Assembly: GCA_965552055.1 (NCBI GenBank)
Contig: CBEVQO010000001.1
Coordinates: forward strand, 320,001-384,000
DNA: 64,000 nt
Direction: 5' to 3'
Source: an uncultured bacterium
GTDB lineage: Bacteria; Hydrothermota; UBA3073; NMUJ01; CBEVQO01
The notes beneath the pieces were generated by a model. It was given only the letters and a program-made list of their open reading frames with translations. It was not told where the DNA came from and searched no databases. Numbering within the stretch: the first letter of the stretch is position 1; every line of letters starts with the position of its first letter. Position numbers and translations under genes: made by a program. Below are positions 1 through 64,000 of the stretch, in pieces.

Positions 1-1060
1 TCAAAATTTCGTAAGCTATTTCTTCGTTTGTGCCTGTTAATCTTACCACTATTGGCAGTTTAATATCAAGCTGTTTCAATGCCTGAACAATTCCATTTGC
101 CACATCGTCGCATCTTGTAATGCCACCAAAAATGTTGAAAAATATTACTTTTACATTTTTATCTTCAAGTAATAATTTCAGTGCGTTTATAACCTTTTCG
201 GGATTCGAACTTCCTCCGATATCCAAGAAGTTTGCAGGTTCGCCTCCGTATTTTTTAATCAAGTCCATAGTTGCCATTGCAAGACCTGCTCCATTCACGA
301 TACACCCTATATTTCCCGTTAACTTCACATAAGATAAGCCTTTTTCTTTTGCTTCCAGTTCCTTCTTCTCATCGGGTGTTACATCTCTCATCTTCTCAAG
401 TTCTGGGTGTTTAAAAAGTGCATTATCGTCTATTATTATTTTAGCATCGAGTGCAAAAACTTCTTTTTCAGATGTTACAACAAAGGGATTTATTTCTGCA
501 AGCTGGGCATCGTTTTCTGAATATACTTTCCACAATTTTTTAATAACATCGAAGGTTTTCTTTTGCAATTCTTTATCGTTATAGAGTTTCATTGCCATTT
601 TCCTTGCCTGAAAATCTTTTAATCCCGTTAATGGGTTAATCCATTCTTTATAAATTGCTTCGGGTTTGGTGCGGGCAACCTCTTCGATATCAACTCCGCC
701 TTCAGGGCTACATATTAAGACAGGTTCTTTCTCTCTCCTGTCAAGAGTTATGCCGATGTATGCTTCTGATTCAACATCTATCTTCTTTGTTACCAGTACT
801 TTTTCCACTTTTATACCTTTCAGTTCCATTCCGAGTATGCTTTTTGCGACATCATAAGCCTCTTCCTCTGATTGTGCGAATTTTATTCCTCCTGCTTTGC
901 CTCTTCCTCCTACCAGCACCTGTGCTTTTATGACAACAGGAAAACCTATTTCTTTTGCTATTCTTACAGCTTCATCAGGAGTTTGAGCAACTTTGCCTTC
1001 GGGTATCGGTATCCCGTATTTTTTGAAGATTTCCTTTGAGCGATATTCCTGAAGCTTCAT
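1..1060 (-). CDS. sucC: Succinyl-CoA synthetase beta subunit (3' end runs off window)
   Basis: Manual translation from ATG at 1060 (GGAGG RBS upstream): MKLQEYRSKEIF..VIKAQVLVGGRGKAGG..EINPF..ALDAK..GNIGCIVNGAGLAMATMD..PANFLDIGG..FGGITRCDDVA..VRLTGTN. Confidence 0.95.
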   Translation of the reverse strand, partial: MKLQEYRSKEIFKKYGIPIPEGKVAQTPDEAVRIAKEIGFPVVIKAQVLVGGRGKAGGIKFAQSEEEAYDVAKSILGMELKGIKVEKVLVTKKIDVESEAYIGITLDRREKEPVLICSPEGGVDIEEVARTKPEAIYKEWINPLTGLKDFQARKMAMKLYNDKELQKKTFDVIKKLWKVYSENDAQLAEINPFVVTSEKEVFALDAKIIIDDNALFKHPELEKMRDVTPDEKKELEAKEKGLSYVKLTGNIGCIVNGAGLAMATMDLIKKYGGEPANFLDIGGSSNPEKVINALKLLLEDKNVKVIFFNIFGGITRCDDVANGIVQALKQLDIKLPIVVRLTGTNEEIAYEIL

Positions 1061-1156
1061 TTTACCTCCCCTTTATAAACCACATTAATTTTATTCATAA
1101 AATCGGAATGTCAATGATTTTTTCTTGACAAAAAAAGAAAAAAATTATTATAAAAT

Positions 1157-2071
1157 ATGATGTTTGTGCTGTCACTGATACTGGTGGTAATCAAAATTGA
1201 GTCCGGAGAGCCTTTTTCTGTTACTCTAGATAAGCTTTACAATGCAGGTGTTATTCGTCATAAAACTTGGACAAAATTCTGGGCTATTCTCACAGGTGCA
1301 GATAGAAGGATAAAAGCAGGCAGGTATAAGTTGAGAGAAAATATGGGAACTTTTGAGTTATTGAGAATTCTGACAAAGGGTCAAAATTTGCTTGTTACAA
1401 TACCAGAAGGAGTAACACTTAGAGAAATAGCTCATATTTTGAAGAGGGAAGCAGGTGTTGATTCCTTGCTGTTTATGGAGCTCGCAAAGGATACAATTTT
1501 CATAAGGCAACTCGGTATAAAAGAGGCAAAAACACTGGAGGGCTTCCTTTTCCCGGATACTTATTGCCTTTACTGGGGGATAGCGCCCGAAAAAGTTATT
1601 AAACTTATGGTTAAAAGGTTTTTTGAAATTTTTACAGATAGTTTGCAAAAAAGAGCAAGGGAAATAGGTTTTTCTCTTTATCAGGCAGTAATTTTTGCAT
1701 CGCTTGTTCAGGCAGAAGCAAAAGTAACAGAGGAGATGCCGATAATATCTTCTGTGTATCACAACAGGTTAAAGAAAAATTTGCCTTTGCAATGTGACCC
1801 CACAATACAATACATCCTGCCAAAAAGGAAGCCCAATCTAACTTATAAGGATTTGAAAATAAATTCACCTTATAACACTTACATCCACAGAGGGTTGCCT
1901 CCCGGACCCATATGCTCTCCCGGTAAAGATGCGATAATAGCAGCACTTTATCCTGCCGAAACCGATTACTTATATTTTGTGGCAAAAGGAGATGGAACAC
2001 ACATATTTTCAAAAACACATAAAGAACATTTGAGGGCAAAGAGATGGGTGAGAAAATTCAGAAAATATTAA
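1157..2071 (+). CDS. mltG: Endolytic transglycosylase MltG (YceG family)
   Basis: TIPEG, LEGFLFPDTY, ASLVQAE, LQCDPT, SPYNTY..GLPPGPICSPG, YLYFVA motifs. Confidence 0.95.
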   Translation: MMFVLSLILVVIKIESGEPFSVTLDKLYNAGVIRHKTWTKFWAILTGADRRIKAGRYKLRENMGTFELLRILTKGQNLLVTIPEGVTLREIAHILKREAGVDSLLFMELAKDTIFIRQLGIKEAKTLEGFLFPDTYCLYWGIAPEKVIKLMVKRFFEIFTDSLQKRAREIGFSLYQAVIFASLVQAEAKVTEEMPIISSVYHNRLKKNLPLQCDPTIQYILPKRKPNLTYKDLKINSPYNTYIHRGLPPGPICSPGKDAIIAALYPAETDYLYFVAKGDGTHIFSKTHKEHLRAKRWVRKFRKY

Positions 2072-4284
2072 TTTTCTTATTTATAACATCGCTTGCATAT
2101 TCACAGGAAATGCCTGAAATCATTGATATACAGATAACAGGCAATAAGTACATTGAAGATGGATTCATTTATTCTTTAATCGGTGTGGATATAGGTGATA
2201 AATTGTCTCCTACGCTTACTTCTGATATCCTGAAAAAATTGTATAAAACAGGATTGTTTAAAGATGTAAAAGTAACTGCAACTCAAACAGAATACGGGGT
2301 TTCTCTGTTGATAAAAGTTATGGAAAATCCCATTCTGGATAGCGTTATCATTTATAAAAGGGATAAAAGATTATCTAGGAAAAAGACGAATAAAATTCTT
2401 GAAAAACTGGAAATTGACCTTGGACAATTTCTTTCGGATAAAGATATTTTTGATATAAAGAAAAAGTTAGAAGAGAAATACAAAAAGTATAAAGTGGATA
2501 TAGATAAGTTTGAGGAAAATGGCAGGGTTTATCTTGTTATAAGGATGTCGAAGAAGAAAATTTATCGTTTCGGTAAAATTACAATATATGGCGAAAAGAG
2601 ATTGAAAGAGAAGGATTTAAAGAAAGCATTAAAGCTTACAAAAAGGAAGTGGCTGCTTTTCAAGGAGAAAAAGAAATTTTCGGAATTCGAACTTGATAAT
2701 GCATTATTAAGATTGGATGAGTATTTCAAGAAACATGGATTTATGGAAGCAGAAGTAAAGAGTGTAAAACTTGACACTAATAAAAATAGGGTAGATTTAT
2801 CCCTGGAAATTTTTGAGGGGAAAAGGTATTATTTTGGTGATTTTAGCATAGAAGGAGCAAAGGCTATTCCTGAAAAGGTTTTGTCAAAGCAAATAAAAAT
2901 TAAAAAAAGTAAACCATACAATCCCTTTAAGATTCAGAAGTCAATTCAAAATATCGCTGTTTTGTATGCCGACCTCGGGTATATGCGCGCAAATATCCGT
3001 CCAGAAGAGGAAATAAAAGATACAATTGTAAACATAAAATTTAAAATAAACGAGGGAAATAAAATGAGAGTAAGGAAAATTTTGATAGTAAATAATACAA
3101 AGACATTCGATAAAGTGATAAGAAGGGAACTTGTGATATTTCCTGGTGATGTTTTGAGCCGTGACAAAATAATAATGAGTCAAAGGAAAATATTCAGTTT
3201 AAATTATTTTGACAATGTGGAGGTTCAAATGAGGGAGACCGAGAATGAAGATGAAGTTGACCTTATTTTTAAAGTATATGAGAAAAAATTTATGGGTAAT
3301 TTTTCCGTAGGTGCTTCATATTCCAAGGAACAGGGTATCGCTGGTTATGCTACCGTTACAATGCCCAATTTCAGAGGTAGGGGCGAGGAAATACGCTTTA
3401 CCGCTACCAAGGGCGAGAAAATAAATGACCTTACACTCGGATATACAAAGCCATGGATTTTCGATACACCTTTAACCGTTGGACTCGACTTCTTTATAAC
3501 CACAAGAAGGTATATAGATTTTACGAAAAGAAGAAGAGGAATAGGTTTATCTCTAAGCAGACCTTTGCCATGGAATCCTTATACAAAGATATTTTACTAT
3601 CACAATATTGAAATGGTAAAAGTGAATCTTTATGATACAACGAATATTTCACCTTATATGCGTGAGCAATTACAGAATAGGTTACAAAATTTGATGCGCT
3701 TTGTTATAAAAAGGGATTCAAGGGATAATCCTTTTAATCCCCGTGTCGGCACATTGAATTTATTCTCTTTTGATTTTGCTGGTATCTTTGGTGATGTCTA
3801 TTACAGGAAAATTGAATTTGAGAATTGTTGTTACAATAGGTTATATCGTGATTTTTACATTATGTTGCGTTATCGTTTTGGTGCAGCTTTTGGTGATGTG
3901 CCGATTTACGAGCGCTTTCTGCTCGGAGGAGCAGGTGTATGGGGAGTGAGAGGATACAGAGATTATTCTATAGGAATTCCTACAGGTACCATTATAATGG
4001 GTGGAAGATATGCTGTTTGTGCCACAATAGAGATAAAATATGCACCGAAAACACAGAAAATGCAAACATTTTATCCTTTAATATTCTTTGATGCTGGAAA
4101 CACTTCTGAAAATCTTTTTGATTTATCTCTGACTAAAATGAAAATAGGAGCAGGAATCGGCATAAGGATGGAGTTGCCGATGATAGGTGTTATTGGGATT
4201 GATTATGGATACGGCTTTAACAGACCTGAGAAGAGATGGCGTGATAGGTGGGAGTTGCATTTCCAGGGAATGAGGATGTTCTAA
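2044..4284 (+). CDS. bamA: Outer membrane protein assembly factor BamA (Omp85)
   Basis: Signal peptide, POTRA-like repeats (TKTFDKVIRREL), barrel motifs VRGY and FFDAGN, C-terminal Phe. Confidence 0.9.
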   Translation: MGEKIQKILIFLFITSLAYSQEMPEIIDIQITGNKYIEDGFIYSLIGVDIGDKLSPTLTSDILKKLYKTGLFKDVKVTATQTEYGVSLLIKVMENPILDSVIIYKRDKRLSRKKTNKILEKLEIDLGQFLSDKDIFDIKKKLEEKYKKYKVDIDKFEENGRVYLVIRMSKKKIYRFGKITIYGEKRLKEKDLKKALKLTKRKWLLFKEKKKFSEFELDNALLRLDEYFKKHGFMEAEVKSVKLDTNKNRVDLSLEIFEGKRYYFGDFSIEGAKAIPEKVLSKQIKIKKSKPYNPFKIQKSIQNIAVLYADLGYMRANIRPEEEIKDTIVNIKFKINEGNKMRVRKILIVNNTKTFDKVIRRELVIFPGDVLSRDKIIMSQRKIFSLNYFDNVEVQMRETENEDEVDLIFKVYEKKFMGNFSVGASYSKEQGIAGYATVTMPNFRGRGEEIRFTATKGEKINDLTLGYTKPWIFDTPLTVGLDFFITTRRYIDFTKRRRGIGLSLSRPLPWNPYTKIFYYHNIEMVKVNLYDTTNISPYMREQLQNRLQNLMRFVIKRDSRDNPFNPRVGTLNLFSFDFAGIFGDVYYRKIEFENCCYNRLYRDFYIMLRYRFGAAFGDVPIYERFLLGGAGVWGVRGYRDYSIGIPTGTIIMGGRYAVCATIEIKYAPKTQKMQTFYPLIFFDAGNTSENLFDLSLTKMKIGAGIGIRMELPMIGVIGIDYGYGFNRPEKRWRDRWELHFQGMRMF

Positions 4285-4285
4285 A

Positions 4286-5101
4286 ATGAAAGAATTATTA
4301 ACAATTTTGAAGGAAGATTTAGACACGCAAAGGAAAATATTCGGATTGTTGCAGAAGATGACAAAACTGATGGAAGATAAGGTGAAAAATGTATACGCAA
4401 TCGAAAAGTCGCTATCAGAAATGGAGAAATTGGTGAAAAAGATGAGAGAAAGCGAGATTAAGAAAAAATTACAGGAATTTATCGAAAAAGAAGGAGAAAA
4501 ATTGCGAAGTTTAAAGAATGAATTAAAATTGAAGCTGTTTACACAGTTAAAGGAAAAATTGCAAAAGGGAGGATTAAATTTAAAAGGCCAATATCCCAAT
4601 TTGTACTGTGGGATTTTTACATTGAAAATAGATTTTGAGAGAGGGGCTGTGAGATTGCTAATAGGACCCGAAGAAGTATCGAAATTGCAGTTAAATCCCG
4701 ATAATGTTGCTGATTATATTTTGAAATATATGAAGGAATTAAAGGAAAGGGAATTTGATGCATCTAAATTTTATAATCTTTTGCGTCAGGCATACAGGAG
4801 ATATGTTTTGTTGAATAATATGCAGGATGGTGATAGAGCACCCATTGTTGGTGTGTATAATGAATTTGTGTTATTAAACCAGCCAAAAAGTTTCTTTATA
4901 GAGCCAAAGAGGGAGAACTTTAAGCCTTATCCCCGTTTATTTTTCGCATATGACCTTTATAGACTCAGACGGACACAGTTTAAAGATAAGATAAATTTGA
5001 TAGTCGCTACATTGCAGGCAACATCCGATCAGACAAAGTATATGTATATTTTTGATACAGAAGAGTCAGGTACAAGGTATTCTTACATTATCGTAAGATG
5101 A
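4286..5101 (+). CDS. Hypothetical protein (N-terminal coiled coil)
   Basis: 271-aa ORF tightly packed between bamA and tsaD; no recognisable motif. Confidence 0.75.
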   Translation: MKELLTILKEDLDTQRKIFGLLQKMTKLMEDKVKNVYAIEKSLSEMEKLVKKMRESEIKKKLQEFIEKEGEKLRSLKNELKLKLFTQLKEKLQKGGLNLKGQYPNLYCGIFTLKIDFERGAVRLLIGPEEVSKLQLNPDNVADYILKYMKELKEREFDASKFYNLLRQAYRRYVLLNNMQDGDRAPIVGVYNEFVLLNQPKSFFIEPKRENFKPYPRLFFAYDLYRLRRTQFKDKINLIVATLQATSDQTKYMYIFDTEESGTRYSYIIVR

Positions 5102-6090
5102 TAATCCTCGGTATAGAGACATCATGTGATGATACATCGTGTGGGATAATAAGGAGAGAAGATGAAGAAATAGAAGTTTTATCAAATGTTACGCATACTC
5201 AGTTAATCCATGCAGAATATGGTGGGGTTGTTCCTGAGCTTGCTGCTCGTGCTCATGTGAAAAATATTTTGCCTGTTTTACAAAAAGCACTTGAAGAAGC
5301 CAAAATTGATTTGAGTGAAATTGATGGAATAGGGGTTACTTATGGACCTGGTCTTATAGGGTCTTTGCTCTGTGGAGTGGAATTCGCAAAAGCTTTTTCG
5401 TATGCATTGAAGAAACCCCTTTGCGGTGTAAACCATCTGGAAGCCCATATTTATTCACTTTTTCTGGAGAACAAGATAAATTTTCCTTTTATTTGCTTAA
5501 TCGTTTCGGGAGGACACACTGACTTATTGATATTTTATGAGCATTTCAACTATAAACTCCTTGGTACAACGGTTGATGATGCAGCGGGAGAGGCTTTGGA
5601 TAAGGTTGGAAGATTACTCGGACTCGAATATCCCGGAGGTCCTGCAATAGATAGAATATCAAAAAAGGGAAATCCAAAAAGGATAGATTTTCCGAGGATG
5701 AATGTAAAAGGCTTAGATTTTAGTTTTAGTGGTATAAAGACATCTGCTCTCTATTATATTAAAAGGATAGGCAAATGGCGAGAGATACCCGTTTATCCTG
5801 TTGAAGATATAGCAGCGAGTTTTCAGGAAGCAGTTGTTGACTCTTTGATAATGAGGATAATGGAAGCGGTGGAGCTTACAGGGGTTAAGCGTGTTGGTGT
5901 ATGCGGGGGGGTGGCGCGCAATTCGAGACTCAGGGAGAAGTTAAGAGAAATGGATATAGAAGTTTTTTATCCTTCAGGTAAATTCTGTACGGATAACGGT
6001 GCAATGGTAGCGCTTTGTGCTTCTTATTATATTGAACGGGGAATAATCTCCGACATAAATTTAACATCCAATCCCTCTTTGCATTTATAG
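5098..6090 (+). CDS. tsaD: tRNA N6-adenosine threonylcarbamoyltransferase
   Basis: ILGIETSCDDT, YGGVVPELAARAH, GPGLIGSL, HLEAH, VSGGHT, DDAAGEALDK, CTDNGAM. Confidence 0.97.
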   Translation: MIILGIETSCDDTSCGIIRREDEEIEVLSNVTHTQLIHAEYGGVVPELAARAHVKNILPVLQKALEEAKIDLSEIDGIGVTYGPGLIGSLLCGVEFAKAFSYALKKPLCGVNHLEAHIYSLFLENKINFPFICLIVSGGHTDLLIFYEHFNYKLLGTTVDDAAGEALDKVGRLLGLEYPGGPAIDRISKKGNPKRIDFPRMNVKGLDFSFSGIKTSALYYIKRIGKWREIPVYPVEDIAASFQEAVVDSLIMRIMEAVELTGVKRVGVCGGVARNSRLREKLREMDIEVFYPSGKFCTDNGAMVALCASYYIERGIISDINLTSNPSLHL

Positions 6091-6135
6091 ATGAAAAAAT
6101 CTTGACAAATCAAATAATTGTGTTATAATAATATA

Positions 6136-7164
6136 ATGTTGATGATAAGTTTTTTAGTTGGAATTAGTTTATTTTATAACCCTCTGAAGATAACTATGGG
6201 CTATAATTTTTATAACCACAGACCGTTGGGTGAAGTATATCTTAATACCGTGGGTTTCAAAGTAAAGAATGTATCTGTGGGAGTAAGTTTTCATTATTTT
6301 TCTTATGTCCAGACAACTAAATATATAGAATTTGGGAAAAAGGTGCAAACAACTGTGGGAGAGTATGAGCGTGCCCGTGTAATCTATGAAAACATTGACC
6401 ATTTTGGTGTAATGAATATAGGATTTTCTTTTAAACGCATAAATTTTCGGCTCACGATACCACTATGGGTTATAAACGATGACTGGTATATGTGGGGGTT
6501 GATTCGTTATTTTGATTCCGATTCGAGTTTAAGCTTCCTTGATTGCCAAAGTGAGCCTCTCTTTTTTATAAAACCTTCTCTTTGTTATCAATTCAAGGGA
6601 AATAAATATGGATTATTGAAGCTTGAGGCAGGATTATTTTTATTAAAATTTCCAAGTCTAAGGGGTTATGACTATTCTACTTCATTGGAACCTTCTCCTT
6701 TATCAAATAAAATAAAAACTTTCTTTATTTCTCCTTATGTTCAGGCAAATTGTGATTTTTCCAAAATAGAAATTTCGAGGCACAATACTCTTACGGATAT
6801 GGCATTAAATATAGGTATTTGTACTGAATTAACATTGTGTTTTTTCTTTTACGCTCCTTACATAGATGAAGTTCCACTGAGTACAAGGCTTTTTACTGCC
6901 TCTTTATGGACTATGAATACTTTAGTAACTTCCTTCTTGGAACATAAAGTAAAAGAGAAGTATGGAAATAAATGGTTTATTAAGTTGTTGTCCGGTGCAT
7001 CCACAGGGCTTATATGGGGAGCGGGAAACCTTTTATTTGCTGGATTGACGGATGCGGAAATTTATTTAGGAAGTGGAGATTATCTTGCAACTACTTACAG
7101 TTGTGTGACGGTACTGGGAATAGGGATGCTTTCGCATGTACTAACATCTTTAATTTTTGATTAA
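6136..7164 (+). CDS. Hypothetical membrane/exported protein
   Basis: Long ORF with hydrophobic N-terminus and several C-terminal hydrophobic helices; start placed at ATG 6136, 6 nt after TATAAT (6124-6129). Confidence 0.7.
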   Translation: MLMISFLVGISLFYNPLKITMGYNFYNHRPLGEVYLNTVGFKVKNVSVGVSFHYFSYVQTTKYIEFGKKVQTTVGEYERARVIYENIDHFGVMNIGFSFKRINFRLTIPLWVINDDWYMWGLIRYFDSDSSLSFLDCQSEPLFFIKPSLCYQFKGNKYGLLKLEAGLFLLKFPSLRGYDYSTSLEPSPLSNKIKTFFISPYVQANCDFSKIEISRHNTLTDMALNIGICTELTLCFFFYAPYIDEVPLSTRLFTASLWTMNTLVTSFLEHKVKEKYGNKWFIKLLSGASTGLIWGAGNLLFAGLTDAEIYLGSGDYLATTYSCVTVLGIGMLSHVLTSLIFD

Positions 7165-7168
7165 TTTA

Positions 7169-9862
7169 TTATGAATGGAAAAGTTCTTCTCGAAGTATTT
7201 TTACACTTTCTTTGAATATATTGGGCATCTGTATTCCGAAATATTTCTTTATATATTCATCTATTTCTTTGTGTGCACTCTTTATCAGTGCGATGTCTTT
7301 TGAAGTTATATGCCATGTCCCGTGTGTCAGCCTTCCTAAGTTTCTTATGTCTCGGAGAGGTTCTAATACATCTTTTTCTATTTTTAAAAATTCCTTGATT
7401 TTTTCCGTTCTTTCATCGTCAGGATGCTCCGCGCACCATTTTTCTAATTTTTCTATTTTTTTAGGAAATCTTTTTTCTTCTTTGGTAAGCTTTATTCCTA
7501 TTTCTTCCAGAAAGCATTTTATTATATTTTCGTTTATAGCGAACAGCTCCATAACTGCTTCTGTGTTTTCATCTCTATCTATGTAAATCTCTGCAATGTC
7601 TTTCATCAATTTTATCAATACTTTTTTATTTTCATTAGATGCTGTTAATGTTTCTTCAAGGTTTTCGAATTTCTGTGCGATTTCAGGCTCTTTTTCTTTC
7701 AACCTTTCGAATCTTTCCAATGCTGCCCTTATGTTGAAGTCCCATAATATCTGTAATATCATGAGTATTTCTTTTGCCCATTTCTGATGTCTGAATGGTG
7801 AATTGTCTATCTCTTCTTTTGCTGGTGCGAACAGGCATTTATCAAGTAATCTTTCTATTCTTTCTTTTGCTCTATTTTGCAATATTTCTCTGAAATAATT
7901 TATCTCCCTTGGTTCCCCATCTTCACCTTCTTTTGGTTTTTCTCTTGATATATAATAAAATCTTGTATTTTCGTCCAGGAATTCCATTGCAAGGGTGAAG
8001 TAAGTTGCTGGTGCTCCTGCTGCTACCTGAATGCATTTGCACGGGTATTTTTTTAATTCTTTTGCATGTTCTTTGCTGAATTTCTTCATCCATTCTGACA
8101 TTTTATCGTAATCCGCTGGATTTTCCCTTATTTTTATTATTTCCGTTTCTATGTTAAAATTCTTCTCTATAAAGTTCTTAGTGATATTTGCAAGAAATAT
8201 CGTATCCTGTCTGTTTTTCTCTCTATCTTTTTGATCCGTTGCAAGGAGAAATATCTTTTTAAGAGTGAACTTATCATTCAGCAGTTTTATAAGTGGGGTT
8301 ATCAGCGGGAATTTTATTCTTTTTACGAGAAATCTTTCTCTTTCTCTGGTATCCCGTTTTACGAGTTCCACTTCTATTCCATCTGTGATTATCATATTGT
8401 TTTCGATTTTTGTTTCTCTTTCTATTTCCCGCTGGAGTATTTCTGTTGCTTCTCTGAAATTTATGAATTTTCTACTCAATTCTCTCACCTCTGTATCTGA
8501 GAAAAGGACTATATCCGAGTTTCCGAGTGTGTAAAGCAGGCATGCTTCTTCTTTTGCTGGCTTTGCATATATTTCTCCTGCTTCATTGATTTTTGTAATC
8601 ACTACATCCATTTCTTCCCCCTTTTTATATTTTAGACGCGAATATAAATTAGCTTCTTTCCCATTTATATCGATTATTGTTTCTCTGTATTCTGAAAATT
8701 TTACTTTTGCCTTATAAATTTTACTTTTCCCTTCTTTTAGTTCTTTTATCATTTGTGCCTTTTCAATCGATACTATTGCGGTATTGTTATTTTCATTGAT
8801 TCTTTCCACGAACACATCTATTTTTTCTTTATTTTCAAACTTATCTGCTTCCCAGTTTTTTTCTATCACCTTGCATACATATCCTCCATTGAGTAACAGG
8901 ATTGTTTTTTTATCTTTTTTACATACGATTGCTTTGTTTATTGATTTTGGCAGTGGGAATGTTTCATCTTCGAAATATTTTTCCACACAATATTTTGGCA
9001 TTTTAAGGTACAGCGATGTTCCTCTTTTCTCCAGTATTTGCACCGTTAATGTGTCGCCATTTTCCGGTCTGTCACATACTTTCTCTTTGCTTCTCGGCAA
9101 AAAGCAATCGACTCCCATTATCTGCACAATTGAGCCTGCTTCCTTTACCTCTTTAACTATACCGGTAAAAATGGCATCGCGGTTATCCTGCCATGTCTGA
9201 ATTATCTTTGCTTTGTTTACAGATACCTTTGCCCTCTTATTCCTGTAATCAATATAATCTATGAAAACAGGGATATGATCATATGGTGTTGATTCTAATT
9301 CTTCGTATGTTTCTCCTATTATTCCTGTTGGCAATTCGACTTCGCACAAATGTCCTGTTTTTATTATCCTTCCATAGACAATAATTCCCTCGCGGATTCG
9401 CGGAATCTTTTCAATTTCTTCCTTTATCCGGGGTAATTCTTCAATTGATGTTATTGAGCGTTTTTTCATCTCAAACTCATTTATTAATACCGAGTATCTG
9501 TATATATCTGCTCTGAGCAAATTGATGGCTTCCTTTGTCTCCTCCATGCTTCTTTTAAACTCCATTTTTCTTTCTCGATCAAGTGTATAGCCCTCTCTCT
9601 TATAAAATTCCAGTTCCTTCCTGAAAGCTTGCCTTATTTCTATGAGGTCTTCTATCATCTTTTTTCTTTCTTCTTTCAATTCTCTTATGAGCTCGTTGTA
9701 TCCCCTTATTAATTCTGCTCTTTTTGCTTTTCTTCTATAATAATATGCTTCTCTTTGTTTAATCCTGTAATATGTTCTTCTTCTTTTTTCTTCTTCCTTT
9801 TTTCTTTCGAGTATCTTTTTTGCTATAAATGCACCTACGCCTATTGCAATCCATATCCACAT
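7169..9862 (-). CDS. Type III CRISPR ancillary protein: TM anchor - coiled coil - four S1-like domains - CARF - HEPN (897 aa)
   Basis: MWIWIAIGVGAFIAKK anchor; S1-like FTGIVKEVKEAGSIVQIMGVDCFLPRS; CARF-like YTLGNSD..LLATDQ..QDTIFLA..AAGAPA, paralogous to the 450-aa ORF; HEPN RNLGRLTH (Rx6H); last gene of the csm operon. Confidence 0.75.
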   Translation of the reverse strand: MWIWIAIGVGAFIAKKILERKKEEEKRRRTYYRIKQREAYYYRRKAKRAELIRGYNELIRELKEERKKMIEDLIEIRQAFRKELEFYKREGYTLDRERKMEFKRSMEETKEAINLLRADIYRYSVLINEFEMKKRSITSIEELPRIKEEIEKIPRIREGIIVYGRIIKTGHLCEVELPTGIIGETYEELESTPYDHIPVFIDYIDYRNKRAKVSVNKAKIIQTWQDNRDAIFTGIVKEVKEAGSIVQIMGVDCFLPRSKEKVCDRPENGDTLTVQILEKRGTSLYLKMPKYCVEKYFEDETFPLPKSINKAIVCKKDKKTILLLNGGYVCKVIEKNWEADKFENKEKIDVFVERINENNNTAIVSIEKAQMIKELKEGKSKIYKAKVKFSEYRETIIDINGKEANLYSRLKYKKGEEMDVVITKINEAGEIYAKPAKEEACLLYTLGNSDIVLFSDTEVRELSRKFINFREATEILQREIERETKIENNMIITDGIEVELVKRDTRERERFLVKRIKFPLITPLIKLLNDKFTLKKIFLLATDQKDREKNRQDTIFLANITKNFIEKNFNIETEIIKIRENPADYDKMSEWMKKFSKEHAKELKKYPCKCIQVAAGAPATYFTLAMEFLDENTRFYYISREKPKEGEDGEPREINYFREILQNRAKERIERLLDKCLFAPAKEEIDNSPFRHQKWAKEILMILQILWDFNIRAALERFERLKEKEPEIAQKFENLEETLTASNENKKVLIKLMKDIAEIYIDRDENTEAVMELFAINENIIKCFLEEIGIKLTKEEKRFPKKIEKLEKWCAEHPDDERTEKIKEFLKIEKDVLEPLRDIRNLGRLTHGTWHITSKDIALIKSAHKEIDEYIKKYFGIQMPNIFKESVKILREELFHS

Positions 9863-10275
9863 TATTTTTCCGGAATTAATTTAATTACTTCGTTGATGTT
9901 AATGTAAAATTCGGCTATTTTATCATTTATTTCTTTCAATTTATCATCGGTTAATGCGTTCATTTCTCTTAGTTCCTCTTTTACTTTTTCATATTTGCTT
10001 ATGAATTTTTCCAGTTCCTTTATCTGATTGATGAGTTCTTTTCTTCTTTCTCTTTTTTCCTCGAGATATGCTTTAGCCATCTTTACCACTGCATCTACTT
10101 TTTCTTTCCATATTTCTTTTTCTATTTCGGCTTTTTCATAGATGTGTCTTATTTTTAATCTTTCTCTTTCGGTTAGTTCTTTTTCTTTTCTATAAGCGAA
10201 ATATTCTGCAGCAGCTCTGCATGCCTCTATTATTGCCAGTCCCATTGCTCCTATTGTCGTTAGTATCGGTATCAT
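9862..10275 (-). CDS. Small coiled-coil protein with hydrophobic N-terminus, in type III-A operon
   Basis: MIPILTTIGAMGLAIIEAC then charged helical sequence; TGATG and TAATG overlaps with neighbours. Confidence 0.8.
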   Translation of the reverse strand: MIPILTTIGAMGLAIIEACRAAAEYFAYRKEKELTERERLKIRHIYEKAEIEKEIWKEKVDAVVKMAKAYLEEKRERRKELINQIKELEKFISKYEKVKEELREMNALTDDKLKEINDKIAEFYININEVIKLIPEK

Positions 10276-10742
10276 CAGCCTGTTTTTAAAGCAAAAGGAG
10301 TATATGTTAATTGCCTTGAAATTTCAAGTCTATGACCCAATATCTCTGTTATTTTTTCGCCCACCTCTTTTATCTTATCTAATTCATAACCGTTTTTAAT
10401 CATTTCGAGATGCACAGATGTGTATTTATGTAGTATTTCGTCTATTGACTGTATTGTCTTTAAAATTGCTTCTCTTGTTTCCTTTGCATCTTCTCTCTGC
10501 ATTTTCAGATATTTCAGATTGAACTCTATTTGTTCTCGCAAAGCCGTGAGCTCTGTTCTCATTTTTTCTCTCTCTGCCTCAAGTCGCATTTTCAGCTGAT
10601 TTGTCCTTTCCTGTTCAATCTTCCACTCCATGAATTTAACAGCGCAATCTTTCATGGCATCTATCAGTTCGGTAATTATGAAAATTCGGCTCAAAATTTT
10701 ACCGGTTACAACCTTGACAGGGGGTTTAGGAGATTTCTTCAT
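10275..10742 (-). CDS. Small coiled-coil protein with amphipathic N-terminus, apparent paralog of downstream ORF
   Basis: GGAGG RBS upstream; overlaps end of CARF-HEPN gene; aligns by eye with the 137-aa ORF. Confidence 0.8.
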   Translation of the reverse strand: MKKSPKPPVKVVTGKILSRIFIITELIDAMKDCAVKFMEWKIEQERTNQLKMRLEAEREKMRTELTALREQIEFNLKYLKMQREDAKETREAILKTIQSIDEILHKYTSVHLEMIKNGYELDKIKEVGEKITEILGHRLEISRQLTYTPFALKTG

Positions 10743-12078
10743 AGCACCTCCTTATTTCATAAAAGGGATTTTCACCCGTTGAAACATCAACATGCGAAAG
10801 AAGTATTTTTATATCTTTAAACAACTCTTTTATGCCCTTTCCGTAATGCTTTTCAATATCCTCCTTATCTATTCCCTCATATCCATGTGCACCTATTGAT
10901 TTATGCCTTAATGACACCAGTTTATGTAGATTATCAAGAATAGATTCGACTTCCGGATTTACTTTGCCTTCGGTATTTAAGTTCTTAAAAATACATTTCA
11001 GTAGATAAAGGGAAATCGTTTCCAGCCTTAATTTTTCCTTTTCTATTATCTCTTTACATTTTTCCTTGCATTCTTCGATAAATTTATCGTCCTCCAATGG
11101 CAATCCCCAGTATTTATACATTATCAGCCTGTATATCATCTGTATGAATGTGTAAAGTCGTGTTAACATGTCGATATATTCTCCTTTCTTCTCTTTTAGT
11201 TGCATATTGTAATATAATTCAGTCAGTTTCTTTTTAAAACCTGTTATGTCTTTTTTCAACAATTCATCTATTTCTACCTTGTGTCTTATGAGGATATCCT
11301 GAAGATGTCCTTTTTCGTCCTTTATTGCCATTTCCAGATATTCCTTTGCTTTTTCAAACAGGAATAATTCTCTATAGTAAAGGTAATTATAAACATTACT
11401 TTTATCAATATGCATTGCTCCATAAAAATCATAATGTTCGATTAGTGCTTTTGTATTCATTTTTGCGAATGTCTGAGAAATCTCTTTCCCCAACCTTAAA
11501 TTTATGGGTATTGATTCACCTTTTGTATCTATTTCTTTTGAGTAATAAATTTCGACCTTTTCTCCGAAGTATTTTACTGCCTGAAAAGCGAGAGCAAAAT
11601 TACATGCAGGTGTGCCACCTGTAATCGATACAAAAATTCTATCATAAGATTTATGCAATCCTTTCTCCATAAATTTTTTCATCCTGCCGTCATAATAATC
11701 TAGCATCAAATCATAAATGTTGGGTTGAAGTGTGATACAATCAGAAATATGAATTGTCCCCAATTTTCTAAACCCTTTTTCTTTTCTCTTTTTTTCATCC
11801 AAAAATTTTTTGATTATCTGTGCATAAAATATCGTATCTTTCTTTTTAAACTTTTCATCTTCCTGATCCGTTGCAAACATTACGATATCAAGAATCTCCG
11901 TACGCTTGAAAATTTCTTTAAGTACAGGTTCTATAATTGGTAATTTTATTTTAGTTTTGAACTTCTCATAGTTAAGTAATAAATATTCGCCTTTTTCCCT
12001 TGGTACCTGAGGCAAAGAAGGGATATCTATTAAGATATCATTATTACCTATATTTATGAATAAGACATCTTTACCCAT
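10726..12078 (-). CDS. Csm6/Csx1-like CARF-HEPN ribonuclease (cyclic oligoadenylate effector)
   Basis: CARF-like INIGNND..MFATDQ..KDTIFYA..VSITGGTPA; C-terminal HEPN RHKSIGAHG; directly downstream of csm5. Confidence 0.85.
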   Translation of the reverse strand: MGKDVLFINIGNNDILIDIPSLPQVPREKGEYLLLNYEKFKTKIKLPIIEPVLKEIFKRTEILDIVMFATDQEDEKFKKKDTIFYAQIIKKFLDEKKRKEKGFRKLGTIHISDCITLQPNIYDLMLDYYDGRMKKFMEKGLHKSYDRIFVSITGGTPACNFALAFQAVKYFGEKVEIYYSKEIDTKGESIPINLRLGKEISQTFAKMNTKALIEHYDFYGAMHIDKSNVYNYLYYRELFLFEKAKEYLEMAIKDEKGHLQDILIRHKVEIDELLKKDITGFKKKLTELYYNMQLKEKKGEYIDMLTRLYTFIQMIYRLIMYKYWGLPLEDDKFIEECKEKCKEIIEKEKLRLETISLYLLKCIFKNLNTEGKVNPEVESILDNLHKLVSLRHKSIGAHGYEGIDKEDIEKHYGKGIKELFKDIKILLSHVDVSTGENPFYEIRRCYEEIS

Positions 12079-13130
12079 CCCGGTGGTATTACATTTTCTC
12101 CTTTCATGATGACTGCACGGGTATCGGGCAGATATTTTTTCAATCTCCTTTTAGTCCAGTATTTTGTATTTTGATAATTTTCCCACTGCCTTAAAATATC
12201 CTTATCATCTTTTATCAACATAATAACCGTTTGACACCAGAATGTTTTACCAAATCCTATTCTACCTATGCATTCGTTTTGCTTTAAACTTTTCATCTTA
12301 TATAAGAGGTCTTCATAAAAATCTATCAAACTTCTTATAGGATTATCTTCTTTTGCTTTCTTTATCTCATTTATTTCCATTTTTATGAATTCTTCGAAGA
12401 ATTCGTTTACTATTTTAAAAATGTTCTTCAAGTCTGTGAACACATCTTTTAAATTTTTGTTTAATATCGGTATATTTAAAAGATTTATTTCGGAATTGAT
12501 TTTTGTATTTTCAACTATTGCTTCGCATGGCTGTGGTACTCCTTTCACCCTCTTTGCAATGTATAATCTTCTTACATTGAAAATTTTAATATTTTTTTCT
12601 TCGATAAATTCACTATCTTTTATAAGCAAATTTTTAAATGGGTCTCTATGAGGGTCGCCAAAAATTCTTCTATTGAGCTCAGAAAATTCATATTTTGCTC
12701 TTTTCTTCCATATATTCCTGATTTCCTTTTTTAACAATGAGATATTGTTTTTCAAATAATGATATGCAACGCATGTTCTTATCATTCCTTTTATGGAAGT
12801 TCCGGGCATATAATATTTTCCGTCGGTCTTTATATACGATGAAATTTCACCACTTATTTCATCATCTGCAGGTATCTCCCTTTCTATAACATCATCAAAT
12901 CTTACCCCATGCTTCCGGGCAAATCTTTTGATATCTTTCCCAGATTTTATCTCCCCTGTTTTTACTTCTGATATATATTCCTCGATAATTCCCTTTTCCG
13001 AAAGTTTTTCCATGAGTTTACTCTCGGATATTATTCTCACCTTTCCGCTTTCACAAATGTAATCTATGGAGTGATATTTCTGTTCACTTCCTATATGTAC
13101 AGGGCTTAATGTTTCGATAACCAGTTTCAT
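12054..13130 (-). CDS. csm5: Type III-A RAMP protein Csm5
   Basis: ETLSPVHIGS, YMPGTSIKGMIRT, IGRIGFGKTF, PPGWV; position after csm4. Confidence 0.92.
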   Translation of the reverse strand: MKLVIETLSPVHIGSEQKYHSIDYICESGKVRIISESKLMEKLSEKGIIEEYISEVKTGEIKSGKDIKRFARKHGVRFDDVIEREIPADDEISGEISSYIKTDGKYYMPGTSIKGMIRTCVAYHYLKNNISLLKKEIRNIWKKRAKYEFSELNRRIFGDPHRDPFKNLLIKDSEFIEEKNIKIFNVRRLYIAKRVKGVPQPCEAIVENTKINSEINLLNIPILNKNLKDVFTDLKNIFKIVNEFFEEFIKMEINEIKKAKEDNPIRSLIDFYEDLLYKMKSLKQNECIGRIGFGKTFWCQTVIMLIKDDKDILRQWENYQNTKYWTKRRLKKYLPDTRAVIMKGENVIPPGWVKMSYS

Positions 13131-14104
13131 TTTACACCGAATTTTATTCCAAAATTTATACCATAATGATAGACAGGATGCTCCAGTTTCCCTGTATCTA
13201 TTTTATACAATTCGCCATGGGGGATGTTTTTAATAACGCTTCCTTCCTTTATCATCATTATTCTTGGTTTCAAATATCCAGTGCCTCCTATTGATGTTAT
13301 CCATCCTCCTCTTGGTATTATCTGATATGATATGAAATCGCAATTCTTAAGGTCAGCGTCAGATGGATATACGAGTGATAGATTTACACAATATTCCCCA
13401 TCTTTTATATTTAACTCAATTTCTCCTTCTTCAATTTCAAACCTTCCTGCTCCTGATGAGCGCTCAGCACCTATTCCCTCTTCAGCCATAAGCTCAAAAT
13501 AGTAAGTTTCGTCACCCAGATAAAGGAAATAAAAGAAAGGTCTAACATCTTTGTAATTTATACCATAAAGAAATGTCTGATAAAAAGGAACAGAACCCCT
13601 CTGTAGCCTGTCAATTCCGACACTTACTTCATCGTGGAATACAAAAATCTCAATCCCGTATTCGGGTAGCTCATCTTCCATAACACCAAACTTACCAAAG
13701 GTTACCCTGCCAAAAGGTGCGGAAGTAAGAAGTGTATCATCAAGTAATTTGACATTGTTCAATATTTCTTCAAAAAGTTTCAGAGATACATATTTTACTC
13801 TTCTTAATCTTTTTTTCATCTCTTCTTCATCATCTGTTTTTTCTGGTTTTATAAAAGGTCTTGGTAAGAAATAAATTTCCTTATCGTTGATTTGAATTCC
13901 GAGGAAAGCCGAAGAGAGCAAGAACTTGCCTTTTAGCGTTTTTTCTATTATTTCCTCTGCTTTATTTTTGTCCAATTTTGCAACAGAATTTATGAGTGCA
14001 GAATAAAGTGTATCCGAAGGGATATAATCGATTTCGTATTTCGGCATACCTATTTTTAGTTTGATACCTGTTTTACTCTTTAATTTTATCGCTTTAAACT
14101 TCAT
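13127..14104 (-). CDS. csm4: Type III-A RAMP protein Csm4
   Basis: IPSDTLYSAL, LSSAF, GIGAERSSGAGRF, RGGWI, HPVYHYG. Confidence 0.92.
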   Translation of the reverse strand: MKFKAIKLKSKTGIKLKIGMPKYEIDYIPSDTLYSALINSVAKLDKNKAEEIIEKTLKGKFLLSSAFLGIQINDKEIYFLPRPFIKPEKTDDEEEMKKRLRRVKYVSLKLFEEILNNVKLLDDTLLTSAPFGRVTFGKFGVMEDELPEYGIEIFVFHDEVSVGIDRLQRGSVPFYQTFLYGINYKDVRPFFYFLYLGDETYYFELMAEEGIGAERSSGAGRFEIEEGEIELNIKDGEYCVNLSLVYPSDADLKNCDFISYQIIPRGGWITSIGGTGYLKPRIMMIKEGSVIKNIPHGELYKIDTGKLEHPVYHYGINFGIKFGVK

Positions 14105-15038
14105 TTTTGAATCTCTCCCATATTTCATCTATCTTTTCTTTTAACTCTTCAACACTCTTTAATGTGTCGATTTCGACTGGTTTTTCTTTTGTTCTATAAT
14201 GTTTTTGTGTTTTGATTTTTACTTTTATTTCTTTGAATTTAACCTTTCCATATCCTCTTGAGCCCGAGCCTCCCAGATAATCGTCTTCCAGCAATCCCAT
14301 TGCTGTTATAAATGCGGTGAAGAAATTTTTGTCTCTATCGGTGTCATAGACATTAAAAACGAAATCTCCTTTAAATTCTGCACCTGCAGGTACTCTCTCG
14401 AAGTGCCTTGGATTTGCAGCAGATGTCAATCTATCAATTGTGTTTTCGAATTTCGCCTCGGTATAAAGGTTGTCTTCCGCTAGCTCGGGGAAGTCCTTTT
14501 TGAACTTCTCTTCATCGAGCAAAGCATCCCTAGCATATAGGCGTGTTGGCTCAGAAGAAGAATGCTCAGCAGGTCTACCAAAAGTTACGCATATTTCACA
14601 ATCATCCCTCGGGCAAATATGTATAAATACACCTCCCTGCTCATGCCAGTTATACTTTTCTTTCAATTCTTTTTTTATATTTTCTAATTCTTTTTCAATT
14701 TTCTCTTTTTCTCTTTCTTTGCTTTTTCTCTCTTCTGATTTTCTTGGGTCATTTTTTTCTTGTTGTTTAAGCATTTTTATTTCTTTCTCTAATTTTTTCT
14801 TTTCTTCTTCCTTTTCCCTGTAAGGTTTAAGAGGCTTTAAATCTTTTTCTTTTCTTTCGAGCAGGCATCTCATTTTACCTTTTATTGAGCTACCAGGGAT
14901 AAAGGGCACTCCTCTTGGATCTTTTATAACAGGATTATCGAGTCCTCCTATTTCCAGTGTCTCTTTTCCAGCCCCTATTGACAAACCCGTTTTCGCCTCT
15001 AAAACATACTCTATTATTATCTTGCCCAATAAACGCAT
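14094..15038 (-). CDS. csm3: Type III-A backbone RNase Csm3, with ~55-aa charged insertion
   Basis: GLSIGAG..GGLDNPVIKDP..PFIPGSSIKGKMR, ENTIDR, ERVPAG, LGGSGSRGYG. Confidence 0.95.
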   Translation of the reverse strand: MRLLGKIIIEYVLEAKTGLSIGAGKETLEIGGLDNPVIKDPRGVPFIPGSSIKGKMRCLLERKEKDLKPLKPYREKEEEKKKLEKEIKMLKQQEKNDPRKSEERKSKEREKEKIEKELENIKKELKEKYNWHEQGGVFIHICPRDDCEICVTFGRPAEHSSSEPTRLYARDALLDEEKFKKDFPELAEDNLYTEAKFENTIDRLTSAANPRHFERVPAGAEFKGDFVFNVYDTDRDKNFFTAFITAMGLLEDDYLGGSGSRGYGKVKFKEIKVKIKTQKHYRTKEKPVEIDTLKSVEELKEKIDEIWERFKNEV

Positions 15039-15039
15039 A

Positions 15040-15405
15040 TCACCCCCTTGAGTTAAAATATTTGTGATAGGCTATTATGCCCTCAAATAGCTGTTTGAAT
15101 TTTTCCACATTTGATTCTGTTTTGATACTTTGTATTACTTCTTCAAGCGCTTCGCAGAAATCTCCAAGTTCTTTCTGTCTGGCTCCTGCGTATGCCAATC
15201 TATATCTCATTAAAGCGAGTTCCTCGGGTTTATTAATCGTCATTATTTTGCTATAAATGCTTCTTAATTGATGCATTGAAACTTTTTTCAGCTTTTCTGC
15301 GCACTTCCTTATCCTGTCTACAAATTCATTTCCTTCTAATGAGAGAATATCAGCGAGAATTTGTTTATAGGGATTTTTGTCCTTACTTGCTTTTCTCTCA
15401 TTCAT
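15040..15405 (-). CDS. csm2: Type III-A small subunit Csm2
   Basis: HQLRSIY, RLAYAGAR, FEGIIAYHKY; lies between cas10 and csm3. Confidence 0.92.
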   Translation of the reverse strand: MNERKASKDKNPYKQILADILSLEGNEFVDRIRKCAEKLKKVSMHQLRSIYSKIMTINKPEELALMRYRLAYAGARQKELGDFCEALEEVIQSIKTESNVEKFKQLFEGIIAYHKYFNSRG

Positions 15406-17558
15406 GGCTCCCTCCTTCTTAATTTAAAATCTACCAATCTTGCTGCAACAGCAAGCAAATGTTTATTCTCTACTTTCATATCTTCTATCATATTTCTGAT
15501 GATTATATCCTGATTTATCTTTACTAGTTTTTCTATCGAATCTTTTATATTTTTCTTTTTTGCTTCGTGTCGCAAATAATATGCGAATCTCCATACCTTT
15601 TTCACATTTATCTTGTTGTGAAGCGAGTCCTCAAGCAATGCTCCGAAGCCCTTTGTTGCCTTTATAATTTTGCGACAAATACGCAATGCATCCTCTTTGC
15701 TTTCAATATCGGAGAGTTTCTCAAGCTCATCTTTTATCTCGTTAAGATACATAAATTCATCGCTGTTAAATATTTCACCCATAACATTTATGTTGTTCTT
15801 CATCTCTATGCTTACACCATTAACTTTTTCGATTTTCTTCTTCCCCTTTGCTTTCTCGAGGCGTTCTTCAGCTATCCTTACTGCTCTTATCACAGGAAAT
15901 TTCTCATCTATAATAGTATAACTGCCACTCATTGTTACATATTTGTTTTTTGCAACAAATTCTTTAAATGTATGTCTCATCTCACACAGTAAATTATAAA
16001 CTTTATCCCATGCACCGAAAAGAAGGGTATCGTCTCCACCGGAGAATACAAGATAAATATTTTCGCTGTATCCCTTATTTTCTCTGATTAATTTCGGGAA
16101 ATATAATGAAAAGAATAAGTGCATCATATTGCTCAATCTCATTCTTTCGAGGAAAGTTGCATCTTTTATTCCTTTAGAGAATATTTTGCCAAGATTATCC
16201 ACATCGCATTTCAATATTCCAAGTGCCTTTATGCCTTCGCTTCCCTGTGCTATTTCATCAAAGTCTTTAATATTGTTATTTGTCATCGGCAAATTCAAAG
16301 GTATGAATTTAAAACCATCGACATCCATCTTTGTATCGTTTATCTCATAATAAATCCCATCTGGACCTTTGCTTTCTGCAAATCCGATATCAAATCCCAA
16401 TTTTTCGAATATCATTTTGTAATTCTGTGCTTCAACATTATTGCACTCTTTTTCGTAAAAATATTTCGCAGTTTTTAATTCATTCGTAAGTTGTTGGAAA
16501 CTTTCGCAGTATTCGCAAATGCCATTTTCTTCTTTCGCTTCCCTGAAATTACATATTTTACATGGCTTTCCCTTAATTTCAACAGAATTAAATATTTCTG
16601 GCAAAATGTCTTTAAACTTCCTGTTCTTATCGCGATTTACTTTTGAGAAAAGTATTTTGTATTTTTCATTTAATTTATCTGGCTGTGATATATCCATTGC
16701 ATTTAATTTTTCCCATGCTATTGCGATATAAATTTCGCCCCGATGCACCTCCCATAATATTTCGTGAATTTGCTTTTTTAAATCTTTTAGCCTATCTTCG
16801 TCCTTTAATCTGGCTATCATCTGGAAATTTGCGCCACCGCAATACAATAGATTGCTGATAGGTAAATTTAAGTTCTTCAGGATGAATTTTGCAATAAACT
16901 CGCATAATAAATCGAGATAAAGTGAGCGTCCTCTTAACGATTTTGCAGCTCCTTTTGATGGAATATCAAAGATAAAATTTTGCACCCCGGAGATATCACC
17001 TGCGATTATTAAACATACATCTTTTTCGGGATTACTTTCAATTTCGTTCAAAACAGATTCGTCTGCACCATACTGGTCGAATATCGCGAGCGCAAGCGAT
17101 GACAAAAGCTTAGATGCTTCAAAAATGGAAACAGATTCAAGGGAAGAATATTGAAGCGGATAAAAGAAGAAATATTTTTCTATAAGGTGCAACAATTTTA
17201 TGAAAGGTTTGTTATAATAAAGGTCTGTATTTTTGATAGCGTTTTGTAAATTATTCCATTCTTTTTGCAATTCCTTTTTGAATTCATCGATGCAATTTAT
17301 TTTTGCTGGATTATTACAAGGTATATTTAATTTAGTTGCGAGGAGTGGTTCTTTATTATGAAATTTTTTGGTATCCTGTTTAAATATTTTTGAGAAGATG
17401 GAGAGGCAATTTTCGATTTGTGTTTTTTGTTTATTTTTGAAAATAAGGTTATATGCTATTTTAACGGGAGGAGCATTGAAAGGCAGATTGAGGTTCAAAT
17501 TGGAGATTTCATTTACGGGATACAAAAGAGCACCGAGATATAGCTCGGTTCTCCTCAT
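15402..17558 (-). CDS. cas10: Cas10/Csm1 with intact Palm cyclase motifs and degenerate HD domain
   Basis: GDISGVQNFIF, KSLRGRS, CKIC..CEYC Zn finger, KCDVDNLG, FSGGDD; N-terminal GALLYPVNE in place of ALLHDIGK. Confidence 0.95.
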   Translation of the reverse strand: MRRTELYLGALLYPVNEISNLNLNLPFNAPPVKIAYNLIFKNKQKTQIENCLSIFSKIFKQDTKKFHNKEPLLATKLNIPCNNPAKINCIDEFKKELQKEWNNLQNAIKNTDLYYNKPFIKLLHLIEKYFFFYPLQYSSLESVSIFEASKLLSSLALAIFDQYGADESVLNEIESNPEKDVCLIIAGDISGVQNFIFDIPSKGAAKSLRGRSLYLDLLCEFIAKFILKNLNLPISNLLYCGGANFQMIARLKDEDRLKDLKKQIHEILWEVHRGEIYIAIAWEKLNAMDISQPDKLNEKYKILFSKVNRDKNRKFKDILPEIFNSVEIKGKPCKICNFREAKEENGICEYCESFQQLTNELKTAKYFYEKECNNVEAQNYKMIFEKLGFDIGFAESKGPDGIYYEINDTKMDVDGFKFIPLNLPMTNNNIKDFDEIAQGSEGIKALGILKCDVDNLGKIFSKGIKDATFLERMRLSNMMHLFFSLYFPKLIRENKGYSENIYLVFSGGDDTLLFGAWDKVYNLLCEMRHTFKEFVAKNKYVTMSGSYTIIDEKFPVIRAVRIAEERLEKAKGKKKIEKVNGVSIEMKNNINVMGEIFNSDEFMYLNEIKDELEKLSDIESKEDALRICRKIIKATKGFGALLEDSLHNKINVKKVWRFAYYLRHEAKKKNIKDSIEKLVKINQDIIIRNMIEDMKVENKHLLAVAARLVDFKLRRREP

Positions 17559-17563
17559 TATAA

Positions 17564-17590
17564 ATTATACCTCCTTTTCCAGCATGTCAA
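17564..17590 (-). promoter_or_regulatory. Sigma70-type promoter of cas10 operon (TTGACA-N15-TATAAT), probably leaderless
   Basis: tgtcaa at 17585-17590 and attata at 17564-17569 on the plus strand; ATG 5 nt downstream of the -10. Confidence 0.7.
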
Positions 17591-17703
17591 GAATTTTTTC
17601 AAAAAATTTTTCATCTCATTATTATATACGAGTGAGAGTGCAAAAATGTGACAAAAAATTTTCAAAAATTTCAAAAGAACAGGATTCGATGACAAAACTT
17701 AAA

Positions 17704-20266
17704 GTCCCAATCCCTTATAAATGGACTCAAAACCTAAACAAGTTTCAATCCCTTATAGCAGGCTCGAAACTATCCGAGAGATTGCTTGGAAGTGTGGTGG
17801 TATGCTTTAAAGTTTCAATCCCTTATAGGTAGGCTCGAAACAGGTAAATAAAAGGAGGCGACTATGAACTTAAAAAATTTGTTTCAATCCCTTATAGGTA
17901 GGCTCGAAACATATTCGATTGGATATGATGTTGTCATAGCTCGACAAAGTTTCAATCCCTTATAGGTAGGCTCGAAACTTTCTTATCGGATTATTGGTTT
18001 ATTGGCTTTTATCAAGTTTCAATCCCTTATAGGTAGGCTCGAAACTTTTACTCGCCTCGCCAATTCGCAGTCGATTTAGATGTTTCAATCCCTTATAGGT
18101 AGGCTCGAAACTACCCATCTGGGAGAGGAAACGCTTGAAGAAGATTTGTTTCAATCCCTTATAGGTAGGCTCGAAACCAAGACCAAGTTGTCCTCGCCAC
18201 GCTCCACACTTCTTAGTTTCAATCCCTTATAGGTAGGCTCGAAACTTTGACATCGATTTCTGCCTTTTTGATGATTTTGTCGTTTCAATCCCTTATAGGT
18301 AGGCTCGAAACGAGATACTCAGGGAAGAATAATAGGAGCAAAGTCTCGTTTCAATCCCTTATAGGTAGGCTCGAAACCTTAAATTTAATGGTAGGAACAT
18401 TAAGAAGTATATAAGTTTCAATCCCTTATAGGTAGGCTCGAAACCGGCCGTGAAGCGTATCATGGATGACCTCGTGCCTTACGTTTCAATCCCTTATAGG
18501 TAGGCTCGAAACGCTGAAAAGCCCCGTTGAAGGTGACATCAGAGAAGGTGTGTTTCAATCCCTTATAGGTAGGCTCGAAACCTAAATGGAGCAAAGCCAG
18601 CCTCGTAATCGGGCTGTGGTTTCAATCCCTTATAGGTAGGCTCGAAACTCTTGTGGCGTGAATGTATCTCTGACATAATATTCATCGTTTCAATCCCTTA
18701 TAGGTAGGCTCGAAACTATGCTTGTGACGAGTTTGAAAGACAATTCCCTTACAGGTGTTTCAATCCCTTATAGGTAGGCTCGAAACGAATTACTATACAG
18801 GCGGAATACAGAATAATGCATTAGTTTCAATCCCTTATAGGTAGGCTCGAAACTTAGCAGGTGCAACGGCAACAGGCACCGCAGGTGTTATAGTTTCAAT
18901 CCCTTATAGGTAGGCTCGAAACTCCGTTAGTCTGCAAAGGCATGAACGCAGATTTTGAGTTTCAATCCCTTATAGGTAGGCTCGAAACTCGCTTTTTCGA
19001 CATTTACCAGGTCAAAATTTTCGATGTTTCAATCCCTTATAGGTAGGCTCGAAACTTTTATATTAAAAAGTATAATTTAAATATTAATCCTGTGTTTCAA
19101 TCCCTTATAGGTAGGCTCGAAACGGGATAGGTATATAGCCACACTTCCTTATTTCCCCATGTTTCAATCCCTTATAGGTAGGCTCGAAACGGATAGGAAA
19201 GCGGCGCCGTTGATTTTCAAAAAGGAGTTTCAATCCCTTATAGGTAGGCTCGAAACGATCCTCGATTCGATCATTTTCGTGTCCGCAAATGGTTTCAATC
19301 CCTTATAGGTAGGCTCGAAACTGGAGGTGGTATGTTGAAGTTGTTTTTAAAAGAACAATGTTTCAATCCCTTATAGGTAGGCTCGAAACGTTAATGAGGA
19401 GGATTGATGTATCGATTGTTGACATATGTTTCAATCCCTTATAGGTAGGCTCGAAACATCAATTTTAAGAGATTTGCCTGGTGGTCCAATAGGCCTTTCA
19501 ATCCCTTATAGGTAGGCTCGAAACGAGTTTTATATTAAATGCACAAAATGCAATAAAATACTTTCAATCCCTTATAGGTAGGCTCGAAACTGTCGAAGCC
19601 TCTTCTTCTTGTTGAAGTTGATGAAATTTCTTTCAATCCCTTATAGGTAGGCTCGAAACGGGAAAAATATCGTCAGTATTTGCGTGCTAATGTCGTTCTT
19701 TCAATCCCTTATAGGTAGGCTCGAAACAAAATTTTCAAAAGAAGAAATTGAACTTGCTAAAAACTTTCAATCCCTTATAGGTAGGCTCGAAACTAGATTT
19801 GCCATCATCTTCGGGCAGGGGACTCAATGTCTTTCAATCCCTTATAGGTAGGCTCGAAACGAAAATTGAGGAGATTGAATGGAGTGAGAAAGAATTCTTT
19901 CAATCCCTTATAGGTAGGCTCGAAACCTATTAAGAGGTTTAGGTAGTTTGGTTTGTAATCGTTCTTTCAATCCCTTATAGGTAGGCTCGAAACATTCCAT
20001 GCGTCTGCTTCTTCACGAGTAGTGTTGCCAACTTTCAATCCCTTATAGGTAGGCTCGAAACGTGGTTTTACAGGTGGAATACATGATATAATCGAAGCTT
20101 TCAATCCCTTATAGGTAGGCTCGAAACAGAGTGGATAGAGGAATTCTTTGCCGAACCTGTATTAACTTTCAATCCCTTATAGGTAGGCTCGAAACGAAAC
20201 AGCGAAGAATTGTATTACGATGGGCATAGGATAACGCTTTCAATCCCTTATAGGTAGGCTCGAAAC
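17704..20266 (-). CRISPR. CRISPR array 1: 39 repeats / 38 spacers; repeat GTTTCGAGCCTACCTATAAGGGATTGAAAC on minus strand
   Basis: 25 canonical repeats 17812-19457; 12 leader-proximal variants ending GAAAG 19495-20266; two degenerate trailer repeats at 17704 and 17742 separated by 8 bp. Confidence 0.98.
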
Positions 20267-20408
20267 CCGTTTTTCAAAGAGCTCTTTTTCATTATTTTAT
20301 AATGATTTTCGTAGATTGTCAAGCTCATTTTTTGAAAAAATTCTGTGTCGACCCCCGATAGCCCCGGAACCCCAGGGGATCGACAATCCGCTTCACTACA
20401 TTATTTCC
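20267..20408 (-). promoter_or_regulatory. CRISPR leader of array 1
   Basis: Near-identical inverted copy of about 59251-59392; contains GTCGAtCCCC..GGGGGTCGAC inverted repeat and TTGACA/TATAAAAT promoter. Confidence 0.9.
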
Positions 20409-20557
20409 TATCCCTTTCCGGGTATCCCTCCGAGACGATAAATCACCTCTTCTTTCACACCACATTCTTTACAAACTTTTAAATCCCTTTTTAACTCATC
20501 GAAACTCAATTGCGGCTCCAACCTTGAAATATTTCTTAAATTATGTAATGTAAGAAT

Positions 20558-20591
20558 GTCAAGGGTAAAATGAAAAAAGTGGATTTTTATG
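20558..20591 (-). repeat. 34-bp element, inverted copy of 38400-38433
   Basis: gtcaagggtaaaatgaaaaaagtggatttttatg is the exact reverse complement of cataaaaatccacttttttcattttacccttgac. Confidence 0.9.
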
Positions 20592-20645
20592 AATTCAATA
20601 ATTTTTCAGCTTGACAATTTGGGATTTGGGATAAAATATAGGAGA

Positions 20646-20717
20646 GCCGAGGTAGCTCAGTGGTAGAGCGTGGGACTGAAAATCCCAGCGTCGGTGGTTC
20701 GATTCCACCCCTCGGCA
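20646..20717 (+). tRNA. tRNA-Phe(GAA), CCA not encoded
   Basis: GCCGAGG..CCTCGGC acceptor stem, TAGCTCAGTGGTAGAGC D arm, tggga-ctGAAaa-tccca anticodon arm, GGTTCGATTCC T arm. Confidence 0.96.
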
Positions 20718-20718
20718 T

Positions 20719-20790
20719 GCCGGCGTAGCTCAGCGGTAGAGCGGCGGTTTCGTAAACCGCAGGCCAGGGGTTCGAATCCCCTCGTCGGCT
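20719..20790 (+). tRNA. tRNA-Thr(CGT), CCA not encoded
   Basis: GCCGGCG..CGTCGGC acceptor, gcggt-ttCGTaa-accgc anticodon arm, GGTTCGAATCC T arm. Confidence 0.95.
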
Positions 20791-20802
20791 AATTTTTATT
20801 TT

Positions 20803-21561
20803 ATGAAAGCATTTGCACTTATTGGAAGTCCGAGAGTAGGCAATACCTTTAAATTGTGTGAAATTTTCCTTAAAAAATTACAAGAAAAAATCCCAATAGA
20901 ATACGAGATTAAAAGGATTGAGGACTTTAAAATTGAGTATTGTAAAGGTTGCGGCAACTGCATAGCGGGTAAAAATTGTCCTATTAACGACGATTTCAAA
21001 GAAGTCATTAATAAAATCAAATCTTCGGATTTATTTATATTTGCATCTCCTGTTTATGCTGAAAATGTAAGTGCTCAGACGAAAACTTTTATTGATAGAA
21101 ATTGTGGCAATTTCCATTTTCCTCCTTTTTGCGGTAAATACGCGATTGTGGCGTCAACCACAGCTGCTCATGGCTTATCCACTGTTTTGAAAATATTAAG
21201 AGCAAGTGTTGTGTGTTGGGGGATGAGTTGCATAGGTGAATTATCTGCAATATTTTGGGGAAATAAAATGAAAGACGAAGAAAAAGTTAAAAGAGAGATA
21301 GACAAATTGGCAAATAAAGTTGCGAGGATTTTAAAAGGAGAAGAAATATTTTCACCATCTTCATTTGACCTTATGATTTTTGAATCAATGAAAAAAGAAG
21401 CGTTTTATTCAAAATACTGGAATAAAGCAGAGTATAATTTCTGGAAAGAGAAAGGATTATTTAACCAAAAATATTATTCAAAGGATGTAAAAATAAATTT
21501 CCACAGGGTTTTACTTGCGAAATTTTTAATCTCTCTTTATTATAGCTTTGGGAGGATATAA
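20803..21561 (+). CDS. Flavodoxin-fold NADPH-dependent FMN reductase / iron-sulfur flavoprotein
   Basis: GSPRVGNT, CKGCGNC..C cluster motif, FASPVY..VSAQTKTFIDR. Confidence 0.88.
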   Translation: MKAFALIGSPRVGNTFKLCEIFLKKLQEKIPIEYEIKRIEDFKIEYCKGCGNCIAGKNCPINDDFKEVINKIKSSDLFIFASPVYAENVSAQTKTFIDRNCGNFHFPPFCGKYAIVASTTAAHGLSTVLKILRASVVCWGMSCIGELSAIFWGNKMKDEEKVKREIDKLANKVARILKGEEIFSPSSFDLMIFESMKKEAFYSKYWNKAEYNFWKEKGLFNQKYYSKDVKINFHRVLLAKFLISLYYSFGRI

Positions 21562-21587
21562 ATATGCCATGGTGATAAAAAAGGGGG

Positions 21588-24500
21588 ATGATGCGTGTGT
21601 TGTTGTTATTTTTTATTATAGGCGGGTTATATTCGGTTGGTTCAGCGGATACTATTACGGTAATAGACGGCGGTAAGGAGGCAAATTATCATGTCTCCGA
21701 TAATTTCTACAATTACAGCCTGCTCGAATACATATATCCCAAGGATTCTCTTACATCTGGTATCATAACTCGAATATGGTTTAAGCATAATGATTTTACT
21801 TACACGAAAACCAATCAGGTGATTTATATGGGGCATACGAATAAAAGTCATTTTGAGAGTAAGACCGACTGGATACCTTCAACCGAGTTAACACAGGTTT
21901 ACAGTGGCTCTTTTAATATAACAAATGGATGGGTTGAAATTACTCTGGATAATCCATTTACATATTATGGCTCAAAGAATCTTGTTATTATGATTGATAA
22001 CAATCAGGGGTCTTACCCTGGTAGTGACCGCAGATGGTATTATGAGAGCGGTTATAGTGCTCGATGCCTTGATTATCGCAGTGACGGAACCAACCCTGAC
22101 CCTGCGAATCCACCTGAAGCAAACTATTTACGCGATGAACTGGCGAACTTAAGAATAGAAATCAGTTACCCTGATACAAACATAGGAGTAATTGGATTTG
22201 TTTTCGCATCTTATTATCAAAAAAATTCCACAGATTCTATTGGACTTATTGTAAAGAATTTCGGAAATCATTCTCAAACTAATTTTTATGTATATTATGA
22301 CTTCAAAAGCGACCCGGGACGAGATTCCATGCAATATACATCGACACTGGCTCCTCAATCGGTTGATACAGTATTTATAGAATGGACTCCACAAACAGCA
22401 GGTGAGGACACTGTTTTTGGCTGGACTGAACTCGATGGCGATACATGGGTTCATGATGATACTTCAAAGAGCTGGATAAAGATTTTAGATGAAGGCGTAT
22501 TTGTGGATGAAGGATTTGAGAGAACGACTTTCCCGCCCACTGGCTGGACAACCCAAATAGTGAATAACACTGGATGGACCGACCCGGAATGGACAAGGGA
22601 AACATCAGGCAGTAGTCCATCCTGTTCGCCTCATAGTGGTGTAGCTATGGCAAAATTTAACTCCTATTCCTGTGACGATGGCGATGAAATGAGACTCATT
22701 ACTTATAGTTTTGATTTAAGCAGTGTATCCAGTTGTAGTCTGACTTTCTGGTGGTTTCACTGGTATAGCAATTCATTTTACAGAGATTCATTAATCATTG
22801 AGATTGACACAAATTCCAGTGGTAGTTGGATATGTTTAGATAGATTTCAGGCAGGAACTAAAGGTTCTGGTACAAACAGCTGGAAGAAGCGAGGAATTGA
22901 CATCAGCTCTTATTGGACACAAGAAAGTGCGTATCGCGATAACAGGTAAAAGCGATTACGATTATAACATCTATATTGATGATGTTAAGGTATTTAAGGT
23001 AGAAGTATTTAATAATGATGTTGGTATCATAGGATTTGTTAAGTCACAAAATTACATGGTGGGCAAATCCGATTCAATTGGACTTATAATAAAGAACTTC
23101 GGGAATAATTCCCAAAATGATTTCTGGGTGCACTACGATTTAAAAATTGACCCAGGTAGGGATTCTCTTCATTACACATCTACATTGAATTCTCAACAAA
23201 TTGATACAGTATTTATTGACTGGACGCCTCAGACTGCTGGTAGCGATTCTATTATAGGCTGGACAGTATTATCCGGGGATGAAAATACAGGGAATGATAC
23301 ATCAAAAACTTCTGTCAATATCCTTGAATCGGGAACTATACTGACAGAAGGATTTGAGAGCTCCACCTTTCCACCTGAAGGCTGGTGTATGTTTGGCTGG
23401 GATGAAGGAGTAGAGGTTGATGACCCCTGGCAGCGCTCTGATTTTAATCCACATGGTGGTGGATGGTGTGCCCGCACCAAATATGATATGAGTGGTGGCA
23501 CAGATTACTGGCTTGTATCTAAAAGAATTGACCTATCTGGATATGACATTATAACACTTAAATTCTACCATATACCGAAATATAACGATAACGCAAATTA
23601 TCTTAAAATAACAACACAGGCTGACTCAATGGATACAAGTGCATACACTATTCTACATACATTCTATGATAAAGGTACTGATTGGGAGTTATTTGAAATC
23701 GACTTATCAGATTATGCTGGTTGCACAATCTTTATTGCATGGAATGCAAAAGAAGAAAATGATTACGAGTACTGGTATCTTGATGATATTACGATAATTG
23801 CAGAGACAAGCCTTACTCATGATATAAAAATGGTTTCGATAATATCGCCACCTAAATTTGTAATGGAGCAAACTCCTTATATCCCGCGTGCAAAAATCAA
23901 AAATATAGGGAAAAATACAGAGACATTCAAAATCTTTTGTAAAGTTGACTCTTCAGGACATACGATTTTCAAAGACAGCGTTCAGGTCAATAATCTCAAA
24001 CCAGATTCCACAAAGGTTGTGAATTTCAGTTCATGGACACCTGCATCCGATGGAAATACTTATACACTTACTTTCTATACTGCATTATCAAATGACGGCG
24101 ATAAAAGCGATGATACTCTTACTTTGTCGGTTAAAGTTGTTAAACGACTACCTGTTGAGGCAATTAATCCTCTTCACTGGCCAAGTTTTATGCGTGATAT
24201 CGCAAATACAGGGAGAACAGATTGCGTTGGACCCGACACAATAGAATCGTATGCCTCATATTCAACTGGTGGAGCCATTCATTCCTCACCTGTTATAGAT
24301 AGTGATGGTACAGTATATTTTGGCTCTGATGACGGATACCTTTATGCGATGCATCCTGACTTATCGGGATATAAATGGAGATACGAGACACCCGGAGAAG
24401 CCATACGCTCAACCCCAGCAATAGACACAAATGGTAATATTTACTTTGGTTCAAACGATAATTACTTTTATTCTTTAGATTCAAATGGTAACTTCCGATG

Positions 24501-25545
24501 GCGTCATCTTTTAGCCAATCTTTATAATGTAGTTCATCCAGCGGTTATAGGAGATGACCAGAAAATATACATTGGAGCTGGCTCTAATTTTTATGCATTT
24601 AATCCAGATGGCTCAATCGCATGGCAACTTACTGCTCCAACAATAGCAGGAGATATCTCTACAGGAGCAGCACTCCGGGATAGCATCGTATATTTTGGCA
24701 CAACCAATGACCACTATCTTTATGCTGTGTGTAATGGCGTAGTCCTGTGGAAAAAACCATTACCAAGAGGAATAAATTCAACTCCTACTCTCAAAGGCGA
24801 TACAATATTTTTTGCATTGAATGATGGCAAACTTTATGCGATAAGGGACACAGGTGAGGGTTACAAGGATTTATGGGCAGTTCGCATAGACCCGCCTAAA
24901 TCTGGCTGGAGCGATGTCTATTATTCTTCACCTGCTGTTGGGTTTGACCACACAATTTATGTTGGAACGCCTTTCAATCATCTTGTGGCTGTATATCCCG
25001 ATGGTGAAATAAAATGGAAATTTAAAGTTCACGGCAAAGTATGGTCGTCACCTGTAGTTGACAGCAACGGCATAATCTATTTTGGCTCTCATGACGATAC
25101 ACTTTATGCCCTTGAAGATTTGGGCTCATGTGCACAGGTAGTATGGAAATTCGGAACAGGAGGCTCAATACGGAGTGCAGCAGCAATAAGAAACCCACTT
25201 TACTTTACATCCTTAGATGGTAAAATCTATTGTATAAATCCACCCAGTGCTGTTAAATTGAAAGAGAAAACCACACAAAAATTGAACGCTTTCTCACTTC
25301 AAGTTTATCCAAATCCTTCCAATAAAGAAATAATCATTCGATATTCCTGTCCTTACTCCTGTGAAGTTTCACTTAAGATATACGATGTATCAGGGAGATT
25401 GGTGAAAACTCTTGTGAATAGCAAAAAGAAGCCTGGCTCTTATATCATAAAATGCGATAATAAGGAATTTCCGTGCGGAATTTATTTTATCAGAATGCAA
25501 GCAGGAGAATTTCGTGCCACCAAAAAATTACTGCTAATACAATAA
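21588..25545 (+). pseudogene. Large secreted/surface protein (duplicated Ig-like + adhesin-like modules, PQQ-type beta-propeller, T9SS/FlgD-like C-terminal domain) split by a frameshift near 22910
   Basis: ORFs 21588-22949 and 22897-25545 join as IDISSY/IGHKKVRIAI; signal peptide; EGFE..FPP.GW repeats; SSPVIDSDGTVYFGS propeller repeats; VYPNP..IYDVSGRLV..GIYFIR C-terminus. Confidence 0.8.
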
Positions 25546-25650
25546 GCATAGAATTGGAATTACTTCGCTCTTTAACAAATTAAGGGGTAAGATGCGAGAA
25601 ACTATTATTATCTTTAAACTTGTGAGTATGTCAATGGTAGTTAAATAACC

Positions 25651-26415
25651 ATGGAGTGGTGGCAAAATTATTTTGATGAGATTTATCTCAAATTATACTC
25701 ACCAAAGGTGGACAATCCCAAAAGGATAAAAAGGGAAGTAGATTTCATAGAAAAAGCATTAAATCTTAAAAAAGATATGAAAATACTTGATTTGGCATGT
25801 GGACAGGGCAGACACGCAATTGAGCTCGCAAAAAGAGGATACAATGTTATTGGATTGGATTATTCTGATTATCTTTTAAATGTGGCAAAGGAGAGAACAA
25901 GGGAAGAAAAAGTAAAAGTAAAATTTGTAAAAGGAGATATGAGAAATTTACCTTTTGAAAATGAATTCGATGCAATCTATAATATGTTTACATCTTTTGG
26001 ATATTTTTCGGATGAGGATAACTTTAAAGTGTTAAAAAGTGTGCACCGGGCACTCAAACCGGGTGGCAAATTCCTTCTCGATATAGTAAACATATTTTGG
26101 CTGATTAAAAATTTTCAGCATAAAATGTGGTTAAAAACTGAAGATTTGATTTGTCTGGAGCAAAATGAATTCAATCCCGTTAATATGCGTTGTACAAACA
26201 AAAGAATAGTATTTGAGAAAGGAAAAGAAATAGACCAAAAGGAACATACAGTAAGATGTTACACTGCTGGCGAAATATCTTTCCTCATGAAACTTGCAAG
26301 ATTAGAGGTCGAAAAAATTTACGGAGATTACGATTTAAATGAATATTCTCTGGATAAAACCAGAATGATTGTCATAGCAAAGAAGAAGAGAAGCGATGAG
26401 AGAAATCGAAATTGA
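25651..26415 (+). CDS. Class I SAM-dependent methyltransferase
   Basis: ILDLACGQGRH, GDMRNLP, FTSFGYF, LKPGGKF. Confidence 0.92.
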   Translation: MEWWQNYFDEIYLKLYSPKVDNPKRIKREVDFIEKALNLKKDMKILDLACGQGRHAIELAKRGYNVIGLDYSDYLLNVAKERTREEKVKVKFVKGDMRNLPFENEFDAIYNMFTSFGYFSDEDNFKVLKSVHRALKPGGKFLLDIVNIFWLIKNFQHKMWLKTEDLICLEQNEFNPVNMRCTNKRIVFEKGKEIDQKEHTVRCYTAGEISFLMKLARLEVEKIYGDYDLNEYSLDKTRMIVIAKKKRSDERNRN

Positions 26416-26647
26416 TAAATTACAACCATCTCAACTTTATATAGAGAAGGAAAGATTTCAAAAAATTTTTGATGAATTTGACCCTGAAAACTATGAACCT
26501 GTGCCTGTAAATAAAAAAGTTACTTTACATAAAAATAAATGGATTATAATTGACTGGGATATTTCTCATGAGTTTCTTGTACATGAAGATATCATTTTCT
26601 TTTCGTTTCACACTTCAAAAGCGCCAGATAAGAAAATGCTGTGTTAA
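26396..26647 (+). pseudogene. Probable fused gene remnant (83 aa)
   Basis: N-part LQPSQLYI resembles a ParB-like start; C-part WIIIDWDISH..SFHTSK recurs at 29770-29850. Confidence 0.45.
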
Positions 26648-26686
26648 AAATGATATAAGGGATACCGGGAATAATTGGAGGTAAAA

Positions 26687-27250
26687 ATGAAGGAAGAAAA
26701 AATCAAAATGATAGGACCTTTTGAAATTGAACTGAAGCCGATTGATACGCAGGGATTTATTCTGGATATAGGAGGCGGAGGCGAAGGCATAATCGGTAAA
26801 TTGAACGGCAAACAGGTTGTTGCGATTGATATAAAAGAAGAAGAGTTGCTTGAAACGAAAAACGAAGCTCTAAAAATAGTGATGGATGCAAGGAAACTGC
26901 AATTTTTACCTGAATCCTTTGATGTATGTACCGCTTTCTTCACATTCATGTATATCAAGAAAAAAGACCATTATACGGTATTCAAAGAAATAAAAAGAGT
27001 TTTGAAAAGAGATGGCAGATTTTTACTGTGGGATGTTGTGATACCCGAAAGGGAAGAAGATTATAATATCTTTGCGGTGCATCTTAAAATAAAGATTAAA
27101 AATGAAATCATTGAAACGGGTTACGGAGTGAAATGGGATGATACACAGGATATAAATCATTTTAAAGAACTTGCAAAAGAAACAAACTTTGATGTAATAA
27201 AGGAATGGCAAAAAGATGAAATATTTTATCTGGAGATGATAAAGAAGTAG
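26687..27250 (+). CDS. Class I SAM-dependent methyltransferase
   Basis: ILDIGGGGEG, VMDARKLQF, RVLKRDGRF; GGAGG RBS. Confidence 0.88.
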   Translation: MKEEKIKMIGPFEIELKPIDTQGFILDIGGGGEGIIGKLNGKQVVAIDIKEEELLETKNEALKIVMDARKLQFLPESFDVCTAFFTFMYIKKKDHYTVFKEIKRVLKRDGRFLLWDVVIPEREEDYNIFAVHLKIKIKNEIIETGYGVKWDDTQDINHFKELAKETNFDVIKEWQKDEIFYLEMIKK

Positions 27251-27262
27251 AAAGGGGGTAAA

Positions 27263-29119
27263 ATGGCGTTACCTAAGTTGATACCCCGTGAGGTGCTTTT
27301 GGGACTACCCGAGGTAACAAACCCAAAGATTTCGCCCGATGGCAGGAAAATAGCGTATCTCAAGCGAACCGACGATGTGCTTAACATATGGTTGAAAGAC
27401 GAGAAAGGCGAAAGACAGTTAACTTTTGAAAAAGAAAGAAGTATAGTCAATTACATCTGGGCTGAAAACAGCAGACACATAATATACATGAAAGATTACG
27501 ATGGTGATGAAAACTGGCACATATACAGGATAGATACTTTAACAGGCAAGATAAAAGACCTTACACCTTTTGAAGGCGTCCAGGCAAGTATCCTTCGTGC
27601 TCATCCTTCAAAACCTGATGAAATACTCATACAGATGAACAAAAGAGACCCTTCGGTGCATGATGTTTATAGATTGAATCTTCAAACAGGTGAGATGAAC
27701 CTTGAAATGGAAAATCCAGGCAATTTAATGACAGCACTGGGACTACATGGCTGGGTTACAGATAGGAACTTAAAAATAAGAGCAGGACATTTTATTTGCG
27801 ATGATGGGAGCGTTGAATTAAGAATACTTGAAAAGGGTGAATGGAAGCCAGTTCTGAAATGGTCTCCAGAAGAAAGTTTATTCTCAACCTGTATTGAAGC
27901 ATTATCAGAAGATGAATTTTATATACTGGATGCGATAAATTCACCTACATACAGGATTTCTGTTTTGAATGTGAAAACAGGAGAAAAGAAAGAAGTAATA
28001 TCAGACCCTGATTATGATTGTACATGGTGGATGTTATTCCATCCTTATACTGATGAACTACTTGCTGTTTGCATTTATAAAGAAAAAGCTAATTGGGTAG
28101 CTGTCTCAGAGAAGGTAAAGGAAGACATCGAATTTCTAAATAATGAATTAAAAGGTGACTACGCCATAATCAGTCAGAACACCGATAATAATATATGGGT
28201 CATAGAATTTACAAAAGATGATACACCAACGGAATTTTATCTTTATCGAAGAGATAATAAGAAGCTGGAGTTTTTGTTCTCAACCCAGCCCGAACTTAAA
28301 AAATACACCCTTTCTAACAAAATGCCGGTATTTATACGAACAAGAGACGGCTACAAAATGTTATGTTATCTCACATTTCCTGAAGGCTTACCCAGAAAAA
28401 ATCTGCCGATGGTACTCAAAGTGCATGGTGGTCCTTGGAGCAGGGATTTTTGGAGATTTGACCCTGTGGTGCAATGGCTCGCAAATAGGGGTTATTTATG
28501 TCTGCAAGTTAATTTCCGTGGCTCAATGGGATTTGGCAAAGAGTTTCTGAACGCAGGTGATAGGGAATGGGGTGGCAAGATGCAAGACGACCTTGTTGAT
28601 TCAGTTAAATGGTGTATTGAAAATGGCTATGCAGACCCTGAAAGAATAGCAATTATGGGAGCTTCATACGGTGGATATGCTGCACTTTGCGGAGCTACAT
28701 TCACACCTGATTTATTCAAATGTGCAATCTCCGTATGTGGACCGAGCAATTTAATCACATTTTTGAAGTCAATTCCTCCTTACTGGAAAACATACTGGGC
28801 GATATTCAGGAAAAGAATAGGTGACCCCGATAAAGAAGCAGAATTCCTAAAGTCAAGGTCACCCTATTTCCATGCAGACAAAATCAAAATACCATTACTT
28901 ATAGCTCAGGGAGCAAATGACCCAAGAGTAAATAGAGAGGAGAGCGAACAAATCGTTAAAGCACTCAGAGAAAGAGGCAAAGAAGTGGAATATTTGCTTT
29001 TCGAAAACGAAGGACATGGACTTTTAATTCAGGAAAATAGATTAAAGTTTTACGAATCTGCTGAAAAATTCCTGGCAAAGCATCTTGGTGGTAGATGTGA
29101 GGAAATTCATGGGATTTAA
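27263..29119 (+). CDS. S9 family serine peptidase (dipeptidyl/acylaminoacyl peptidase)
   Basis: VHGGPW, GASYGG nucleophile elbow, QGANDPRV, NEGHG triad. Confidence 0.95.
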   Translation: MALPKLIPREVLLGLPEVTNPKISPDGRKIAYLKRTDDVLNIWLKDEKGERQLTFEKERSIVNYIWAENSRHIIYMKDYDGDENWHIYRIDTLTGKIKDLTPFEGVQASILRAHPSKPDEILIQMNKRDPSVHDVYRLNLQTGEMNLEMENPGNLMTALGLHGWVTDRNLKIRAGHFICDDGSVELRILEKGEWKPVLKWSPEESLFSTCIEALSEDEFYILDAINSPTYRISVLNVKTGEKKEVISDPDYDCTWWMLFHPYTDELLAVCIYKEKANWVAVSEKVKEDIEFLNNELKGDYAIISQNTDNNIWVIEFTKDDTPTEFYLYRRDNKKLEFLFSTQPELKKYTLSNKMPVFIRTRDGYKMLCYLTFPEGLPRKNLPMVLKVHGGPWSRDFWRFDPVVQWLANRGYLCLQVNFRGSMGFGKEFLNAGDREWGGKMQDDLVDSVKWCIENGYADPERIAIMGASYGGYAALCGATFTPDLFKCAISVCGPSNLITFLKSIPPYWKTYWAIFRKRIGDPDKEAEFLKSRSPYFHADKIKIPLLIAQGANDPRVNREESEQIVKALRERGKEVEYLLFENEGHGLLIQENRLKFYESAEKFLAKHLGGRCEEIHGI

Positions 29120-29759
29120 AGATTATGTAGATTCTTCAAAAGAGCTTATTGATTTTGTGGATAAGGTGAAGAGTTTATCGCCCAATAATATTGATGTTGC
29201 CCAATATATATTTGATTTTGTAAAAGAAATTAAGTGGGGTGCTTCTCCAATTTACAAAGCTTCTCAAGCCTTTCGTAAAAGGAATAGACCCCAGATATGC
29301 GTTTCAAAAGCTATCCTGCAGGTGGCTCTTTGCAGAATAGCTGGAATCCCAGCGAGATTTCATTGCTGGAAAATTAAGTTTTCGCAAAGTGTAGTTGATG
29401 CGATAAATGAGCTCTTATTTAAAGATTCAACTCGAAAGTTTAGGAATTTAGAGCTCTATCATGTGGCGGCTGAGGTATATTTGAACTCTTGGCTGGTCGC
29501 CGATGCAACTGTTGATAAAGCTTTACATCCGGTTTTCCCCATAAACACATGGGATGGCAAATCAAATGCTTATCAGAAAGGTTTTGAAATCATAGAAGAT
29601 TATGGAAGCTTTATTGATGTTCCGGAAATCGTATTAAAAGCAAATAAACTAAAAGTTCCATTCTACTTAAAACCATTTTCGCCACTAATAGTTTTTTTAA
29701 TAAATAGACAAATTAACAGCTTACTCGAAAAAATAAGACAGATATTATTAACAAAGTAA
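29109..29759 (+). CDS. Transglutaminase-like family protein
   Basis: ICVSKAILQVALCRIAGIPARF, HVAAEVY, WLVADAT (Cys-His-Asp). Confidence 0.85.
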   Translation: MGFKDYVDSSKELIDFVDKVKSLSPNNIDVAQYIFDFVKEIKWGASPIYKASQAFRKRNRPQICVSKAILQVALCRIAGIPARFHCWKIKFSQSVVDAINELLFKDSTRKFRNLELYHVAAEVYLNSWLVADATVDKALHPVFPINTWDGKSNAYQKGFEIIEDYGSFIDVPEIVLKANKLKVPFYLKPFSPLIVFLINRQINSLLEKIRQILLTK

Positions 29760-29860
29760 CATCATGGTGTGGATCATAATCGACTGGGATATATCGCACA
29801 AATTTGACAGGGAAAATACAACTTTCCTAATTTCATTCCATACTTCAAAAATCAAAGAAG

Positions 29861-30588
29861 ATGTATAAATCCAAATATTCTTGGAATATCTTATGGAAAT
29901 GGCAGTGGTTTACAAGGGAAATATGGATTAAAAAATACTGGATAGAAACAGAAAGAGCAGTTAAGCCAATTTTAAAGATACTGCAAAAACTAAATGTAGA
30001 ATATCTACTCGATGCCACATGTGGCTTGGGATTCAAAACAATATTATTCGCAAAGGCAGGTTATAAGGTAGCAGGTAGCGATTACAGTGAAATTGCAATA
30101 AAATACGCAAAGAAATTAGCAAAGGAAGAAAAAGTAAATATTCAATTTTTTGTTTCGGAATTTCATAAATTACCACAAAATACAGAAGAAAAATACGATT
30201 GCGTATATACTGACTATTTCGATGAATTGCCAACTTATAAAGAGCTCTTATCATCCGCAAAAGGAATATATTCGGTTTTAAAATAAAATGGCAAATTTAT
30301 ATTCTCTGCTCCTTCTCCTGAGATAAAGAAAGAAGACCTCAAAAATATTATAGAAAAGGTCTATGAAAAGCGAAAGGTTATCGTTTATCCTTCTGTAAAG
30401 AAAAAGCAAAAAGAGGTTATGTTATAAAAAATGGCAAAAGAATAGGTGTGGAAATAGCTTCTATAATGAATTCAAGAATCAAATGGACTTTTGATGATTT
30501 TGTTAAAATATTGAAAGAAGTGGGATTCAGCAAAATACAAACGAAAAAGCGAGCAAAAGATGAGGTATTTGTTATAGCAATAAAATGA
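29861..30588 (+). pseudogene. Disrupted class I SAM methyltransferase
   Basis: LLDATCGLG motif; in-frame TAA at 30284 (SVLK*NGKFIF), a further frame break near 30420, then C-terminus ..LKEVGFSKI..FVIAIK*. Confidence 0.75.
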
Positions 30589-30709
30589 GGACTGAAAAAT
30601 AGTTTATATGATATAAGCTTGTAGAAATGAGTCAGGTAATTTTTATAAATATAAAAGAACTTTTTATCTCGCAATATACGATACCATTCACAATGATACT
30701 TTAAAATAT

Positions 30710-31351
30710 TTGGTCACGAATATCGTTTACGAAAAATATGATGATATAGACACAATATCGAGCTGGTTTTCAAGCTGGTCTTGCTACAAAATTCTTCGCA
30801 CAATTTATGGAGAAAATGATACTTCCACCGAGATTTGGTGGTATTCTCAAACTGAAACTGCTTTGCTATGGATTGCTTACACATTAAATTATAAAGATAT
30901 TCCGAAAGTGAAAAGCAAAATAAAATTTTGTATAGGTAAAAAGATTTTTAGCTCACTTGAAGAGCTTTCATCCTATCTTTATTTTCTTAGACATGGCATT
31001 ATGTTTCGAAAATCGGATACTATTTTGTGGTCTCCTCCTAAAAAATTGTTTGCCCTGCCTTTGAAAATAGGAGTCCAATGGATTGCGATGACAGATCCAT
31101 GGCTCGAAGGGAGGAAAGTAATAGCAAAAGAAAATGTAAATGTGCCTGCCGGTAAATTTCTTTGTTTAAAAATACAGATTAACTCTGAATGGATGCAAGA
31201 AAAAGATTCATGGTATTTATGGGTCAAGAATATAGGAATTATAAAAGACTCCTTGCATTTCGGGGTAGAAGCATACGATACTTCGGGAAATCTCATAGGT
31301 CACGGTGAAGGATATGATGTATATAATCTCGAAGATTATCACATTGAATAG
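30710..31351 (+). CDS. Hypothetical protein (start uncertain, possibly 5'-truncated)
   Basis: 213-aa ORF with VNVPAGKF..WVKNIGIIK motif; no clear RBS or ATG. Confidence 0.6.
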   Translation: MVTNIVYEKYDDIDTISSWFSSWSCYKILRTIYGENDTSTEIWWYSQTETALLWIAYTLNYKDIPKVKSKIKFCIGKKIFSSLEELSSYLYFLRHGIMFRKSDTILWSPPKKLFALPLKIGVQWIAMTDPWLEGRKVIAKENVNVPAGKFLCLKIQINSEWMQEKDSWYLWVKNIGIIKDSLHFGVEAYDTSGNLIGHGEGYDVYNLEDYHIE

Positions 31352-31405
31352 AAAAAATGATAAAACAAAAACTTGACAATATGAGAAAATAATTACATTA
31401 ATCAA

Positions 31406-32557
31406 ATGAAAACCATAATTCTCAAAAATCCCTGTAAAAAACTTGTTAATGTATTAATAGGTATAAAAGTCGGCTGGAGACATGAACCAGAAGGTAAAAA
31501 AGGCATTAGCCATTTTACAGAGCACCTCATATTCGAAGGAAACGAAAATTATCCAGAGCCCGATAATTTTGCAAAAAGTTATGGGATAGAAATCGATGGA
31601 ATGACTCTTTTTGAAAACACACTTTTCTATTTCACAGCAAAAAAGGAAAACTGGAAAGATATTTTTGAAATGCTTTTATCAATTATTTTTTATCCTTCCC
31701 TATCAAAGAAATTTAAAGAAATCAAAGAAAATGAAATACTAACAGCGATAATTCAGGAGTCAGATTATACTCCATGGGAACTCGCATACGAATGGGCGCA
31801 TAATCTTGTATTTGAAACGGATTTCAGAAAAAGTCTGGGAACAAAAGAAAATCTTAACTTAATCGAAGTTAATGATGTGAAAGAGTGGCATAAAAAATAT
31901 TATCACACAGAAAATAGTTTTATCGTTGTAAATGGTGATGTAGAAAAAGAAGAAGTTAAAAATCTAATATCAAAAATGAACTTACCGGATAAAGGAGAGA
32001 AACCAGAAATTCAACATGTTTTCTGGAAAGAAAAATGTAAAAAGATAAAACTTAACACTCATAATGTTGAAATGGTGTTGGGAGCAAAAGTTGATTATCA
32101 TCCGGGCTGGCAAATTCTTCTCGAAATAATAGGAGGATGTTCCCCTATAAAAGAAGAATGGAAAAATATTTTTGGGGAATACACCTATACAATGGAAACA
32201 AAATTAATAAATCATCTTGTTGATAGCGGTATATTTTTATACTTTGGTTGCACTTCTTATAAAAATGCAGAAAAGATAAGAGAAATTTTACCAGATTACT
32301 TGAAAAATATGCAAATTCATAAAGAAGAAATAGAACTTGCAAAGAAAAGAGTAGAAATTAAAATTTTGAATACCCTTGAAGACGGCGAAAATGCAGTATT
32401 GGAAATACCTTTAAAAATAAATCCAAGACTTCAATATATGGAACCCGAAAGATATTTAAATGAGATAAAAAGAGTTACTGTTGAAGAGATTGAAAAGTTA
32501 AAGGATAAATTATGCGCTTCTCTTAAGTATGTTGTTATGGTAGGGGCGGTATGCTAA
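31406..32557 (+). CDS. M16 family (insulinase-like) zinc peptidase
   Basis: GISHFTEHLIFEG inverted HxxEH motif, WHKKYY. Confidence 0.9.
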   Translation: MKTIILKNPCKKLVNVLIGIKVGWRHEPEGKKGISHFTEHLIFEGNENYPEPDNFAKSYGIEIDGMTLFENTLFYFTAKKENWKDIFEMLLSIIFYPSLSKKFKEIKENEILTAIIQESDYTPWELAYEWAHNLVFETDFRKSLGTKENLNLIEVNDVKEWHKKYYHTENSFIVVNGDVEKEEVKNLISKMNLPDKGEKPEIQHVFWKEKCKKIKLNTHNVEMVLGAKVDYHPGWQILLEIIGGCSPIKEEWKNIFGEYTYTMETKLINHLVDSGIFLYFGCTSYKNAEKIREILPDYLKNMQIHKEEIELAKKRVEIKILNTLEDGENAVLEIPLKINPRLQYMEPERYLNEIKRVTVEEIEKLKDKLCASLKYVVMVGAVC

Positions 32558-33279
32558 AAAATCATCAAGATGCACATGGACATGCTTTTATGGACTTCCT
32601 GAAGGGTAAAGGAGGGTTTGAGATAGTTGAGCGTGATGACGGATATTTTGATGTTTCAGGCGGACCTCATCTTTATTTTTCTGAATATGATGAATGGACA
32701 GAACACGAGAAAGAGGCGATGAAATATGTAAGGGGCAAAGTGCTTGATATAGGATGTGGTGCGGGAAGGCACGCTCTTTATCTCCAAAATAAAGGATTTG
32801 ATGTCCTGGGAATAGATATTTCGCCCTTGGCAATAAAAGTTTGTAAATTAAGGGGGCTTAAAAAGGCAAAAGTATTATCAATTACCCAAATAAGTTCAAA
32901 ACTTGGCAAATTTGATACAATTTTGATGATGGGGAATAATTTTGGATTGTTTGGAAATCCCAAAAGAGCAAGATGGTTGTTGAGAAAGTTTCATAAAATA
33001 ACAACGGAAAAAGGAAGAATAATAGCAGAGACAAGAGACCCTTACAAAACGGATAATCCCGACCATATAGCATACCATGAATGGAACAAAAAAAGAGGAA
33101 GAATGGCAGGCCAGGTAAGAATTAGGATAAGATATAAAAAATATGTAACGCCTTGGTTTGATTATCTTTTTGTCTCGAAAGATGAGTTAAAAGAAATTTT
33201 GGAAAATTCTGGCTGGCAGGTAAAGAAATTTATAGATGGCAAAGCAGGGCTTTATATTGCGATAATTGATAAAAGTTGA
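32551..33279 (+). CDS. Class I SAM-dependent methyltransferase
   Basis: VLDIGCGAGRH, GIDISP, FDTILMMGNNFG. Confidence 0.92.
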   Translation: MLKNHQDAHGHAFMDFLKGKGGFEIVERDDGYFDVSGGPHLYFSEYDEWTEHEKEAMKYVRGKVLDIGCGAGRHALYLQNKGFDVLGIDISPLAIKVCKLRGLKKAKVLSITQISSKLGKFDTILMMGNNFGLFGNPKRARWLLRKFHKITTEKGRIIAETRDPYKTDNPDHIAYHEWNKKRGRMAGQVRIRIRYKKYVTPWFDYLFVSKDELKEILENSGWQVKKFIDGKAGLYIAIIDKS

Positions 33280-33292
33280 TAAGCGCTTAGAT

Positions 33293-34045
33293 ATGGGTTT
33301 AAAATTTAAGCTTCTTAAAGGGAAGAAAGGCATCCAAAAAGTTTACAACATGATGGCGAAAGATTATGATAAATCAAAGTATTTATTCTGGACAAGGAAA
33401 TTTGAATATTTTGAAGAAAAAATAATTAAAAAATGGCTATCTGAATTTAAGGGAGTTGTATGTGATATTGGATGTGGCACAGGAAGATACAGTTTGAAAT
33501 TACTTCCCTATTGTGATAAACTAATTGCTCTGGATTTCAGCAAAGGGATGCTTACCATTTTAAGAGGGAAAATAAAATCAAGTAAAATCTCCGTAATAGT
33601 AGGTGATGGTGAAAATTTACCTTTCAGAGATGACTCAATTGATGGTATTATATGTACTTTGGCACTCGACCATTTTTCATCACACGAATCAGGCATTAAA
33701 GAATTTCACAGAGTTTTAAAAAATGGTGCAATGTGCGTAATTAGCATTTTCAATAGAAGAACCATGGAAGAAGTGCTAAAAATGGCGAAAATACCTTATG
33801 GATATATACCTTTTCGTACAGAAAATTGCCCGCCTGCTCTTATTGAGGAAAAATTTTTGTATCACGAAGAAGCAATTAAAATTTTATCAAAATATTTTAA
33901 AATTGTTGAAGTAAAAGGCTGTTGCTACTGGCATATATTCCCTTTTCCGCATTTTTATTTTCCCTTTTTAGATAAAATGTTTAATAGATTTAAGAAACTA
34001 ATAAAATTTGCCGAAATATTTACATTTAAACTGGAAAAAATTTGA
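33293..34045 (+). CDS. Class I SAM-dependent methyltransferase (UbiE-like)
   Basis: CDIGCGTGRY, LDFSKGM, GDGENLPF, RVLKNG. Confidence 0.9.
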   Translation: MGLKFKLLKGKKGIQKVYNMMAKDYDKSKYLFWTRKFEYFEEKIIKKWLSEFKGVVCDIGCGTGRYSLKLLPYCDKLIALDFSKGMLTILRGKIKSSKISVIVGDGENLPFRDDSIDGIICTLALDHFSSHESGIKEFHRVLKNGAMCVISIFNRRTMEEVLKMAKIPYGYIPFRTENCPPALIEEKFLYHEEAIKILSKYFKIVEVKGCCYWHIFPFPHFYFPFLDKMFNRFKKLIKFAEIFTFKLEKI

Positions 34046-34097
34046 ATCACCATTTCATTTTACCCTTGACATCTTATTTTTTCGATTATAATAAGTG

Positions 34098-34512
34098 ATG
34101 AAAGTTGTTTGTGATAAATTTAAAGGGAGGGTGTATGGGGTATTGATTTTAGTGCTTACTTTAGAGCTGGGAGCGAACTTTTTGCGATATAGACTTTATC
34201 AGTATAAGGTCCTGCTTTTTATGCTTTGCCTTTGGGATATGTGTTAATGTATGGAGTCTTACACGGTGTACCTATAGGTTTAGTGAATGGCACAGCTGTA
34301 TGGGAGCGGGAAAAATGCTAAATCAAAGGGGTAAATGGTGGAAAGCAACTTTAAGTGCGTCAATAGCAGCTACATTATGGGGATGTGCGCTTTATATAAA
34401 GACACTTTTCGGAGGACCTGATGATGCGATAGAAGTTACATGTTTGAAAATAGTAGAAACTGGATTTATCTTTGCCCCTTTATTTGCAGTTATCGGCTAT
34501 AATCTAAAATAG
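34098..34512 (+). pseudogene. Degraded small membrane-protein gene
   Basis: Promoter TTGACA-N15-TATAAT then short broken frames; hydrophobic 3' fragment (ORF 34300-34512). Confidence 0.35.
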
Positions 34513-34663
34513 GATTTTCTTTTTTAACTATAAAATAAGAGTGATGGGTAACACCTTCAGGATAGGTGCAAAAAAGAAAGGCAGGAAAAAGCCTTACACA
34601 GCTTCTGTTAGTTTTTCAGATATTATTTTCAAGATAAAGAGTAATTTGTACCCAGATTTTTAA

Positions 34664-35839
34664 TTACCAAGGGGTTTTATCTTTTTCTATGTCAAAAACT
34701 ATTTTGCCATTAATTATTGTCTTTTCTACTTTTGAGCGTACATCAAAAGGTTCTCCCGACATTATTACTATATCTGCATCTTTGTCTTCTTTTATACTTC
34801 CCACTCTATCATCTATTCCCAGGATTTCCGCAGGTGTAATGGTTATTGCCCTCAGTGCTGTATCTTCATCCAGTCCTTCTTTTACTGCAAGTGTTGCGCA
34901 CATCAAAAGATAATGAATACCTATAACATCATGGTCTGTTATGATACCAAATTTCACTCCTGCATCTCTTAAAATTTTTGCCGCTTTAAATGTTAGTTTT
35001 TGGGTTTCTATTTTTGATGGTGTACCCATTGTTGGGCCGAGCAAAACAGGTACTCCTTCTTTTGCTATGAAATCTGCAATTAAATGTGCTTCTGTTCCGT
35101 GCTCTATTACGATTTTCAAATTAAATTCTTTTGCTATTCTTATTGCAGTTGCTATGTCATCTGCTCTGTGTGCGTGAGCTCTTAGGGGTATTTGGCGCTC
35201 AATTACGGGTATCAAACTTTCGCAGAACAAGTCTTTATCCGGTGGTTTTTCATCTTTTTTCTTTGACCATTCTAAATTTTTCTTGTAATTCAATGCTTTT
35301 GTCAATGCTTCTCTAATAAGTGCTGCTACTCCCATTCTTGTATAAGGTGTGCGTTTTCTTTCCATTCCTGTATATTTTGGATTTTCTCCAAATGCTATCT
35401 TTATTCCAACTGGATTTTTAACAATCATTTCGTCCACTATTTTGCCTGCTGTTTTTATTGCGCAAACACTACCACCTATGGGATTTGCGCTACCGGGAGC
35501 AACACCGCATGTTGTAACTCCACCTGCACGGGCATATTCAAAGCCCTTATCATAGGGATTTATTCCATCAATTGCTCTGAAATGCGGACTCAGCGCTTCA
35601 TAATCGTTGTAATCCGCACCTTCTTCCCTTATGCCAACTTCACCTATCCCAATATGCGTATGCCCGTCTATGAATCCAGGTAAAATGTGTTTTCCTTTAG
35701 CATCAATAATTTCCGAACCTTCTGGTATTTCGACATCTTTACCTACTTTTTTGATTTTTCCATTCTCTATCAAAATTATTCCGTCTTCAATTATTCCATT
35801 TTCGATGGTATAAATTTTCCCTCCTTTTATTGCGAGCAT
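34664..35839 (-). CDS. Metal-dependent amidohydrolase
   Basis: PGFIDGHTHIG, KIAFGENP, RAHAHRADD, IEHGTE, ITDH, GSIKEDKDAD; start MLAIKGG with GGAGG RBS. Confidence 0.93.
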   Translation of the reverse strand: MLAIKGGKIYTIENGIIEDGIILIENGKIKKVGKDVEIPEGSEIIDAKGKHILPGFIDGHTHIGIGEVGIREEGADYNDYEALSPHFRAIDGINPYDKGFEYARAGGVTTCGVAPGSANPIGGSVCAIKTAGKIVDEMIVKNPVGIKIAFGENPKYTGMERKRTPYTRMGVAALIREALTKALNYKKNLEWSKKKDEKPPDKDLFCESLIPVIERQIPLRAHAHRADDIATAIRIAKEFNLKIVIEHGTEAHLIADFIAKEGVPVLLGPTMGTPSKIETQKLTFKAAKILRDAGVKFGIITDHDVIGIHYLLMCATLAVKEGLDEDTALRAITITPAEILGIDDRVGSIKEDKDADIVIMSGEPFDVRSKVEKTIINGKIVFDIEKDKTPW

Positions 35840-35847
35840 TTTGCCTC

Positions 35848-36273
35848 CTACTTTATGAAGTGAAGTATGCTCATAAATGTTGTGAGCCAAGCCAGCCCTA
35901 GCCCTATCATCCATTGAATAAAATTAAATCTTTTGTTCATATCTTCGAATCTTTTATTCATGTCTTCAAATCGAGCATTAGTTTGGTTTATTAAATCTTC
36001 GAATCTTCTGTTCATATCTTCGAAACGGGCATTTATTTGATTAACTAAATCTTCAAATCTTTTGTTCATATCCTCGAATCTCTTATCCATTAAATGAATC
36101 ATCTCTTCGAACCTTTTGCTCATCGTATCTATTATCAGTTTTTGATTTTCCATTAGTTGCCTTATTTGTTCTTCTATTCGGATAACCCGTTCCAGTAAAT
36201 CCCTGTATACCGTCTCCCTTAATTCTTCTCTTACAATCTCTCTGACTCTTTCTTCAGTTAACACATCAGCCAT
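35848..36273 (-). CDS. Coiled-coil repeat protein with C-terminal TM helix (DUF1640/Bdr-like), copy 2
   Basis: MADVLTEE start with RBS; RFEDMNK/RFEDLINQTNA repeats; WMIGLGLAWLTTFMSILHF. Confidence 0.8.
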   Translation of the reverse strand: MADVLTEERVREIVREELRETVYRDLLERVIRIEEQIRQLMENQKLIIDTMSKRFEEMIHLMDKRFEDMNKRFEDLVNQINARFEDMNRRFEDLINQTNARFEDMNKRFEDMNKRFNFIQWMIGLGLAWLTTFMSILHFIK

Positions 36274-36281
36274 TATTCCTC

Positions 36282-36869
36282 CTACTTTAAGAAGTGAAGA
36301 ATGCTCATAAATGTTGTGAGCCAAGCCAGCCCTAGCCCTATCATCCATTGAATAAAATTAAATCTTTTGTTCATATCTTCAAATCTTTTATTCATGTCTT
36401 CGAATCTTTTATTCATATCCTCGAACCTTTTATTCATATCCTCGAATCTTTTATTCATGTCTTCAAATCGAGCATTAGTTTGGTTTATTAAATCTTCGAA
36501 TCTTCTGTTCATATCCTCGAAACGGGCATTTATTTGATTAACTAAATCTTCAAATCTGGCGTTAGTCTGGCCAATTAAGGTTTCTAACCTTTTATTCATA
36601 TCCTCGAATCTTGCGTTAGTTTGATTAACTAAATCTTCGAATCTTGCGTTGATTTGGTTTATTAAATCCTCGAATCTCTTATCCATTAAATGAATCATCT
36701 CTTCGAACCTTTTGTTCATCGTATCTATTATCAGTTTTTGATTTTCCATGAGTTGTCTTATTTGTTCTTCTATTCGGATGACCCGTTCCAGTAAATCCCT
36801 GTATACCGTCTCCCTTAATTCTTCACGCACTATCTCCCTGACTCTTTCTTCAGTTAACACATCAGCCAT
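36282..36869 (-). CDS. Coiled-coil repeat protein with C-terminal TM helix (DUF1640/Bdr-like), copy 1
   Basis: Near-identical to downstream copy but with more repeat units. Confidence 0.8.
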   Translation of the reverse strand: MADVLTEERVREIVREELRETVYRDLLERVIRIEEQIRQLMENQKLIIDTMNKRFEEMIHLMDKRFEDLINQINARFEDLVNQTNARFEDMNKRLETLIGQTNARFEDLVNQINARFEDMNRRFEDLINQTNARFEDMNKRFEDMNKRFEDMNKRFEDMNKRFEDMNKRFNFIQWMIGLGLAWLTTFMSILHFLK

Positions 36870-37263
36870 TATTCCTCCTTTTTAATTTTCTGTTTAATCT
36901 TTTCCAGAAATCAATGGGATTTTCTGTTTTTACTTTTAAATTTTTGGCAAAAGTTTTAATTTCATTATCGCCTGATATAACAAGAATTTCCCCCTTTTTA
37001 TTTAGTTTCCTTCTTACAAATTCTTTTATAATATCGTCTGCTTCTTTTGGATAAGAATAAACGACTTTTACTTTTCCAATTCTTTCTTCATTTAAGCCAC
37101 ATAGATTTGCTCCATCGACTATTAAATAAATTTCACCTTTCAGGATTTGCAGATATTCATTTGCAAAATAATGGATTGCATCGTCTTTGCTGTATTTTTC
37201 CATATGCTCTCTTAACTCTTTTATTCTGTGGATTACATTATCCCCATCAATTATACAAATCAT
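36862..37263 (-). CDS. NYN/PIN-domain protein (YacP/Rae1-like)
   Basis: IIDGDNVIH, LIVDG, EADDII, VISGDNEI acidic motifs. Confidence 0.8.
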   Translation of the reverse strand: MICIIDGDNVIHRIKELREHMEKYSKDDAIHYFANEYLQILKGEIYLIVDGANLCGLNEERIGKVKVVYSYPKEADDIIKEFVRRKLNKKGEILVISGDNEIKTFAKNLKVKTENPIDFWKRLNRKLKRRNNG

Positions 37264-37880
37264 CAGTGTGTCAAAGCATACACCACAATATTTACTCCCA
37301 TTCTAAATGCCTGTTCGCGCTTATCAGGTGGGTCGTTATGCACTTCTGGGTCTGCCCAGCCATCCGATACATTCGATTCATAAGTGTAATAGACAACCAA
37401 TCTACCTTTGTAAAAGATGCCATAACCCCTGGGAGGTTTCCCATCGTGCTTGTGAATTTTCGGAGGTCCATACTTAAAATCATAAAAACAGTGATAAATT
37501 GGATGGTCAAAGGGTAGCTCAACGAGTTCCAATCCCGGGAATACCTTTTTCATAGCCTCTCTGAAATATTTATCCATACCGTAATCATCATCTGCATATA
37601 AGAAGCCGCCATTAATTAAGTATTCCCTTAAGCGCTTTGCTTCTTCGTCTGAAAAATTCACTTTCCCGTGTCCTGTCATGAAGATGAAAGGATATTTGTA
37701 AAGGTCAGGAGATAAAAGGTCAACAACTGCCTGCTCCGGTGCAACACTTATTCCTGTTCTCTTTGTTATTTCTCGTGCAAGGTTGGGAATGATGGAAGGG
37801 TCATTATACCAGTCACCGCCATCATATTTTAATCTCGCAATCTGCAAATCATAAGTTAACAGGAAAATTAAAATTGTCAT
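37263..37880 (-). CDS. DUF4159 domain protein
   Basis: RLKYDGGDWY, YPFIFMTGHG, GGFLYADD, AFRMGVNIVVYALTH. Confidence 0.85.
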   Translation of the reverse strand: MTILIFLLTYDLQIARLKYDGGDWYNDPSIIPNLAREITKRTGISVAPEQAVVDLLSPDLYKYPFIFMTGHGKVNFSDEEAKRLREYLINGGFLYADDDYGMDKYFREAMKKVFPGLELVELPFDHPIYHCFYDFKYGPPKIHKHDGKPPRGYGIFYKGRLVVYYTYESNVSDGWADPEVHNDPPDKREQAFRMGVNIVVYALTH

Positions 37881-38161
37881 CTTTTGTTTAAAATCTTCCA
37901 GCCAACAGGTAATGTGAAAGTGGCGAGTAATATTTTCAGAATATCACCGGGGATAAATGGATAAAATCCGAGTTGTAACACATTTTTGAAGCCCACAAAA
38001 AGTGCCAACCATGTCAAGCCCAAAATGTAGATAATAAGGTTTCCCGTAAGCATAGCGATTAATGTTTTTGTAATGAATATGCTACTGCAAAAAATTAGTG
38101 CTACATTATACCATAATTTGTATCGAGTTACTTTTCTAAGTAATACATCGGCGTAAGTCAT
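37877..38161 (-). pseudogene. bioY: Internally deleted biotin transporter BioY
   Basis: MTYADVL N-terminus and GNLIIYILGLTWL..GFYPFIPGDILK C-terminus present, central region absent. Confidence 0.7.
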
Positions 38162-38399
38162 CACTTAATTATACCTGTAAAACAAGTTTGTCAAGTTTTA
38201 ACAAAATTATTTTCTTTTATATGTTTTATGAAATACGGGTTAATTTCTTTTGGCGCTTGGTGCATCGTATCGTATGCGTGCCCTGCCTTTATCCTTGACC
38301 AAGTCCTCTAATGGACAACCAAATTTGAAGGCGGTCAGGGCTATATACTAAGGTATCGTTCAGAATCAGGCAATTTTACATCCTTCAAAAACTCCATCC

Positions 38400-38433
38400 C
38401 ATAAAAATCCACTTTTTTCATTTTACCCTTGAC
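38400..38433 (+). repeat. 34-bp element overlapping the -35 box of the hpt-ftsH operon
   Basis: Exact inverted copy of 20558-20591; partial third copy at 34053-34071. Confidence 0.9.
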
Positions 38434-38461
38434 TTTTTGAAAAATTGAATTAAAATAGAGT

Positions 38462-38974
38462 ATGAAAGTTTTGATAAAAAAAGAAGACCTGAAGCGAAGG
38501 ATAAAAGAACTTGCAAAGCAAATTTCAGAAGATTATCGTGGCAAAACTCCTGTATTTATCGCAATTTTAAAAGGAGCTTTTGTTTTCTTATCGGATCTGA
38601 TAAGAGAACTGGAAATAGATTGCATCGTTGATTTTATGGCTGTAACGAGTTATAATGGCTCAACAGAGAGCTCAGGAGCAGTTGAATTTTTAAAAGATAT
38701 AACAATGGATATTCAGGGAAAAGATGTAATAATAGTGGAAGATATTGTGGATACAGGGCTTACCCTTGATTACATCAAAAAAGTGCTTGAATTAAGAAAA
38801 CCTGCTTCACTTAAAATTTGTGTATTACTTGATAAAAAGAAAAAGCGAAAAGTTAAAATAGAACCCGACTATGTGGGATTTGAAATTGATGATGTTTTTG
38901 TAGTGGGATACGGATTGGATTTCGGAGAAAAATATAGAAACCTTCCAGAAATATATTGCTATGAAGAAAGATAA
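38462..38974 (+). CDS. hpt: Hypoxanthine phosphoribosyltransferase
   Basis: ILKGAFVF, IIVEDIVDTGLTL, FVVGYGLD. Confidence 0.96.
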   Translation: MKVLIKKEDLKRRIKELAKQISEDYRGKTPVFIAILKGAFVFLSDLIRELEIDCIVDFMAVTSYNGSTESSGAVEFLKDITMDIQGKDVIIVEDIVDTGLTLDYIKKVLELRKPASLKICVLLDKKKKRKVKIEPDYVGFEIDDVFVVGYGLDFGEKYRNLPEIYCYEER

Positions 38975-40823
38975 GGATAAAAAAGAATCGAAAAAAAGGA
39001 TATTACAGATTTTAAGCGGGTTTTTAACTTGGACTATCATTATAATAATAATCGGGGCTATTGTTCAATTGTATCAACAAAGAGAAATAGGTTATAAAAA
39101 ATTGAGCTTCACACAATTTTACAGCAAACTTGATAAAGGAGAAATCAAAAAAATATTTATAGAAGATGGTATCGCAAAGGGTATTTTTACAAATGGCGAT
39201 AAGTTTAAAACGGTAATCCCTATGGATGCAAAATTCATTGAGGAGTTAGCGAAAATGGGCATAGATGTAGAAATCAAAAAATCTGGTAATATATGGAAAA
39301 CGATTTTGCCTTATTTGCCTTTGTTCCTGCTTTTCTTTTTGTGGTTAGCATTACTGCGTCAGGCACCACAGATGCCAACAGGAGCACTTACTTTCACAAA
39401 AGTAAAACCAAAAACTTCGGAAAATATACCAAAAGTAACTTTTAAAGATGTAGCAGGGGTTGATGAAGCAATAGAAGAGCTTAAAGAAATTGTTGAGTTT
39501 CTGAAAAATCCTGATAAATTTAAAAAAATAGGTGCAAGGGTGCCAAAAGGAATTTTGCTGGTAGGACCACCTGGCACAGGCAAAACCTTACTTGCGAAAG
39601 CCGTTGCTGGAGAAGCAGGAGTGCCTTTTTTCTCTGTTTCAGGCTCTGAATTTGTGGAGTTATTTGTAGGTGTTGGCGCTGCAAGAGTAAGGGACCTTTT
39701 TGAAAAAGCAAAGCGCAATGCACCTGCAATTGCTTTCATAGATGAAATTGATGCTGTTGGAAGACATAGAGGTGCAGGGTTAGGAGGTGGGCACGACGAA
39801 AGAGAGCAAACCTTAAACGAATTGCTGGTTCAAATGGATGGATTTGACCCCAATGAAGGCATCATCGTTATGGCTGCAACAAATAGACCTGATATACTTG
39901 ATAGAGCACTTTTGAGGCCCGGAAGATTTGATAGAAAAATCGTGTTAGACCTTCCGGATGTAAAAGGCAGAGAAGAAATTTTTAAAGTGCATTTGAGGAA
40001 AATAAAAGTTTCAAAAAATGTCGATGTATCAATCCTTGCTCGTTCAACTCCTGGTTTTTCAGGTGCTGATATTGCAAATCTTGTGAATGAAGCTGCTTTG
40101 CTTGCTGCAAGAAGAAAGAAGAACAAAGTAGATATGCAGGATTTCGAAGATGCAAGGGATAAAATTGTTATGGGAACAGAAAGAAAAATTTTGCTAAGCG
40201 AAAGGGAAAGAAAATTAATAGCCTATCATGAAGCAGGTCATGCTATCTGTGCCAAGTTCGAGAAAGAAGCTGACCCTGTTCACAAAATAACGATAATGCC
40301 AAGAGGAATGGCACTTGGAGCTACACAAAATTTGCCAACAGAAGATAGAAGGACATTTACAAAAGAATATCTAATGGCAACTATAACAGTTTTGCTTGGT
40401 GGAAGAGCGGCAGAAAAAATTGCGCTTAACACTATGACAAGCGGAGCAGGGAACGACCTTGAGAGAGCAACAGAGTTAGCAAGAAAAATGGTATGCGAAT
40501 GGGGAATGAGTGAACTGGGACCTATGACTTTTGGAAAAAGAAAAGAAGAAGTATTCCTGGGAAAAGAAATAGTACATCTAAAAGATTATTCCGAAGAAAC
40601 TGCAAAACTTATAGATGATGAAGTGCACAAAATTTTAACAGAATGCGAAAAAAGAGCAGAAAAAATAATAAAAGAAAATGAAGAAAAATTACACAGATTG
40701 GCAAAAGCTTTACTTGAATACGAAACCCTAACAGGAGAAGAAATAGACAAAGTTTTAAAAGGAGAAAAAATAGAGAAAAGAAAGAAAAATGGAGGTAAGA
40801 GAGTTAAATCTAAAAAAAGATGA
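38961..40823 (+). CDS. ftsH: ATP-dependent zinc metalloprotease FtsH
   Basis: Two TM helices, [25 protein letters not shown]. Confidence 0.98.
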
Positions 40824-41976
40824 AGAAATAATCGAAGAATTAAAAAAAGTAGAAGTAGATGATGAAGCTTTTAAAATTTTATTACCAAAATTCAAATTAA
40901 AAGTTATAAAAGTATCTGGCATTTCATCTCCTGCTTTAAATATTTTGAAACAGGATGCACTCAGCTGTGGTGCGGATGTAGCTGTGCCAAAGTGGGCTGT
41001 GAAATGCGAAAAAGAAAAAGGAAACGCAATAATCACAGGAACAGAAGCACAATTGAAAAAACTGGTAGAAAAGTTAAAAAATCAACCTTTTAAACTTAAA
41101 AAACTCGCAGAAGAAATCGAAAAAATTTTAAAAAAAGATAGACTGAAATGGAAACTGAGAAAAAGAGAACTTGAGATGAACAGGACTTATATTTGTGGAA
41201 TATTAAATGTAACACCTGATTCTTTTTATGATGGTGGGAGGTATTTTGATGTAGAGAGAGCCATTGACAGAGTTTATCAGATGATAGAAGAAGGAGCAGA
41301 TTTGATAGATATAGGTGGTGAATCTACACGCCCGGGTGCAGAACCAGTAACAGAAAAAGAAGAACTAAAAAGAGTGATGCCTGTAATCGAAAAATTGAGC
41401 GGAATTGATGTGCCTTTATCAATTGATACATATAAAAGTAAAGTCGCAAAAGAAGCGTTATCCGCAGGGTGTGAAATAGTAAACGATATAAGTGGACTTT
41501 CTTTTGACGAAAAAATGAAAGAAGTGATTGCAGAGTATAAAGCAGGTTGCATAATAATGCATATAAAAGGAACACCAAAGGATATGCAAAAAAATCCCCA
41601 TTACGAAGATACAATCGAAGAAATAATAAATTACTTGAGAGAAAAAATAGAAATCGCAGAAAAAGAAGGAATAGATATCGAAAAAATAGCGATTGACCCA
41701 GGGATTGGATTTGGAAAAAGGAATCCTTATGATAATCTTTTGATTTTAAAGAGATTGAAAGAATTTAAGGCACTTTCTCGTCCCATTTTCATTGGTGTAT
41801 CCCGCAAATCTTTCATCGGGCTATGTACTGGGGCAAAAGTTGAGGAGCGCCTGCCGGGTAGCATTGCAGCAGCAGCTGTAGCTGTTATGAACGGAGCAAA
41901 TATAATTAGAACTCACGATGTTAAAGAAACAAAGCAAGCTTTAAAAATTGTTGACGAAATATTAAATGTGATATGA
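40789..41976 (+). CDS. folP: Dihydropteroate synthase with N-terminal extension
   Basis: GILNVTPDSF, DIGGESTRPG, IDPGIGFGK, SRKSF, RTHDV. Confidence 0.96.
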   Translation: MEVRELNLKKDEEIIEELKKVEVDDEAFKILLPKFKLKVIKVSGISSPALNILKQDALSCGADVAVPKWAVKCEKEKGNAIITGTEAQLKKLVEKLKNQPFKLKKLAEEIEKILKKDRLKWKLRKRELEMNRTYICGILNVTPDSFYDGGRYFDVERAIDRVYQMIEEGADLIDIGGESTRPGAEPVTEKEELKRVMPVIEKLSGIDVPLSIDTYKSKVAKEALSAGCEIVNDISGLSFDEKMKEVIAEYKAGCIIMHIKGTPKDMQKNPHYEDTIEEIINYLREKIEIAEKEGIDIEKIAIDPGIGFGKRNPYDNLLILKRLKEFKALSRPIFIGVSRKSFIGLCTGAKVEERLPGSIAAAAVAVMNGANIIRTHDVKETKQALKIVDEILNVI

Positions 41977-42725
41977 AAGGATTGATAGAATTTTCTCCAC
42001 TCGACCTTATTGACATAGGAGTAGTAGCAGTACTGATTTACATTTTCCTGAATTTCATAAAAGGAACAATGGGAATTCAGATGTTAATTGGTCTTGTTAT
42101 AATAATTCTTGTGATATTTACTGGAAGTTTATTTGGTTTACCAACTTTAACATGGCTTGGTAAGGGCCTCGGTATTGCCTGGATAGTGCTTTTTGCAATT
42201 TTATTTCAAAACGAACTGAAATATGCATTTGCTAAGATGGGTTCTCGTCGTTTCTGGCGTAAGTTTTTTCGTGGAGAAGCACAAATTGATGTCGTAAAGG
42301 AGATAGTGGATGCTGCATTCGAAATAAGAGCACATGGAATAGGTGCACTTATAGTTATAGAAAGAGCGGTTTCACTTGAAAACATTGTAAGAAGTGGCAG
42401 ACCTTTACAGGCACTTGTATCAAGTGATTTGATATCAACGATTTTCACTCCATACTCGCCTTTGCATGATGGAGCGATCGTGATAAGAGGCGATATGATA
42501 GTTGCAGCAGGTTGTATTCTTCCAATCTCCGATAATCCAAGGATTGACAGAAGATATGGTATGAGACACAGAGCAGCTGTGGGTATCACAGAGCAAACAG
42601 ATGCAATTTGTGTGGTCGTATCAGAAGAAACAGGTCAGGTATCCTTTGTGCAAAGTGGACAACTGATACCGATAAAGAAAAGAGAAGAGCTAAGAAATAT
42701 GCTGAATTCTGCCCTACCGGGATGA
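41973..42725 (+). CDS. cdaA: Diadenylate cyclase CdaA
   Basis: Three N-terminal TM helices, SPLHDGA, GMRHRAA, VSEETG. Confidence 0.95.
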   Translation: MKGLIEFSPLDLIDIGVVAVLIYIFLNFIKGTMGIQMLIGLVIIILVIFTGSLFGLPTLTWLGKGLGIAWIVLFAILFQNELKYAFAKMGSRRFWRKFFRGEAQIDVVKEIVDAAFEIRAHGIGALIVIERAVSLENIVRSGRPLQALVSSDLISTIFTPYSPLHDGAIVIRGDMIVAAGCILPISDNPRIDRRYGMRHRAAVGITEQTDAICVVVSEETGQVSFVQSGQLIPIKKREELRNMLNSALPG

Positions 42726-42780
42726 TTGAAAAATTAATTGACATTATCAAAAATTCAATAAAAAGGAAAGATAAAAGGGG

Positions 42781-45627
42781 GTGATGATGCTCTGGGGTTT
42801 CCTGATAACATTTGTAATATCATTTGTCGTTTATCTTTATGCGATGGCTCCTTCTGCATCTTTCTGGGATTGCGGTGAGTATTTGTCATGCGCTTATTGC
42901 CTTGGAGTACCGCATCCTCCTGGTGCACCCTTAAATGTAATACTGCGAAAGTTCTTTATGCTTGTGATACCTTTCTGGCGTGATTACGCAGCGAGGTCAA
43001 ACTTTATGTCGGTAATAATGTCGGCATTCGCAGTGGGACTCCTTTACATCTTTGCCTATAAGATATGTAAAAGTATTTTTGCGAAGCGTGAAGAAGAAAA
43101 AGAAGATAGATTAAACAAAATTTTACCACATGCCTGTGCGATAGCAGGGGCTCTGGCAGCGGGCTTTTCTTTCTCATTCTGGCATAATGCAGTGGAATCA
43201 GAGGCATATGCACCTGCCACATTCTTTTTAATACTGGCACTGTGGCTCGCACTTTTATGGGAAGAAAATCGCAATCCAAGATTTTTAATATTATCTGGGT
43301 ATGTGATGGTGCTCGGGATGCAGGTGCACTGGATGGCTCTGCTTGCTATGGTGCCAGTTGTATTCCATTACCTTTATTCAAAAAGAAAAGAGATAAGGAA
43401 AACAGAAAACAAAAACGCCTTTTTTGAATGGATTAGAATTTATCTTATTGGTATCGTTATCTTTGTGATATTTATCGCATTACCTGTTACAAGAGCGTTA
43501 GAAGTGCCGCTTAAAGAAGCGGTATTTGGGAGTCTCGGTATAGTGCTGGGAATGATACTCATGCATATCGCAGTGCAGTGGATGGAACTTAAATACGAAA
43601 AGAAAATGTTCTTAATCTCTTTGATCCTCATAATAGCGGGACTATCAATTTACTTTTATTTGCTTATAAGAGCAAGGCACTATCCTGAAATAAATGAATG
43701 TGAGCCAACAACTTTAAGAGCTTTGTGGGATGTATTCACAAGGAAACAATATGGTCCGGAGAAAGCTTTGAGTTTATTCAAAAGAAAAACCTGCATAAAA
43801 ACAGGTTATCCATTTATCGTTGGATTATTCTGGCAGATACATTTTTATCTTAAATACGCAAACTGGCAGTGGCTACCATGGCCAAGAGAGGCAGTATTCG
43901 GAGGATACGAAACTTCCACCATAATCCAGAAATTATCGGTATTTGGAACAACAGTAATGGCATTGACATCAATTTACGGAATTTATAACACATTTAAATA
44001 TAACAAAAAATTATTCATCCTTATATTTGGTGCATATTTCATGACAAGTTTTGCCCTGATATTCTATATGAATTACAAATTCGCACCTTCTGACCCGAAT
44101 CCTATGCATCAACCAAGGGAAGTGAGGGAGCGTCAGTATTTCTTCGGACCTGCATCAGCACTGCTAAGCCTATTTATAGGCGTGGGAATTTATTCATTAA
44201 TCCTTGATATTAGAAAATATCTTAGAAAAGCATCTCTAATACTGCTCGGAATGGGAATTGTCCCATTAATATCAAACTGGCATTCTCATGCAAATAGACA
44301 CAAAAATTATATTTGCTCTGAATATGGTAAAAATATGCTACTATCATGCGATAAAAACGCTGTGTTATACACAAATGGGGATAATGATACATTCCCATTA
44401 TGGTTCGCCCAAACAGTTTTGGGAGTAAGAAAAGATGTAAAGATAGCAAATTTATCACTATTAAACACAAACTGGTATATAAAACAATTAAAAAGAAGAG
44501 GCGCACCTATAAGCTTATCGGACTTCCAGATAGATAATCTAAATCCATTGCCTGCTATGAAAGATGGTAAAATGGTGAAAGGACAAATTTTATATGTAAA
44601 AGATATCGCAATAAGAGATATGGTAGCGACGAACGCTGGGTTGAAATTCGAGCCAAAATTACTTCTACCTGTGATGGTAAATACATTGCCAAAGAAATAT
44701 AGAAAATTATTTAAAGGAAGAGACATCATTTATCCACGGGAATATGTAAGAATACTACCAAAAGAATACTGGTTCAGATTGCCAGAAGAATATCTGTTAC
44801 CAAAAGGTGAATTCGAAGATTTAGTTCTATCCAGGGGATACAAAGGTAAAATACCGATTTATTTTGCAGTAACGGTATCCGAAGAAAATACAAAGGGCTA
44901 TAATAAATACTTAAGAATGGAAGGACTTGTTAGAAGAATTGTGCCAAAAGAAGAGGCAGGATTTTCCATAGAAAAATCCGAGAGTTTATTATACAAAGTG
45001 TATAGATATGATTCTGCTCTTGACCCCGAAGTGTATAAAGATAAAAATATAAAGCGTCTTTTATCGAATTATGCTGCTATATTCTGGGCGCTCGGACAGG
45101 CATATTACAGAAAAGGAGATATAGATAATGCAATAAAAGCATTTGAATTTGGGAGACAATTTAAAACATCACAGAAAATACCATTTGACCACTATCTCGC
45201 AGTATTGTATATGGAAAAAAGAGACACTGCAAATGCGATAAAATATTTGAAATCAGCAGAAAATATAAAGAGTGCTGAAGGATGGTATCTGCTCGGAGAA
45301 TTTTATTTAGAAGAAAATAGAAAAAATTATAGGGCAGCGGAAAATGCATTTAAAAATGCAGTAAAGGCAAATCCCAAAAATCCAATAGGTTATGTTGGAT
45401 TGTTAAGAATTTATAAAGAAACGAATCAAGGTAAAAAGCTTGATTCAATAATTTCAAAATGTGTGGATAATGCTAAACTTGCTGGTAAAATCCTGGGATT
45501 TGCTATCGCTGAAAAATATTATGATATTGCAGAAAAACTGGTAAGAAAATGGCTCAAAAAGCATCCTTATGATAGAAATGCTAAAAAATTGCTCGATAGT
45601 TTAAAAACATTAAAAAGGAGGGGATGA
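42781..45627 (+). CDS. DUF2723 (TMEM260-like, putative GT-C glycosyltransferase) membrane protein with TPR tail
   Basis: SFWDCGEY..GVPHPPGAPL, AVESEAY, TNGDNDTFPLW; many TM helices; TPR-like C-terminus. Confidence 0.85.
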   Translation: MMMLWGFLITFVISFVVYLYAMAPSASFWDCGEYLSCAYCLGVPHPPGAPLNVILRKFFMLVIPFWRDYAARSNFMSVIMSAFAVGLLYIFAYKICKSIFAKREEEKEDRLNKILPHACAIAGALAAGFSFSFWHNAVESEAYAPATFFLILALWLALLWEENRNPRFLILSGYVMVLGMQVHWMALLAMVPVVFHYLYSKRKEIRKTENKNAFFEWIRIYLIGIVIFVIFIALPVTRALEVPLKEAVFGSLGIVLGMILMHIAVQWMELKYEKKMFLISLILIIAGLSIYFYLLIRARHYPEINECEPTTLRALWDVFTRKQYGPEKALSLFKRKTCIKTGYPFIVGLFWQIHFYLKYANWQWLPWPREAVFGGYETSTIIQKLSVFGTTVMALTSIYGIYNTFKYNKKLFILIFGAYFMTSFALIFYMNYKFAPSDPNPMHQPREVRERQYFFGPASALLSLFIGVGIYSLILDIRKYLRKASLILLGMGIVPLISNWHSHANRHKNYICSEYGKNMLLSCDKNAVLYTNGDNDTFPLWFAQTVLGVRKDVKIANLSLLNTNWYIKQLKRRGAPISLSDFQIDNLNPLPAMKDGKMVKGQILYVKDIAIRDMVATNAGLKFEPKLLLPVMVNTLPKKYRKLFKGRDIIYPREYVRILPKEYWFRLPEEYLLPKGEFEDLVLSRGYKGKIPIYFAVTVSEENTKGYNKYLRMEGLVRRIVPKEEAGFSIEKSESLLYKVYRYDSALDPEVYKDKNIKRLLSNYAAIFWALGQAYYRKGDIDNAIKAFEFGRQFKTSQKIPFDHYLAVLYMEKRDTANAIKYLKSAENIKSAEGWYLLGEFYLEENRKNYRAAENAFKNAVKANPKNPIGYVGLLRIYKETNQGKKLDSIISKCVDNAKLAGKILGFAIAEKYYDIAEKLVRKWLKKHPYDRNAKKLLDSLKTLKRRG

Positions 45628-46277
45628 TGAGAGTAAAATTTCTGGGACATGCAACTTTCCTGATAGAGTCAAAAGAGGGGACAAAAATAATAACAGACCC
45701 CTATAAGCCGGGAGCATACGGAAGCCTTAACTATAAACCCATTCCTTACGAGGCAGATATCGTTACTGTGAGCCATGAACATGATGACCATAACTATGTG
45801 GATGGAGTAAAAGGAAATCCAGAAGTTGTAAAGGGCACAGGCGAAAAAGAAATCAAAGGAATGAAATTTAAAGGAATTCAAACTTTCCACGATAAATCAG
45901 GAGGTAAAGAAAGGGGATTAAATACCGTCTTTGTAATGGATATAGATGGATTCAAAGTTTGTCATCTGGGGGACATTGGAGATACTCCAACAGATGCCCA
46001 ATTTTCAGAGATAGGAAAAGTAGATGTACTCTTAATACCGGTAGGAGGGCATTTCACGGTAGAACCCGATGAAGCATGGCAAATAGCACAAAGAATAGCA
46101 CCAAAAGTAATAATACCCATGCATTTCAAAACAGAAGCAATAGGTTTTCCGATAAAGCCCGTTGATGATTTCATAAGGGGAAAAGAAAATGTCAAAAAAC
46201 TGGGTAAATGCGAAGTGGAAATTACACAATTGCCAGAAAAAACAGAAATATGGGTGCTCGAACCTGAATTGAAATAA
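45624..46277 (+). CDS. MBL-fold metallo-hydrolase
   Basis: FLGHATF, SHEHDDH, HLGD, IPMHF. Confidence 0.9.
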   Translation: MMRVKFLGHATFLIESKEGTKIITDPYKPGAYGSLNYKPIPYEADIVTVSHEHDDHNYVDGVKGNPEVVKGTGEKEIKGMKFKGIQTFHDKSGGKERGLNTVFVMDIDGFKVCHLGDIGDTPTDAQFSEIGKVDVLLIPVGGHFTVEPDEAWQIAQRIAPKVIIPMHFKTEAIGFPIKPVDDFIRGKENVKKLGKCEVEITQLPEKTEIWVLEPELK

Positions 46278-46294
46278 TTGAAAAATAAAAGGAG

Positions 46295-47233
46295 GTGAAA
46301 ATGGTAGACGGATTAAAAATCATCATAGGAAGGTCTAACCCTGAATTAGGCAAAGAAATTGCAGAATATCTGGGAGTGAAACCAACCGATGTTATAATAA
46401 AGGAATTTTCAGATGGAGAGATATTTGTGAAGATAAACGAAAATATAAGAGGAATGGATGTATTTATAATTCAATCAACACATCCACCAGCGGAAAACAT
46501 AATGGAATTGCTATTGTTGATTGACGCTGCTAAAAGAGCATCTGCACAGAGAGTAACAGCGGTCATCCCCTATTTTGGATACGCAAGACAGGATAAAAAA
46601 GATGAACCCCGTGTACCTATATCTGCAAAACTTATGGCAAATCTCTTAACTACAGCAGGAGCAGATAGAATTTTAACAATAGACCTGCATGCAGCACAAA
46701 TTCAGGGCTTCTTCGATATACCGGTTGACCATCTCCTATCAACACCCGTTATAATCGAAACTTTTAAAGATATAGCAAAAGATGACCTCGTAATAGTAGC
46801 TCCTGATGCAGGAGGAGCAAAGAGGGCACATGAGATAGCAAAGAAAATGGGAGACTTATCGATGGCGATAGTTGATAAAAGAAGACCTGCACCAAATCTA
46901 TCTTATGTAACTTATGTTGTTGGAGATGTGAAAGATAAAAATGTGCTTATAGTTGATGATATTGTAGATACTGCAGGCACACTCACAGGAGCAGCTCAGG
47001 CATTAAAAGATTCGGGTGCAAAAAAGGTTATGGCTTTCTGCACGCATCCTGTATTATCGGGAAAGGCAAAAGAAAGGATAGAGAGTTCACCTATAGAAAA
47101 ATTGTATGTAGCAAATACAATACCTTTAAAATGGAAATCAAAGAAAATAGTTCAGGTGTCGCTCGCAAAGTTGTTCGGCGAAGCAATAAGACGAATCCAT
47201 AACGAAGAATCCGTTAGCTCACTATTTGTGTAA
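46295..47233 (+). CDS. prs: Ribose-phosphate pyrophosphokinase
   Basis: FSDGE, PYFGYARQD, DLHAAQIQGFF, PDAGG, VDDIVDTAGT. Confidence 0.97.
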   Translation: MKMVDGLKIIIGRSNPELGKEIAEYLGVKPTDVIIKEFSDGEIFVKINENIRGMDVFIIQSTHPPAENIMELLLLIDAAKRASAQRVTAVIPYFGYARQDKKDEPRVPISAKLMANLLTTAGADRILTIDLHAAQIQGFFDIPVDHLLSTPVIIETFKDIAKDDLVIVAPDAGGAKRAHEIAKKMGDLSMAIVDKRRPAPNLSYVTYVVGDVKDKNVLIVDDIVDTAGTLTGAAQALKDSGAKKVMAFCTHPVLSGKAKERIESSPIEKLYVANTIPLKWKSKKIVQVSLAKLFGEAIRRIHNEESVSSLFV

Positions 47234-47242
47234 AGAGACAAA

Positions 47243-47668
47243 ATGAGGGAAATACAGGCAAAAATAAAATTAATAAATTATGAGGATATGGAATTATATG
47301 CAGAAGGTTCGATAAAAGATACACAAATAAGAGTGGTAGAAGAAGAAGGCATAATTGACACTAATTTAAGACGCCTCATCATACCAAGAAGAATCTTCGA
47401 AAAACTTGGCTTAAGAAAAATCGACGAAGTTGAAGTTACTTATGCGGACGGAAGAAAGGAAAAGAAAACAGTCGCCTCCGTAGTGATAGTGGAAATAAAA
47501 GGAAGAAAGGCATACACCACACCGATAGTTGAAGAAAATGACAAAATACTGATCGGCAACCCAATTCTCGAAGAGATGGATTTCTATATCGATACCGTAA
47601 CAGGGGAGATAAAGCCGCGCCACCCCGAGGCAAAAGGTCCGGTTGAATTTATAGGGAGTGTAAAATGA
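47243..47668 (+). CDS. Clan AA (retropepsin-like) aspartic protease homolog, copy 1
   Basis: GIIDTNLRRLII (DTG-like site), YADGR, ILIGNPILEEMD. Confidence 0.7.
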   Translation: MREIQAKIKLINYEDMELYAEGSIKDTQIRVVEEEGIIDTNLRRLIIPRRIFEKLGLRKIDEVEVTYADGRKEKKTVASVVIVEIKGRKAYTTPIVEENDKILIGNPILEEMDFYIDTVTGEIKPRHPEAKGPVEFIGSVK

Positions 47669-48117
47669 GAGAAATACAGGCAAAAATAAAATTAATAAAT
47701 TATGAGGATATGGAATTATATGCAGAAGGTTCGATAAAAGATACACAAATAAGAGTGGTAGAAGAAGAAGGCATAATTGACACTAATTTAAGACGCCTCA
47801 TCATACCAAGAAGAATCTTCGAAAAACTTGGCTTAAGAAAAATCGACGAAGTTGAAGTTACTTATGCGGACGGAAGAAAGGAAAAGAAAACAGTCGCCTC
47901 CGTAGTGATAGTGGAAATAAAAGGAAGAAAGGCATACACCACACCGATAGTTGAAGAAAATGACAAAATACTGATCGGCAACCCAATTCTCGAAGAGATG
48001 GATTTCTATGTCGATGCCGTAACAGGGGAGATAAAGCCACGCCACCCCGAGGCAAAAGGTCCGGTAGCGTATATCGAACAAATGAAAGAAATTTCAACAG
48101 GAGGTAAAAATGGATAA
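47665..48117 (+). CDS. Clan AA aspartic protease homolog, copy 2
   Basis: Near-identical tandem copy offset by 422 bp; different C-terminal tail. Confidence 0.7.
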   Translation: MREIQAKIKLINYEDMELYAEGSIKDTQIRVVEEEGIIDTNLRRLIIPRRIFEKLGLRKIDEVEVTYADGRKEKKTVASVVIVEIKGRKAYTTPIVEENDKILIGNPILEEMDFYVDAVTGEIKPRHPEAKGPVAYIEQMKEISTGGKNG

Positions 48118-48310
48118 AACAAAAATCCTAATAGGACATATCTTTTTGATTGCAGGATGTATACTCCTAACTTGGGGGCTTTACCTTTTACCCTATTCAA
48201 AGCCCACCTTCATAGACATTTTCACAAGACCGCTTTTCTGGGGACTAATATCAATATTCGGAGGAATTTGTGCAATATTCCATGGCTTCTGCAAATGCAC
48301 AAAAACATAA
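48110..48310 (+). CDS. Small two-TM membrane protein (66 aa)
   Basis: GGAGG RBS, two hydrophobic helices, C-terminal CxC. Confidence 0.6.
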   Translation: MDKTKILIGHIFLIAGCILLTWGLYLLPYSKPTFIDIFTRPLFWGLISIFGGICAIFHGFCKCTKT

Positions 48311-49905
48311 AAAAATTATTAAACGAAAAGATTAAAAAATTATCAGGAATAGATAAATTCGAAATACTGGAGCCAAAAAGAGAATTCGGCGATTACTCAA
48401 CAAATATCGCATTGAAAGCAGGAAAAGGTAGAGAAAAAGAATTCGCAGATGAATTCATAAAAAAACTAAAAGAAGATAAAGAAATAAGTAAAATCTTCGA
48501 CAAAATAGAATTCGTAAAAGGTTACATAAACTTCCATTTCAAAAAAGAATTTTTGCAAAAAACAATAAAAGAGATAGATGAAAATTTTGGTAGAGAAAAC
48601 CTTGGCAAAGGACAAAAAGTTTTGTTTGAATTTGTATCCGCAAATCCAACAGGTCCCCTAAATGTGGCAAACGGCAGAGCAGCAGCGATAGGTGACTCGC
48701 TCGTAAGAATTTACAGATTCCTGGGGTGGGATGCACACTCAGAATATTATGTAAACGATACAGGAAGACAGATAAGACTGCTGGGAGAATCACTCAAAGC
48801 ACGATATAAACAATTAAAGGGAGAGGATATACCCTTGCCAGAAAATGGATACAAAGGCGAATACATTATAGAAGATGCAAAATTATTGCTGGAAATGGAA
48901 AAAAATGGAGAGTTACCGGATTTCACAGAATTCGAAGTAGAAAGAAGAATAGAAGACCACAGAGAAACACTAAAAGAAATGGGCGTAGAATACGATAAAT
49001 GGATAAGAGAAAGCCAGATTGTAAAAGAAGGAAGGGCAGATGAAGTTCTACAAAAACTCAGAGAAAAAGGACTCACTTATGAGAAAGAAGGAGCAATTTA
49101 TTTCAAAGCAAAAGATTTCGGAGATAAAAGAGATAGAGTACTGGTGAAAAGTGATGGAGAATATACATATTTACTGAAAGATATAGCCTATCATATATAC
49201 AAATTTGAGAGAGGATACGAAATTCTATACGATTTATTGGGACCCGATCACATCGACCAGTTTATATCGGTACAGGCAGGATTAAGAGCACTAGGTTACC
49301 CAGCAGAAAATGTAAAACTATTGATAATACAATGGACTACATTGATAGAGAGAAAAGAAGGCGAAAAAGTAAAAGTAGGGATGTCAAAAAGAGAAGGCAA
49401 ACTGGTAGAACTACATGACCTTATAAAAGAAGTAGGCAAAGATGCAGCAAGATTTTTCTATGTGATGAGAAGACCAGAAAAACATCTGGAATTCGATGTG
49501 GAACTCGCGAAAAAAGAAGCAAAAGAAAATCCTGTATATTATGTAATGTATGCATATGCAAGAATAAGGAGTATATTCAGAAAGTTAAAGGAAGAAGGTA
49601 TAGAGGTAAATTATAGGGATGCGGATACATCGCTCCTCAACGCACAGGAAGAGATAGAATTAATGCGAAAATTAATGCATTTCCCGGAAATTGTAGAGTT
49701 ATCGGCAAAACAATTATCGCCACATAATATAGCATTTTATCTGATAGAACTGGCGACACTATTTCACAACTATTATGAGAAGCATAGAGTTATACAGAAA
49801 GATATAGATATAATGTCGGCACGCCTTTTATTATGTGAAAAAATAGGGTATGTAATAAAAACAGGATTAAATCTTTTAGGTATAGAGCCTCCGGAAAAAA
49901 TGTAA
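48295..49905 (+). CDS. argS: Arginyl-tRNA synthetase
   Basis: FGDYSTN, EFVSANPTGPL, YYVNDTGRQ, MSKREG, NPVYYVMYAYARI, LGIEPPEKM; start placed at ATG 48295. Confidence 0.95.
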   Translation: MHKNIKKLLNEKIKKLSGIDKFEILEPKREFGDYSTNIALKAGKGREKEFADEFIKKLKEDKEISKIFDKIEFVKGYINFHFKKEFLQKTIKEIDENFGRENLGKGQKVLFEFVSANPTGPLNVANGRAAAIGDSLVRIYRFLGWDAHSEYYVNDTGRQIRLLGESLKARYKQLKGEDIPLPENGYKGEYIIEDAKLLLEMEKNGELPDFTEFEVERRIEDHRETLKEMGVEYDKWIRESQIVKEGRADEVLQKLREKGLTYEKEGAIYFKAKDFGDKRDRVLVKSDGEYTYLLKDIAYHIYKFERGYEILYDLLGPDHIDQFISVQAGLRALGYPAENVKLLIIQWTTLIERKEGEKVKVGMSKREGKLVELHDLIKEVGKDAARFFYVMRRPEKHLEFDVELAKKEAKENPVYYVMYAYARIRSIFRKLKEEGIEVNYRDADTSLLNAQEEIELMRKLMHFPEIVELSAKQLSPHNIAFYLIELATLFHNYYEKHRVIQKDIDIMSARLLLCEKIGYVIKTGLNLLGIEPPEKM

Positions 49906-49906
49906 A

Positions 49907-50632
49907 ATGAGGATTGTGATTGAATTTAAAAACGAAATATTTTTGCCCTTTAAGCATTACAATCATATTTTGCAATCTTTCATTTATCGTAATTTGCCGA
50001 AAAATCTGGCAAAATTCCTGCATGAGGAGGGCTTCTCACATGGTAAACGCAAATTCAAACTATTTACATTCTCAAGATTAATAGGCAAATCAAAAATAAA
50101 AGACGAATTCATAAAAATTTCACCACCTGTTTCACTAAAAATATCCTCCCCTCAGAAAGAATTCATTATTGGTTTAATAAACGAAATAATGAAGAAGCAA
50201 AAGTTAAAAATAGGTGAAAACGAAGTAGAAATCGACAATATAAGAGTAGAACAAAAGCCACAATTTGAGAGTATAACAAAAATAAAGATGCTATCACCCA
50301 TGACTGTATATAGCACATTCAAAAAGGAAGGTAAAAAGAAGCAATATTTTTACAATCCGAAGGAAAAAGACTTCTCAAGACTCATTGAAGAAAACCTGAA
50401 AAAGAAATACAAAGCTTTTTATGGTAAAGATATAGAGGGTAGATTGGAGGTTTATCCCTTACATATAGATAGTAAAGATTTAAAGATTGTATATTTTAAA
50501 GGCACGGTTATAAAGGGATGGATGGGCAGGTATGAGTTAAGGGGCGATGAGAGATTGATGTCATGGGCATGGGAGGTGGGTCTTGGTGCGAAAAACTCCC
50601 AGGGCTTCGGCATGTTCGAAGTAATCAGATAA
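49907..50632 (+). CDS. cas6: CRISPR endoribonuclease Cas6
   Basis: FKLFTFSRL, LSPMTVYST, GLGAKNSQGFG glycine-rich loop. Confidence 0.95.
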   Translation: MRIVIEFKNEIFLPFKHYNHILQSFIYRNLPKNLAKFLHEEGFSHGKRKFKLFTFSRLIGKSKIKDEFIKISPPVSLKISSPQKEFIIGLINEIMKKQKLKIGENEVEIDNIRVEQKPQFESITKIKMLSPMTVYSTFKKEGKKKQYFYNPKEKDFSRLIEENLKKKYKAFYGKDIEGRLEVYPLHIDSKDLKIVYFKGTVIKGWMGRYELRGDERLMSWAWEVGLGAKNSQGFGMFEVIR

Positions 50633-50686
50633 ATTTTTTGGAAATTTTTTACTTGACAAACTGAGAATTTAAATTATAAAAGAAAG

Positions 50687-52567
50687 ATGAGGGTTGAAGA
50701 AAAAATTAAAGAAAGAAGAAAAAGTGAAAGAGAAGGAAAGGAGCTTCAATTTACTGGTAATTGGTTTATTGACGCAGGGATTTTAGGATTTGTAAATTTA
50801 ATGGAAGAAGTTTATGAGTGGGATTTAGATGAATTACAAGATAAACTTAAAGATGATTCTGAAATTGTGTATTATGCTTACTTTCCATTCGCATATTTTT
50901 ATAAACTTTCCGGGAAAGAAAACAAAGCTATTAAGGAAAAATTTATTAAATTTATTACTAAGAACCAAAATTTGAATGGCGAAAAAATTTTAGAAGAAAT
51001 TTGGTGGAATTTTATTACCAAACTTTTTAAAGAAAGATGGACAAGAGAGAGATTAGAAAAAATGCATGAATCAGAGTGCTTTCAGAAAAATGGAAAGCTA
51101 AACTCTTTATTTAACGACGAAACATACATAAATTTAGTGAAGGATAGAGAAAAGATGTTAAATGAATTAGTAACAAATGAAGAAGAAAATCTTAAAAAAA
51201 TCTTGGAAAAACGAAAGTTAAAAAATAAAAAAGGGCATAACTTATCTCTTAAGGATATTGAAGCAATAGAAAAAAGGTTAAAAGAATTCACAAAAAACAA
51301 CAAATTCTACGAAATTGCTAATAAAGTTATAAAAAAGCATAAAGAACTTGAAAAATATTTAAATGAATGCTGGAATAAAATAAATCCAGAGAAAATTTGC
51401 GAAGAAAAATTTTATAGAATCCCTGTTGATAGTCGTTTTTTTAAAAACTTTGCATTTTTTAACCCTTCAAAAGGAATCCTTAGTCAATTAAAAGAATTGA
51501 AAAATCTTATTGCAGGTAATACAGAAAGTAAAAGTTTACAGACACTTAATAAAGATATCAATAAATTTTTGCCTTCAGATAATAAATTCCCAAATATTTC
51601 TTATACACCTTTACGAACCAAAGAACTTGTGAAACGCATTCCTCATTTGTTTGTTTATTTGATTAATTTCTTGAACGCTTTTACGGAAATAAAAATGAAA
51701 AATGATACCATGAAAGTTTTCTTCTATAGCAATGATTTGCGTTTCGCTTACCTTGTGAATAAAAAAATAAAAGAATACATGAACAGAGTTAAGGGGCGTA
51801 ATTATTCAATTATATTAAATGTAACTTGGAACGCAGTAATAGATACTTTTACCGAAACCGAGTCAATTTGGAGTTTAGAAAACATGTATTTAATAAAATA
51901 CAAAAAAATAGAAAAACAAGATTTAATCGGAGTAGAATACATTGGAATCCCAAAGCTTCAAGCTAGTGTGATAAAAGACGAGGTACTTAGAAAACATTTA
52001 AATGTAGAACTCCCTGTAAAAGTATCTAATAATGAGAAACAAAGTATATGGATGCTCATGGAATTTATAAAAAATAATCCCTTATTACCCTATCTTACGC
52101 AGTATGTGCATATTTACTTAACTGATAAAATAGAAGAAGATAGATGTCCGGTAGGTTCGCTTGTTTATATAAATATGACAGACTCTAAAATAAAAGAATT
52201 TAAAAGAGATGAAAAAGTATTCAGCGAAAATTTCTTTGAAAGATATAAACAAATTGTAGAAGAAATAAAAAGTGATGCCAAATGGAGTTTTGGCATAAGA
52301 AAAATTTTCGCTGAACTATTTGAAAATTTAGATGAAAGAAAAAGATATGCAAATCTTTTATTAAACATAATTAAGAAAGGCAACAAGTATCATTTTGTAA
52401 ATACATTGTTAAAGATCTTTACTGCAAAGAAGGATAAAAATATAGATATCAAAAAATTAATTAATTTCACTTTTAATAAAATTCTCTTTAATGACACAAG
52501 CTGGAAAAATTATGCTTTTATTTTTATCACTGGTTTGTTAAAAGGAGGGGAAGATGAGGGAAAATGA
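50687..52567 (+). CDS. cas8: Type I-B large subunit (Cas8b/Cst1-like)
   Basis: FTGNWFIDAGILGF N-terminal motif, FFKNFAFFN; position before cas7; helical C-terminal domain. Confidence 0.8.
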   Translation: MRVEEKIKERRKSEREGKELQFTGNWFIDAGILGFVNLMEEVYEWDLDELQDKLKDDSEIVYYAYFPFAYFYKLSGKENKAIKEKFIKFITKNQNLNGEKILEEIWWNFITKLFKERWTRERLEKMHESECFQKNGKLNSLFNDETYINLVKDREKMLNELVTNEEENLKKILEKRKLKNKKGHNLSLKDIEAIEKRLKEFTKNNKFYEIANKVIKKHKELEKYLNECWNKINPEKICEEKFYRIPVDSRFFKNFAFFNPSKGILSQLKELKNLIAGNTESKSLQTLNKDINKFLPSDNKFPNISYTPLRTKELVKRIPHLFVYLINFLNAFTEIKMKNDTMKVFFYSNDLRFAYLVNKKIKEYMNRVKGRNYSIILNVTWNAVIDTFTETESIWSLENMYLIKYKKIEKQDLIGVEYIGIPKLQASVIKDEVLRKHLNVELPVKVSNNEKQSIWMLMEFIKNNPLLPYLTQYVHIYLTDKIEEDRCPVGSLVYINMTDSKIKEFKRDEKVFSENFFERYKQIVEEIKSDAKWSFGIRKIFAELFENLDERKRYANLLLNIIKKGNKYHFVNTLLKIFTAKKDKNIDIKKLINFTFNKILFNDTSWKNYAFIFITGLLKGGEDEGK

Positions 52568-52907
52568 AATAATTACACCTATAAAACAAAAAGATTTAAA
52601 GGAAATATGGGAATTGACAAAGAAAACTTTTAGTAAAATAGGCACCGAACATTCGAGACAGAGGCTAATTTATGATTTACTTAACGCTTTGAGAACCCAT
52701 AATAGAAAAAAGTTCATAGAGTTGATTCTTAGGAAAATAAACACACTTAAATCGGAAGACAAAAATAATAAAATTAAACTTATGAATCGTCTTAGTAATG
52801 TTTATATTGAATATGACACAACCGAAAATTTTGAAAAAATGGCATATACTATTATAATGGGGATAATGAGCGTTGAAAGTGAAGAAAAAGGAGGGAAAAA
52901 TGAGTAA
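52554..52907 (+). CDS. Separately encoded small subunit (Cas11-like)
   Basis: Own GGAGG RBS; LIYDLLNALRTHNRKKFIELIL..FEKMAYTIIMGI resembles the C-terminal domain of the upstream Cas8. Confidence 0.7.
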   Translation: MRENEIITPIKQKDLKEIWELTKKTFSKIGTEHSRQRLIYDLLNALRTHNRKKFIELILRKINTLKSEDKNNKIKLMNRLSNVYIEYDTTENFEKMAYTIIMGIMSVESEEKGGKNE

Positions 52908-53979
52908 CGAAGGAATAAATAAAACAAAGATAAAATTTATAACAATGGATATTGTATTTTATGGAAGCTCGTTAAACTACGATTGGGGAGAAACGAATTA
53001 TCAGGAACTTAAAAAGGTAACAAAATGGGACGGAAGACAGTATGTTTTGGTAAGCAGATACGCTCTTAGATATAGTATATTACATTGGGCAAATAAGCTA
53101 TTCCCAGATGAGTGGAAATTGGCAGGACAAGATGTATTGATAGCCCCAAAAGAAGGTGTAGCAAGGTTGAAAAGTAAAGAAGAAGTAAATAAAGAAAATA
53201 AAGAATATAAAAACTTCCTTAAAGAAGTTTTCGAGAAATACCCGGAATTTGACTTGTTCGGCTTTATGGTAGCCAAAGAAAAAGAAAAAGGCAAAGAAGG
53301 AGAACAAGCTTTGACGAGAGTCTCTCCTGTGAAAATAAGTCATGCGATTTCTTTAACTCCAACGAATCTCGACACTCATACTATGGCAAATTTAGATATG
53401 GTTAGAAGAGCGGGAGGTAAAGGAAGTAACCCCGTTGGAATCGAAGAAAAAACAGATTTTTATGTGTATAACATAACCATAGATGTTGAAAGAATAGGTA
53501 AATATCTTAAAAGCGAGCATGGTGATAAAAATATTAAAGAAGATATTAAAATCGACGAAGATAAAGCCAAAAAGAGAATTATTCAGCTGATCGAAACAGT
53601 TCTGAACTTGAAAAGAGATATAAAAGGCAGGAGAGAAGATTTATCGCCTTGGCTTGTTATTTTGGGTATATATGAAGATGGTAGATATGAAACTTTCGTT
53701 GATAAAATAAGGTTAGAAAGGAAATCGCACTATAAAGTTAAAAGGACACACCGGAAAGAGGGAGATACTGAGATAATCGAAAATGAGATTGAGGAAGGGT
53801 TAATGCCGCTTTTTATCATTGATCTCCCACCCGCGAGAAAAAACTTATGGATATATTACAGAAAAGGATTTTGCGATTATGAACCTAAAATTGCTCAAGA
53901 CCTAGAGCTTACAAAGAAGGAAAAAATAATAGAAATTATAGAAAATAAACTTCAAATAAAAAATCAAAGAAAAAAATAA
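52900..53979 (+). CDS. cas7: Type I-B Cas7 (Cst2/DevR family)
   Basis: SLNYD, LKKV, VSRYALRY, PEFDLFGFM, RVSPVKISHAISL. Confidence 0.92.
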   Translation: MSNEGINKTKIKFITMDIVFYGSSLNYDWGETNYQELKKVTKWDGRQYVLVSRYALRYSILHWANKLFPDEWKLAGQDVLIAPKEGVARLKSKEEVNKENKEYKNFLKEVFEKYPEFDLFGFMVAKEKEKGKEGEQALTRVSPVKISHAISLTPTNLDTHTMANLDMVRRAGGKGSNPVGIEEKTDFYVYNITIDVERIGKYLKSEHGDKNIKEDIKIDEDKAKKRIIQLIETVLNLKRDIKGRREDLSPWLVILGIYEDGRYETFVDKIRLERKSHYKVKRTHRKEGDTEIIENEIEEGLMPLFIIDLPPARKNLWIYYRKGFCDYEPKIAQDLELTKKEKIIEIIENKLQIKNQRKK

Positions 53980-53980
53980 A

Positions 53981-54793
53981 ATGGGAAAAGTGCTTTATAT
54001 CAAGATTTTTCAACCCTTTGCTCAATACAGGAATCCATATACTTTTTATTATGCGCAAACTTATCCTTTACCTCCCAAATCCACAATCATTGGAATGTTA
54101 CAAAATGCAACTAACAGATATTATGATGAAAAATTTTGGAACCTTGAAGTAAGTGTTCATGGAGGGTTTGAGAGTATTTTTTGGAACTATCAACAATTAA
54201 TTAAAGGATTTCCTTATTTGGAGAAAATAGGAGGAAATATTTATTTAACCGGCAAAGATAAACTACTGCTATACGGTAAAGGTAAAAAGTCTCAGCGAAC
54301 TCCTGTGTATCAACAGGAACTATTTAACGGACATTTGCATATTTTCATTAGACTTAAAAAGAGCAAAGATAACGACAATCTCCTTGAGGAAATTAAAGAG
54401 GCTTTAAATAACCCTAAGAAAGTATTATCTTTAGGGAGAAGTGAAGATATAATTTTTATAAGAAAAGTGGAATTTGTTAACAAAGAAAATGTAGAAAAAG
54501 CTAAATCATTTAAATTATTTTACCCAACTTATATTAAACAAAAAAATCTCCAAATAAAAAAGCAAAAATATCCTGTATATTCGGTACCGGTAAAGGTTAT
54601 ATTTAAAAACAAAGGAATTCCAATAAAAAATAAATCTGAGATTTCGAAAAATACCGAAAGAGAAGTCGAATACGAAGTTGTGATATACACAGGGTTCGAT
54701 TATACTATAACCTTGAAAGAACCTAAAGAAATCGAGGAATTTAACATAGATGGATTAAGATTTAGAATAATTAAGGATTTCGGATGGTTATGA
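53981..54793 (+). CDS. cas5: Type I-B Cas5
   Basis: AQYRNP..TYPLPPKSTIIGML, LSLGRSED. Confidence 0.92.
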   Translation: MGKVLYIKIFQPFAQYRNPYTFYYAQTYPLPPKSTIIGMLQNATNRYYDEKFWNLEVSVHGGFESIFWNYQQLIKGFPYLEKIGGNIYLTGKDKLLLYGKGKKSQRTPVYQQELFNGHLHIFIRLKKSKDNDNLLEEIKEALNNPKKVLSLGRSEDIIFIRKVEFVNKENVEKAKSFKLFYPTYIKQKNLQIKKQKYPVYSVPVKVIFKNKGIPIKNKSEISKNTEREVEYEVVIYTGFDYTITLKEPKEIEEFNIDGLRFRIIKDFGWL

Positions 54794-57492
54794 ATTTGGA
54801 TTTATTGGAAATGTTAAGAGCCAAATCTGAAGGTGCTAATCTCTTTTTAAAGGATCATTTGCTCGAAACTTTAAAAAGAGTGAAGAAATTAAAAGATTTT
54901 ATAAAAAATAATAAAATAAAAATAGAAAATGCCGACAAATTTTTTGATAATTTAGCTCTCGCAGCTATTATCCACGATTTGGGTAAAATTAGCTATAAGT
55001 TTCAAAAAGAAATGTATAAGAAAGATGAAAGCGAATGGGAAAAAATAGAGAAATTCTTATCCCCTTTAAAGAAAGCCAAAGTACGCCATGAAATTCTTTC
55101 AGCAATTTGGGCTTCAATTTTACTTCAAGATAATGATGAATGGTCAAGGAAGATAAGAACAGCTGTATTATTGCATCACCGCAATGACTTCGTCAAAGAA
55201 GATAAAGAAATAAATTTAGCTGAAATCGTTGGAGAATACGAAGACGATGTTAAAAAATATGTAGAATTTATCTGCAATAATTGGGATAATTTAAAAAAAT
55301 TTTTTGATGATTTAATTTCATACTTTGAAAAAGGAAATATAAAATTTAAATCCTTAGAAACCTTTAAGAATAATTTGGAAAATTTAAAAGAAAGGGCAAA
55401 CGAGCTATTAAAAGTAATAAATAACGGTATTGGCTATCTTGAATTTGCTGAATTTTATGAAGCAAATAATTATAATCCTGATTATAACTTTTTATTTTTT
55501 ATGGGATGCCTAAGAAGATGCGATCACTCATCTAGTGCTGATGTCGATATCGAGAAAAACATAAAATTAGAAGATTTTTACAATGAAATGGAAAAGAATA
55601 TAAAACAAGAAATAAAGGCTCAAGGAAAGGAAATTTGGCAAGAAAAATTGTTAAAAAATGTTGGCAAAGAGTCAATAGTTCTAATAGCACCCACAGGTGC
55701 CGGAAAAACTGAATTTGCTCTACTATGGGCTAAGAATATAGGTAAAAAACTCATTTACACTTTACCCTTAAGAGTAGCCTTAAATGATCTTTATAAAAGA
55801 TTCATTAATTACATGTCTAGCAAAGATGAAAATGTGGGATTACTTCATTCTACTGCATTTATGGAATATGAGATTAAAAAAGAAGATTTGCTTCTTGAAG
55901 CAGAAATTGAATCAGAAAAAGAAATTACAAATGAAATTGAGAAAAAGATGTTAACGGCAAGGCTCCTTTCATATCCATTAATGCTTTCTACTCCCGATCA
56001 AGTTTTTCTTACTTCACTTAACTATTACGGTTCTGACATCATTATCTCAATTTATCCGCTATCAGCTTTTGTTGTCGATGAAATACAAACATATACTCCA
56101 ACGATGGCCGCTGTAATCATAAAAACTCTACAAATCATTAAAAACCTTGACGGAAAAATACTTGTGATGACTGCTACATTGCCGCCTTATTTTGAGCCTT
56201 TCTTTTTTGAAGATGCAAAATATATTGAAGAAATTAATGAAAGTAACCAAAAAATTTTATCTCAATATCGCTTAAATTTACAAAAAATAGATACGAAAGA
56301 TATGAAAAAAGAAGTTAGGAATTATGAATTAAAAAGACATAAAATTAAAATTGTTGAAAATAGCTTAATAGATGATTTAAAGGGTGACTTAAAAGTAAAC
56401 GAAAAAATTTTAGAAAATTGCTTAACTGAACTTAAAAATTCTGGCAAAAGAAACATCCTTATTGTTGTAAATAATGTAAGTAAAGCAATCAAAATTTATG
56501 AGTACTTAAAAAAGAAGTTTAATAAAAATATATTTCTACTTCACTCACGATTAATTGAAAAAGAGAAAGACAGGCGAATTCAATTGGTTAAAAAGCTCAT
56601 CAATAAATCCAAATCAAATAAAGATATAGAAGACATTGAAAAATTACGCTTAAAAAACGAAAATATTGATGTTAATTCTCCAACTATTGTTGTTGCAACC
56701 CAAATAATCGAAGCTTCTGTTGACTTCGATTTTGACGGTATGATAACCGAAATTTCACCGATTGATAGTCAAATACAAAGGTGGGGTAGGGTTTATAGAA
56801 ACCCAGAAAGAAGAGGCAATAAAGATTATAGTGAAGAACAACCCAATATTTATATTTCCACCGTAATCGATAAAAGAACAAAAGGTATTTACCGTGGAAA
56901 AATAATGAAGAAAATTCTGGAGGAAACTGTAAATGTTTTAAAACAATTTCAAAATACATTTTTAAATTATGAGGAAGAAAGAAGAATGATAGAAGAAGTC
57001 TTTGAGAAGAAAATTAACGGAAAAACTTTAAAAAATCAATTTATAAATGAAATATGTGAAACCTTAAAGTTTCTTAAGTATTCTTATTTATTTATCAAAG
57101 AAGAAACTGATGCAAGAAAACTTTTCAGGGAAATCACTTCATTTCAAGTCGTAATTCCAAAAATTATGGAACTTTACGGTCAAGAAAATCATAAAAATCT
57201 CGCTAAATTTATCGGTAAGTCTGAAAACAGATGTTTATCATGGAAAGAACTTGAAAAAGAAATGAAAATGGATAAGTGGGAAATAAAGAAAATCTTGTAT
57301 CTGTATTCTATAAATGTTCCTTTTTTCTACTTTACAAATTTGAAACTTCAAGGAAAATTGAGCGAGTTCAAAGGACTTTATGTATTAGATGTAAACGAAG
57401 AAGACGCGAAAATAATTTATGAATTCGGATTAGATAGATTTATGAAAAAACTTGGAGCCAAAGACGAAGAGGAAGAATTGCAAAAATTCTAA
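54790..57492 (+). CDS. cas3: Cas3 HD nuclease-helicase
   Basis: IIHDLGK, HH, APTGAGKTE, VVDEIQ, MTAT, LLHSR, QRWGRVYR. Confidence 0.97.
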   Translation: MNLDLLEMLRAKSEGANLFLKDHLLETLKRVKKLKDFIKNNKIKIENADKFFDNLALAAIIHDLGKISYKFQKEMYKKDESEWEKIEKFLSPLKKAKVRHEILSAIWASILLQDNDEWSRKIRTAVLLHHRNDFVKEDKEINLAEIVGEYEDDVKKYVEFICNNWDNLKKFFDDLISYFEKGNIKFKSLETFKNNLENLKERANELLKVINNGIGYLEFAEFYEANNYNPDYNFLFFMGCLRRCDHSSSADVDIEKNIKLEDFYNEMEKNIKQEIKAQGKEIWQEKLLKNVGKESIVLIAPTGAGKTEFALLWAKNIGKKLIYTLPLRVALNDLYKRFINYMSSKDENVGLLHSTAFMEYEIKKEDLLLEAEIESEKEITNEIEKKMLTARLLSYPLMLSTPDQVFLTSLNYYGSDIIISIYPLSAFVVDEIQTYTPTMAAVIIKTLQIIKNLDGKILVMTATLPPYFEPFFFEDAKYIEEINESNQKILSQYRLNLQKIDTKDMKKEVRNYELKRHKIKIVENSLIDDLKGDLKVNEKILENCLTELKNSGKRNILIVVNNVSKAIKIYEYLKKKFNKNIFLLHSRLIEKEKDRRIQLVKKLINKSKSNKDIEDIEKLRLKNENIDVNSPTIVVATQIIEASVDFDFDGMITEISPIDSQIQRWGRVYRNPERRGNKDYSEEQPNIYISTVIDKRTKGIYRGKIMKKILEETVNVLKQFQNTFLNYEEERRMIEEVFEKKINGKTLKNQFINEICETLKFLKYSYLFIKEETDARKLFREITSFQVVIPKIMELYGQENHKNLAKFIGKSENRCLSWKELEKEMKMDKWEIKKILYLYSINVPFFYFTNLKLQGKLSEFKGLYVLDVNEEDAKIIYEFGLDRFMKKLGAKDEEEELQKF

Positions 57493-57513
57493 TAAATTTC
57501 CTATCCGAATAAA

Positions 57514-58008
57514 ATGATTAGTGTGACAGGTACCATCCTAAACGCCTTTCTCATCTGTCCGAGAAAAGCATGGCTATTGGCAAGGGAACTATCTCCTGAC
57601 CCAGATAACGAACTAATACAACTCGGTAAACTAATCGCAGACGAAACTTTCAAAGATAAAAGAAAAGAAATTATCTTAGAAAATATAAAAATAGACCTTA
57701 TTGAAACCAAAAAGGGAAAATTAATAGTGGGAGAAATTAAAAAAGCATCCACTTTTATAGAAGCAGCAAAACTGCAACTCGCTTTCTACCTGTGGAAACT
57801 CAAAGAAAAAGATGTCAATGCCGAAGGCGAATTGATAATACCAAAAGAAAGAAAAAGAATCAAAATAGAACTATCTGATGAACTGATAAATAAACTTAAA
57901 AATACCATCTCTGAAGCCGAAAATTTAATAAAAATGGATAAACCGCCAAAACCCGTTAGAAAATCATTCTGTAAAAATTGTGCTTACAAAGAATTGTGCT
58001 TCGCTTAA
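57514..58008 (+). CDS. cas4: Cas4
   Basis: CPRKAW, KIDL..EIKK, QLAFYL, CKNCAYKELC. Confidence 0.95.
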   Translation: MISVTGTILNAFLICPRKAWLLARELSPDPDNELIQLGKLIADETFKDKRKEIILENIKIDLIETKKGKLIVGEIKKASTFIEAAKLQLAFYLWKLKEKDVNAEGELIIPKERKRIKIELSDELINKLKNTISEAENLIKMDKPPKPVRKSFCKNCAYKELCFA

Positions 58009-58009
58009 A

Positions 58010-58999
58010 ATGAAGTCAATTTACATATTCTCATCAGGAGAAATAAAAAGAAAAGAAAATACAATCTTCATAAACACAGAAGAAGGCAAAAAATTTATAC
58101 CAGTCGAGAACATAAGAGAAATCCTGATATTCGGAGAAGTATCCATCACCAAAAAATGTCTCGAATTATTATCACAAAAAGAAATTTGCGTGCACTTTTT
58201 CAATTATTATGGATATTACACAGGAACTTTTTATCCAAGAGAACATTATAACTCAGGATACATGTTATTAAAACAATGCGAACATTACCTTGATTATCAA
58301 AAAAGATTATATCTCGCAAAAAGATTCGTCGAAGGAGCATTCTTAAACATGTCAAAAGTATTACAATATTACAACAAAAGAGATATAAATCTTGGAGAAG
58401 AAATCGAAAAATTAGAAAATCTGGCATCGAAAATAAAAGATACCCAGAATATTGACGAATTGAGGGCGATAGAAGGAAATATGCGACATCATTACTATCT
58501 TTCTTTTGATAAAATAATATCAAATGAAAATTTCAGATTTAATGTGCGAAGCAGGAGACCGCCACAAAACAGACTTAATGCATTGATAAGTTTTGGCAAC
58601 TCTTTGCTTTATGTGGTGATTTTAAGTGAAATTTACAAAACACATCTCGACCCGAGAATAGGATTTTTGCACGAAACAAATTTCAGAAGATTTACACTAA
58701 ATCTGGATATAGCAGAAATTTTCAAACCGGTAATCGTTGACAGGATAATTTTTACGGTTTTAAATAAAGAAATGATAAGAGAAAACGATTTTGATGAAGA
58801 ACTGAAAGGAATATATTTGAAAAATAAAGGAAGGATAACTTTTATAAAGGAATTCGATAAAAAGCTGGATTCAACAATAAGGCACGAGAAGTTAAAAAGG
58901 AATGTGTCTTACAGGACTCTGATAAGGATGGAGTTGTATAAATTGGAGAAGCATTTTATGGGGGATGAGGATTATTTTCCTTATGTGGCGAGGTGGTGA
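58010..58999 (+). CDS. cas1: Type I-B Cas1
   Basis: HFFNYYGYYTGTFYP, IEG, RRPPQNRLNALISFGNSLLY, GFLHE, DIAEIFKP. Confidence 0.97.
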   Translation: MKSIYIFSSGEIKRKENTIFINTEEGKKFIPVENIREILIFGEVSITKKCLELLSQKEICVHFFNYYGYYTGTFYPREHYNSGYMLLKQCEHYLDYQKRLYLAKRFVEGAFLNMSKVLQYYNKRDINLGEEIEKLENLASKIKDTQNIDELRAIEGNMRHHYYLSFDKIISNENFRFNVRSRRPPQNRLNALISFGNSLLYVVILSEIYKTHLDPRIGFLHETNFRRFTLNLDIAEIFKPVIVDRIIFTVLNKEMIRENDFDEELKGIYLKNKGRITFIKEFDKKLDSTIRHEKLKRNVSYRTLIRMELYKLEKHFMGDEDYFPYVARW

Positions 59000-59263
59000 T
59001 GTATGTGATACTTGTTTACGATATAAATGAAAAGAGGGTGCAAAAAGTATTGAAGACATGCAGGAAATATCTTTACTGGGTACAGAATTCTGTTTTTTGA
59101 AGGAGAGATAACAGGTGCGAAATTTGAGAAGTTGAAGATGGAACTGGGGAAGATAATAAACCCGGATGAGGATTCAATAATATTTTACATTTTCAGGGCG
59201 AAATCCTACACGAGGAGAGAGACAATGGGAGTGATAAAAGGAGGAGAGGCAGAAATAGTGTAG
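58999..59263 (+). pseudogene. cas2: Cas2 interrupted by +1 frameshift in T6 run (59093-59098)
   Basis: MYVILVYDINEKRVQKVLKTCRKYLYWVQNSVF* continues in the +1 frame as EGEITGAKFEKLK..DEDSIIFY..EIV*; 87 aa when joined. Confidence 0.92.
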
Positions 59264-59392
59264 TGAAGCGGATTGTCGATCCCCTGGGGTTCCGGGGCTA
59301 TCGGGGGTCGACACAGAATTTTTTCAAAAAATGAGCTTGACAATCTACGAAAATCATTATAAAATAATGAGAAAGAGCTCTTTGAAAAACGA
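59264..59392 (+). promoter_or_regulatory. CRISPR leader of array 2
   Basis: GTCGAtCCCC..GGGGGTCGAC inverted repeat, TTGACA (59337) and TATAAAAT; abuts first repeat. Confidence 0.9.
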
Positions 59393-62300
59393 GTTTCGAG
59401 CCTACCTATAAGGGATTGAAACACTCCTGATGGCATAGAAAATATGCAAGCGATTGATCTATTGTTTCGAGCCTACCTATAAGGGATTGAAACCGATTTT
59501 CCGAGCTATTGCTTCAAGCCCTTCAATCGCCTGTTTCGAGCCTACCTATAAGGGATTGAAACGATTTTTTATCCTCACTGACATTTGTCCCTCCTTTTAA
59601 TGTTTCGAGCCTACCTATAAGGGATTGAAACTTAGATACTTGAGTAATTCATCCGCGGATTTTATCTCGTTTCGAGCCTACCTATAAGGGATTGAAACCG
59701 TTTTTCTTGAATTCACTCTGTAGGAAATATTTAGGGTTTCGAGCCTACCTATAAGGGATTGAAACTTATCATCAATCTTCACGAAATCAGATTTCATAAA
59801 ACAAGTTTCGAGCCTACCTATAAGGGATTGAAACATTTTTTATCTCCAACAACAACATATCTCATGATTCACGTTTCGAGCCTACCTATAAGGGATTGAA
59901 ACTTTTATTCATTCAATTGGTTGCTTGTATTTTTTGGCCGGTTTCGAGCCTACCTATAAGGGATTGAAACGGCTAAATCCCATCATGACCATTCGCCTGA
60001 TTGCGAGTTTCGAGCCTACCTATAAGGGATTGAAACAGGTCCCTGTTCTTCAATCTTTTCCAGTATGCTACCAAGTTTCGAGCCTACCTATAAGGGATTG
60101 AAACCGCAAGTGCGCTGAATTCTTCGCACCGCCGATTTCCTCATGTTTCGAGCCTACCTATAAGGGATTGAAACTCGCCAGCACACTTCTCGACGTGTCC
60201 TGCCTTTCAGTCACGAGTTTCGAGCCTACCTATAAGGGATTGAAACGTTCAAAGTCATACCAAATCCTTCCAAAAAATATAAAGTTTCGAGCCTACCTAT
60301 AAGGGATTGAAACTTTAAATAATCCCAAATAGAAAGCTCAAAAACATATTGGTTTCGAGCCTACCTATAAGGGATTGAAACTTTGCATACGGCGGGGTTG
60401 CTGGGCGCAACATTGTCGATGGTTTCGAGCCTACCTATAAGGGATTGAAACTTAAAATTTCACGCAGATGGTCTCTTACTTCTTCCGCGTTTCGAGCCTA
60501 CCTATAAGGGATTGAAACTATCGGTATTACTACATACCAGACGCTCAATTGATTTCCTGTTTCGAGCCTACCTATAAGGGATTGAAACGTATTCGCGTAG
60601 CGTCCACCATGTCTTCTTATAATGGTTTCGAGCCTACCTATAAGGGATTGAAACGATAAAGCTAAGGAAGTAGCTGAAAAAATCCAAGAAAGTTTCGAGC
60701 CTACCTATAAGGGATTGAAACTAGTTCAATTTTGTCAATTGTAGCTGGTTTAAGAGATTGTTTCGAGCCTACCTATAAGGGATTGAAACATCCATGAACT
60801 CGGTAAAGAAGTCAATAACGCGGTCTTGTTTCGAGCCTACCTATAAGGGATTGAAACAAAAGCTCGAAAAGAACAAAAGGCTGACAAGGGTGGAAGTTTC
60901 GAGCCTACCTATAAGGGATTGAAACTCTTTAATCTGCGGAACTTGAGCCATAATGTTAAAGTTTCGAGCCTACCTATAAGGGATTGAAACGAAGACTGCA
61001 CGGTTCGGATCTTTTGTTTTCACAATTTTGTTTCGAGCCTACCTATAAGGGATTGAAACGTGAAAGTCGAAATTGAAAAATTGCCACATAAAGTTGGTTT
61101 CGAGCCTACCTATAAGGGATTGAAACTGAAAATCATCGAAGAACTTAATGCCGAAAAAACTGGTTTCGAGCCTACCTATAAGGGATTGAAACCCTCGTCG
61201 TTTTCAACCCCGGCGTCATATAGGTTAAAAAGTTTCGAGCCTACCTATAAGGGATTGAAACACTGAACACATACTTTCAGCCCCAATGTTTCTTTGAAAG
61301 TTTCGAGCCTACCTATAAGGGATTGAAACTCCCGAAGGCTTAATCGTAACCTTTCTGTCTCCAATGTTTCGAGCCTACCTATAAGGGATTGAAACTTTCC
61401 TTCTATACGCTTTAACCATCCTTTCTGGTGGAGTTTCGAGCCTACCTATAAGGGATTGAAACTCGCTTGGGTGCTAACTTGAACTGACATTCCTTCATTG
61501 TTTCGAGCCTACCTATAAGGGATTGAAACTTGTCATTTAATTCAAAAACAACCGCTGTAGCAGGAAGGTTTCGAGCCTACCTATAAGGGATTGAAACTGA
61601 AGAAGTCCCTTACCACGCAAAAGGACGGAAAATTGAGTTTCGAGCCTACCTATAAGGGATTGAAACCGTCTACCCGTAATATGCATCCGCAGGGTTGGAT
61701 CGTTTCGAGCCTACCTATAAGGGATTGAAACACCATATTTCCCTGTCAAATGGCTGTAAACATCCAAGTTTCGAGCCTACCTATAAGGGATTGAAACTTT
61801 CAGAACAAAAGACAAAAAGTTTTGGTGGCAACCGTTTCGAGCCTACCTATAAGGGATTGAAACGAAATCTCTGAAACTGAAAAAATTTCCGAAACTGAAA
61901 AGTTTCGAGCCTACCTATAAGGGATTGAAACTTTCAGAACAAAAGACAAAAAGTTTTGGTGGCAACCGTTTCGAGCCTACCTATAAGGGATTGAAACTTG
62001 TAATAAGCTATGAGATTCGGTATCTCTTTTGCTAACTGGTTTCGAGCCTACCTATAAGGGATTGAAACTCCTTATAAACTCAACGCCGAATCATGGGACT
62101 ACGAATGTTTCGAGCCTACCTATAAGGGATTGAAACTTCCTCCTTCCCTTATCTTCCACAAATATTTAATTAGTTTCGAGCCTACCTATAAGGGATTGAA
62201 ACGATAGGCTTAACTTTGAACGGGGCAATACGCAAAAGGGTTTCGAGCCTACCTATAAGGGATTGAAACTTTCCTTTTCCCTGCCCAATCCGATATGTTG

Positions 62301-63277
62301 TCAACGTTTCGAGCCTACCTATAAGGGATTGAAACTTTTAGTTGATGGCAAAAAGCACTATGTCTGCGATGTTTCGAGCCTACCTATAAGGGATTGAAAC
62401 CCTTTTATTTTTTACCATCATTCCATACCTCCACCAGTTTCGAGCCTACCTATAAGGGATTGAAACCATTATGAGGTGTTAAATTGACTATTGACATTTT
62501 CCCGTTTCGAGCCTACCTATAAGGGATTGAAACGATTTTTCAAGTTCACCATCGGCTCCTTTGCCTTTAGCGTTTCGAGCCTACCTATAAGGGATTGAAA
62601 CGAAGCTGAAGCAATGCCAATTTCTTATATTGGTAAGGTTTCGAGCCTACCTATAAGGGATTGAAACATGGTTTCGCCAACCGTGAGCACTCGATTACTA
62701 TTCACGTTTCGAGCCTACCTATAAGGGATTGAAACGATACAATTTTAGAAACAGCAGCTGACATAACAGCAAGTTTCGAGCCTACCTATAAGGGATTGAA
62801 ACCCCAAAATCGTCAAAGAAAAAGAGGAAATCGTGCGTGAGTTTCGAGCCTACCTATAAGGGATTGAAACGTTGTCTTATGTTTTCGATGTAGGTCTTGC
62901 GCAATTCTTCGTTTCGAGCCTACCTATAAGGGATTGAAACTTAGAAAAATATCATTATTTTTCTGATATAAAAAGACAGTTTCGAGCCTACCTATAAGGG
63001 ATTGAAAGAGATTTGATAAAAGGGAATTTAGTGAAAAACTTAAAAGTTTCGAGCCTACCTATAAGGGATTGAAAGATTTTTTTCATCACAGGAGAATCAT
63101 ATATTTGTTCCAAAAGTTTCGAGCCTACCTATAAGGGATTGAAATTTCACCAATCTGTGGGCCTCACTGATAGTTAATCTCGTTTCGAGCCTACCTATAA
63201 GGGATTGAAATAATACTACATTGCTCATAAGCAACACGACAACCTTTGTTTCGAGCCTACCTATAAGGGATTGAAAT
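59393..63277 (+). CRISPR. CRISPR array 2: 58 repeats / 57 spacers; repeat GTTTCGAGCCTACCTATAAGGGATTGAAAC
   Basis: 53 canonical repeats, then 2 ending GAAAG (62979, 63046) and 3 ending GAAAT (63116, 63182, 63248); repeat remnant at about 63285-63300. Confidence 0.98.
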
Positions 63278-63348
63278 AGAACTGCTACAGGGGATTGAAT
63301 TTATGGAAAAATTATCTTGACAAAGGTGCGACAGGATTATAATAGCTG

Positions 63349-64000
63349 ATGGAAAATAAAAAATTAAAACTCGGAAAAAACATATTATCTCTCGGAATCA
63401 CAAGCTTCTTCACCGATATGTCCACCGAAATGATTTATCCACTACTGCCGATGTTCCTGTCAGAAACCCTTGGACTTACAAAATCCTTCATCGGAATAAT
63501 CGAAGGAGCAGGTGAAAGCATCGCAAATGTCTTGAAAATATTTAGCGGATGGCTATCGGATAAAATAAGAAAAAGAAAATTACTCGCACTACTAGGTTAC
63601 TCCATATCTACCGCAATGAAACCACTTTTTGCCCTGATACAAACAGGCTGGCAGGCACTTATCCTGCGTGCATTCGAAAGAACAGGAAAAGGAATAAGAA
63701 CAGCTCCACGCGACGCAATAATAGCAGCATCAGTAACAGAAGATGTAAAAGGCAGAGCTTTTGGCTTCCATAGAATGATGGATACACTGGGAGCAGTAAT
63801 TGGACCCCTATTCGCAACATTATTACTCATCCATTTCCATGGAAATTACAGAAAAGTATTTCTCCTATCTGCAATACCCGCACTCATCGCAGTATTTGTA
63901 ATCGCTATCTTTGTAGAAGAAAAAATAAAAGAGAAAAAAGAAGAAATCATAGAAGAAAAATTCAAACCTTATTTTAAACTATTTTTAACATCTGCCTGTA
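63349..64000 (+). CDS. MFS transporter (runs off window)
   Basis: MENKKLKLGKNILSLGITSFFTDMSTEMIYPLLP..SGWLSDKIRKRK..RTGKGIRTAPRDA..GRAFGFHRMMDTLGA; leaderless promoter upstream. Confidence 0.92.
   Translation, partial: MENKKLKLGKNILSLGITSFFTDMSTEMIYPLLPMFLSETLGLTKSFIGIIEGAGESIANVLKIFSGWLSDKIRKRKLLALLGYSISTAMKPLFALIQTGWQALILRAFERTGKGIRTAPRDAIIAASVTEDVKGRAFGFHRMMDTLGAVIGPLFATLLLIHFHGNYRKVFLLSAIPALIAVFVIAIFVEEKIKEKKEEIIEEKFKPYFKLFLTSAC

What the first reader, a model, noticed from the sequence alone, without database searches (positions are those of the whole stretch)
7169..12078. Candidate novel membrane-associated type III-A effector module (CARF-HEPN + coiled-coil pair + TM-CC-S1x4-CARF-HEPN)
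Seen: four ORFs follow csm5 with overlapping or shared stop/start codons (12078/12054, 10742/10726, TGATG at 10275, TAATG at 9862), so they belong to the csm operon. Cas10 keeps GGDD but lacks HD, so immunity beyond Csm3 target cleavage should depend on cyclic-oligoadenylate effectors. Known: Csm6/Csx1 are soluble cOA-activated RNases, and Cam1/Csx23 are membrane effectors without nuclease domains. I do not recognise this combination among described type III accessory loci. Inference: the three proteins with N-terminal hydrophobic/amphipathic helices and coiled coils form a membrane complex that localises or regulates a cOA-activated RNase, or couples RNA decay to membrane disruption.
Basis: partly seen in the sequence, partly recalled or inferred. 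Interest (0 to 1): 0.92.

Follow-up and report, generated by a model that had tools for sequence, protein, structure and literature searches.

The report
S1-repeat Csm6 RNase with orphan partners
A CRISPR type III-A operon ends with an ordinary signal-activated RNase, two small helical proteins seen nowhere else, and a one-of-a-kind RNase that carries a possible membrane anchor and four RNA-binding S1 domains.

Summary
Four minus-strand ORFs (450, 155, 137 and 897 aa) follow csm5 with overlapping stop and start codons. Cas10 keeps GGDD and has no HD motif. ORF450 is a standard Csx1/Csm6-family CARF-HEPN RNase. Residues 437-897 of ORF897 are a confidently folded Csm6-like CARF-HEPN with an intact R-x6-H motif. 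Residues 1-436 hold a 14-residue hydrophobic N-terminus, three long helices and four S1 barrels. Among 1.84 billion representative proteins no other cluster carries the fusion. Seven free-standing ~310-aa proteins share the hydrophobic head, helices and two S1 barrels; their gene neighbourhoods could not be fetched. ORF155 and ORF137 are paralogues of each other with no other relatives. My reading is a new architectural variant of the cOA-activated Csm6 RNase, with RNA capture by the S1 domains. Membrane tethering is plausible but not shown, and binding of the small proteins is only inferred. Interest is moderate, about 0.5, not 0.92.

The parts
10726..12078 (-). ORF450: soluble Csx1/Csm6-family CARF1-HEPN RNase (R391-x6-H398)
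   Evidence: PADLOC Csx1 PDLC01509 at 1.2e-72 over residues 5-445. Pfam Csm6 HEPN at 8e-11. The R and H align with columns that are invariant across 48 family members.
10275..10742 (-). ORF155: small helical protein with a basic, proline-rich N-terminus and an amphipathic helix; paralogue of ORF137; no other relatives
   Evidence: BLASTP against ORF137 gives E 6e-8. The shuffle test gives z 10.5, with 0 of 1000 shuffles reaching the score. A profile search found only the two ORFs themselves. No family hit is above noise.
9862..10275 (-). ORF137: small helical protein with an N-terminal hydrophobic helix (16 uncharged residues; KD 1.82 over 19 aa); paralogue of ORF155
   Evidence: Heptad-type periodicity was reached by 9 of 1000 shuffles.
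7169..9862 (-). ORF897: fusion of an N-terminal module (hydrophobic head, three helices, four S1 barrels) to a Csm6-like CARF-HEPN
9821..9862 (-). ORF897 residues 1-14: hydrophobic N-terminal helix followed by a +5 charged stretch; candidate membrane anchor
   Evidence: The N-terminal segment is the most hydrophobic window in 7 of 8 family members.
9449..9859 (-). ORF897 residues 2-138: three long helices (2-43, 48-93, 96-138); coiled-coil-like
   Evidence: AF2 model. Heptad periodicity was reached by 15 of 1000 shuffles.
8558..9382 (-). ORF897 residues 161-435: four S1/OB barrels, arranged as two S1-S1 units
   Evidence: Pfam S1. Internal repeat at E 3e-16. AF2 model. Foldseek match to bS1 at 2e-11 and to phage S1 homologues.
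7172..8554 (-). ORF897 residues 437-897: Csm6-like CARF plus HEPN (R840-x6-H847)
   Evidence: PADLOC hit. 84 free-standing homologues. AF2 pLDDT 93.5. Foldseek best matches are 6tug, 8pe3 and 5fsh. A PDB profile search hits 6tug at 1e-14. Motif positions were checked.
12054..17558 (-). cas10 (HD-less, GGDD at residue 507), csm2, csm3, csm4 and csm5
17699..20266 (+). CRISPR array: 37 exact copies of the repeat core plus degenerate copies at 17699 and 17741

Best explanation
The region is the signalling arm of an HD-less type III-A CRISPR system.

Proposed sequence of events: target RNA binds the Csm complex, which switches on the Cas10 cyclase (GGDD). The cyclic oligoadenylate (cOA) produced binds the CARF domains of two RNases of the Csm6/Csx1 family, and their HEPN sites then cut RNA non-specifically.

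- ORF450 is the ordinary soluble RNase.
- ORF897 is a new architectural variant. A Csm6-like CARF-HEPN has been fused behind a module made of a short hydrophobic head, about 120 residues of long helices, and four S1 RNA-binding barrels.
- The fused module is homologous to a rare family of free-standing proteins of about 310 aa with a hydrophobic head, helices and two S1 barrels.
- I infer that the S1 array captures single-stranded RNA for the HEPN site.
- I infer that the head and helices hold or oligomerise the enzyme at the inner face of the membrane. This layout parallels RNase Y (TM, coiled coil, KH, HD).
- ORF155 and ORF137 are lineage-specific paralogous helical proteins, translationally coupled between the two RNases. 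Their most likely role is as partners of the ORF897 helical stalk.

Shown here: gene order, domain identities, intact catalytic motifs, the uniqueness of the fusion, the paralogy of the small ORFs, and purifying selection.

Inferred only: cOA activation, RNA capture by the S1 domains, membrane anchoring, and binding of the small proteins.
For: Operon and Cas10:
- Operon structure with overlapping codons.
- Cas10 has GGDD and no HD motif.

The two RNases:
- ORF450 matches PADLOC Csx1 at 1.2e-72.
- ORF897 C-terminus: PADLOC CARF1--CARF_HEPN at 1.8e-20. 84 of the 91 other hits in the representative search are free-standing CARF-HEPN proteins of 188-575 aa that match residues 437 onward.
- R840 and H847 sit in columns that are invariant across 48 sequences.
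- AF2 pLDDT is 93.5. The best Foldseek matches are E. italicus Csm6, S. thermophilus Csm6' and T. thermophilus Csm6.

The N-terminal module:
- 7 of the 91 hits are free-standing proteins of 303-336 aa that align to residues 3-281.
- Four S1 barrels are supported.
- The N-terminal hydrophobic segment is the most hydrophobic window in 7 of 8 family members.

The small ORFs:
- ORF137 and ORF155 are paralogues (z 10.5; 0 of 1000 shuffles reach the score).

Selection:
- Across four metagenome runs there are 26 SNPs, 19 synonymous and 7 non-synonymous. The only indels in the long near-identical contigs are in frame.

Comparison with RNase Y:
- RNase Y architecture is taken from passages of PMC9775385.
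Against: - The hydrophobic head of ORF897 is only 14 residues. Its KD score is 1.41 over 19 aa, below the usual 1.6 cut-off (a recalled value). In two family members (P0045, P0046) the head holds acidic residues, and in P0068 it is not the hydrophobic maximum.
- ORF155 has no transmembrane-like run.
- The small ORFs show only weak similarity to the ORF897 helices: z 3.0 and z 0.5 in shuffle tests, and hhalign probability 12-18%.
- No homologues of the small ORFs exist to test co-occurrence.
- The fusion is known from one lineage only, so conservation cannot argue for function.
- In the four nearest type III-A loci of the phylum, a single CARF1-HEPN gene follows csm5 and nothing resembles the module.
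- The cOA species, RNase activity and cellular localisation are all untested.
Confidence: 0.6

Rival explanations
1. ORF155, ORF137 and the ORF897 N-terminus form an integral membrane complex. On cOA signalling the complex also perturbs the membrane (pore formation or depolarisation), so RNA decay is coupled to membrane damage.
For: - ORF137 and ORF897 have N-terminal hydrophobic helices.
- The three genes are translationally coupled.
- Membrane effectors such as Cam1, Csx23, Cam2/3 and CorA exist in type III systems (passages of PMC11229360).
Against: - Each protein has at most one short hydrophobic helix, and ORF155 has none.
- There are no PADLOC, Pfam, NCBIfam or PHROGs matches to known membrane effectors.
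- There are no homologues for a co-occurrence test.
- A functional HEPN RNase already explains the toxicity.
Confidence: 0.15
2. ORF897 works alone as an S1-assisted soluble or oligomeric Csm6. The helices serve only for oligomerisation. ORF155 and ORF137 are unrelated passengers or regulators, for example inhibitors that keep the RNases silent, and not structural partners.
For: - The small ORFs are orphans.
- They show no significant similarity to the ORF897 helices.
- The hydrophobic head is short.
- The free-standing N-module homologues exist as single proteins of about 310 aa.
Against: - The small ORFs are tightly coupled by TGATG and TAATG overlaps between the two RNase genes.
- ORF137 carries the same kind of N-terminal hydrophobic helix as ORF897.
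- An N-terminal hydrophobic segment is kept in 7 of 8 members of the N-module family.
Confidence: 0.2
3. The S1 array mimics ribosomal protein bS1 and docks the RNase on 30S subunits or translating mRNA, so that the collateral cleavage is aimed at translation.
For: The best structural matches of the barrel region are bS1 on 30S complexes (9gut_B, 2e-11) and phage-encoded S1 homologues.
Against: - S1 barrels are generic single-stranded RNA binders.
- TM-scores are low (0.15-0.23) because the relative orientation of the domains is not modelled.
- No residues specific to the bS1 ribosome-binding domains were tested.
Confidence: 0.1
4. The genes are decaying or were mis-called, so the fusion is an assembly or annotation artefact.
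For: The fusion is known from one lineage only.
Against: - Near-identical DNA is held by 14 runs of 11 studies, with five runs holding 0.28 to 0.86 of the sampled words. In the four runs laid, independent contigs of X1 and X2 run across the junction between the S1 region and the CARF domain.
- ORF897 has 9 synonymous and 3 non-synonymous SNPs.
- A second protein, P0002, is identical over residues 1-700.
- The C-terminal half folds with pLDDT 93.5.
Confidence: 0.03

Closest known systems
Csm6 (E. italicus 6TUG; S. thermophilus Csm6' 8PE3; T. thermophilus 5FSH) and the wider Csx1/Csm6 CARF1-HEPN family
   Same: - An N-terminal CARF Rossmann domain followed by a helical HEPN domain with R-x6-H.
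- Encoded directly behind csm5 in a type III-A operon.
- Two paralogues in one locus also occur in S. thermophilus (Csm6 and Csm6').
- Basis: fold and profile matches and family matches.
   Different: - ORF897 carries a 436-residue N-terminal extension (hydrophobic head, helices, four S1 barrels).
- None of the 84 CARF-HEPN homologues found has this extension.
- Sequence identity to solved Csm6 structures is only 12-16%.
Cam1, Csx23, Cam2 and Cam3 (membrane effectors of type III systems)
   Same: Candidate membrane localisation of a cOA sensor protein (passages of PMC11229360).
   Different: - Those proteins have helical transmembrane domains and no nuclease, and they act by depolarisation.
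- Here there is one short hydrophobic helix and a complete HEPN RNase.
- There is no sequence match.
RNase Y (B. subtilis): TM, coiled coil, KH, HD
   Same: The same layout logic: an N-terminal anchor, about 130 residues of coiled coil, an RNA-binding domain, then a nuclease (passages of PMC9775385).
   Different: - There is no homology: S1 replaces KH and CARF-HEPN replaces HD.
- RNase Y is a housekeeping enzyme and is not ligand-gated.
Unnamed family of free-standing proteins with hydrophobic head, helices and two S1 barrels (P0045, P0046, P0049, P0068, P0070, P0077, P0083)
   Same: They are homologous to ORF897 residues 3-281 at 21-26% identity, with conserved motifs in both S1 barrels and in the third helix.
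   Different: - They have no CARF-HEPN, and two S1 barrels instead of four.
- Their function and neighbourhood are unknown.
- Pfam sees only S1, in 3 of 7.
Ribosomal protein bS1
   Same: Tandem S1 barrels; best structural match.
   Different: - bS1 has no hydrophobic head, helical stalk or nuclease.
- The bS1-like genes of 271 other genomes of the phylum match only the S1 part of the profile.

Membership tests
Csm6/Csx1 (CARF1-HEPN cOA-activated RNases) | N-terminal CARF (Rossmann) domain with conserved family motifs | tested here: met
   PADLOC CARF1--CARF_HEPN matches both proteins. G447, D450, T542, Q544, D553, T554, P582, G616 and P618 of ORF897 lie in invariant or nearly invariant columns of 48 sequences, and ORF450 has the same residues there. 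The AF2 model has alternating beta-alpha elements at pLDDT 93.5.
Csm6/Csx1 (CARF1-HEPN cOA-activated RNases) | C-terminal HEPN domain with the R-x4-6-H catalytic motif | tested here: met
   The motif spans R840 to H847 in ORF897 and R391 to H398 in ORF450, both R-x6-H. The R and H columns are invariant in alignment A4. Pfam Csm6 HEPN matches ORF450.
Csm6/Csx1 (CARF1-HEPN cOA-activated RNases) | Fold similarity to solved Csm6/Csx1 structures | tested here: met
   Foldseek matches 6tug at 1.3e-10 (TM 0.47-0.59), 8pe3, 5fsh and 6qzt. A PDB profile search hits 6tug at 1.2e-14.
Csm6/Csx1 (CARF1-HEPN cOA-activated RNases) | Encoded in a type III locus with a cyclase-competent Cas10 | tested here: met
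Csm6/Csx1 (CARF1-HEPN cOA-activated RNases) | cOA-dependent RNase activity | not testable with these tools
   This needs biochemistry.
Membrane effectors Cam1/Csx23 type | Helical transmembrane domain as the effector, with no nuclease domain | tested here: not met
   There is a single short hydrophobic helix (14 uncharged residues) and a full HEPN domain. No PADLOC match to TM-CARF models exceeded the CARF_HEPN models.
RNase Y | KH and HD domains | tested here: not met
   Pfam finds neither KH nor HD in ORF897. The similarity is analogy only.
S1 domain (PF00575) | Five-stranded OB barrel matching the S1 profile | tested here: met
   The Pfam S1 score is 25.9 bits against a cut-off of 22, for barrel 2. 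Barrels 1, 3 and 4 are supported by the internal repeat, by the model and by fold matches. Their own Pfam scores are below reporting level.
Csx28-like small TM + HEPN accessory proteins (considered for ORF155/ORF137) | Conserved HEPN R-x4-6-H motif behind one TM helix | tested here: not met
   The pairwise alignment of the two ORFs has 32 identical columns, among them one R and no H, so no R...H pair is shared. There is no PADLOC hit above noise. The Csx28 features are recalled and from a passage of PMC12669027.

The most novel reading that the evidence does not exclude
A cOA-gated, membrane-tethered 'mini-degradosome'. ORF897 would be anchored by its N-terminal helix and held in a heteromeric helical stalk with the orphan paralogues ORF155 and ORF137. 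It would use a bS1-like array of four S1 barrels to seize single-stranded or ribosome-associated RNA. The collateral RNase of a type III system would then be spatially confined and substrate-directed rather than freely diffusing. The free-standing family (hydrophobic head, helices, two S1 barrels) would be an unrecognised class of membrane-bound RNA-binding proteins that this system recruited.
Probability: 0.2. Interest if true: 0.75.

Novelty: new variant of a known kind. Interest (0 to 1): 0.5.

Why it matters
Characterised Csm6/Csx1 RNases are soluble enzymes that cut RNA wherever they meet it. A version with its own RNA-capture array and a possible membrane tether would show that type III systems can control where collateral RNA decay happens and on which RNA. 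It would also give a function to an unnamed family of S1 proteins with a hydrophobic head. The two orphan partners would be new accessory proteins. The architecture is known from one lineage only, so the general reach is limited unless the free-standing family turns out to be defence-linked.

Tried and rejected
Searches for the neighbourhood of the N-module relatives:
- Genome contigs with ORF897 and with alignment A2: no relatives found.
- Metagenome contigs with A2: nothing.
- Metagenome contigs with P0045: 11 loci matching only the S1 part. The one I read, L009, encodes a four-S1 bS1-type protein among housekeeping genes.
- Viral contigs with A2, P0049 and P0077: nothing.
- tblastn against plasmids and phages: nothing.
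- The Atlas does not hold ORF897. With P0045 it returned only generic S1 clusters at TM below 0.4.

Other attempts:
- Complex prediction on ORF897 residues 1-150, ORF155 and ORF137 gave no verdict: score 0.77, with a control at 0.72.
- The look-up of sequencing runs listed no RNA holder.
- Parts of the stretch had no cover in some runs. I draw nothing from this.
- The promoter and terminator scan found no more sites than shuffled sequence.
- hhalign of the small ORFs against A1 gave probability 12-18%.
- PHROGs gave nothing meaningful.
- Alignment A3 placed the N-module homologues on the wrong half of ORF897 and was discarded.
- Earlier scan notes held nothing relevant.

Literature access:
- Makarova et al. 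2020 (the CARF classification, PMC7498327) is not held. Its tables and supplements may list this or a similar architecture.

Full report
**Observation.** The minus strand of window 7169-17558 carries one tightly packed operon:
- cas10, 15402-17558, 718 aa; TIGR02578 at 3e-131
- csm2, 15040-15405
- csm3, 14094-15038
- csm4, 13127-14128
- csm5, 12054-13130; TIGR01899 at 3e-37
- four further ORFs of 450, 155, 137 and 897 aa

csm5 and ORF450 overlap by 25 nt, and ORF450 and ORF155 by 17 nt. ORF155/ORF137 share TGATG and ORF137/ORF897 share TAATG.

A convergent gene ends at 7164, five bases from the ORF897 stop codon. The plus-strand genes on that side are housekeeping (MltG, BamA, TsaD) or unassigned (ORFs 4286-5101 and 6118-7164). 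A CRISPR array with 37 exact repeat cores lies at 17813-20266, with degenerate copies from 17699.

Cas10 has GGDD at residue 507 and the first palm motif (GDISG) at residue 187. It has no 'HD' in its first 120 residues and no histidine in its first 60. The NCBIfam model aligns only from its position 87. The Cas10 homologues of relatives sit in open frames of 745-872 aa in 12 of 15 genomes; the other three frames are 375, 641 and 903 aa.

**The two RNases.** ORF450 is a standard Csx1/Csm6-family protein. It matches PADLOC Csx1 (PDLC01509) at 1.2e-72 over residues 5-445, and Pfam Csm6 HEPN at 8e-11. NCBIfam cas_csm6 scores 55 bits, below its cut-off.

The C-terminal half of ORF897 belongs to the same broad family:
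- It matches PADLOC CARF1--CARF_HEPN at 1.8e-20 over residues 442-834.
- An exhaustive HMMER search of 1.84 billion representative proteins gave 92 hits at E ≤ 0.001, including the query. 84 of the other 91 are free-standing proteins of 188-575 aa that match residues 437 onward.
- In an alignment of 48 of these, with ORF450 included, the HEPN arginine and histidine are invariant. They are R840/H847 in ORF897 and R391/H398 in ORF450, both R-x6-H. Several CARF positions are invariant as well.
- The AF2 model of residues 437-897 has mean pLDDT 93.5 and pTM 0.88.
- Its best matches to solved structures are E. italicus Csm6 bound to a cA6 analogue (6tug, 1.3e-10), S. thermophilus Csm6' with cA6 (8pe3) and T. 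thermophilus Csm6 (5fsh). A sequence profile also finds 6tug at 1.2e-14.

ORF450 and the ORF897 C-terminus are only 24% identical, so they are not a recent duplicate pair.

**The N-terminal module of ORF897.**
- Pfam sees one S1 domain, at residues 227-278.
- The AF2 model of residues 1-445 rests on an 8-sequence alignment, with pLDDT 69 and barrel blocks mostly at 70-86. It gives helices at 2-43, 48-93 and 96-138, then four small beta-barrels at 161-214, 232-276, 312-365 and 382-435.
- Foldseek's best match in PDB is ribosomal protein bS1 (9gut_B, 2e-11). In BFVD the best matches are phage-encoded S1 homologues.
- A profile of the first S1-S1 unit finds the second unit inside the same ORF at E 3e-16, so the array arose by internal duplication.
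- The N-terminus has 14 uncharged residues followed by a stretch with net charge +5.

**Relatives of the module.** Seven of the 91 hits are free-standing proteins of 303-336 aa: P0045, P0046, P0049, P0068, P0070, P0077 and P0083. They align to ORF897 residues 3-281 at 21-26% identity. They share motifs in the third helix and in both barrels. Pfam names only S1, in 3 of the 7. In 7 of the 8 family members the most hydrophobic 15- or 19-residue window of the whole protein is at the N-terminus, with uncharged runs of 6-22 residues. P0068 is the exception, and P0045 and P0046 carry acidic residues in that segment.

No hit covers both halves of ORF897. The only other full-length protein is P0002 (903 aa). 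It is 100% identical over residues 1-700 and then falls to 87, 49, 34 and 34% in successive 50-residue bins. P0002 is therefore an allele with a replaced HEPN C-terminus that keeps the R...H motif.

Within the host's phylum the module was not found. Among 40 relatives searched with ORF897, the only matches were in four genomes, to open frames of 542-581 aa, and covered S1 residues only. In the profile search of 271 other genomes, every listed match outside G000 starts at profile position 125 or later. These matches lie mostly in open frames of 530-730 aa, some cut short at contig ends, which I read as bS1-type genes. A further 174 matches were not listed.

**The small ORFs.** ORF137 and ORF155 are paralogues. 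BLASTP gives 26% identity over 109 colinear residues at E 6e-8. The Smith-Waterman score is 121 against a shuffle mean of 43, z 10.5, with 0 of 1000 shuffles reaching it.

ORF137 starts with a 16-residue uncharged helix (KD 1.82 over 19 aa). In ORF155 the aligned segment is amphipathic and is preceded by a basic, proline-rich 13-residue extension. Heptad-type periodicity is modest: 9, 63 and 15 of 1000 shuffles reach the observed value for ORF137, ORF155 and the ORF897 helices.

Similarity of the small ORFs to the ORF897 helices is weak. ORF155 gives z 3.0 (8 of 1000 shuffles), ORF137 gives z 0.5, and hhalign probability is 12-18%. I leave common origin open. A profile of the two ORFs finds only themselves among 5.8 billion clusters by the word-indexed search, and nothing else in their own genome at E below 0.05. 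No Pfam, NCBIfam, PADLOC or PHROGs family matches above noise.

**Are the genes real?** DNA near-identical to 7169-12078 is held by 14 public runs from 11 studies, five of which hold 0.28 to 0.86 of the sampled words. Those labelled come from hydrothermal-vent and sediment metagenomes, and none is on record as RNA. Laying four runs gave long contigs at 99% identity or more. Contigs of X1 (7431-9227) and X2 (8377-9857) cross the boundary between the S1 region and the CARF domain, and other contigs cross the small ORFs.

There are 26 SNP positions, 19 synonymous and 7 non-synonymous:

| ORF | synonymous | non-synonymous |
|---|---|---|
| ORF897 | 9 | 3 |
| ORF450 | 8 | 3 |
| ORF137 | 2 | 1 (D to E) |
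| ORF155 | 0 | 0 |

The indels carried by the long near-identical contigs are in frame: a TTT insertion at 8418 and a 3-nt deletion at 11799. This argues for expressed, selected genes. The power for the small ORFs alone is low.

**Context.** The type III-A operon has no cas6, cas1 or cas2 of its own. The same window holds a type I-B locus with cas6, cas7, cas5, cas3, cas4 and cas1 at 49907-58999 (cas6 and cas1 also). A second array at 59393-63276 has 58 copies of the identical repeat core, so crRNA processing and adaptation are probably shared.

Cas10 homologues at E ≤ 1e-30 occur in 15 of 120 other genomes of the phylum sample, and the best is only 37% identical. In the four nearest loci that I fetched, csm5 is followed by one CARF1-HEPN gene in 4 of 4. 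tblastn with the ORF897 N-module, ORF155 and ORF137 finds nothing there, with a best E of 0.45. The module is thus an addition to an otherwise standard csm + csm6 layout.

**Mechanism.** What follows from established knowledge of type III systems: target RNA binding activates the Cas10 palm domains, cOA is made, CARF dimers bind it, and HEPN dimers cleave RNA. With no HD nuclease, this arm and Csm3 target cleavage are the whole response.

Both RNases have the motifs needed. The nearest solved relatives bind cA6 or cA4, and I cannot tell which ligand applies here.

I infer three further points, none of them shown:
- The four S1 barrels raise affinity for single-stranded RNA or select substrates.
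- The hydrophobic head and helices tether or oligomerise the enzyme at the membrane. The layout is analogous to RNase Y, which has a TM helix, a coiled coil over residues 22-149, a KH domain and an HD domain (passages of PMC9775385).
- ORF155 and ORF137 join the stalk.

A complex prediction gave no verdict (see Tried and rejected).

**Comparison with what is known.** ORF450 is a member of the Csm6/Csx1 family. The ORF897 C-terminus passes every sequence and fold test for that family (see the membership table). The whole protein is a new architecture.

It is not a Cam1/Csx23-type membrane effector, because it has one short helix and a nuclease. It is not RNase Y, because KH and HD are absent.

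Literature searches:
- 'CARF' + 'S1 domain' + 'HEPN' returned one paper, on the Tiamat ATPase/DNase, judged unrelated from its title and abstract start.
- 'type III CRISPR' + 'S1 RNA-binding' + 'effector' returned none.
- 'Csm6' + 'membrane-anchored' returned six papers, none on such an effector judging by the listing.
- Term searches in the text of PMC11229360, PMC12669027, PMC9704534 and PMC6546367 found no occurrence of 'coiled', and none of the S1, OB-fold or RNA-binding terms that I tried in each. The passages shown name no S1 or coiled-coil fusion to CARF-HEPN.
- The CARF classification of Makarova et al. 2020 and its supplements could not be read, so prior listing of the architecture there cannot be excluded.

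**Verdict.** This is a real feature and a new architectural variant of a known effector kind, with two orphan accessory genes. The membrane-complex reading is open, not supported. Interest is 0.5.

Noticed in passing
window 14094-15038 (-), Csm3 residues about 60-135: Csm3 is 314 aa and carries a K/E-rich insertion of about 75 residues (64% charged). The Csm3 genes of the four nearest loci are 248-277 aa. A charged helical arm on the backbone subunit could be a docking site for the helical accessory proteins, but this is speculation.
   Followed up: partly
window 49907-58999 (+) and 59393-63276: A type I-B locus (cas6, cas7, cas5, cas3, cas4, cas1, plus two unassigned ORFs at 50687-52907) sits next to a 58-repeat array. 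The repeat core of that array is identical to the one next to the type III-A operon. The III-A system has no cas6, cas1 or cas2 of its own and probably borrows them. Two more cas6 matches lie at G000 C1:246963-247367 and C2:24030-24434.
   Followed up: partly
window 7169-7760 (-), ORF897 residues about 700-897: P0002, the only other full-length homologue, is identical over residues 1-700. It is then only 87, 49, 34 and 34% identical in successive 50-residue bins, and it keeps the R...H motif. This looks like allelic replacement of the HEPN C-terminus between strains.
   Followed up: partly
window 47243-48117 (+): Two adjacent paralogous ORFs (141 and 150 aa) match the clan AA aspartic protease model TIGR03698 at about 1e-11, below its cut-off.
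   Followed up: no
window 19490-20266 (+): Every array-1 repeat that the output shows from 19490 onward starts with C instead of G just before the core (CTTTCAATCC instead of GTTTCAATCC); a few copies in that range are not shown. Degenerate repeat copies lie at the cas10-proximal end, at 17699 and 17741.
   Followed up: no
L040:8024-10051 (G027): In the closest related type III-A locus, a 675-aa protein with no PADLOC match follows the Csx1 gene and precedes cas4. It may be another unassigned accessory gene.
   Followed up: no

Follow-up and report, generated by a model that had tools for sequence, protein, structure and literature searches.

The two inverted CRISPR arrays of the window, by which we mean the whole 64,000-nucleotide stretch of DNA analysed here, probably grew where they now stand, and their blocks of repeat variants would record successive changes of the leader-proximal repeat. 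The last base of the 30-nt repeat, in which the variants differ, is a switching hot spot in this organism. Across five arrays, eight of the nine block switches fall at repeat position 30, with a chance of 1.3e-11 for one given position. The same kind of block recurs in arrays that are independent of the pair in the window, and we infer that the switches in array 1 and array 2 happened in place. A 43.5-kb flip between the two arrays is possible.

Both arrays were parsed with a 30-nt consensus repeat, GTTTCGAGCCTACCTATAAGGGATTGAAAC. Array 1 (17812-20266, minus strand) contains 37 perfect-length repeats, which read from the leader as 12 repeats ending GAAAG (19495..20266) followed by an older block of 25 repeats ending GAAAC (17812..19457). 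Its trailer end (17704..17770) carries two degenerate terminal repeats, one of 29 nt at 17742-17770, with an indel and a GAAAC end by direct reading, and one at 17704-17733, which ends GGGAC and was also recovered in a search allowing up to 7 mismatches. Array 2 (59393-63277, plus strand) contains 58 repeats, with 53 ending GAAAC next to the leader (59393..62940), and at its old end (62979..63277) two ending GAAAG (62979, 63046) and three ending GAAAT (63116, 63182, 63248). The parsing reproduces the order of blocks given by the sequence-only reading for both arrays, 12 GAAAG and then GAAAC in the first and 53 GAAAC, 2 GAAAG and 3 GAAAT in the second, and sets the older block of array 1 at 25. 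Regular identical repeats with unique spacers of similar length (35-42 nt) mark both loci as CRISPR arrays; within array 2, spacer 36 is identical to spacer 38. The variants form two uninterrupted runs in array 1 and three in array 2, and if 12 G repeats were ordered at random among 37, such runs would essentially never be expected.

Leader 1 (20267..20407, minus strand) adjoins the GAAAG block of array 1, and leader 2 (59252..59392, plus strand) adjoins array 2. Together they form a 140-nt inverted repeat of 99% identity (20268-20407 / 59252-59391), by far the longest of the region. By eye, leader 1 shows the hexamers TTGACA and TATAAA of a candidate promoter. A conserved AT-rich core, some 125-140 nt long and with both hexamers, is common to the leaders of all three arrays of the genome, and degenerate terminal repeats lie at the opposite end in arrays 1 and 3. 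The homology of the two leaders starts 12 nt upstream of the cas2 stop codon; since it covers the last 12 nt of cas2, leader 1 is a copy of the cas2-adjacent leader, an origin that agrees with array 1 having been seeded with GAAAC repeats. The last leader base is G in leader 1 (20267) and A in leader 2, in the leader of array 3 and in leader 1 of a related strain. The newest block of array 1, GAAAG, coincides with this derived G in the window's lineage, and the pairing looks like the mark of a change that was both local to the leader end and recent. Further out, a 37-nt promoter-like block (20555..20591, minus strand) is a 97% inverted copy of 38400-38436.

Last-base switching was also found in arrays with no partner for an inversion to swap with. 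Array 3, on contig C6, contains 66 repeats, which from the leader read as 28 GAAAT repeats with G6T, 27 GAAAC repeats with G6T, 7 GAAAC and 1 GAAAG, then two truncated repeats and a terminal GAAAG. Its last-base blocks are thus T28 / C34 / G, amounting to two last-base switches and one other, all in place. A metagenome contig, L017, opens in leader 1, matches the leader-1-specific flank and differs from leader 1 of the window solely at the last base; it comes from a related strain with flanks 99% identical. Its leader-1 array reads C5, T2, C12; most of its repeats thus end GAAAC, as do those in the older block of array 1. In L016, from the same strain and beside the MFS gene (flank identity 99.1% over 1371 nt), 29 GAAAC repeats and one repeat with a 1-nt deletion are followed by a terminal GAAAT. 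Block switches thus occur without a partner array both in array 3 and in the leader-1 array of the related strain. The switch rate in the independent arrays is 5 in 110 repeat-to-repeat steps, about one per 22 repeats, and returns to C recur, from G in array 3 and from T in L017 and L016.

Addition of a spacer by Cas1-Cas2 duplicates the leader-adjacent repeat, so a change in that repeat is inherited by all later repeats and leaves a sharp block boundary. Array 2 would then have passed from GAAAT to GAAAG and on to GAAAC, while array 1 may have been seeded from the cas2-adjacent leader during the GAAAC phase, with its GAAAG change recent. CRISPR arrays in general grow in a polarised way, with inherited leader-proximal repeat variants and degenerate terminal repeats. 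The arrays described here follow this pattern, with variants in uninterrupted blocks, the newest block touching the leader in arrays 1 and 3, and degenerate repeats at the trailer. They depart from plain random mutation during array growth in that eight of nine switches sit at the last base and C is repeatedly restored.

Two candidate causes of the hot spot may be considered. Given how Cas6 processes crRNA, the last repeat base would be position -1 of the crRNA tag, and relaxed constraint on that position could let it vary. Alternatively, a one-base slip of integration could turn the first base of the incoming spacer into the last base of the repeat. A last repeat nucleotide derived from the PAM is described for type I-E and suggested for I-C by Vink et al. 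(2021, PMC8482600); a last base that comes from incoming DNA offers a possible route to such a hot spot. By that mechanism the last base of each repeat would go with its own spacer, whereas here the variants pass on as blocks, the longest of 28 repeats. The PAM-derived route would therefore fit only as an occasional one-base slip with normal copying afterwards.

The genes beside the arrays were assigned with NCBIfam. On the minus strand next to array 1 lies a type III-A module (7169..17558) with cas10/csm1 (15402-17558; TIGR02578, 439 bits, cut-off 170), csm2 (15040-15405), csm3 (14094-15038), csm4 (13127-14128) and csm5 (12054-13130). All five exceed their cut-offs (models TIGR02578, TIGR01870, TIGR02582, TIGR01903 and TIGR01899), and this gene set defines type III-A. 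A csm6-like CARF/HEPN gene follows (10726-12078, minus strand), which scores 42 bits with the Pfam Csm6 HEPN model (cut-off 27) and 55 bits with TIGR02672, under the cut-off of 150; three further minus-strand genes (10275-10742, 9862-10275 and 7169-9862) carry no assignment.

The type I-B module (49907..58999) is on the plus strand throughout and consists of cas6 (49907-50632, above cut-off), a 626-aa gene in the cas8b position (50687-52567) with no family match in NCBIfam or Pfam, a small gene (52554-52907), cas7 (52873-53979; TIGR02585) and cas5 (53981-54793; TIGR01895), then cas3 (54784-57492; TIGR01587/TIGR01596), cas4 (57514-58008) and cas1 (57980-58999; TIGR03641, Cas1b, 470 bits, cut-off 304). 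The cas7, cas5 and cas3 matches are above cut-off, and the module also matches TIGR01877 and TIGR00372. In a three-frame translation, cas2 (58999..59263, plus strand) is split over two frames, with 33 codons, a stop and the remainder one frame over past a T-run, with 1 internal TGA. The genome has no other cas2 match, and the frameshift may be either real or a sequencing error. The I-B and III-A gene content claimed from sequence alone is borne out, except that cas2 is interrupted and the gene in the cas8b position has no assignment.

Between the two loci lie tRNA-Phe(GAA) and tRNA-Thr(CGT) (20646..20790, plus strand; ARAGORN) and about 29 kb of non-CRISPR genes on the plus strand (20803..49905), within the segment proposed to be inverted. 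These include an FMN reductase-like gene, a T9SS-tailed protein, several methyltransferases and peptidases, four minus-strand genes at 34664-38164, and then hpt, ftsH, folP, cdaA, prs and argS. The two CRISPR loci are therefore separated by about 29 kb of housekeeping genes, whichever the orientation.

The main rival to growth in place holds that about 43.5 kb (19458-62978) was inverted by homologous recombination between 30-nt repeats, whereby the arrays exchanged tails and the I-B genes came apart from the III-A genes; we regard this history as possible, on the improbable side. The starting arrays would have been an all-GAAAC array in the order cas2-leader-array-cas10 and a GAAAG/GAAAT array beside the MFS gene. 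The crossover would join the last GAAAC repeat of array 1 (19428..19457, minus strand) with the first GAAAG repeat of array 2 (62979..63008, plus strand), which are inverted and identical except for the last base. As the variable bases are 19428 and 63008, any crossover is confined to 19429-19457 and 62979-63007. When the segment was flipped in a script, one array held 78 GAAAC repeats and the other 14 GAAAG and 3 GAAAT, so the earlier claim of far more homogeneous arrays holds, its figure of about 80 GAAAC corresponding to 78 perfect repeats, and to 80 if the two degenerate copies are counted. As had been claimed, cas10-csm then lies directly downstream of the I-B genes with their leader and array; flipping any two ordinary loci with divergent transcription would automatically give this contiguous order.

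The flip replaces three switches with one, and identical inverted repeats lie at both proposed breakpoints. The 99% leader pair further suggests recent copies of the locus or continuing sequence exchange. Other observations also run against growth in place: GAAAG is present in both arrays, just what a swap of tails would produce; inverted substrates are present, as 37 x 58 identical 30-nt repeat pairs and the 140-nt leaders; and among 207 spacers compared, no spacer-sharing relative was found that shows the present order to be ancestral. A likelihood ratio was computed over the exact switch positions and the identities of the bases, with the switch rate of the independent arrays (5/110) and a crossover pair drawn uniformly from 78 x 17 pairs. 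The ratio of no inversion to inversion, L(H0)/L(H1), was 0.33-0.60, which mildly favours the flip (1.7 to 3 times), and for priors of 0.05-0.3 the posterior of the inversion was 0.08-0.56. The data barely move the prior, and by this calculation the two histories are about equally likely. Arrays 1 and 2 together have 93 repeat steps, and their three switches agree with the 5/110 rate (binomial P = 0.19); the single switch of the flip scenario has P = 0.06.

The argument from homogeneity is weak because last-base switches happen in place about once per 22 repeats. Thus the flip does tidy both arrays, as the sequence-only reading had noted in inferring recombination, but it is not compelled, since the same base switches alone in array 3 and L017. 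The inversion also implies that the leader-1 array of the window's lineage was never GAAAC, whereas that of the related strain is GAAAC/GAAAT. A passage of PMC7145637 says that rearrangements splitting CRISPR loci are 'rarely fixed'. No independent trace of an inversion was found in the comparisons below, nor a polarity discontinuity specific to the arrays.

Raw GC skew tracks gene direction. A GC3/AT3 strand classifier was trained on contigs C2-C5 and assigned 76-79% of the training genes correctly. Its mean log-likelihood ratio for '+ strand leading' is +1.63 in the left flank, +0.86 in csm, -0.24 at 20.8-34k, +1.33 at 34.6-38.2k, -0.98 at 38.4-49.9k, -0.97 in the I-B genes and -1.15 in the right flank. 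Strand-composition polarity changes exactly once in the present order (about 38.3 kb) and once in the flipped order. Since one boundary of the reversed-polarity block (about C1:300.9k to about 358.3k) lies inside the segment, a flip leaves the pattern unchanged and the test is symmetric. The 300.9k boundary was considered as a replication origin and ruled out, dnaA being on C7; no inverted repeat joining both polarity boundaries was found.

Comparison with other genomes covered argS synteny in 31 genomes (30 relatives and the window's own). ArgS matches occur in 28 of them, with a best identity of 53%. A tblastn search of 12 argS loci of up to 20 kb each, with the 115 ORFs that lie between 30 kb left of the window and 100 kb past its start, found no neighbour of the window's argS beside argS in these loci, the relatives being too distant for synteny. 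The sole extra match was an unrelated ORF at +93.7 kb (2 loci, 25-26% identity). Among species genomes, near-identical repeats were confined to arrays of Moorellaceae and Thermosediminibacter, none of which has cas genes closer than 10 kb. A Cas10 comparison across 272 genomes of the phylum, counting the window's own, gave 37% identity at best.

Among 207 spacers (three arrays, L016 and L017), no shared pair was found beyond the identical spacers 36 and 38 within array 2; in particular, the contigs of the related strain, which do not hold whole arrays, have no spacer in common with the window's arrays. Spacer 18787-18823 is common to the window and run X3. The two spacers beside the switch points had no protospacers in viral contigs, and no spacer had a full-length self-match in the genome. 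Nine public runs were considered, all as k=31 Logan contigs, which break at every repeat; the best covers a 0.29 share of the stretch. Contigs from four runs mapped on 17600-20900 end at repeats and none spans that stretch, so a missing flipped form in the run contigs carries no weight.

A second rearrangement would be recombination within the 140-nt leader pair (20268-20407 / 59252-59391) that flipped only the 38.8 kb between them. Such an event would leave the repeat blocks untouched, still as switches in place, while parting the I-B genes from the array-1/III-A unit or bringing the two together. We judge it improbable. The leaders are the longest inverted repeat of the region (140 nt, 99%), and the event would likewise yield a contiguous super-locus; nothing requires it, however, the three leader differences show no sign of a chimera, and the composition test is blind here by the same symmetry. 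In contigs from other samples, leader 1 joins the tRNA-side flank (X2) and leader 2 joins the cas2 flank (X1), as in the window. These joins are compatible with an older leader-mediated event.

An assembly artefact, in which the segment between the arrays was traversed in the wrong orientation, is very improbable: the genome is a 15-contig draft and no run covers half of the stretch, but unique sequence brackets every repeat because the arrays have no spacers in common. Each junction is thus resolved by reads or k-mers that exceed about 31 nt. For the orientation to be wrong, misjoins at 30-nt repeats would have had to occur twice and to match, and contigs of other samples confirm the ends examined (trailer-1/csm, leader-1/tRNA, leader-2/cas2 and trailer-2/MFS).

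Chromosomal rearrangements associated with CRISPR were reportedly described in Thermotogales by DeBoy et al. in 2006 (J Bacteriol 188:2364). The present case resembles them in a thermophilic host, in same-repeat inverted CRISPR loci tens of kb apart, and in cas6-cas2 and csm cassettes beside the arrays; whereas the inversions in Thermotoga were reportedly inferred through genome comparison, the evidence here is a repeat pattern inside one genome. A passage of PMC5637354 also refers to such rearrangements in Thermotogales. Recombination can exchange array segments and may be underestimated, according to part of Kupczok, Landan and Dagan (2015, PMC4524480). The passages concerned deal with exchange between strains, seen in spacer order, and not with a reciprocal swap between inverted arrays of one chromosome; their 'order inversions' are conflicts of spacer order, not chromosomal inversions. 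More broadly, the arrays and their near-identical 140-nt leaders could act as a recombination hinge, with a real 43.5-kb inversion through 30-nt repeats having exchanged the old halves of a cas-adjacent and a distant array and split one I-B/III-A locus, and with flips that may recur, a reading we hold to be doubtful.

Rearrangement of chromosomes in connection with CRISPR is a known kind of event, already reported and first inferred in Thermotogales. If true, the inversion would illustrate cleanly, from one genome, how 30-nt CRISPR repeats can reshape a chromosome and let arrays exchange immune memory. Should the hinge reading hold, flips would move spacers between arrays, and last-base variants would serve as natural lineage marks that allow a readout from a single genome. 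With switching in place as the preferred explanation, the more useful result is a caution. Blocks of last-base variants are weak evidence for recombination in this lineage because the base flips often (eight of nine switches, about one per 22 repeats). The hot spot is of interest in itself, with its repeated return to C and a newest switch that accompanies a change of the last leader base, and it may be a sign of the I-B adaptation complex slipping during integration.

Arrays 1 and 2 share the same 30-nt repeat in inverted orientation, are transcribed divergently, and lie in a draft genome of 2.23 Mb in 15 contigs, where the window occupies C1:320001-384000 of contig C1. Array 1 (17812-20266, repeat sense minus, 37 repeats) has two degenerate terminal repeats (17704-17770, minus) and a leader at 20267-20407 (minus), and leads into cas10-csm2-csm3-csm4-csm5-csm6 at 17558-10726. 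Ahead of array 2 (59393-63277, plus, 58 repeats) stand cas6, a large gene without family, cas7, cas5, cas3, cas4, cas1 and a cas2 with a frameshift (49907-59263); an MFS transporter gene comes after the array. The interval from leader 1 to cas6 holds two tRNA genes and ∼29 kb of ordinary genes, including hpt, ftsH, folP, cdaA, prs and argS. The genome has a single cas2 match (58999-59263). It is broken by a one-base frameshift in a T run, with a stop after 33 codons and the remainder in the frame one base along; the break may reflect a genuine loss of adaptation or an error in the homopolymer.

Several other features of the window were recorded. Downstream of csm6, three genes without family (7169-10742) may be type III accessory genes; the S1 RNA-binding match of one of them, an 897-aa protein, is weak (26 bits). 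Spacers 36 and 38 of array 2 (61798-61833 and 61932-61967) are identical, with one differing spacer in between. Tandem clan AA aspartic protease-like genes at 47243-47668 and 47665-48117 have an exact 300-nt repeat in common (region 47240-47961). At 35837-36879, two genes on the minus strand (35848-36348 and 36282-36869) consist of nested 21-, 33- and 54-nt repeats and of 134-214-nt copies that are 96-97% identical, a composition which suggests repetitive, probably coiled-coil products.

The repeat-variant blocks described in the sequence-only reading were confirmed. Read from the leader outwards, array 1 has 12 repeats ending in GAAAG and then 25 in GAAAC, while array 2 has 53 GAAAC, 2 GAAAG and 3 GAAAT repeats. 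That reading had explained the blocks by a reversal of 19458-62978 through recombination between single repeats. When this segment was reverse-complemented by script, the simulated arrays did become more homogeneous, as claimed, with 78 GAAAC repeats in one and 14 GAAAG plus 3 GAAAT in the other. In the flipped order, cas10 comes immediately downstream of the I-B genes, leader 2 and the long array, as that reading had proposed. This does not serve as extra evidence of an inversion, because any two normal loci facing apart would automatically give the same arrangement.

The variants do not by themselves imply an inversion, because similar blocks occur in an array that has no inversion partner. 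Array 3 (C6:20626-25044, on another contig of the same genome) has 66 repeats, shares the leader core of arrays 1 and 2, and showed no cas neighbours. From its leader, it has 28 repeats with G6T and GAAAT, 27 with G6T and GAAAC, 7 consensus repeats, 1 GAAAG, 2 truncated repeats and a terminal GAAAG. Lacking an inversion partner, these blocks must be leader-proximal repeat changes passed to later repeats.

Contigs of a very close strain are present in a public metagenome. One of them, L016, covers array 2 at its trailer end together with the MFS flank (99.1% identity over 1371 nt), and its array consists of 29 GAAAC repeats, then a repeat shortened by a 1-nt deletion and, last, GAAAT. Another, L021, carries the trailer of array 3 (99.06% identity over 1170 nt). 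A third, L017, opens with leader 1: the upstream bases specific to leader 1 match, and the last base is its one difference from leader 1 of the window; the array that follows runs five GAAAC, two GAAAT and twelve GAAAC repeats. Repeat position 30 is a hot spot, being the site of eight of the nine block switches in five arrays. Whenever the base left G or T in the independent arrays (three switches), it went back to C.

The independent arrays show 5 switches per 110 repeat steps. At this rate, arrays 1 and 2, with 93 steps in all, would have three switches with a probability of 0.19 and one switch, as the flip implies, with a probability of 0.06. A likelihood ratio was then calculated that counts exact positions, base identities and a crossover pair uniform over 78 × 17. 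By this measure the inversion is mildly favored, with L(no inversion)/L(inversion) of 0.33 for equal base choices and 0.60 when choices are weighted towards return to C. Across priors of 0.05 to 0.3 the inversion posterior is 0.08-0.56, so that the block pattern hardly shifts the prior. Set against the inversion, with small weight, is the related strain: its leader-1 array is mainly GAAAC, as in the old block of array 1, whereas an inversion would mean that GAAAC was never present in the leader-1 array of the window's lineage. By reasoning rather than computation, events summed over both strains come to five under either history. More likely than not, arrays 1 and 2 switched in place; the repeat-to-repeat inversion is a less probable second reading.

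Strand composition is neutral between the two. GC3 and AT3 skews were trained on contigs C2-C5 to tell leading- from lagging-strand genes (mean GC3 skew 0.26 and 0.02, respectively) and assigned 76-79% of training genes correctly. The C1 replichore has the minus strand leading, except for a ∼57-kb block of opposite polarity from ∼300.9k to ∼358.3k (window -19.1k to 38.3k). Its left edge is sharp, the mean log-likelihood ratio (LLR) changing from -2.1 to +1.8 between adjoining 15-kb bins. Within and around the window, the mean LLR for a leading plus strand is +1.63 in the left flank, +0.86 in csm, -0.24 at 20.8-34k, +1.33 at 34.6-38.2k, -0.98 at 38.4-49.9k, -0.97 in the I-B genes and -1.15 in the right flank. 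The flanks are thus opposite in sign, and the single sign change falls within 19458-62978. The GC-skew analysis proposed in the sequence-only reading therefore finds one polarity change in the present and the flipped order alike, and is blind to the inversion. The ∼57-kb block may itself be an older inversion with ends away from the arrays; no inverted repeat linking its two edges was found. The dnaA gene is on contig C7.

Comparison with relatives was limited by distance. The genome is the only member of its family among those compared, ArgS identity is at most 53% across 30 relatives, and nothing from the window's neighborhood adjoins argS in 12 relative loci. The Cas proteins likewise lack near relatives in the phylum. 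Among its 272 genomes, the window's own included, 35 have Cas10 matches at E 1e-30 or better, and the best Cas10 is 37% identical. The closest repeats are in Thermosediminibacter and one Moorellaceae genome. In Thermosediminibacter, Cas10 and Cas1 homologues are on different contigs, so separate I-B and III loci with one repeat are not unusual. No spacer was common to the window arrays and the related strain's contigs (207 spacers compared).

A further candidate event involves the leaders. The 140 nt shared in inverted orientation by leaders 1 and 2 (99% identity; 20268-20407 and 59252-59391) are a better recombination substrate than any single 30-nt repeat. The homology begins 12 nt before the cas2 stop codon, inside the cas2 3′ end, indicating that leader 1 was copied from the leader beside cas2; leader structure is common to the three arrays. 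A leader-to-leader crossover would flip 38.8 kb and leave the repeat blocks untouched, and is compatible with in-place switching. It would also bring the I-B and III-A modules together or separate them, so the argument from a split super-locus is not specific to a repeat-to-repeat event. We consider a leader-to-leader flip improbable.

The last leader base is G in the window's leader 1 (20267) and A in L017 leader 1 and in leaders 2 and 3, and in the newest block of array 1 (19495-20266) the last base of the repeat has gone from C to G. Together these are in keeping with an event confined to the leader end. The two changes to G flank the leader-proximal repeat of array 1, one at each end. In both leaders, TTGACA and TATAAA hexamers follow a GC-rich palindrome, GTCGAT...GGGGGTCGAC. 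Another inverted pair (97%; 20555-20591 and 38400-38436) consists of a 37-nt promoter-like block (CATAAAAATCCACTTTTTTCATTTTACCCTTGAC...), with one copy facing leader 1 and the other facing hpt-ftsH.

A wrongly oriented segment in the assembly is very unlikely, since unique spacers bracket each repeat, reads or k-mers longer than ∼31 nt resolve every junction, and the error would take two matching misjoins. The public runs with parts of the stretch are hydrothermal vent or sediment metagenomes, where labelled; all are Logan contigs, and each has under half of the sampled words of 17500-21500. These contigs end at each repeat because k = 31 cannot cross a 30-nt repeat; over 17600-20900 they bear out the assembled flanks. 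Contig sets X1 and X2, from two runs, confirm the csm side of the array 1 trailer; X2 joins leader 1 to the tRNA side, and in X1 leader 2 is contiguous with cas2, as is leader 3 with its flank on C6. A 73-nt contig of X1, at 20263-20309, has a leader end one base off leader 1 joined to a different repeat, with the loose end GTTGCAATCCCCCTATTAAGGGTCAA; some other organism or array in that sample combines this leader end with another repeat family.

For in-place switching, a leader-proximal repeat would change and later repeats would inherit the change, giving the sharp blocks of arrays 1 and 2. Speculatively, the hot spot could reflect weak constraint on crRNA tag position -1, presumably the last repeat base, or integration that occasionally lands one base into the repeat. 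In such slipped integration, the first base of the new spacer would become the last repeat base and be copied thereafter. PMC8482600 describes the last repeat base as PAM-derived in type I-E and suggests the same for I-C. A search for protospacers of the two spacers beside the switch points found none in viral contigs, and no spacer had a full-length match elsewhere in the genome.

Rearrangement at such loci also has precedent. CRISPR loci of Thermotoga are reported as sites of large rearrangements in PMC5637354, which lists DeBoy et al. (2006) among its references. Array evolution is said to involve recombination in PMC4524480, and PMC7145637 states that "rarely fixed" rearrangements may break arrays apart and that spacers could be moved by recombination between CRISPRs. 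Block inheritance of repeat variants, recurring at one position, was observed across arrays, and in-place switching and inversion are both a known kind of event.
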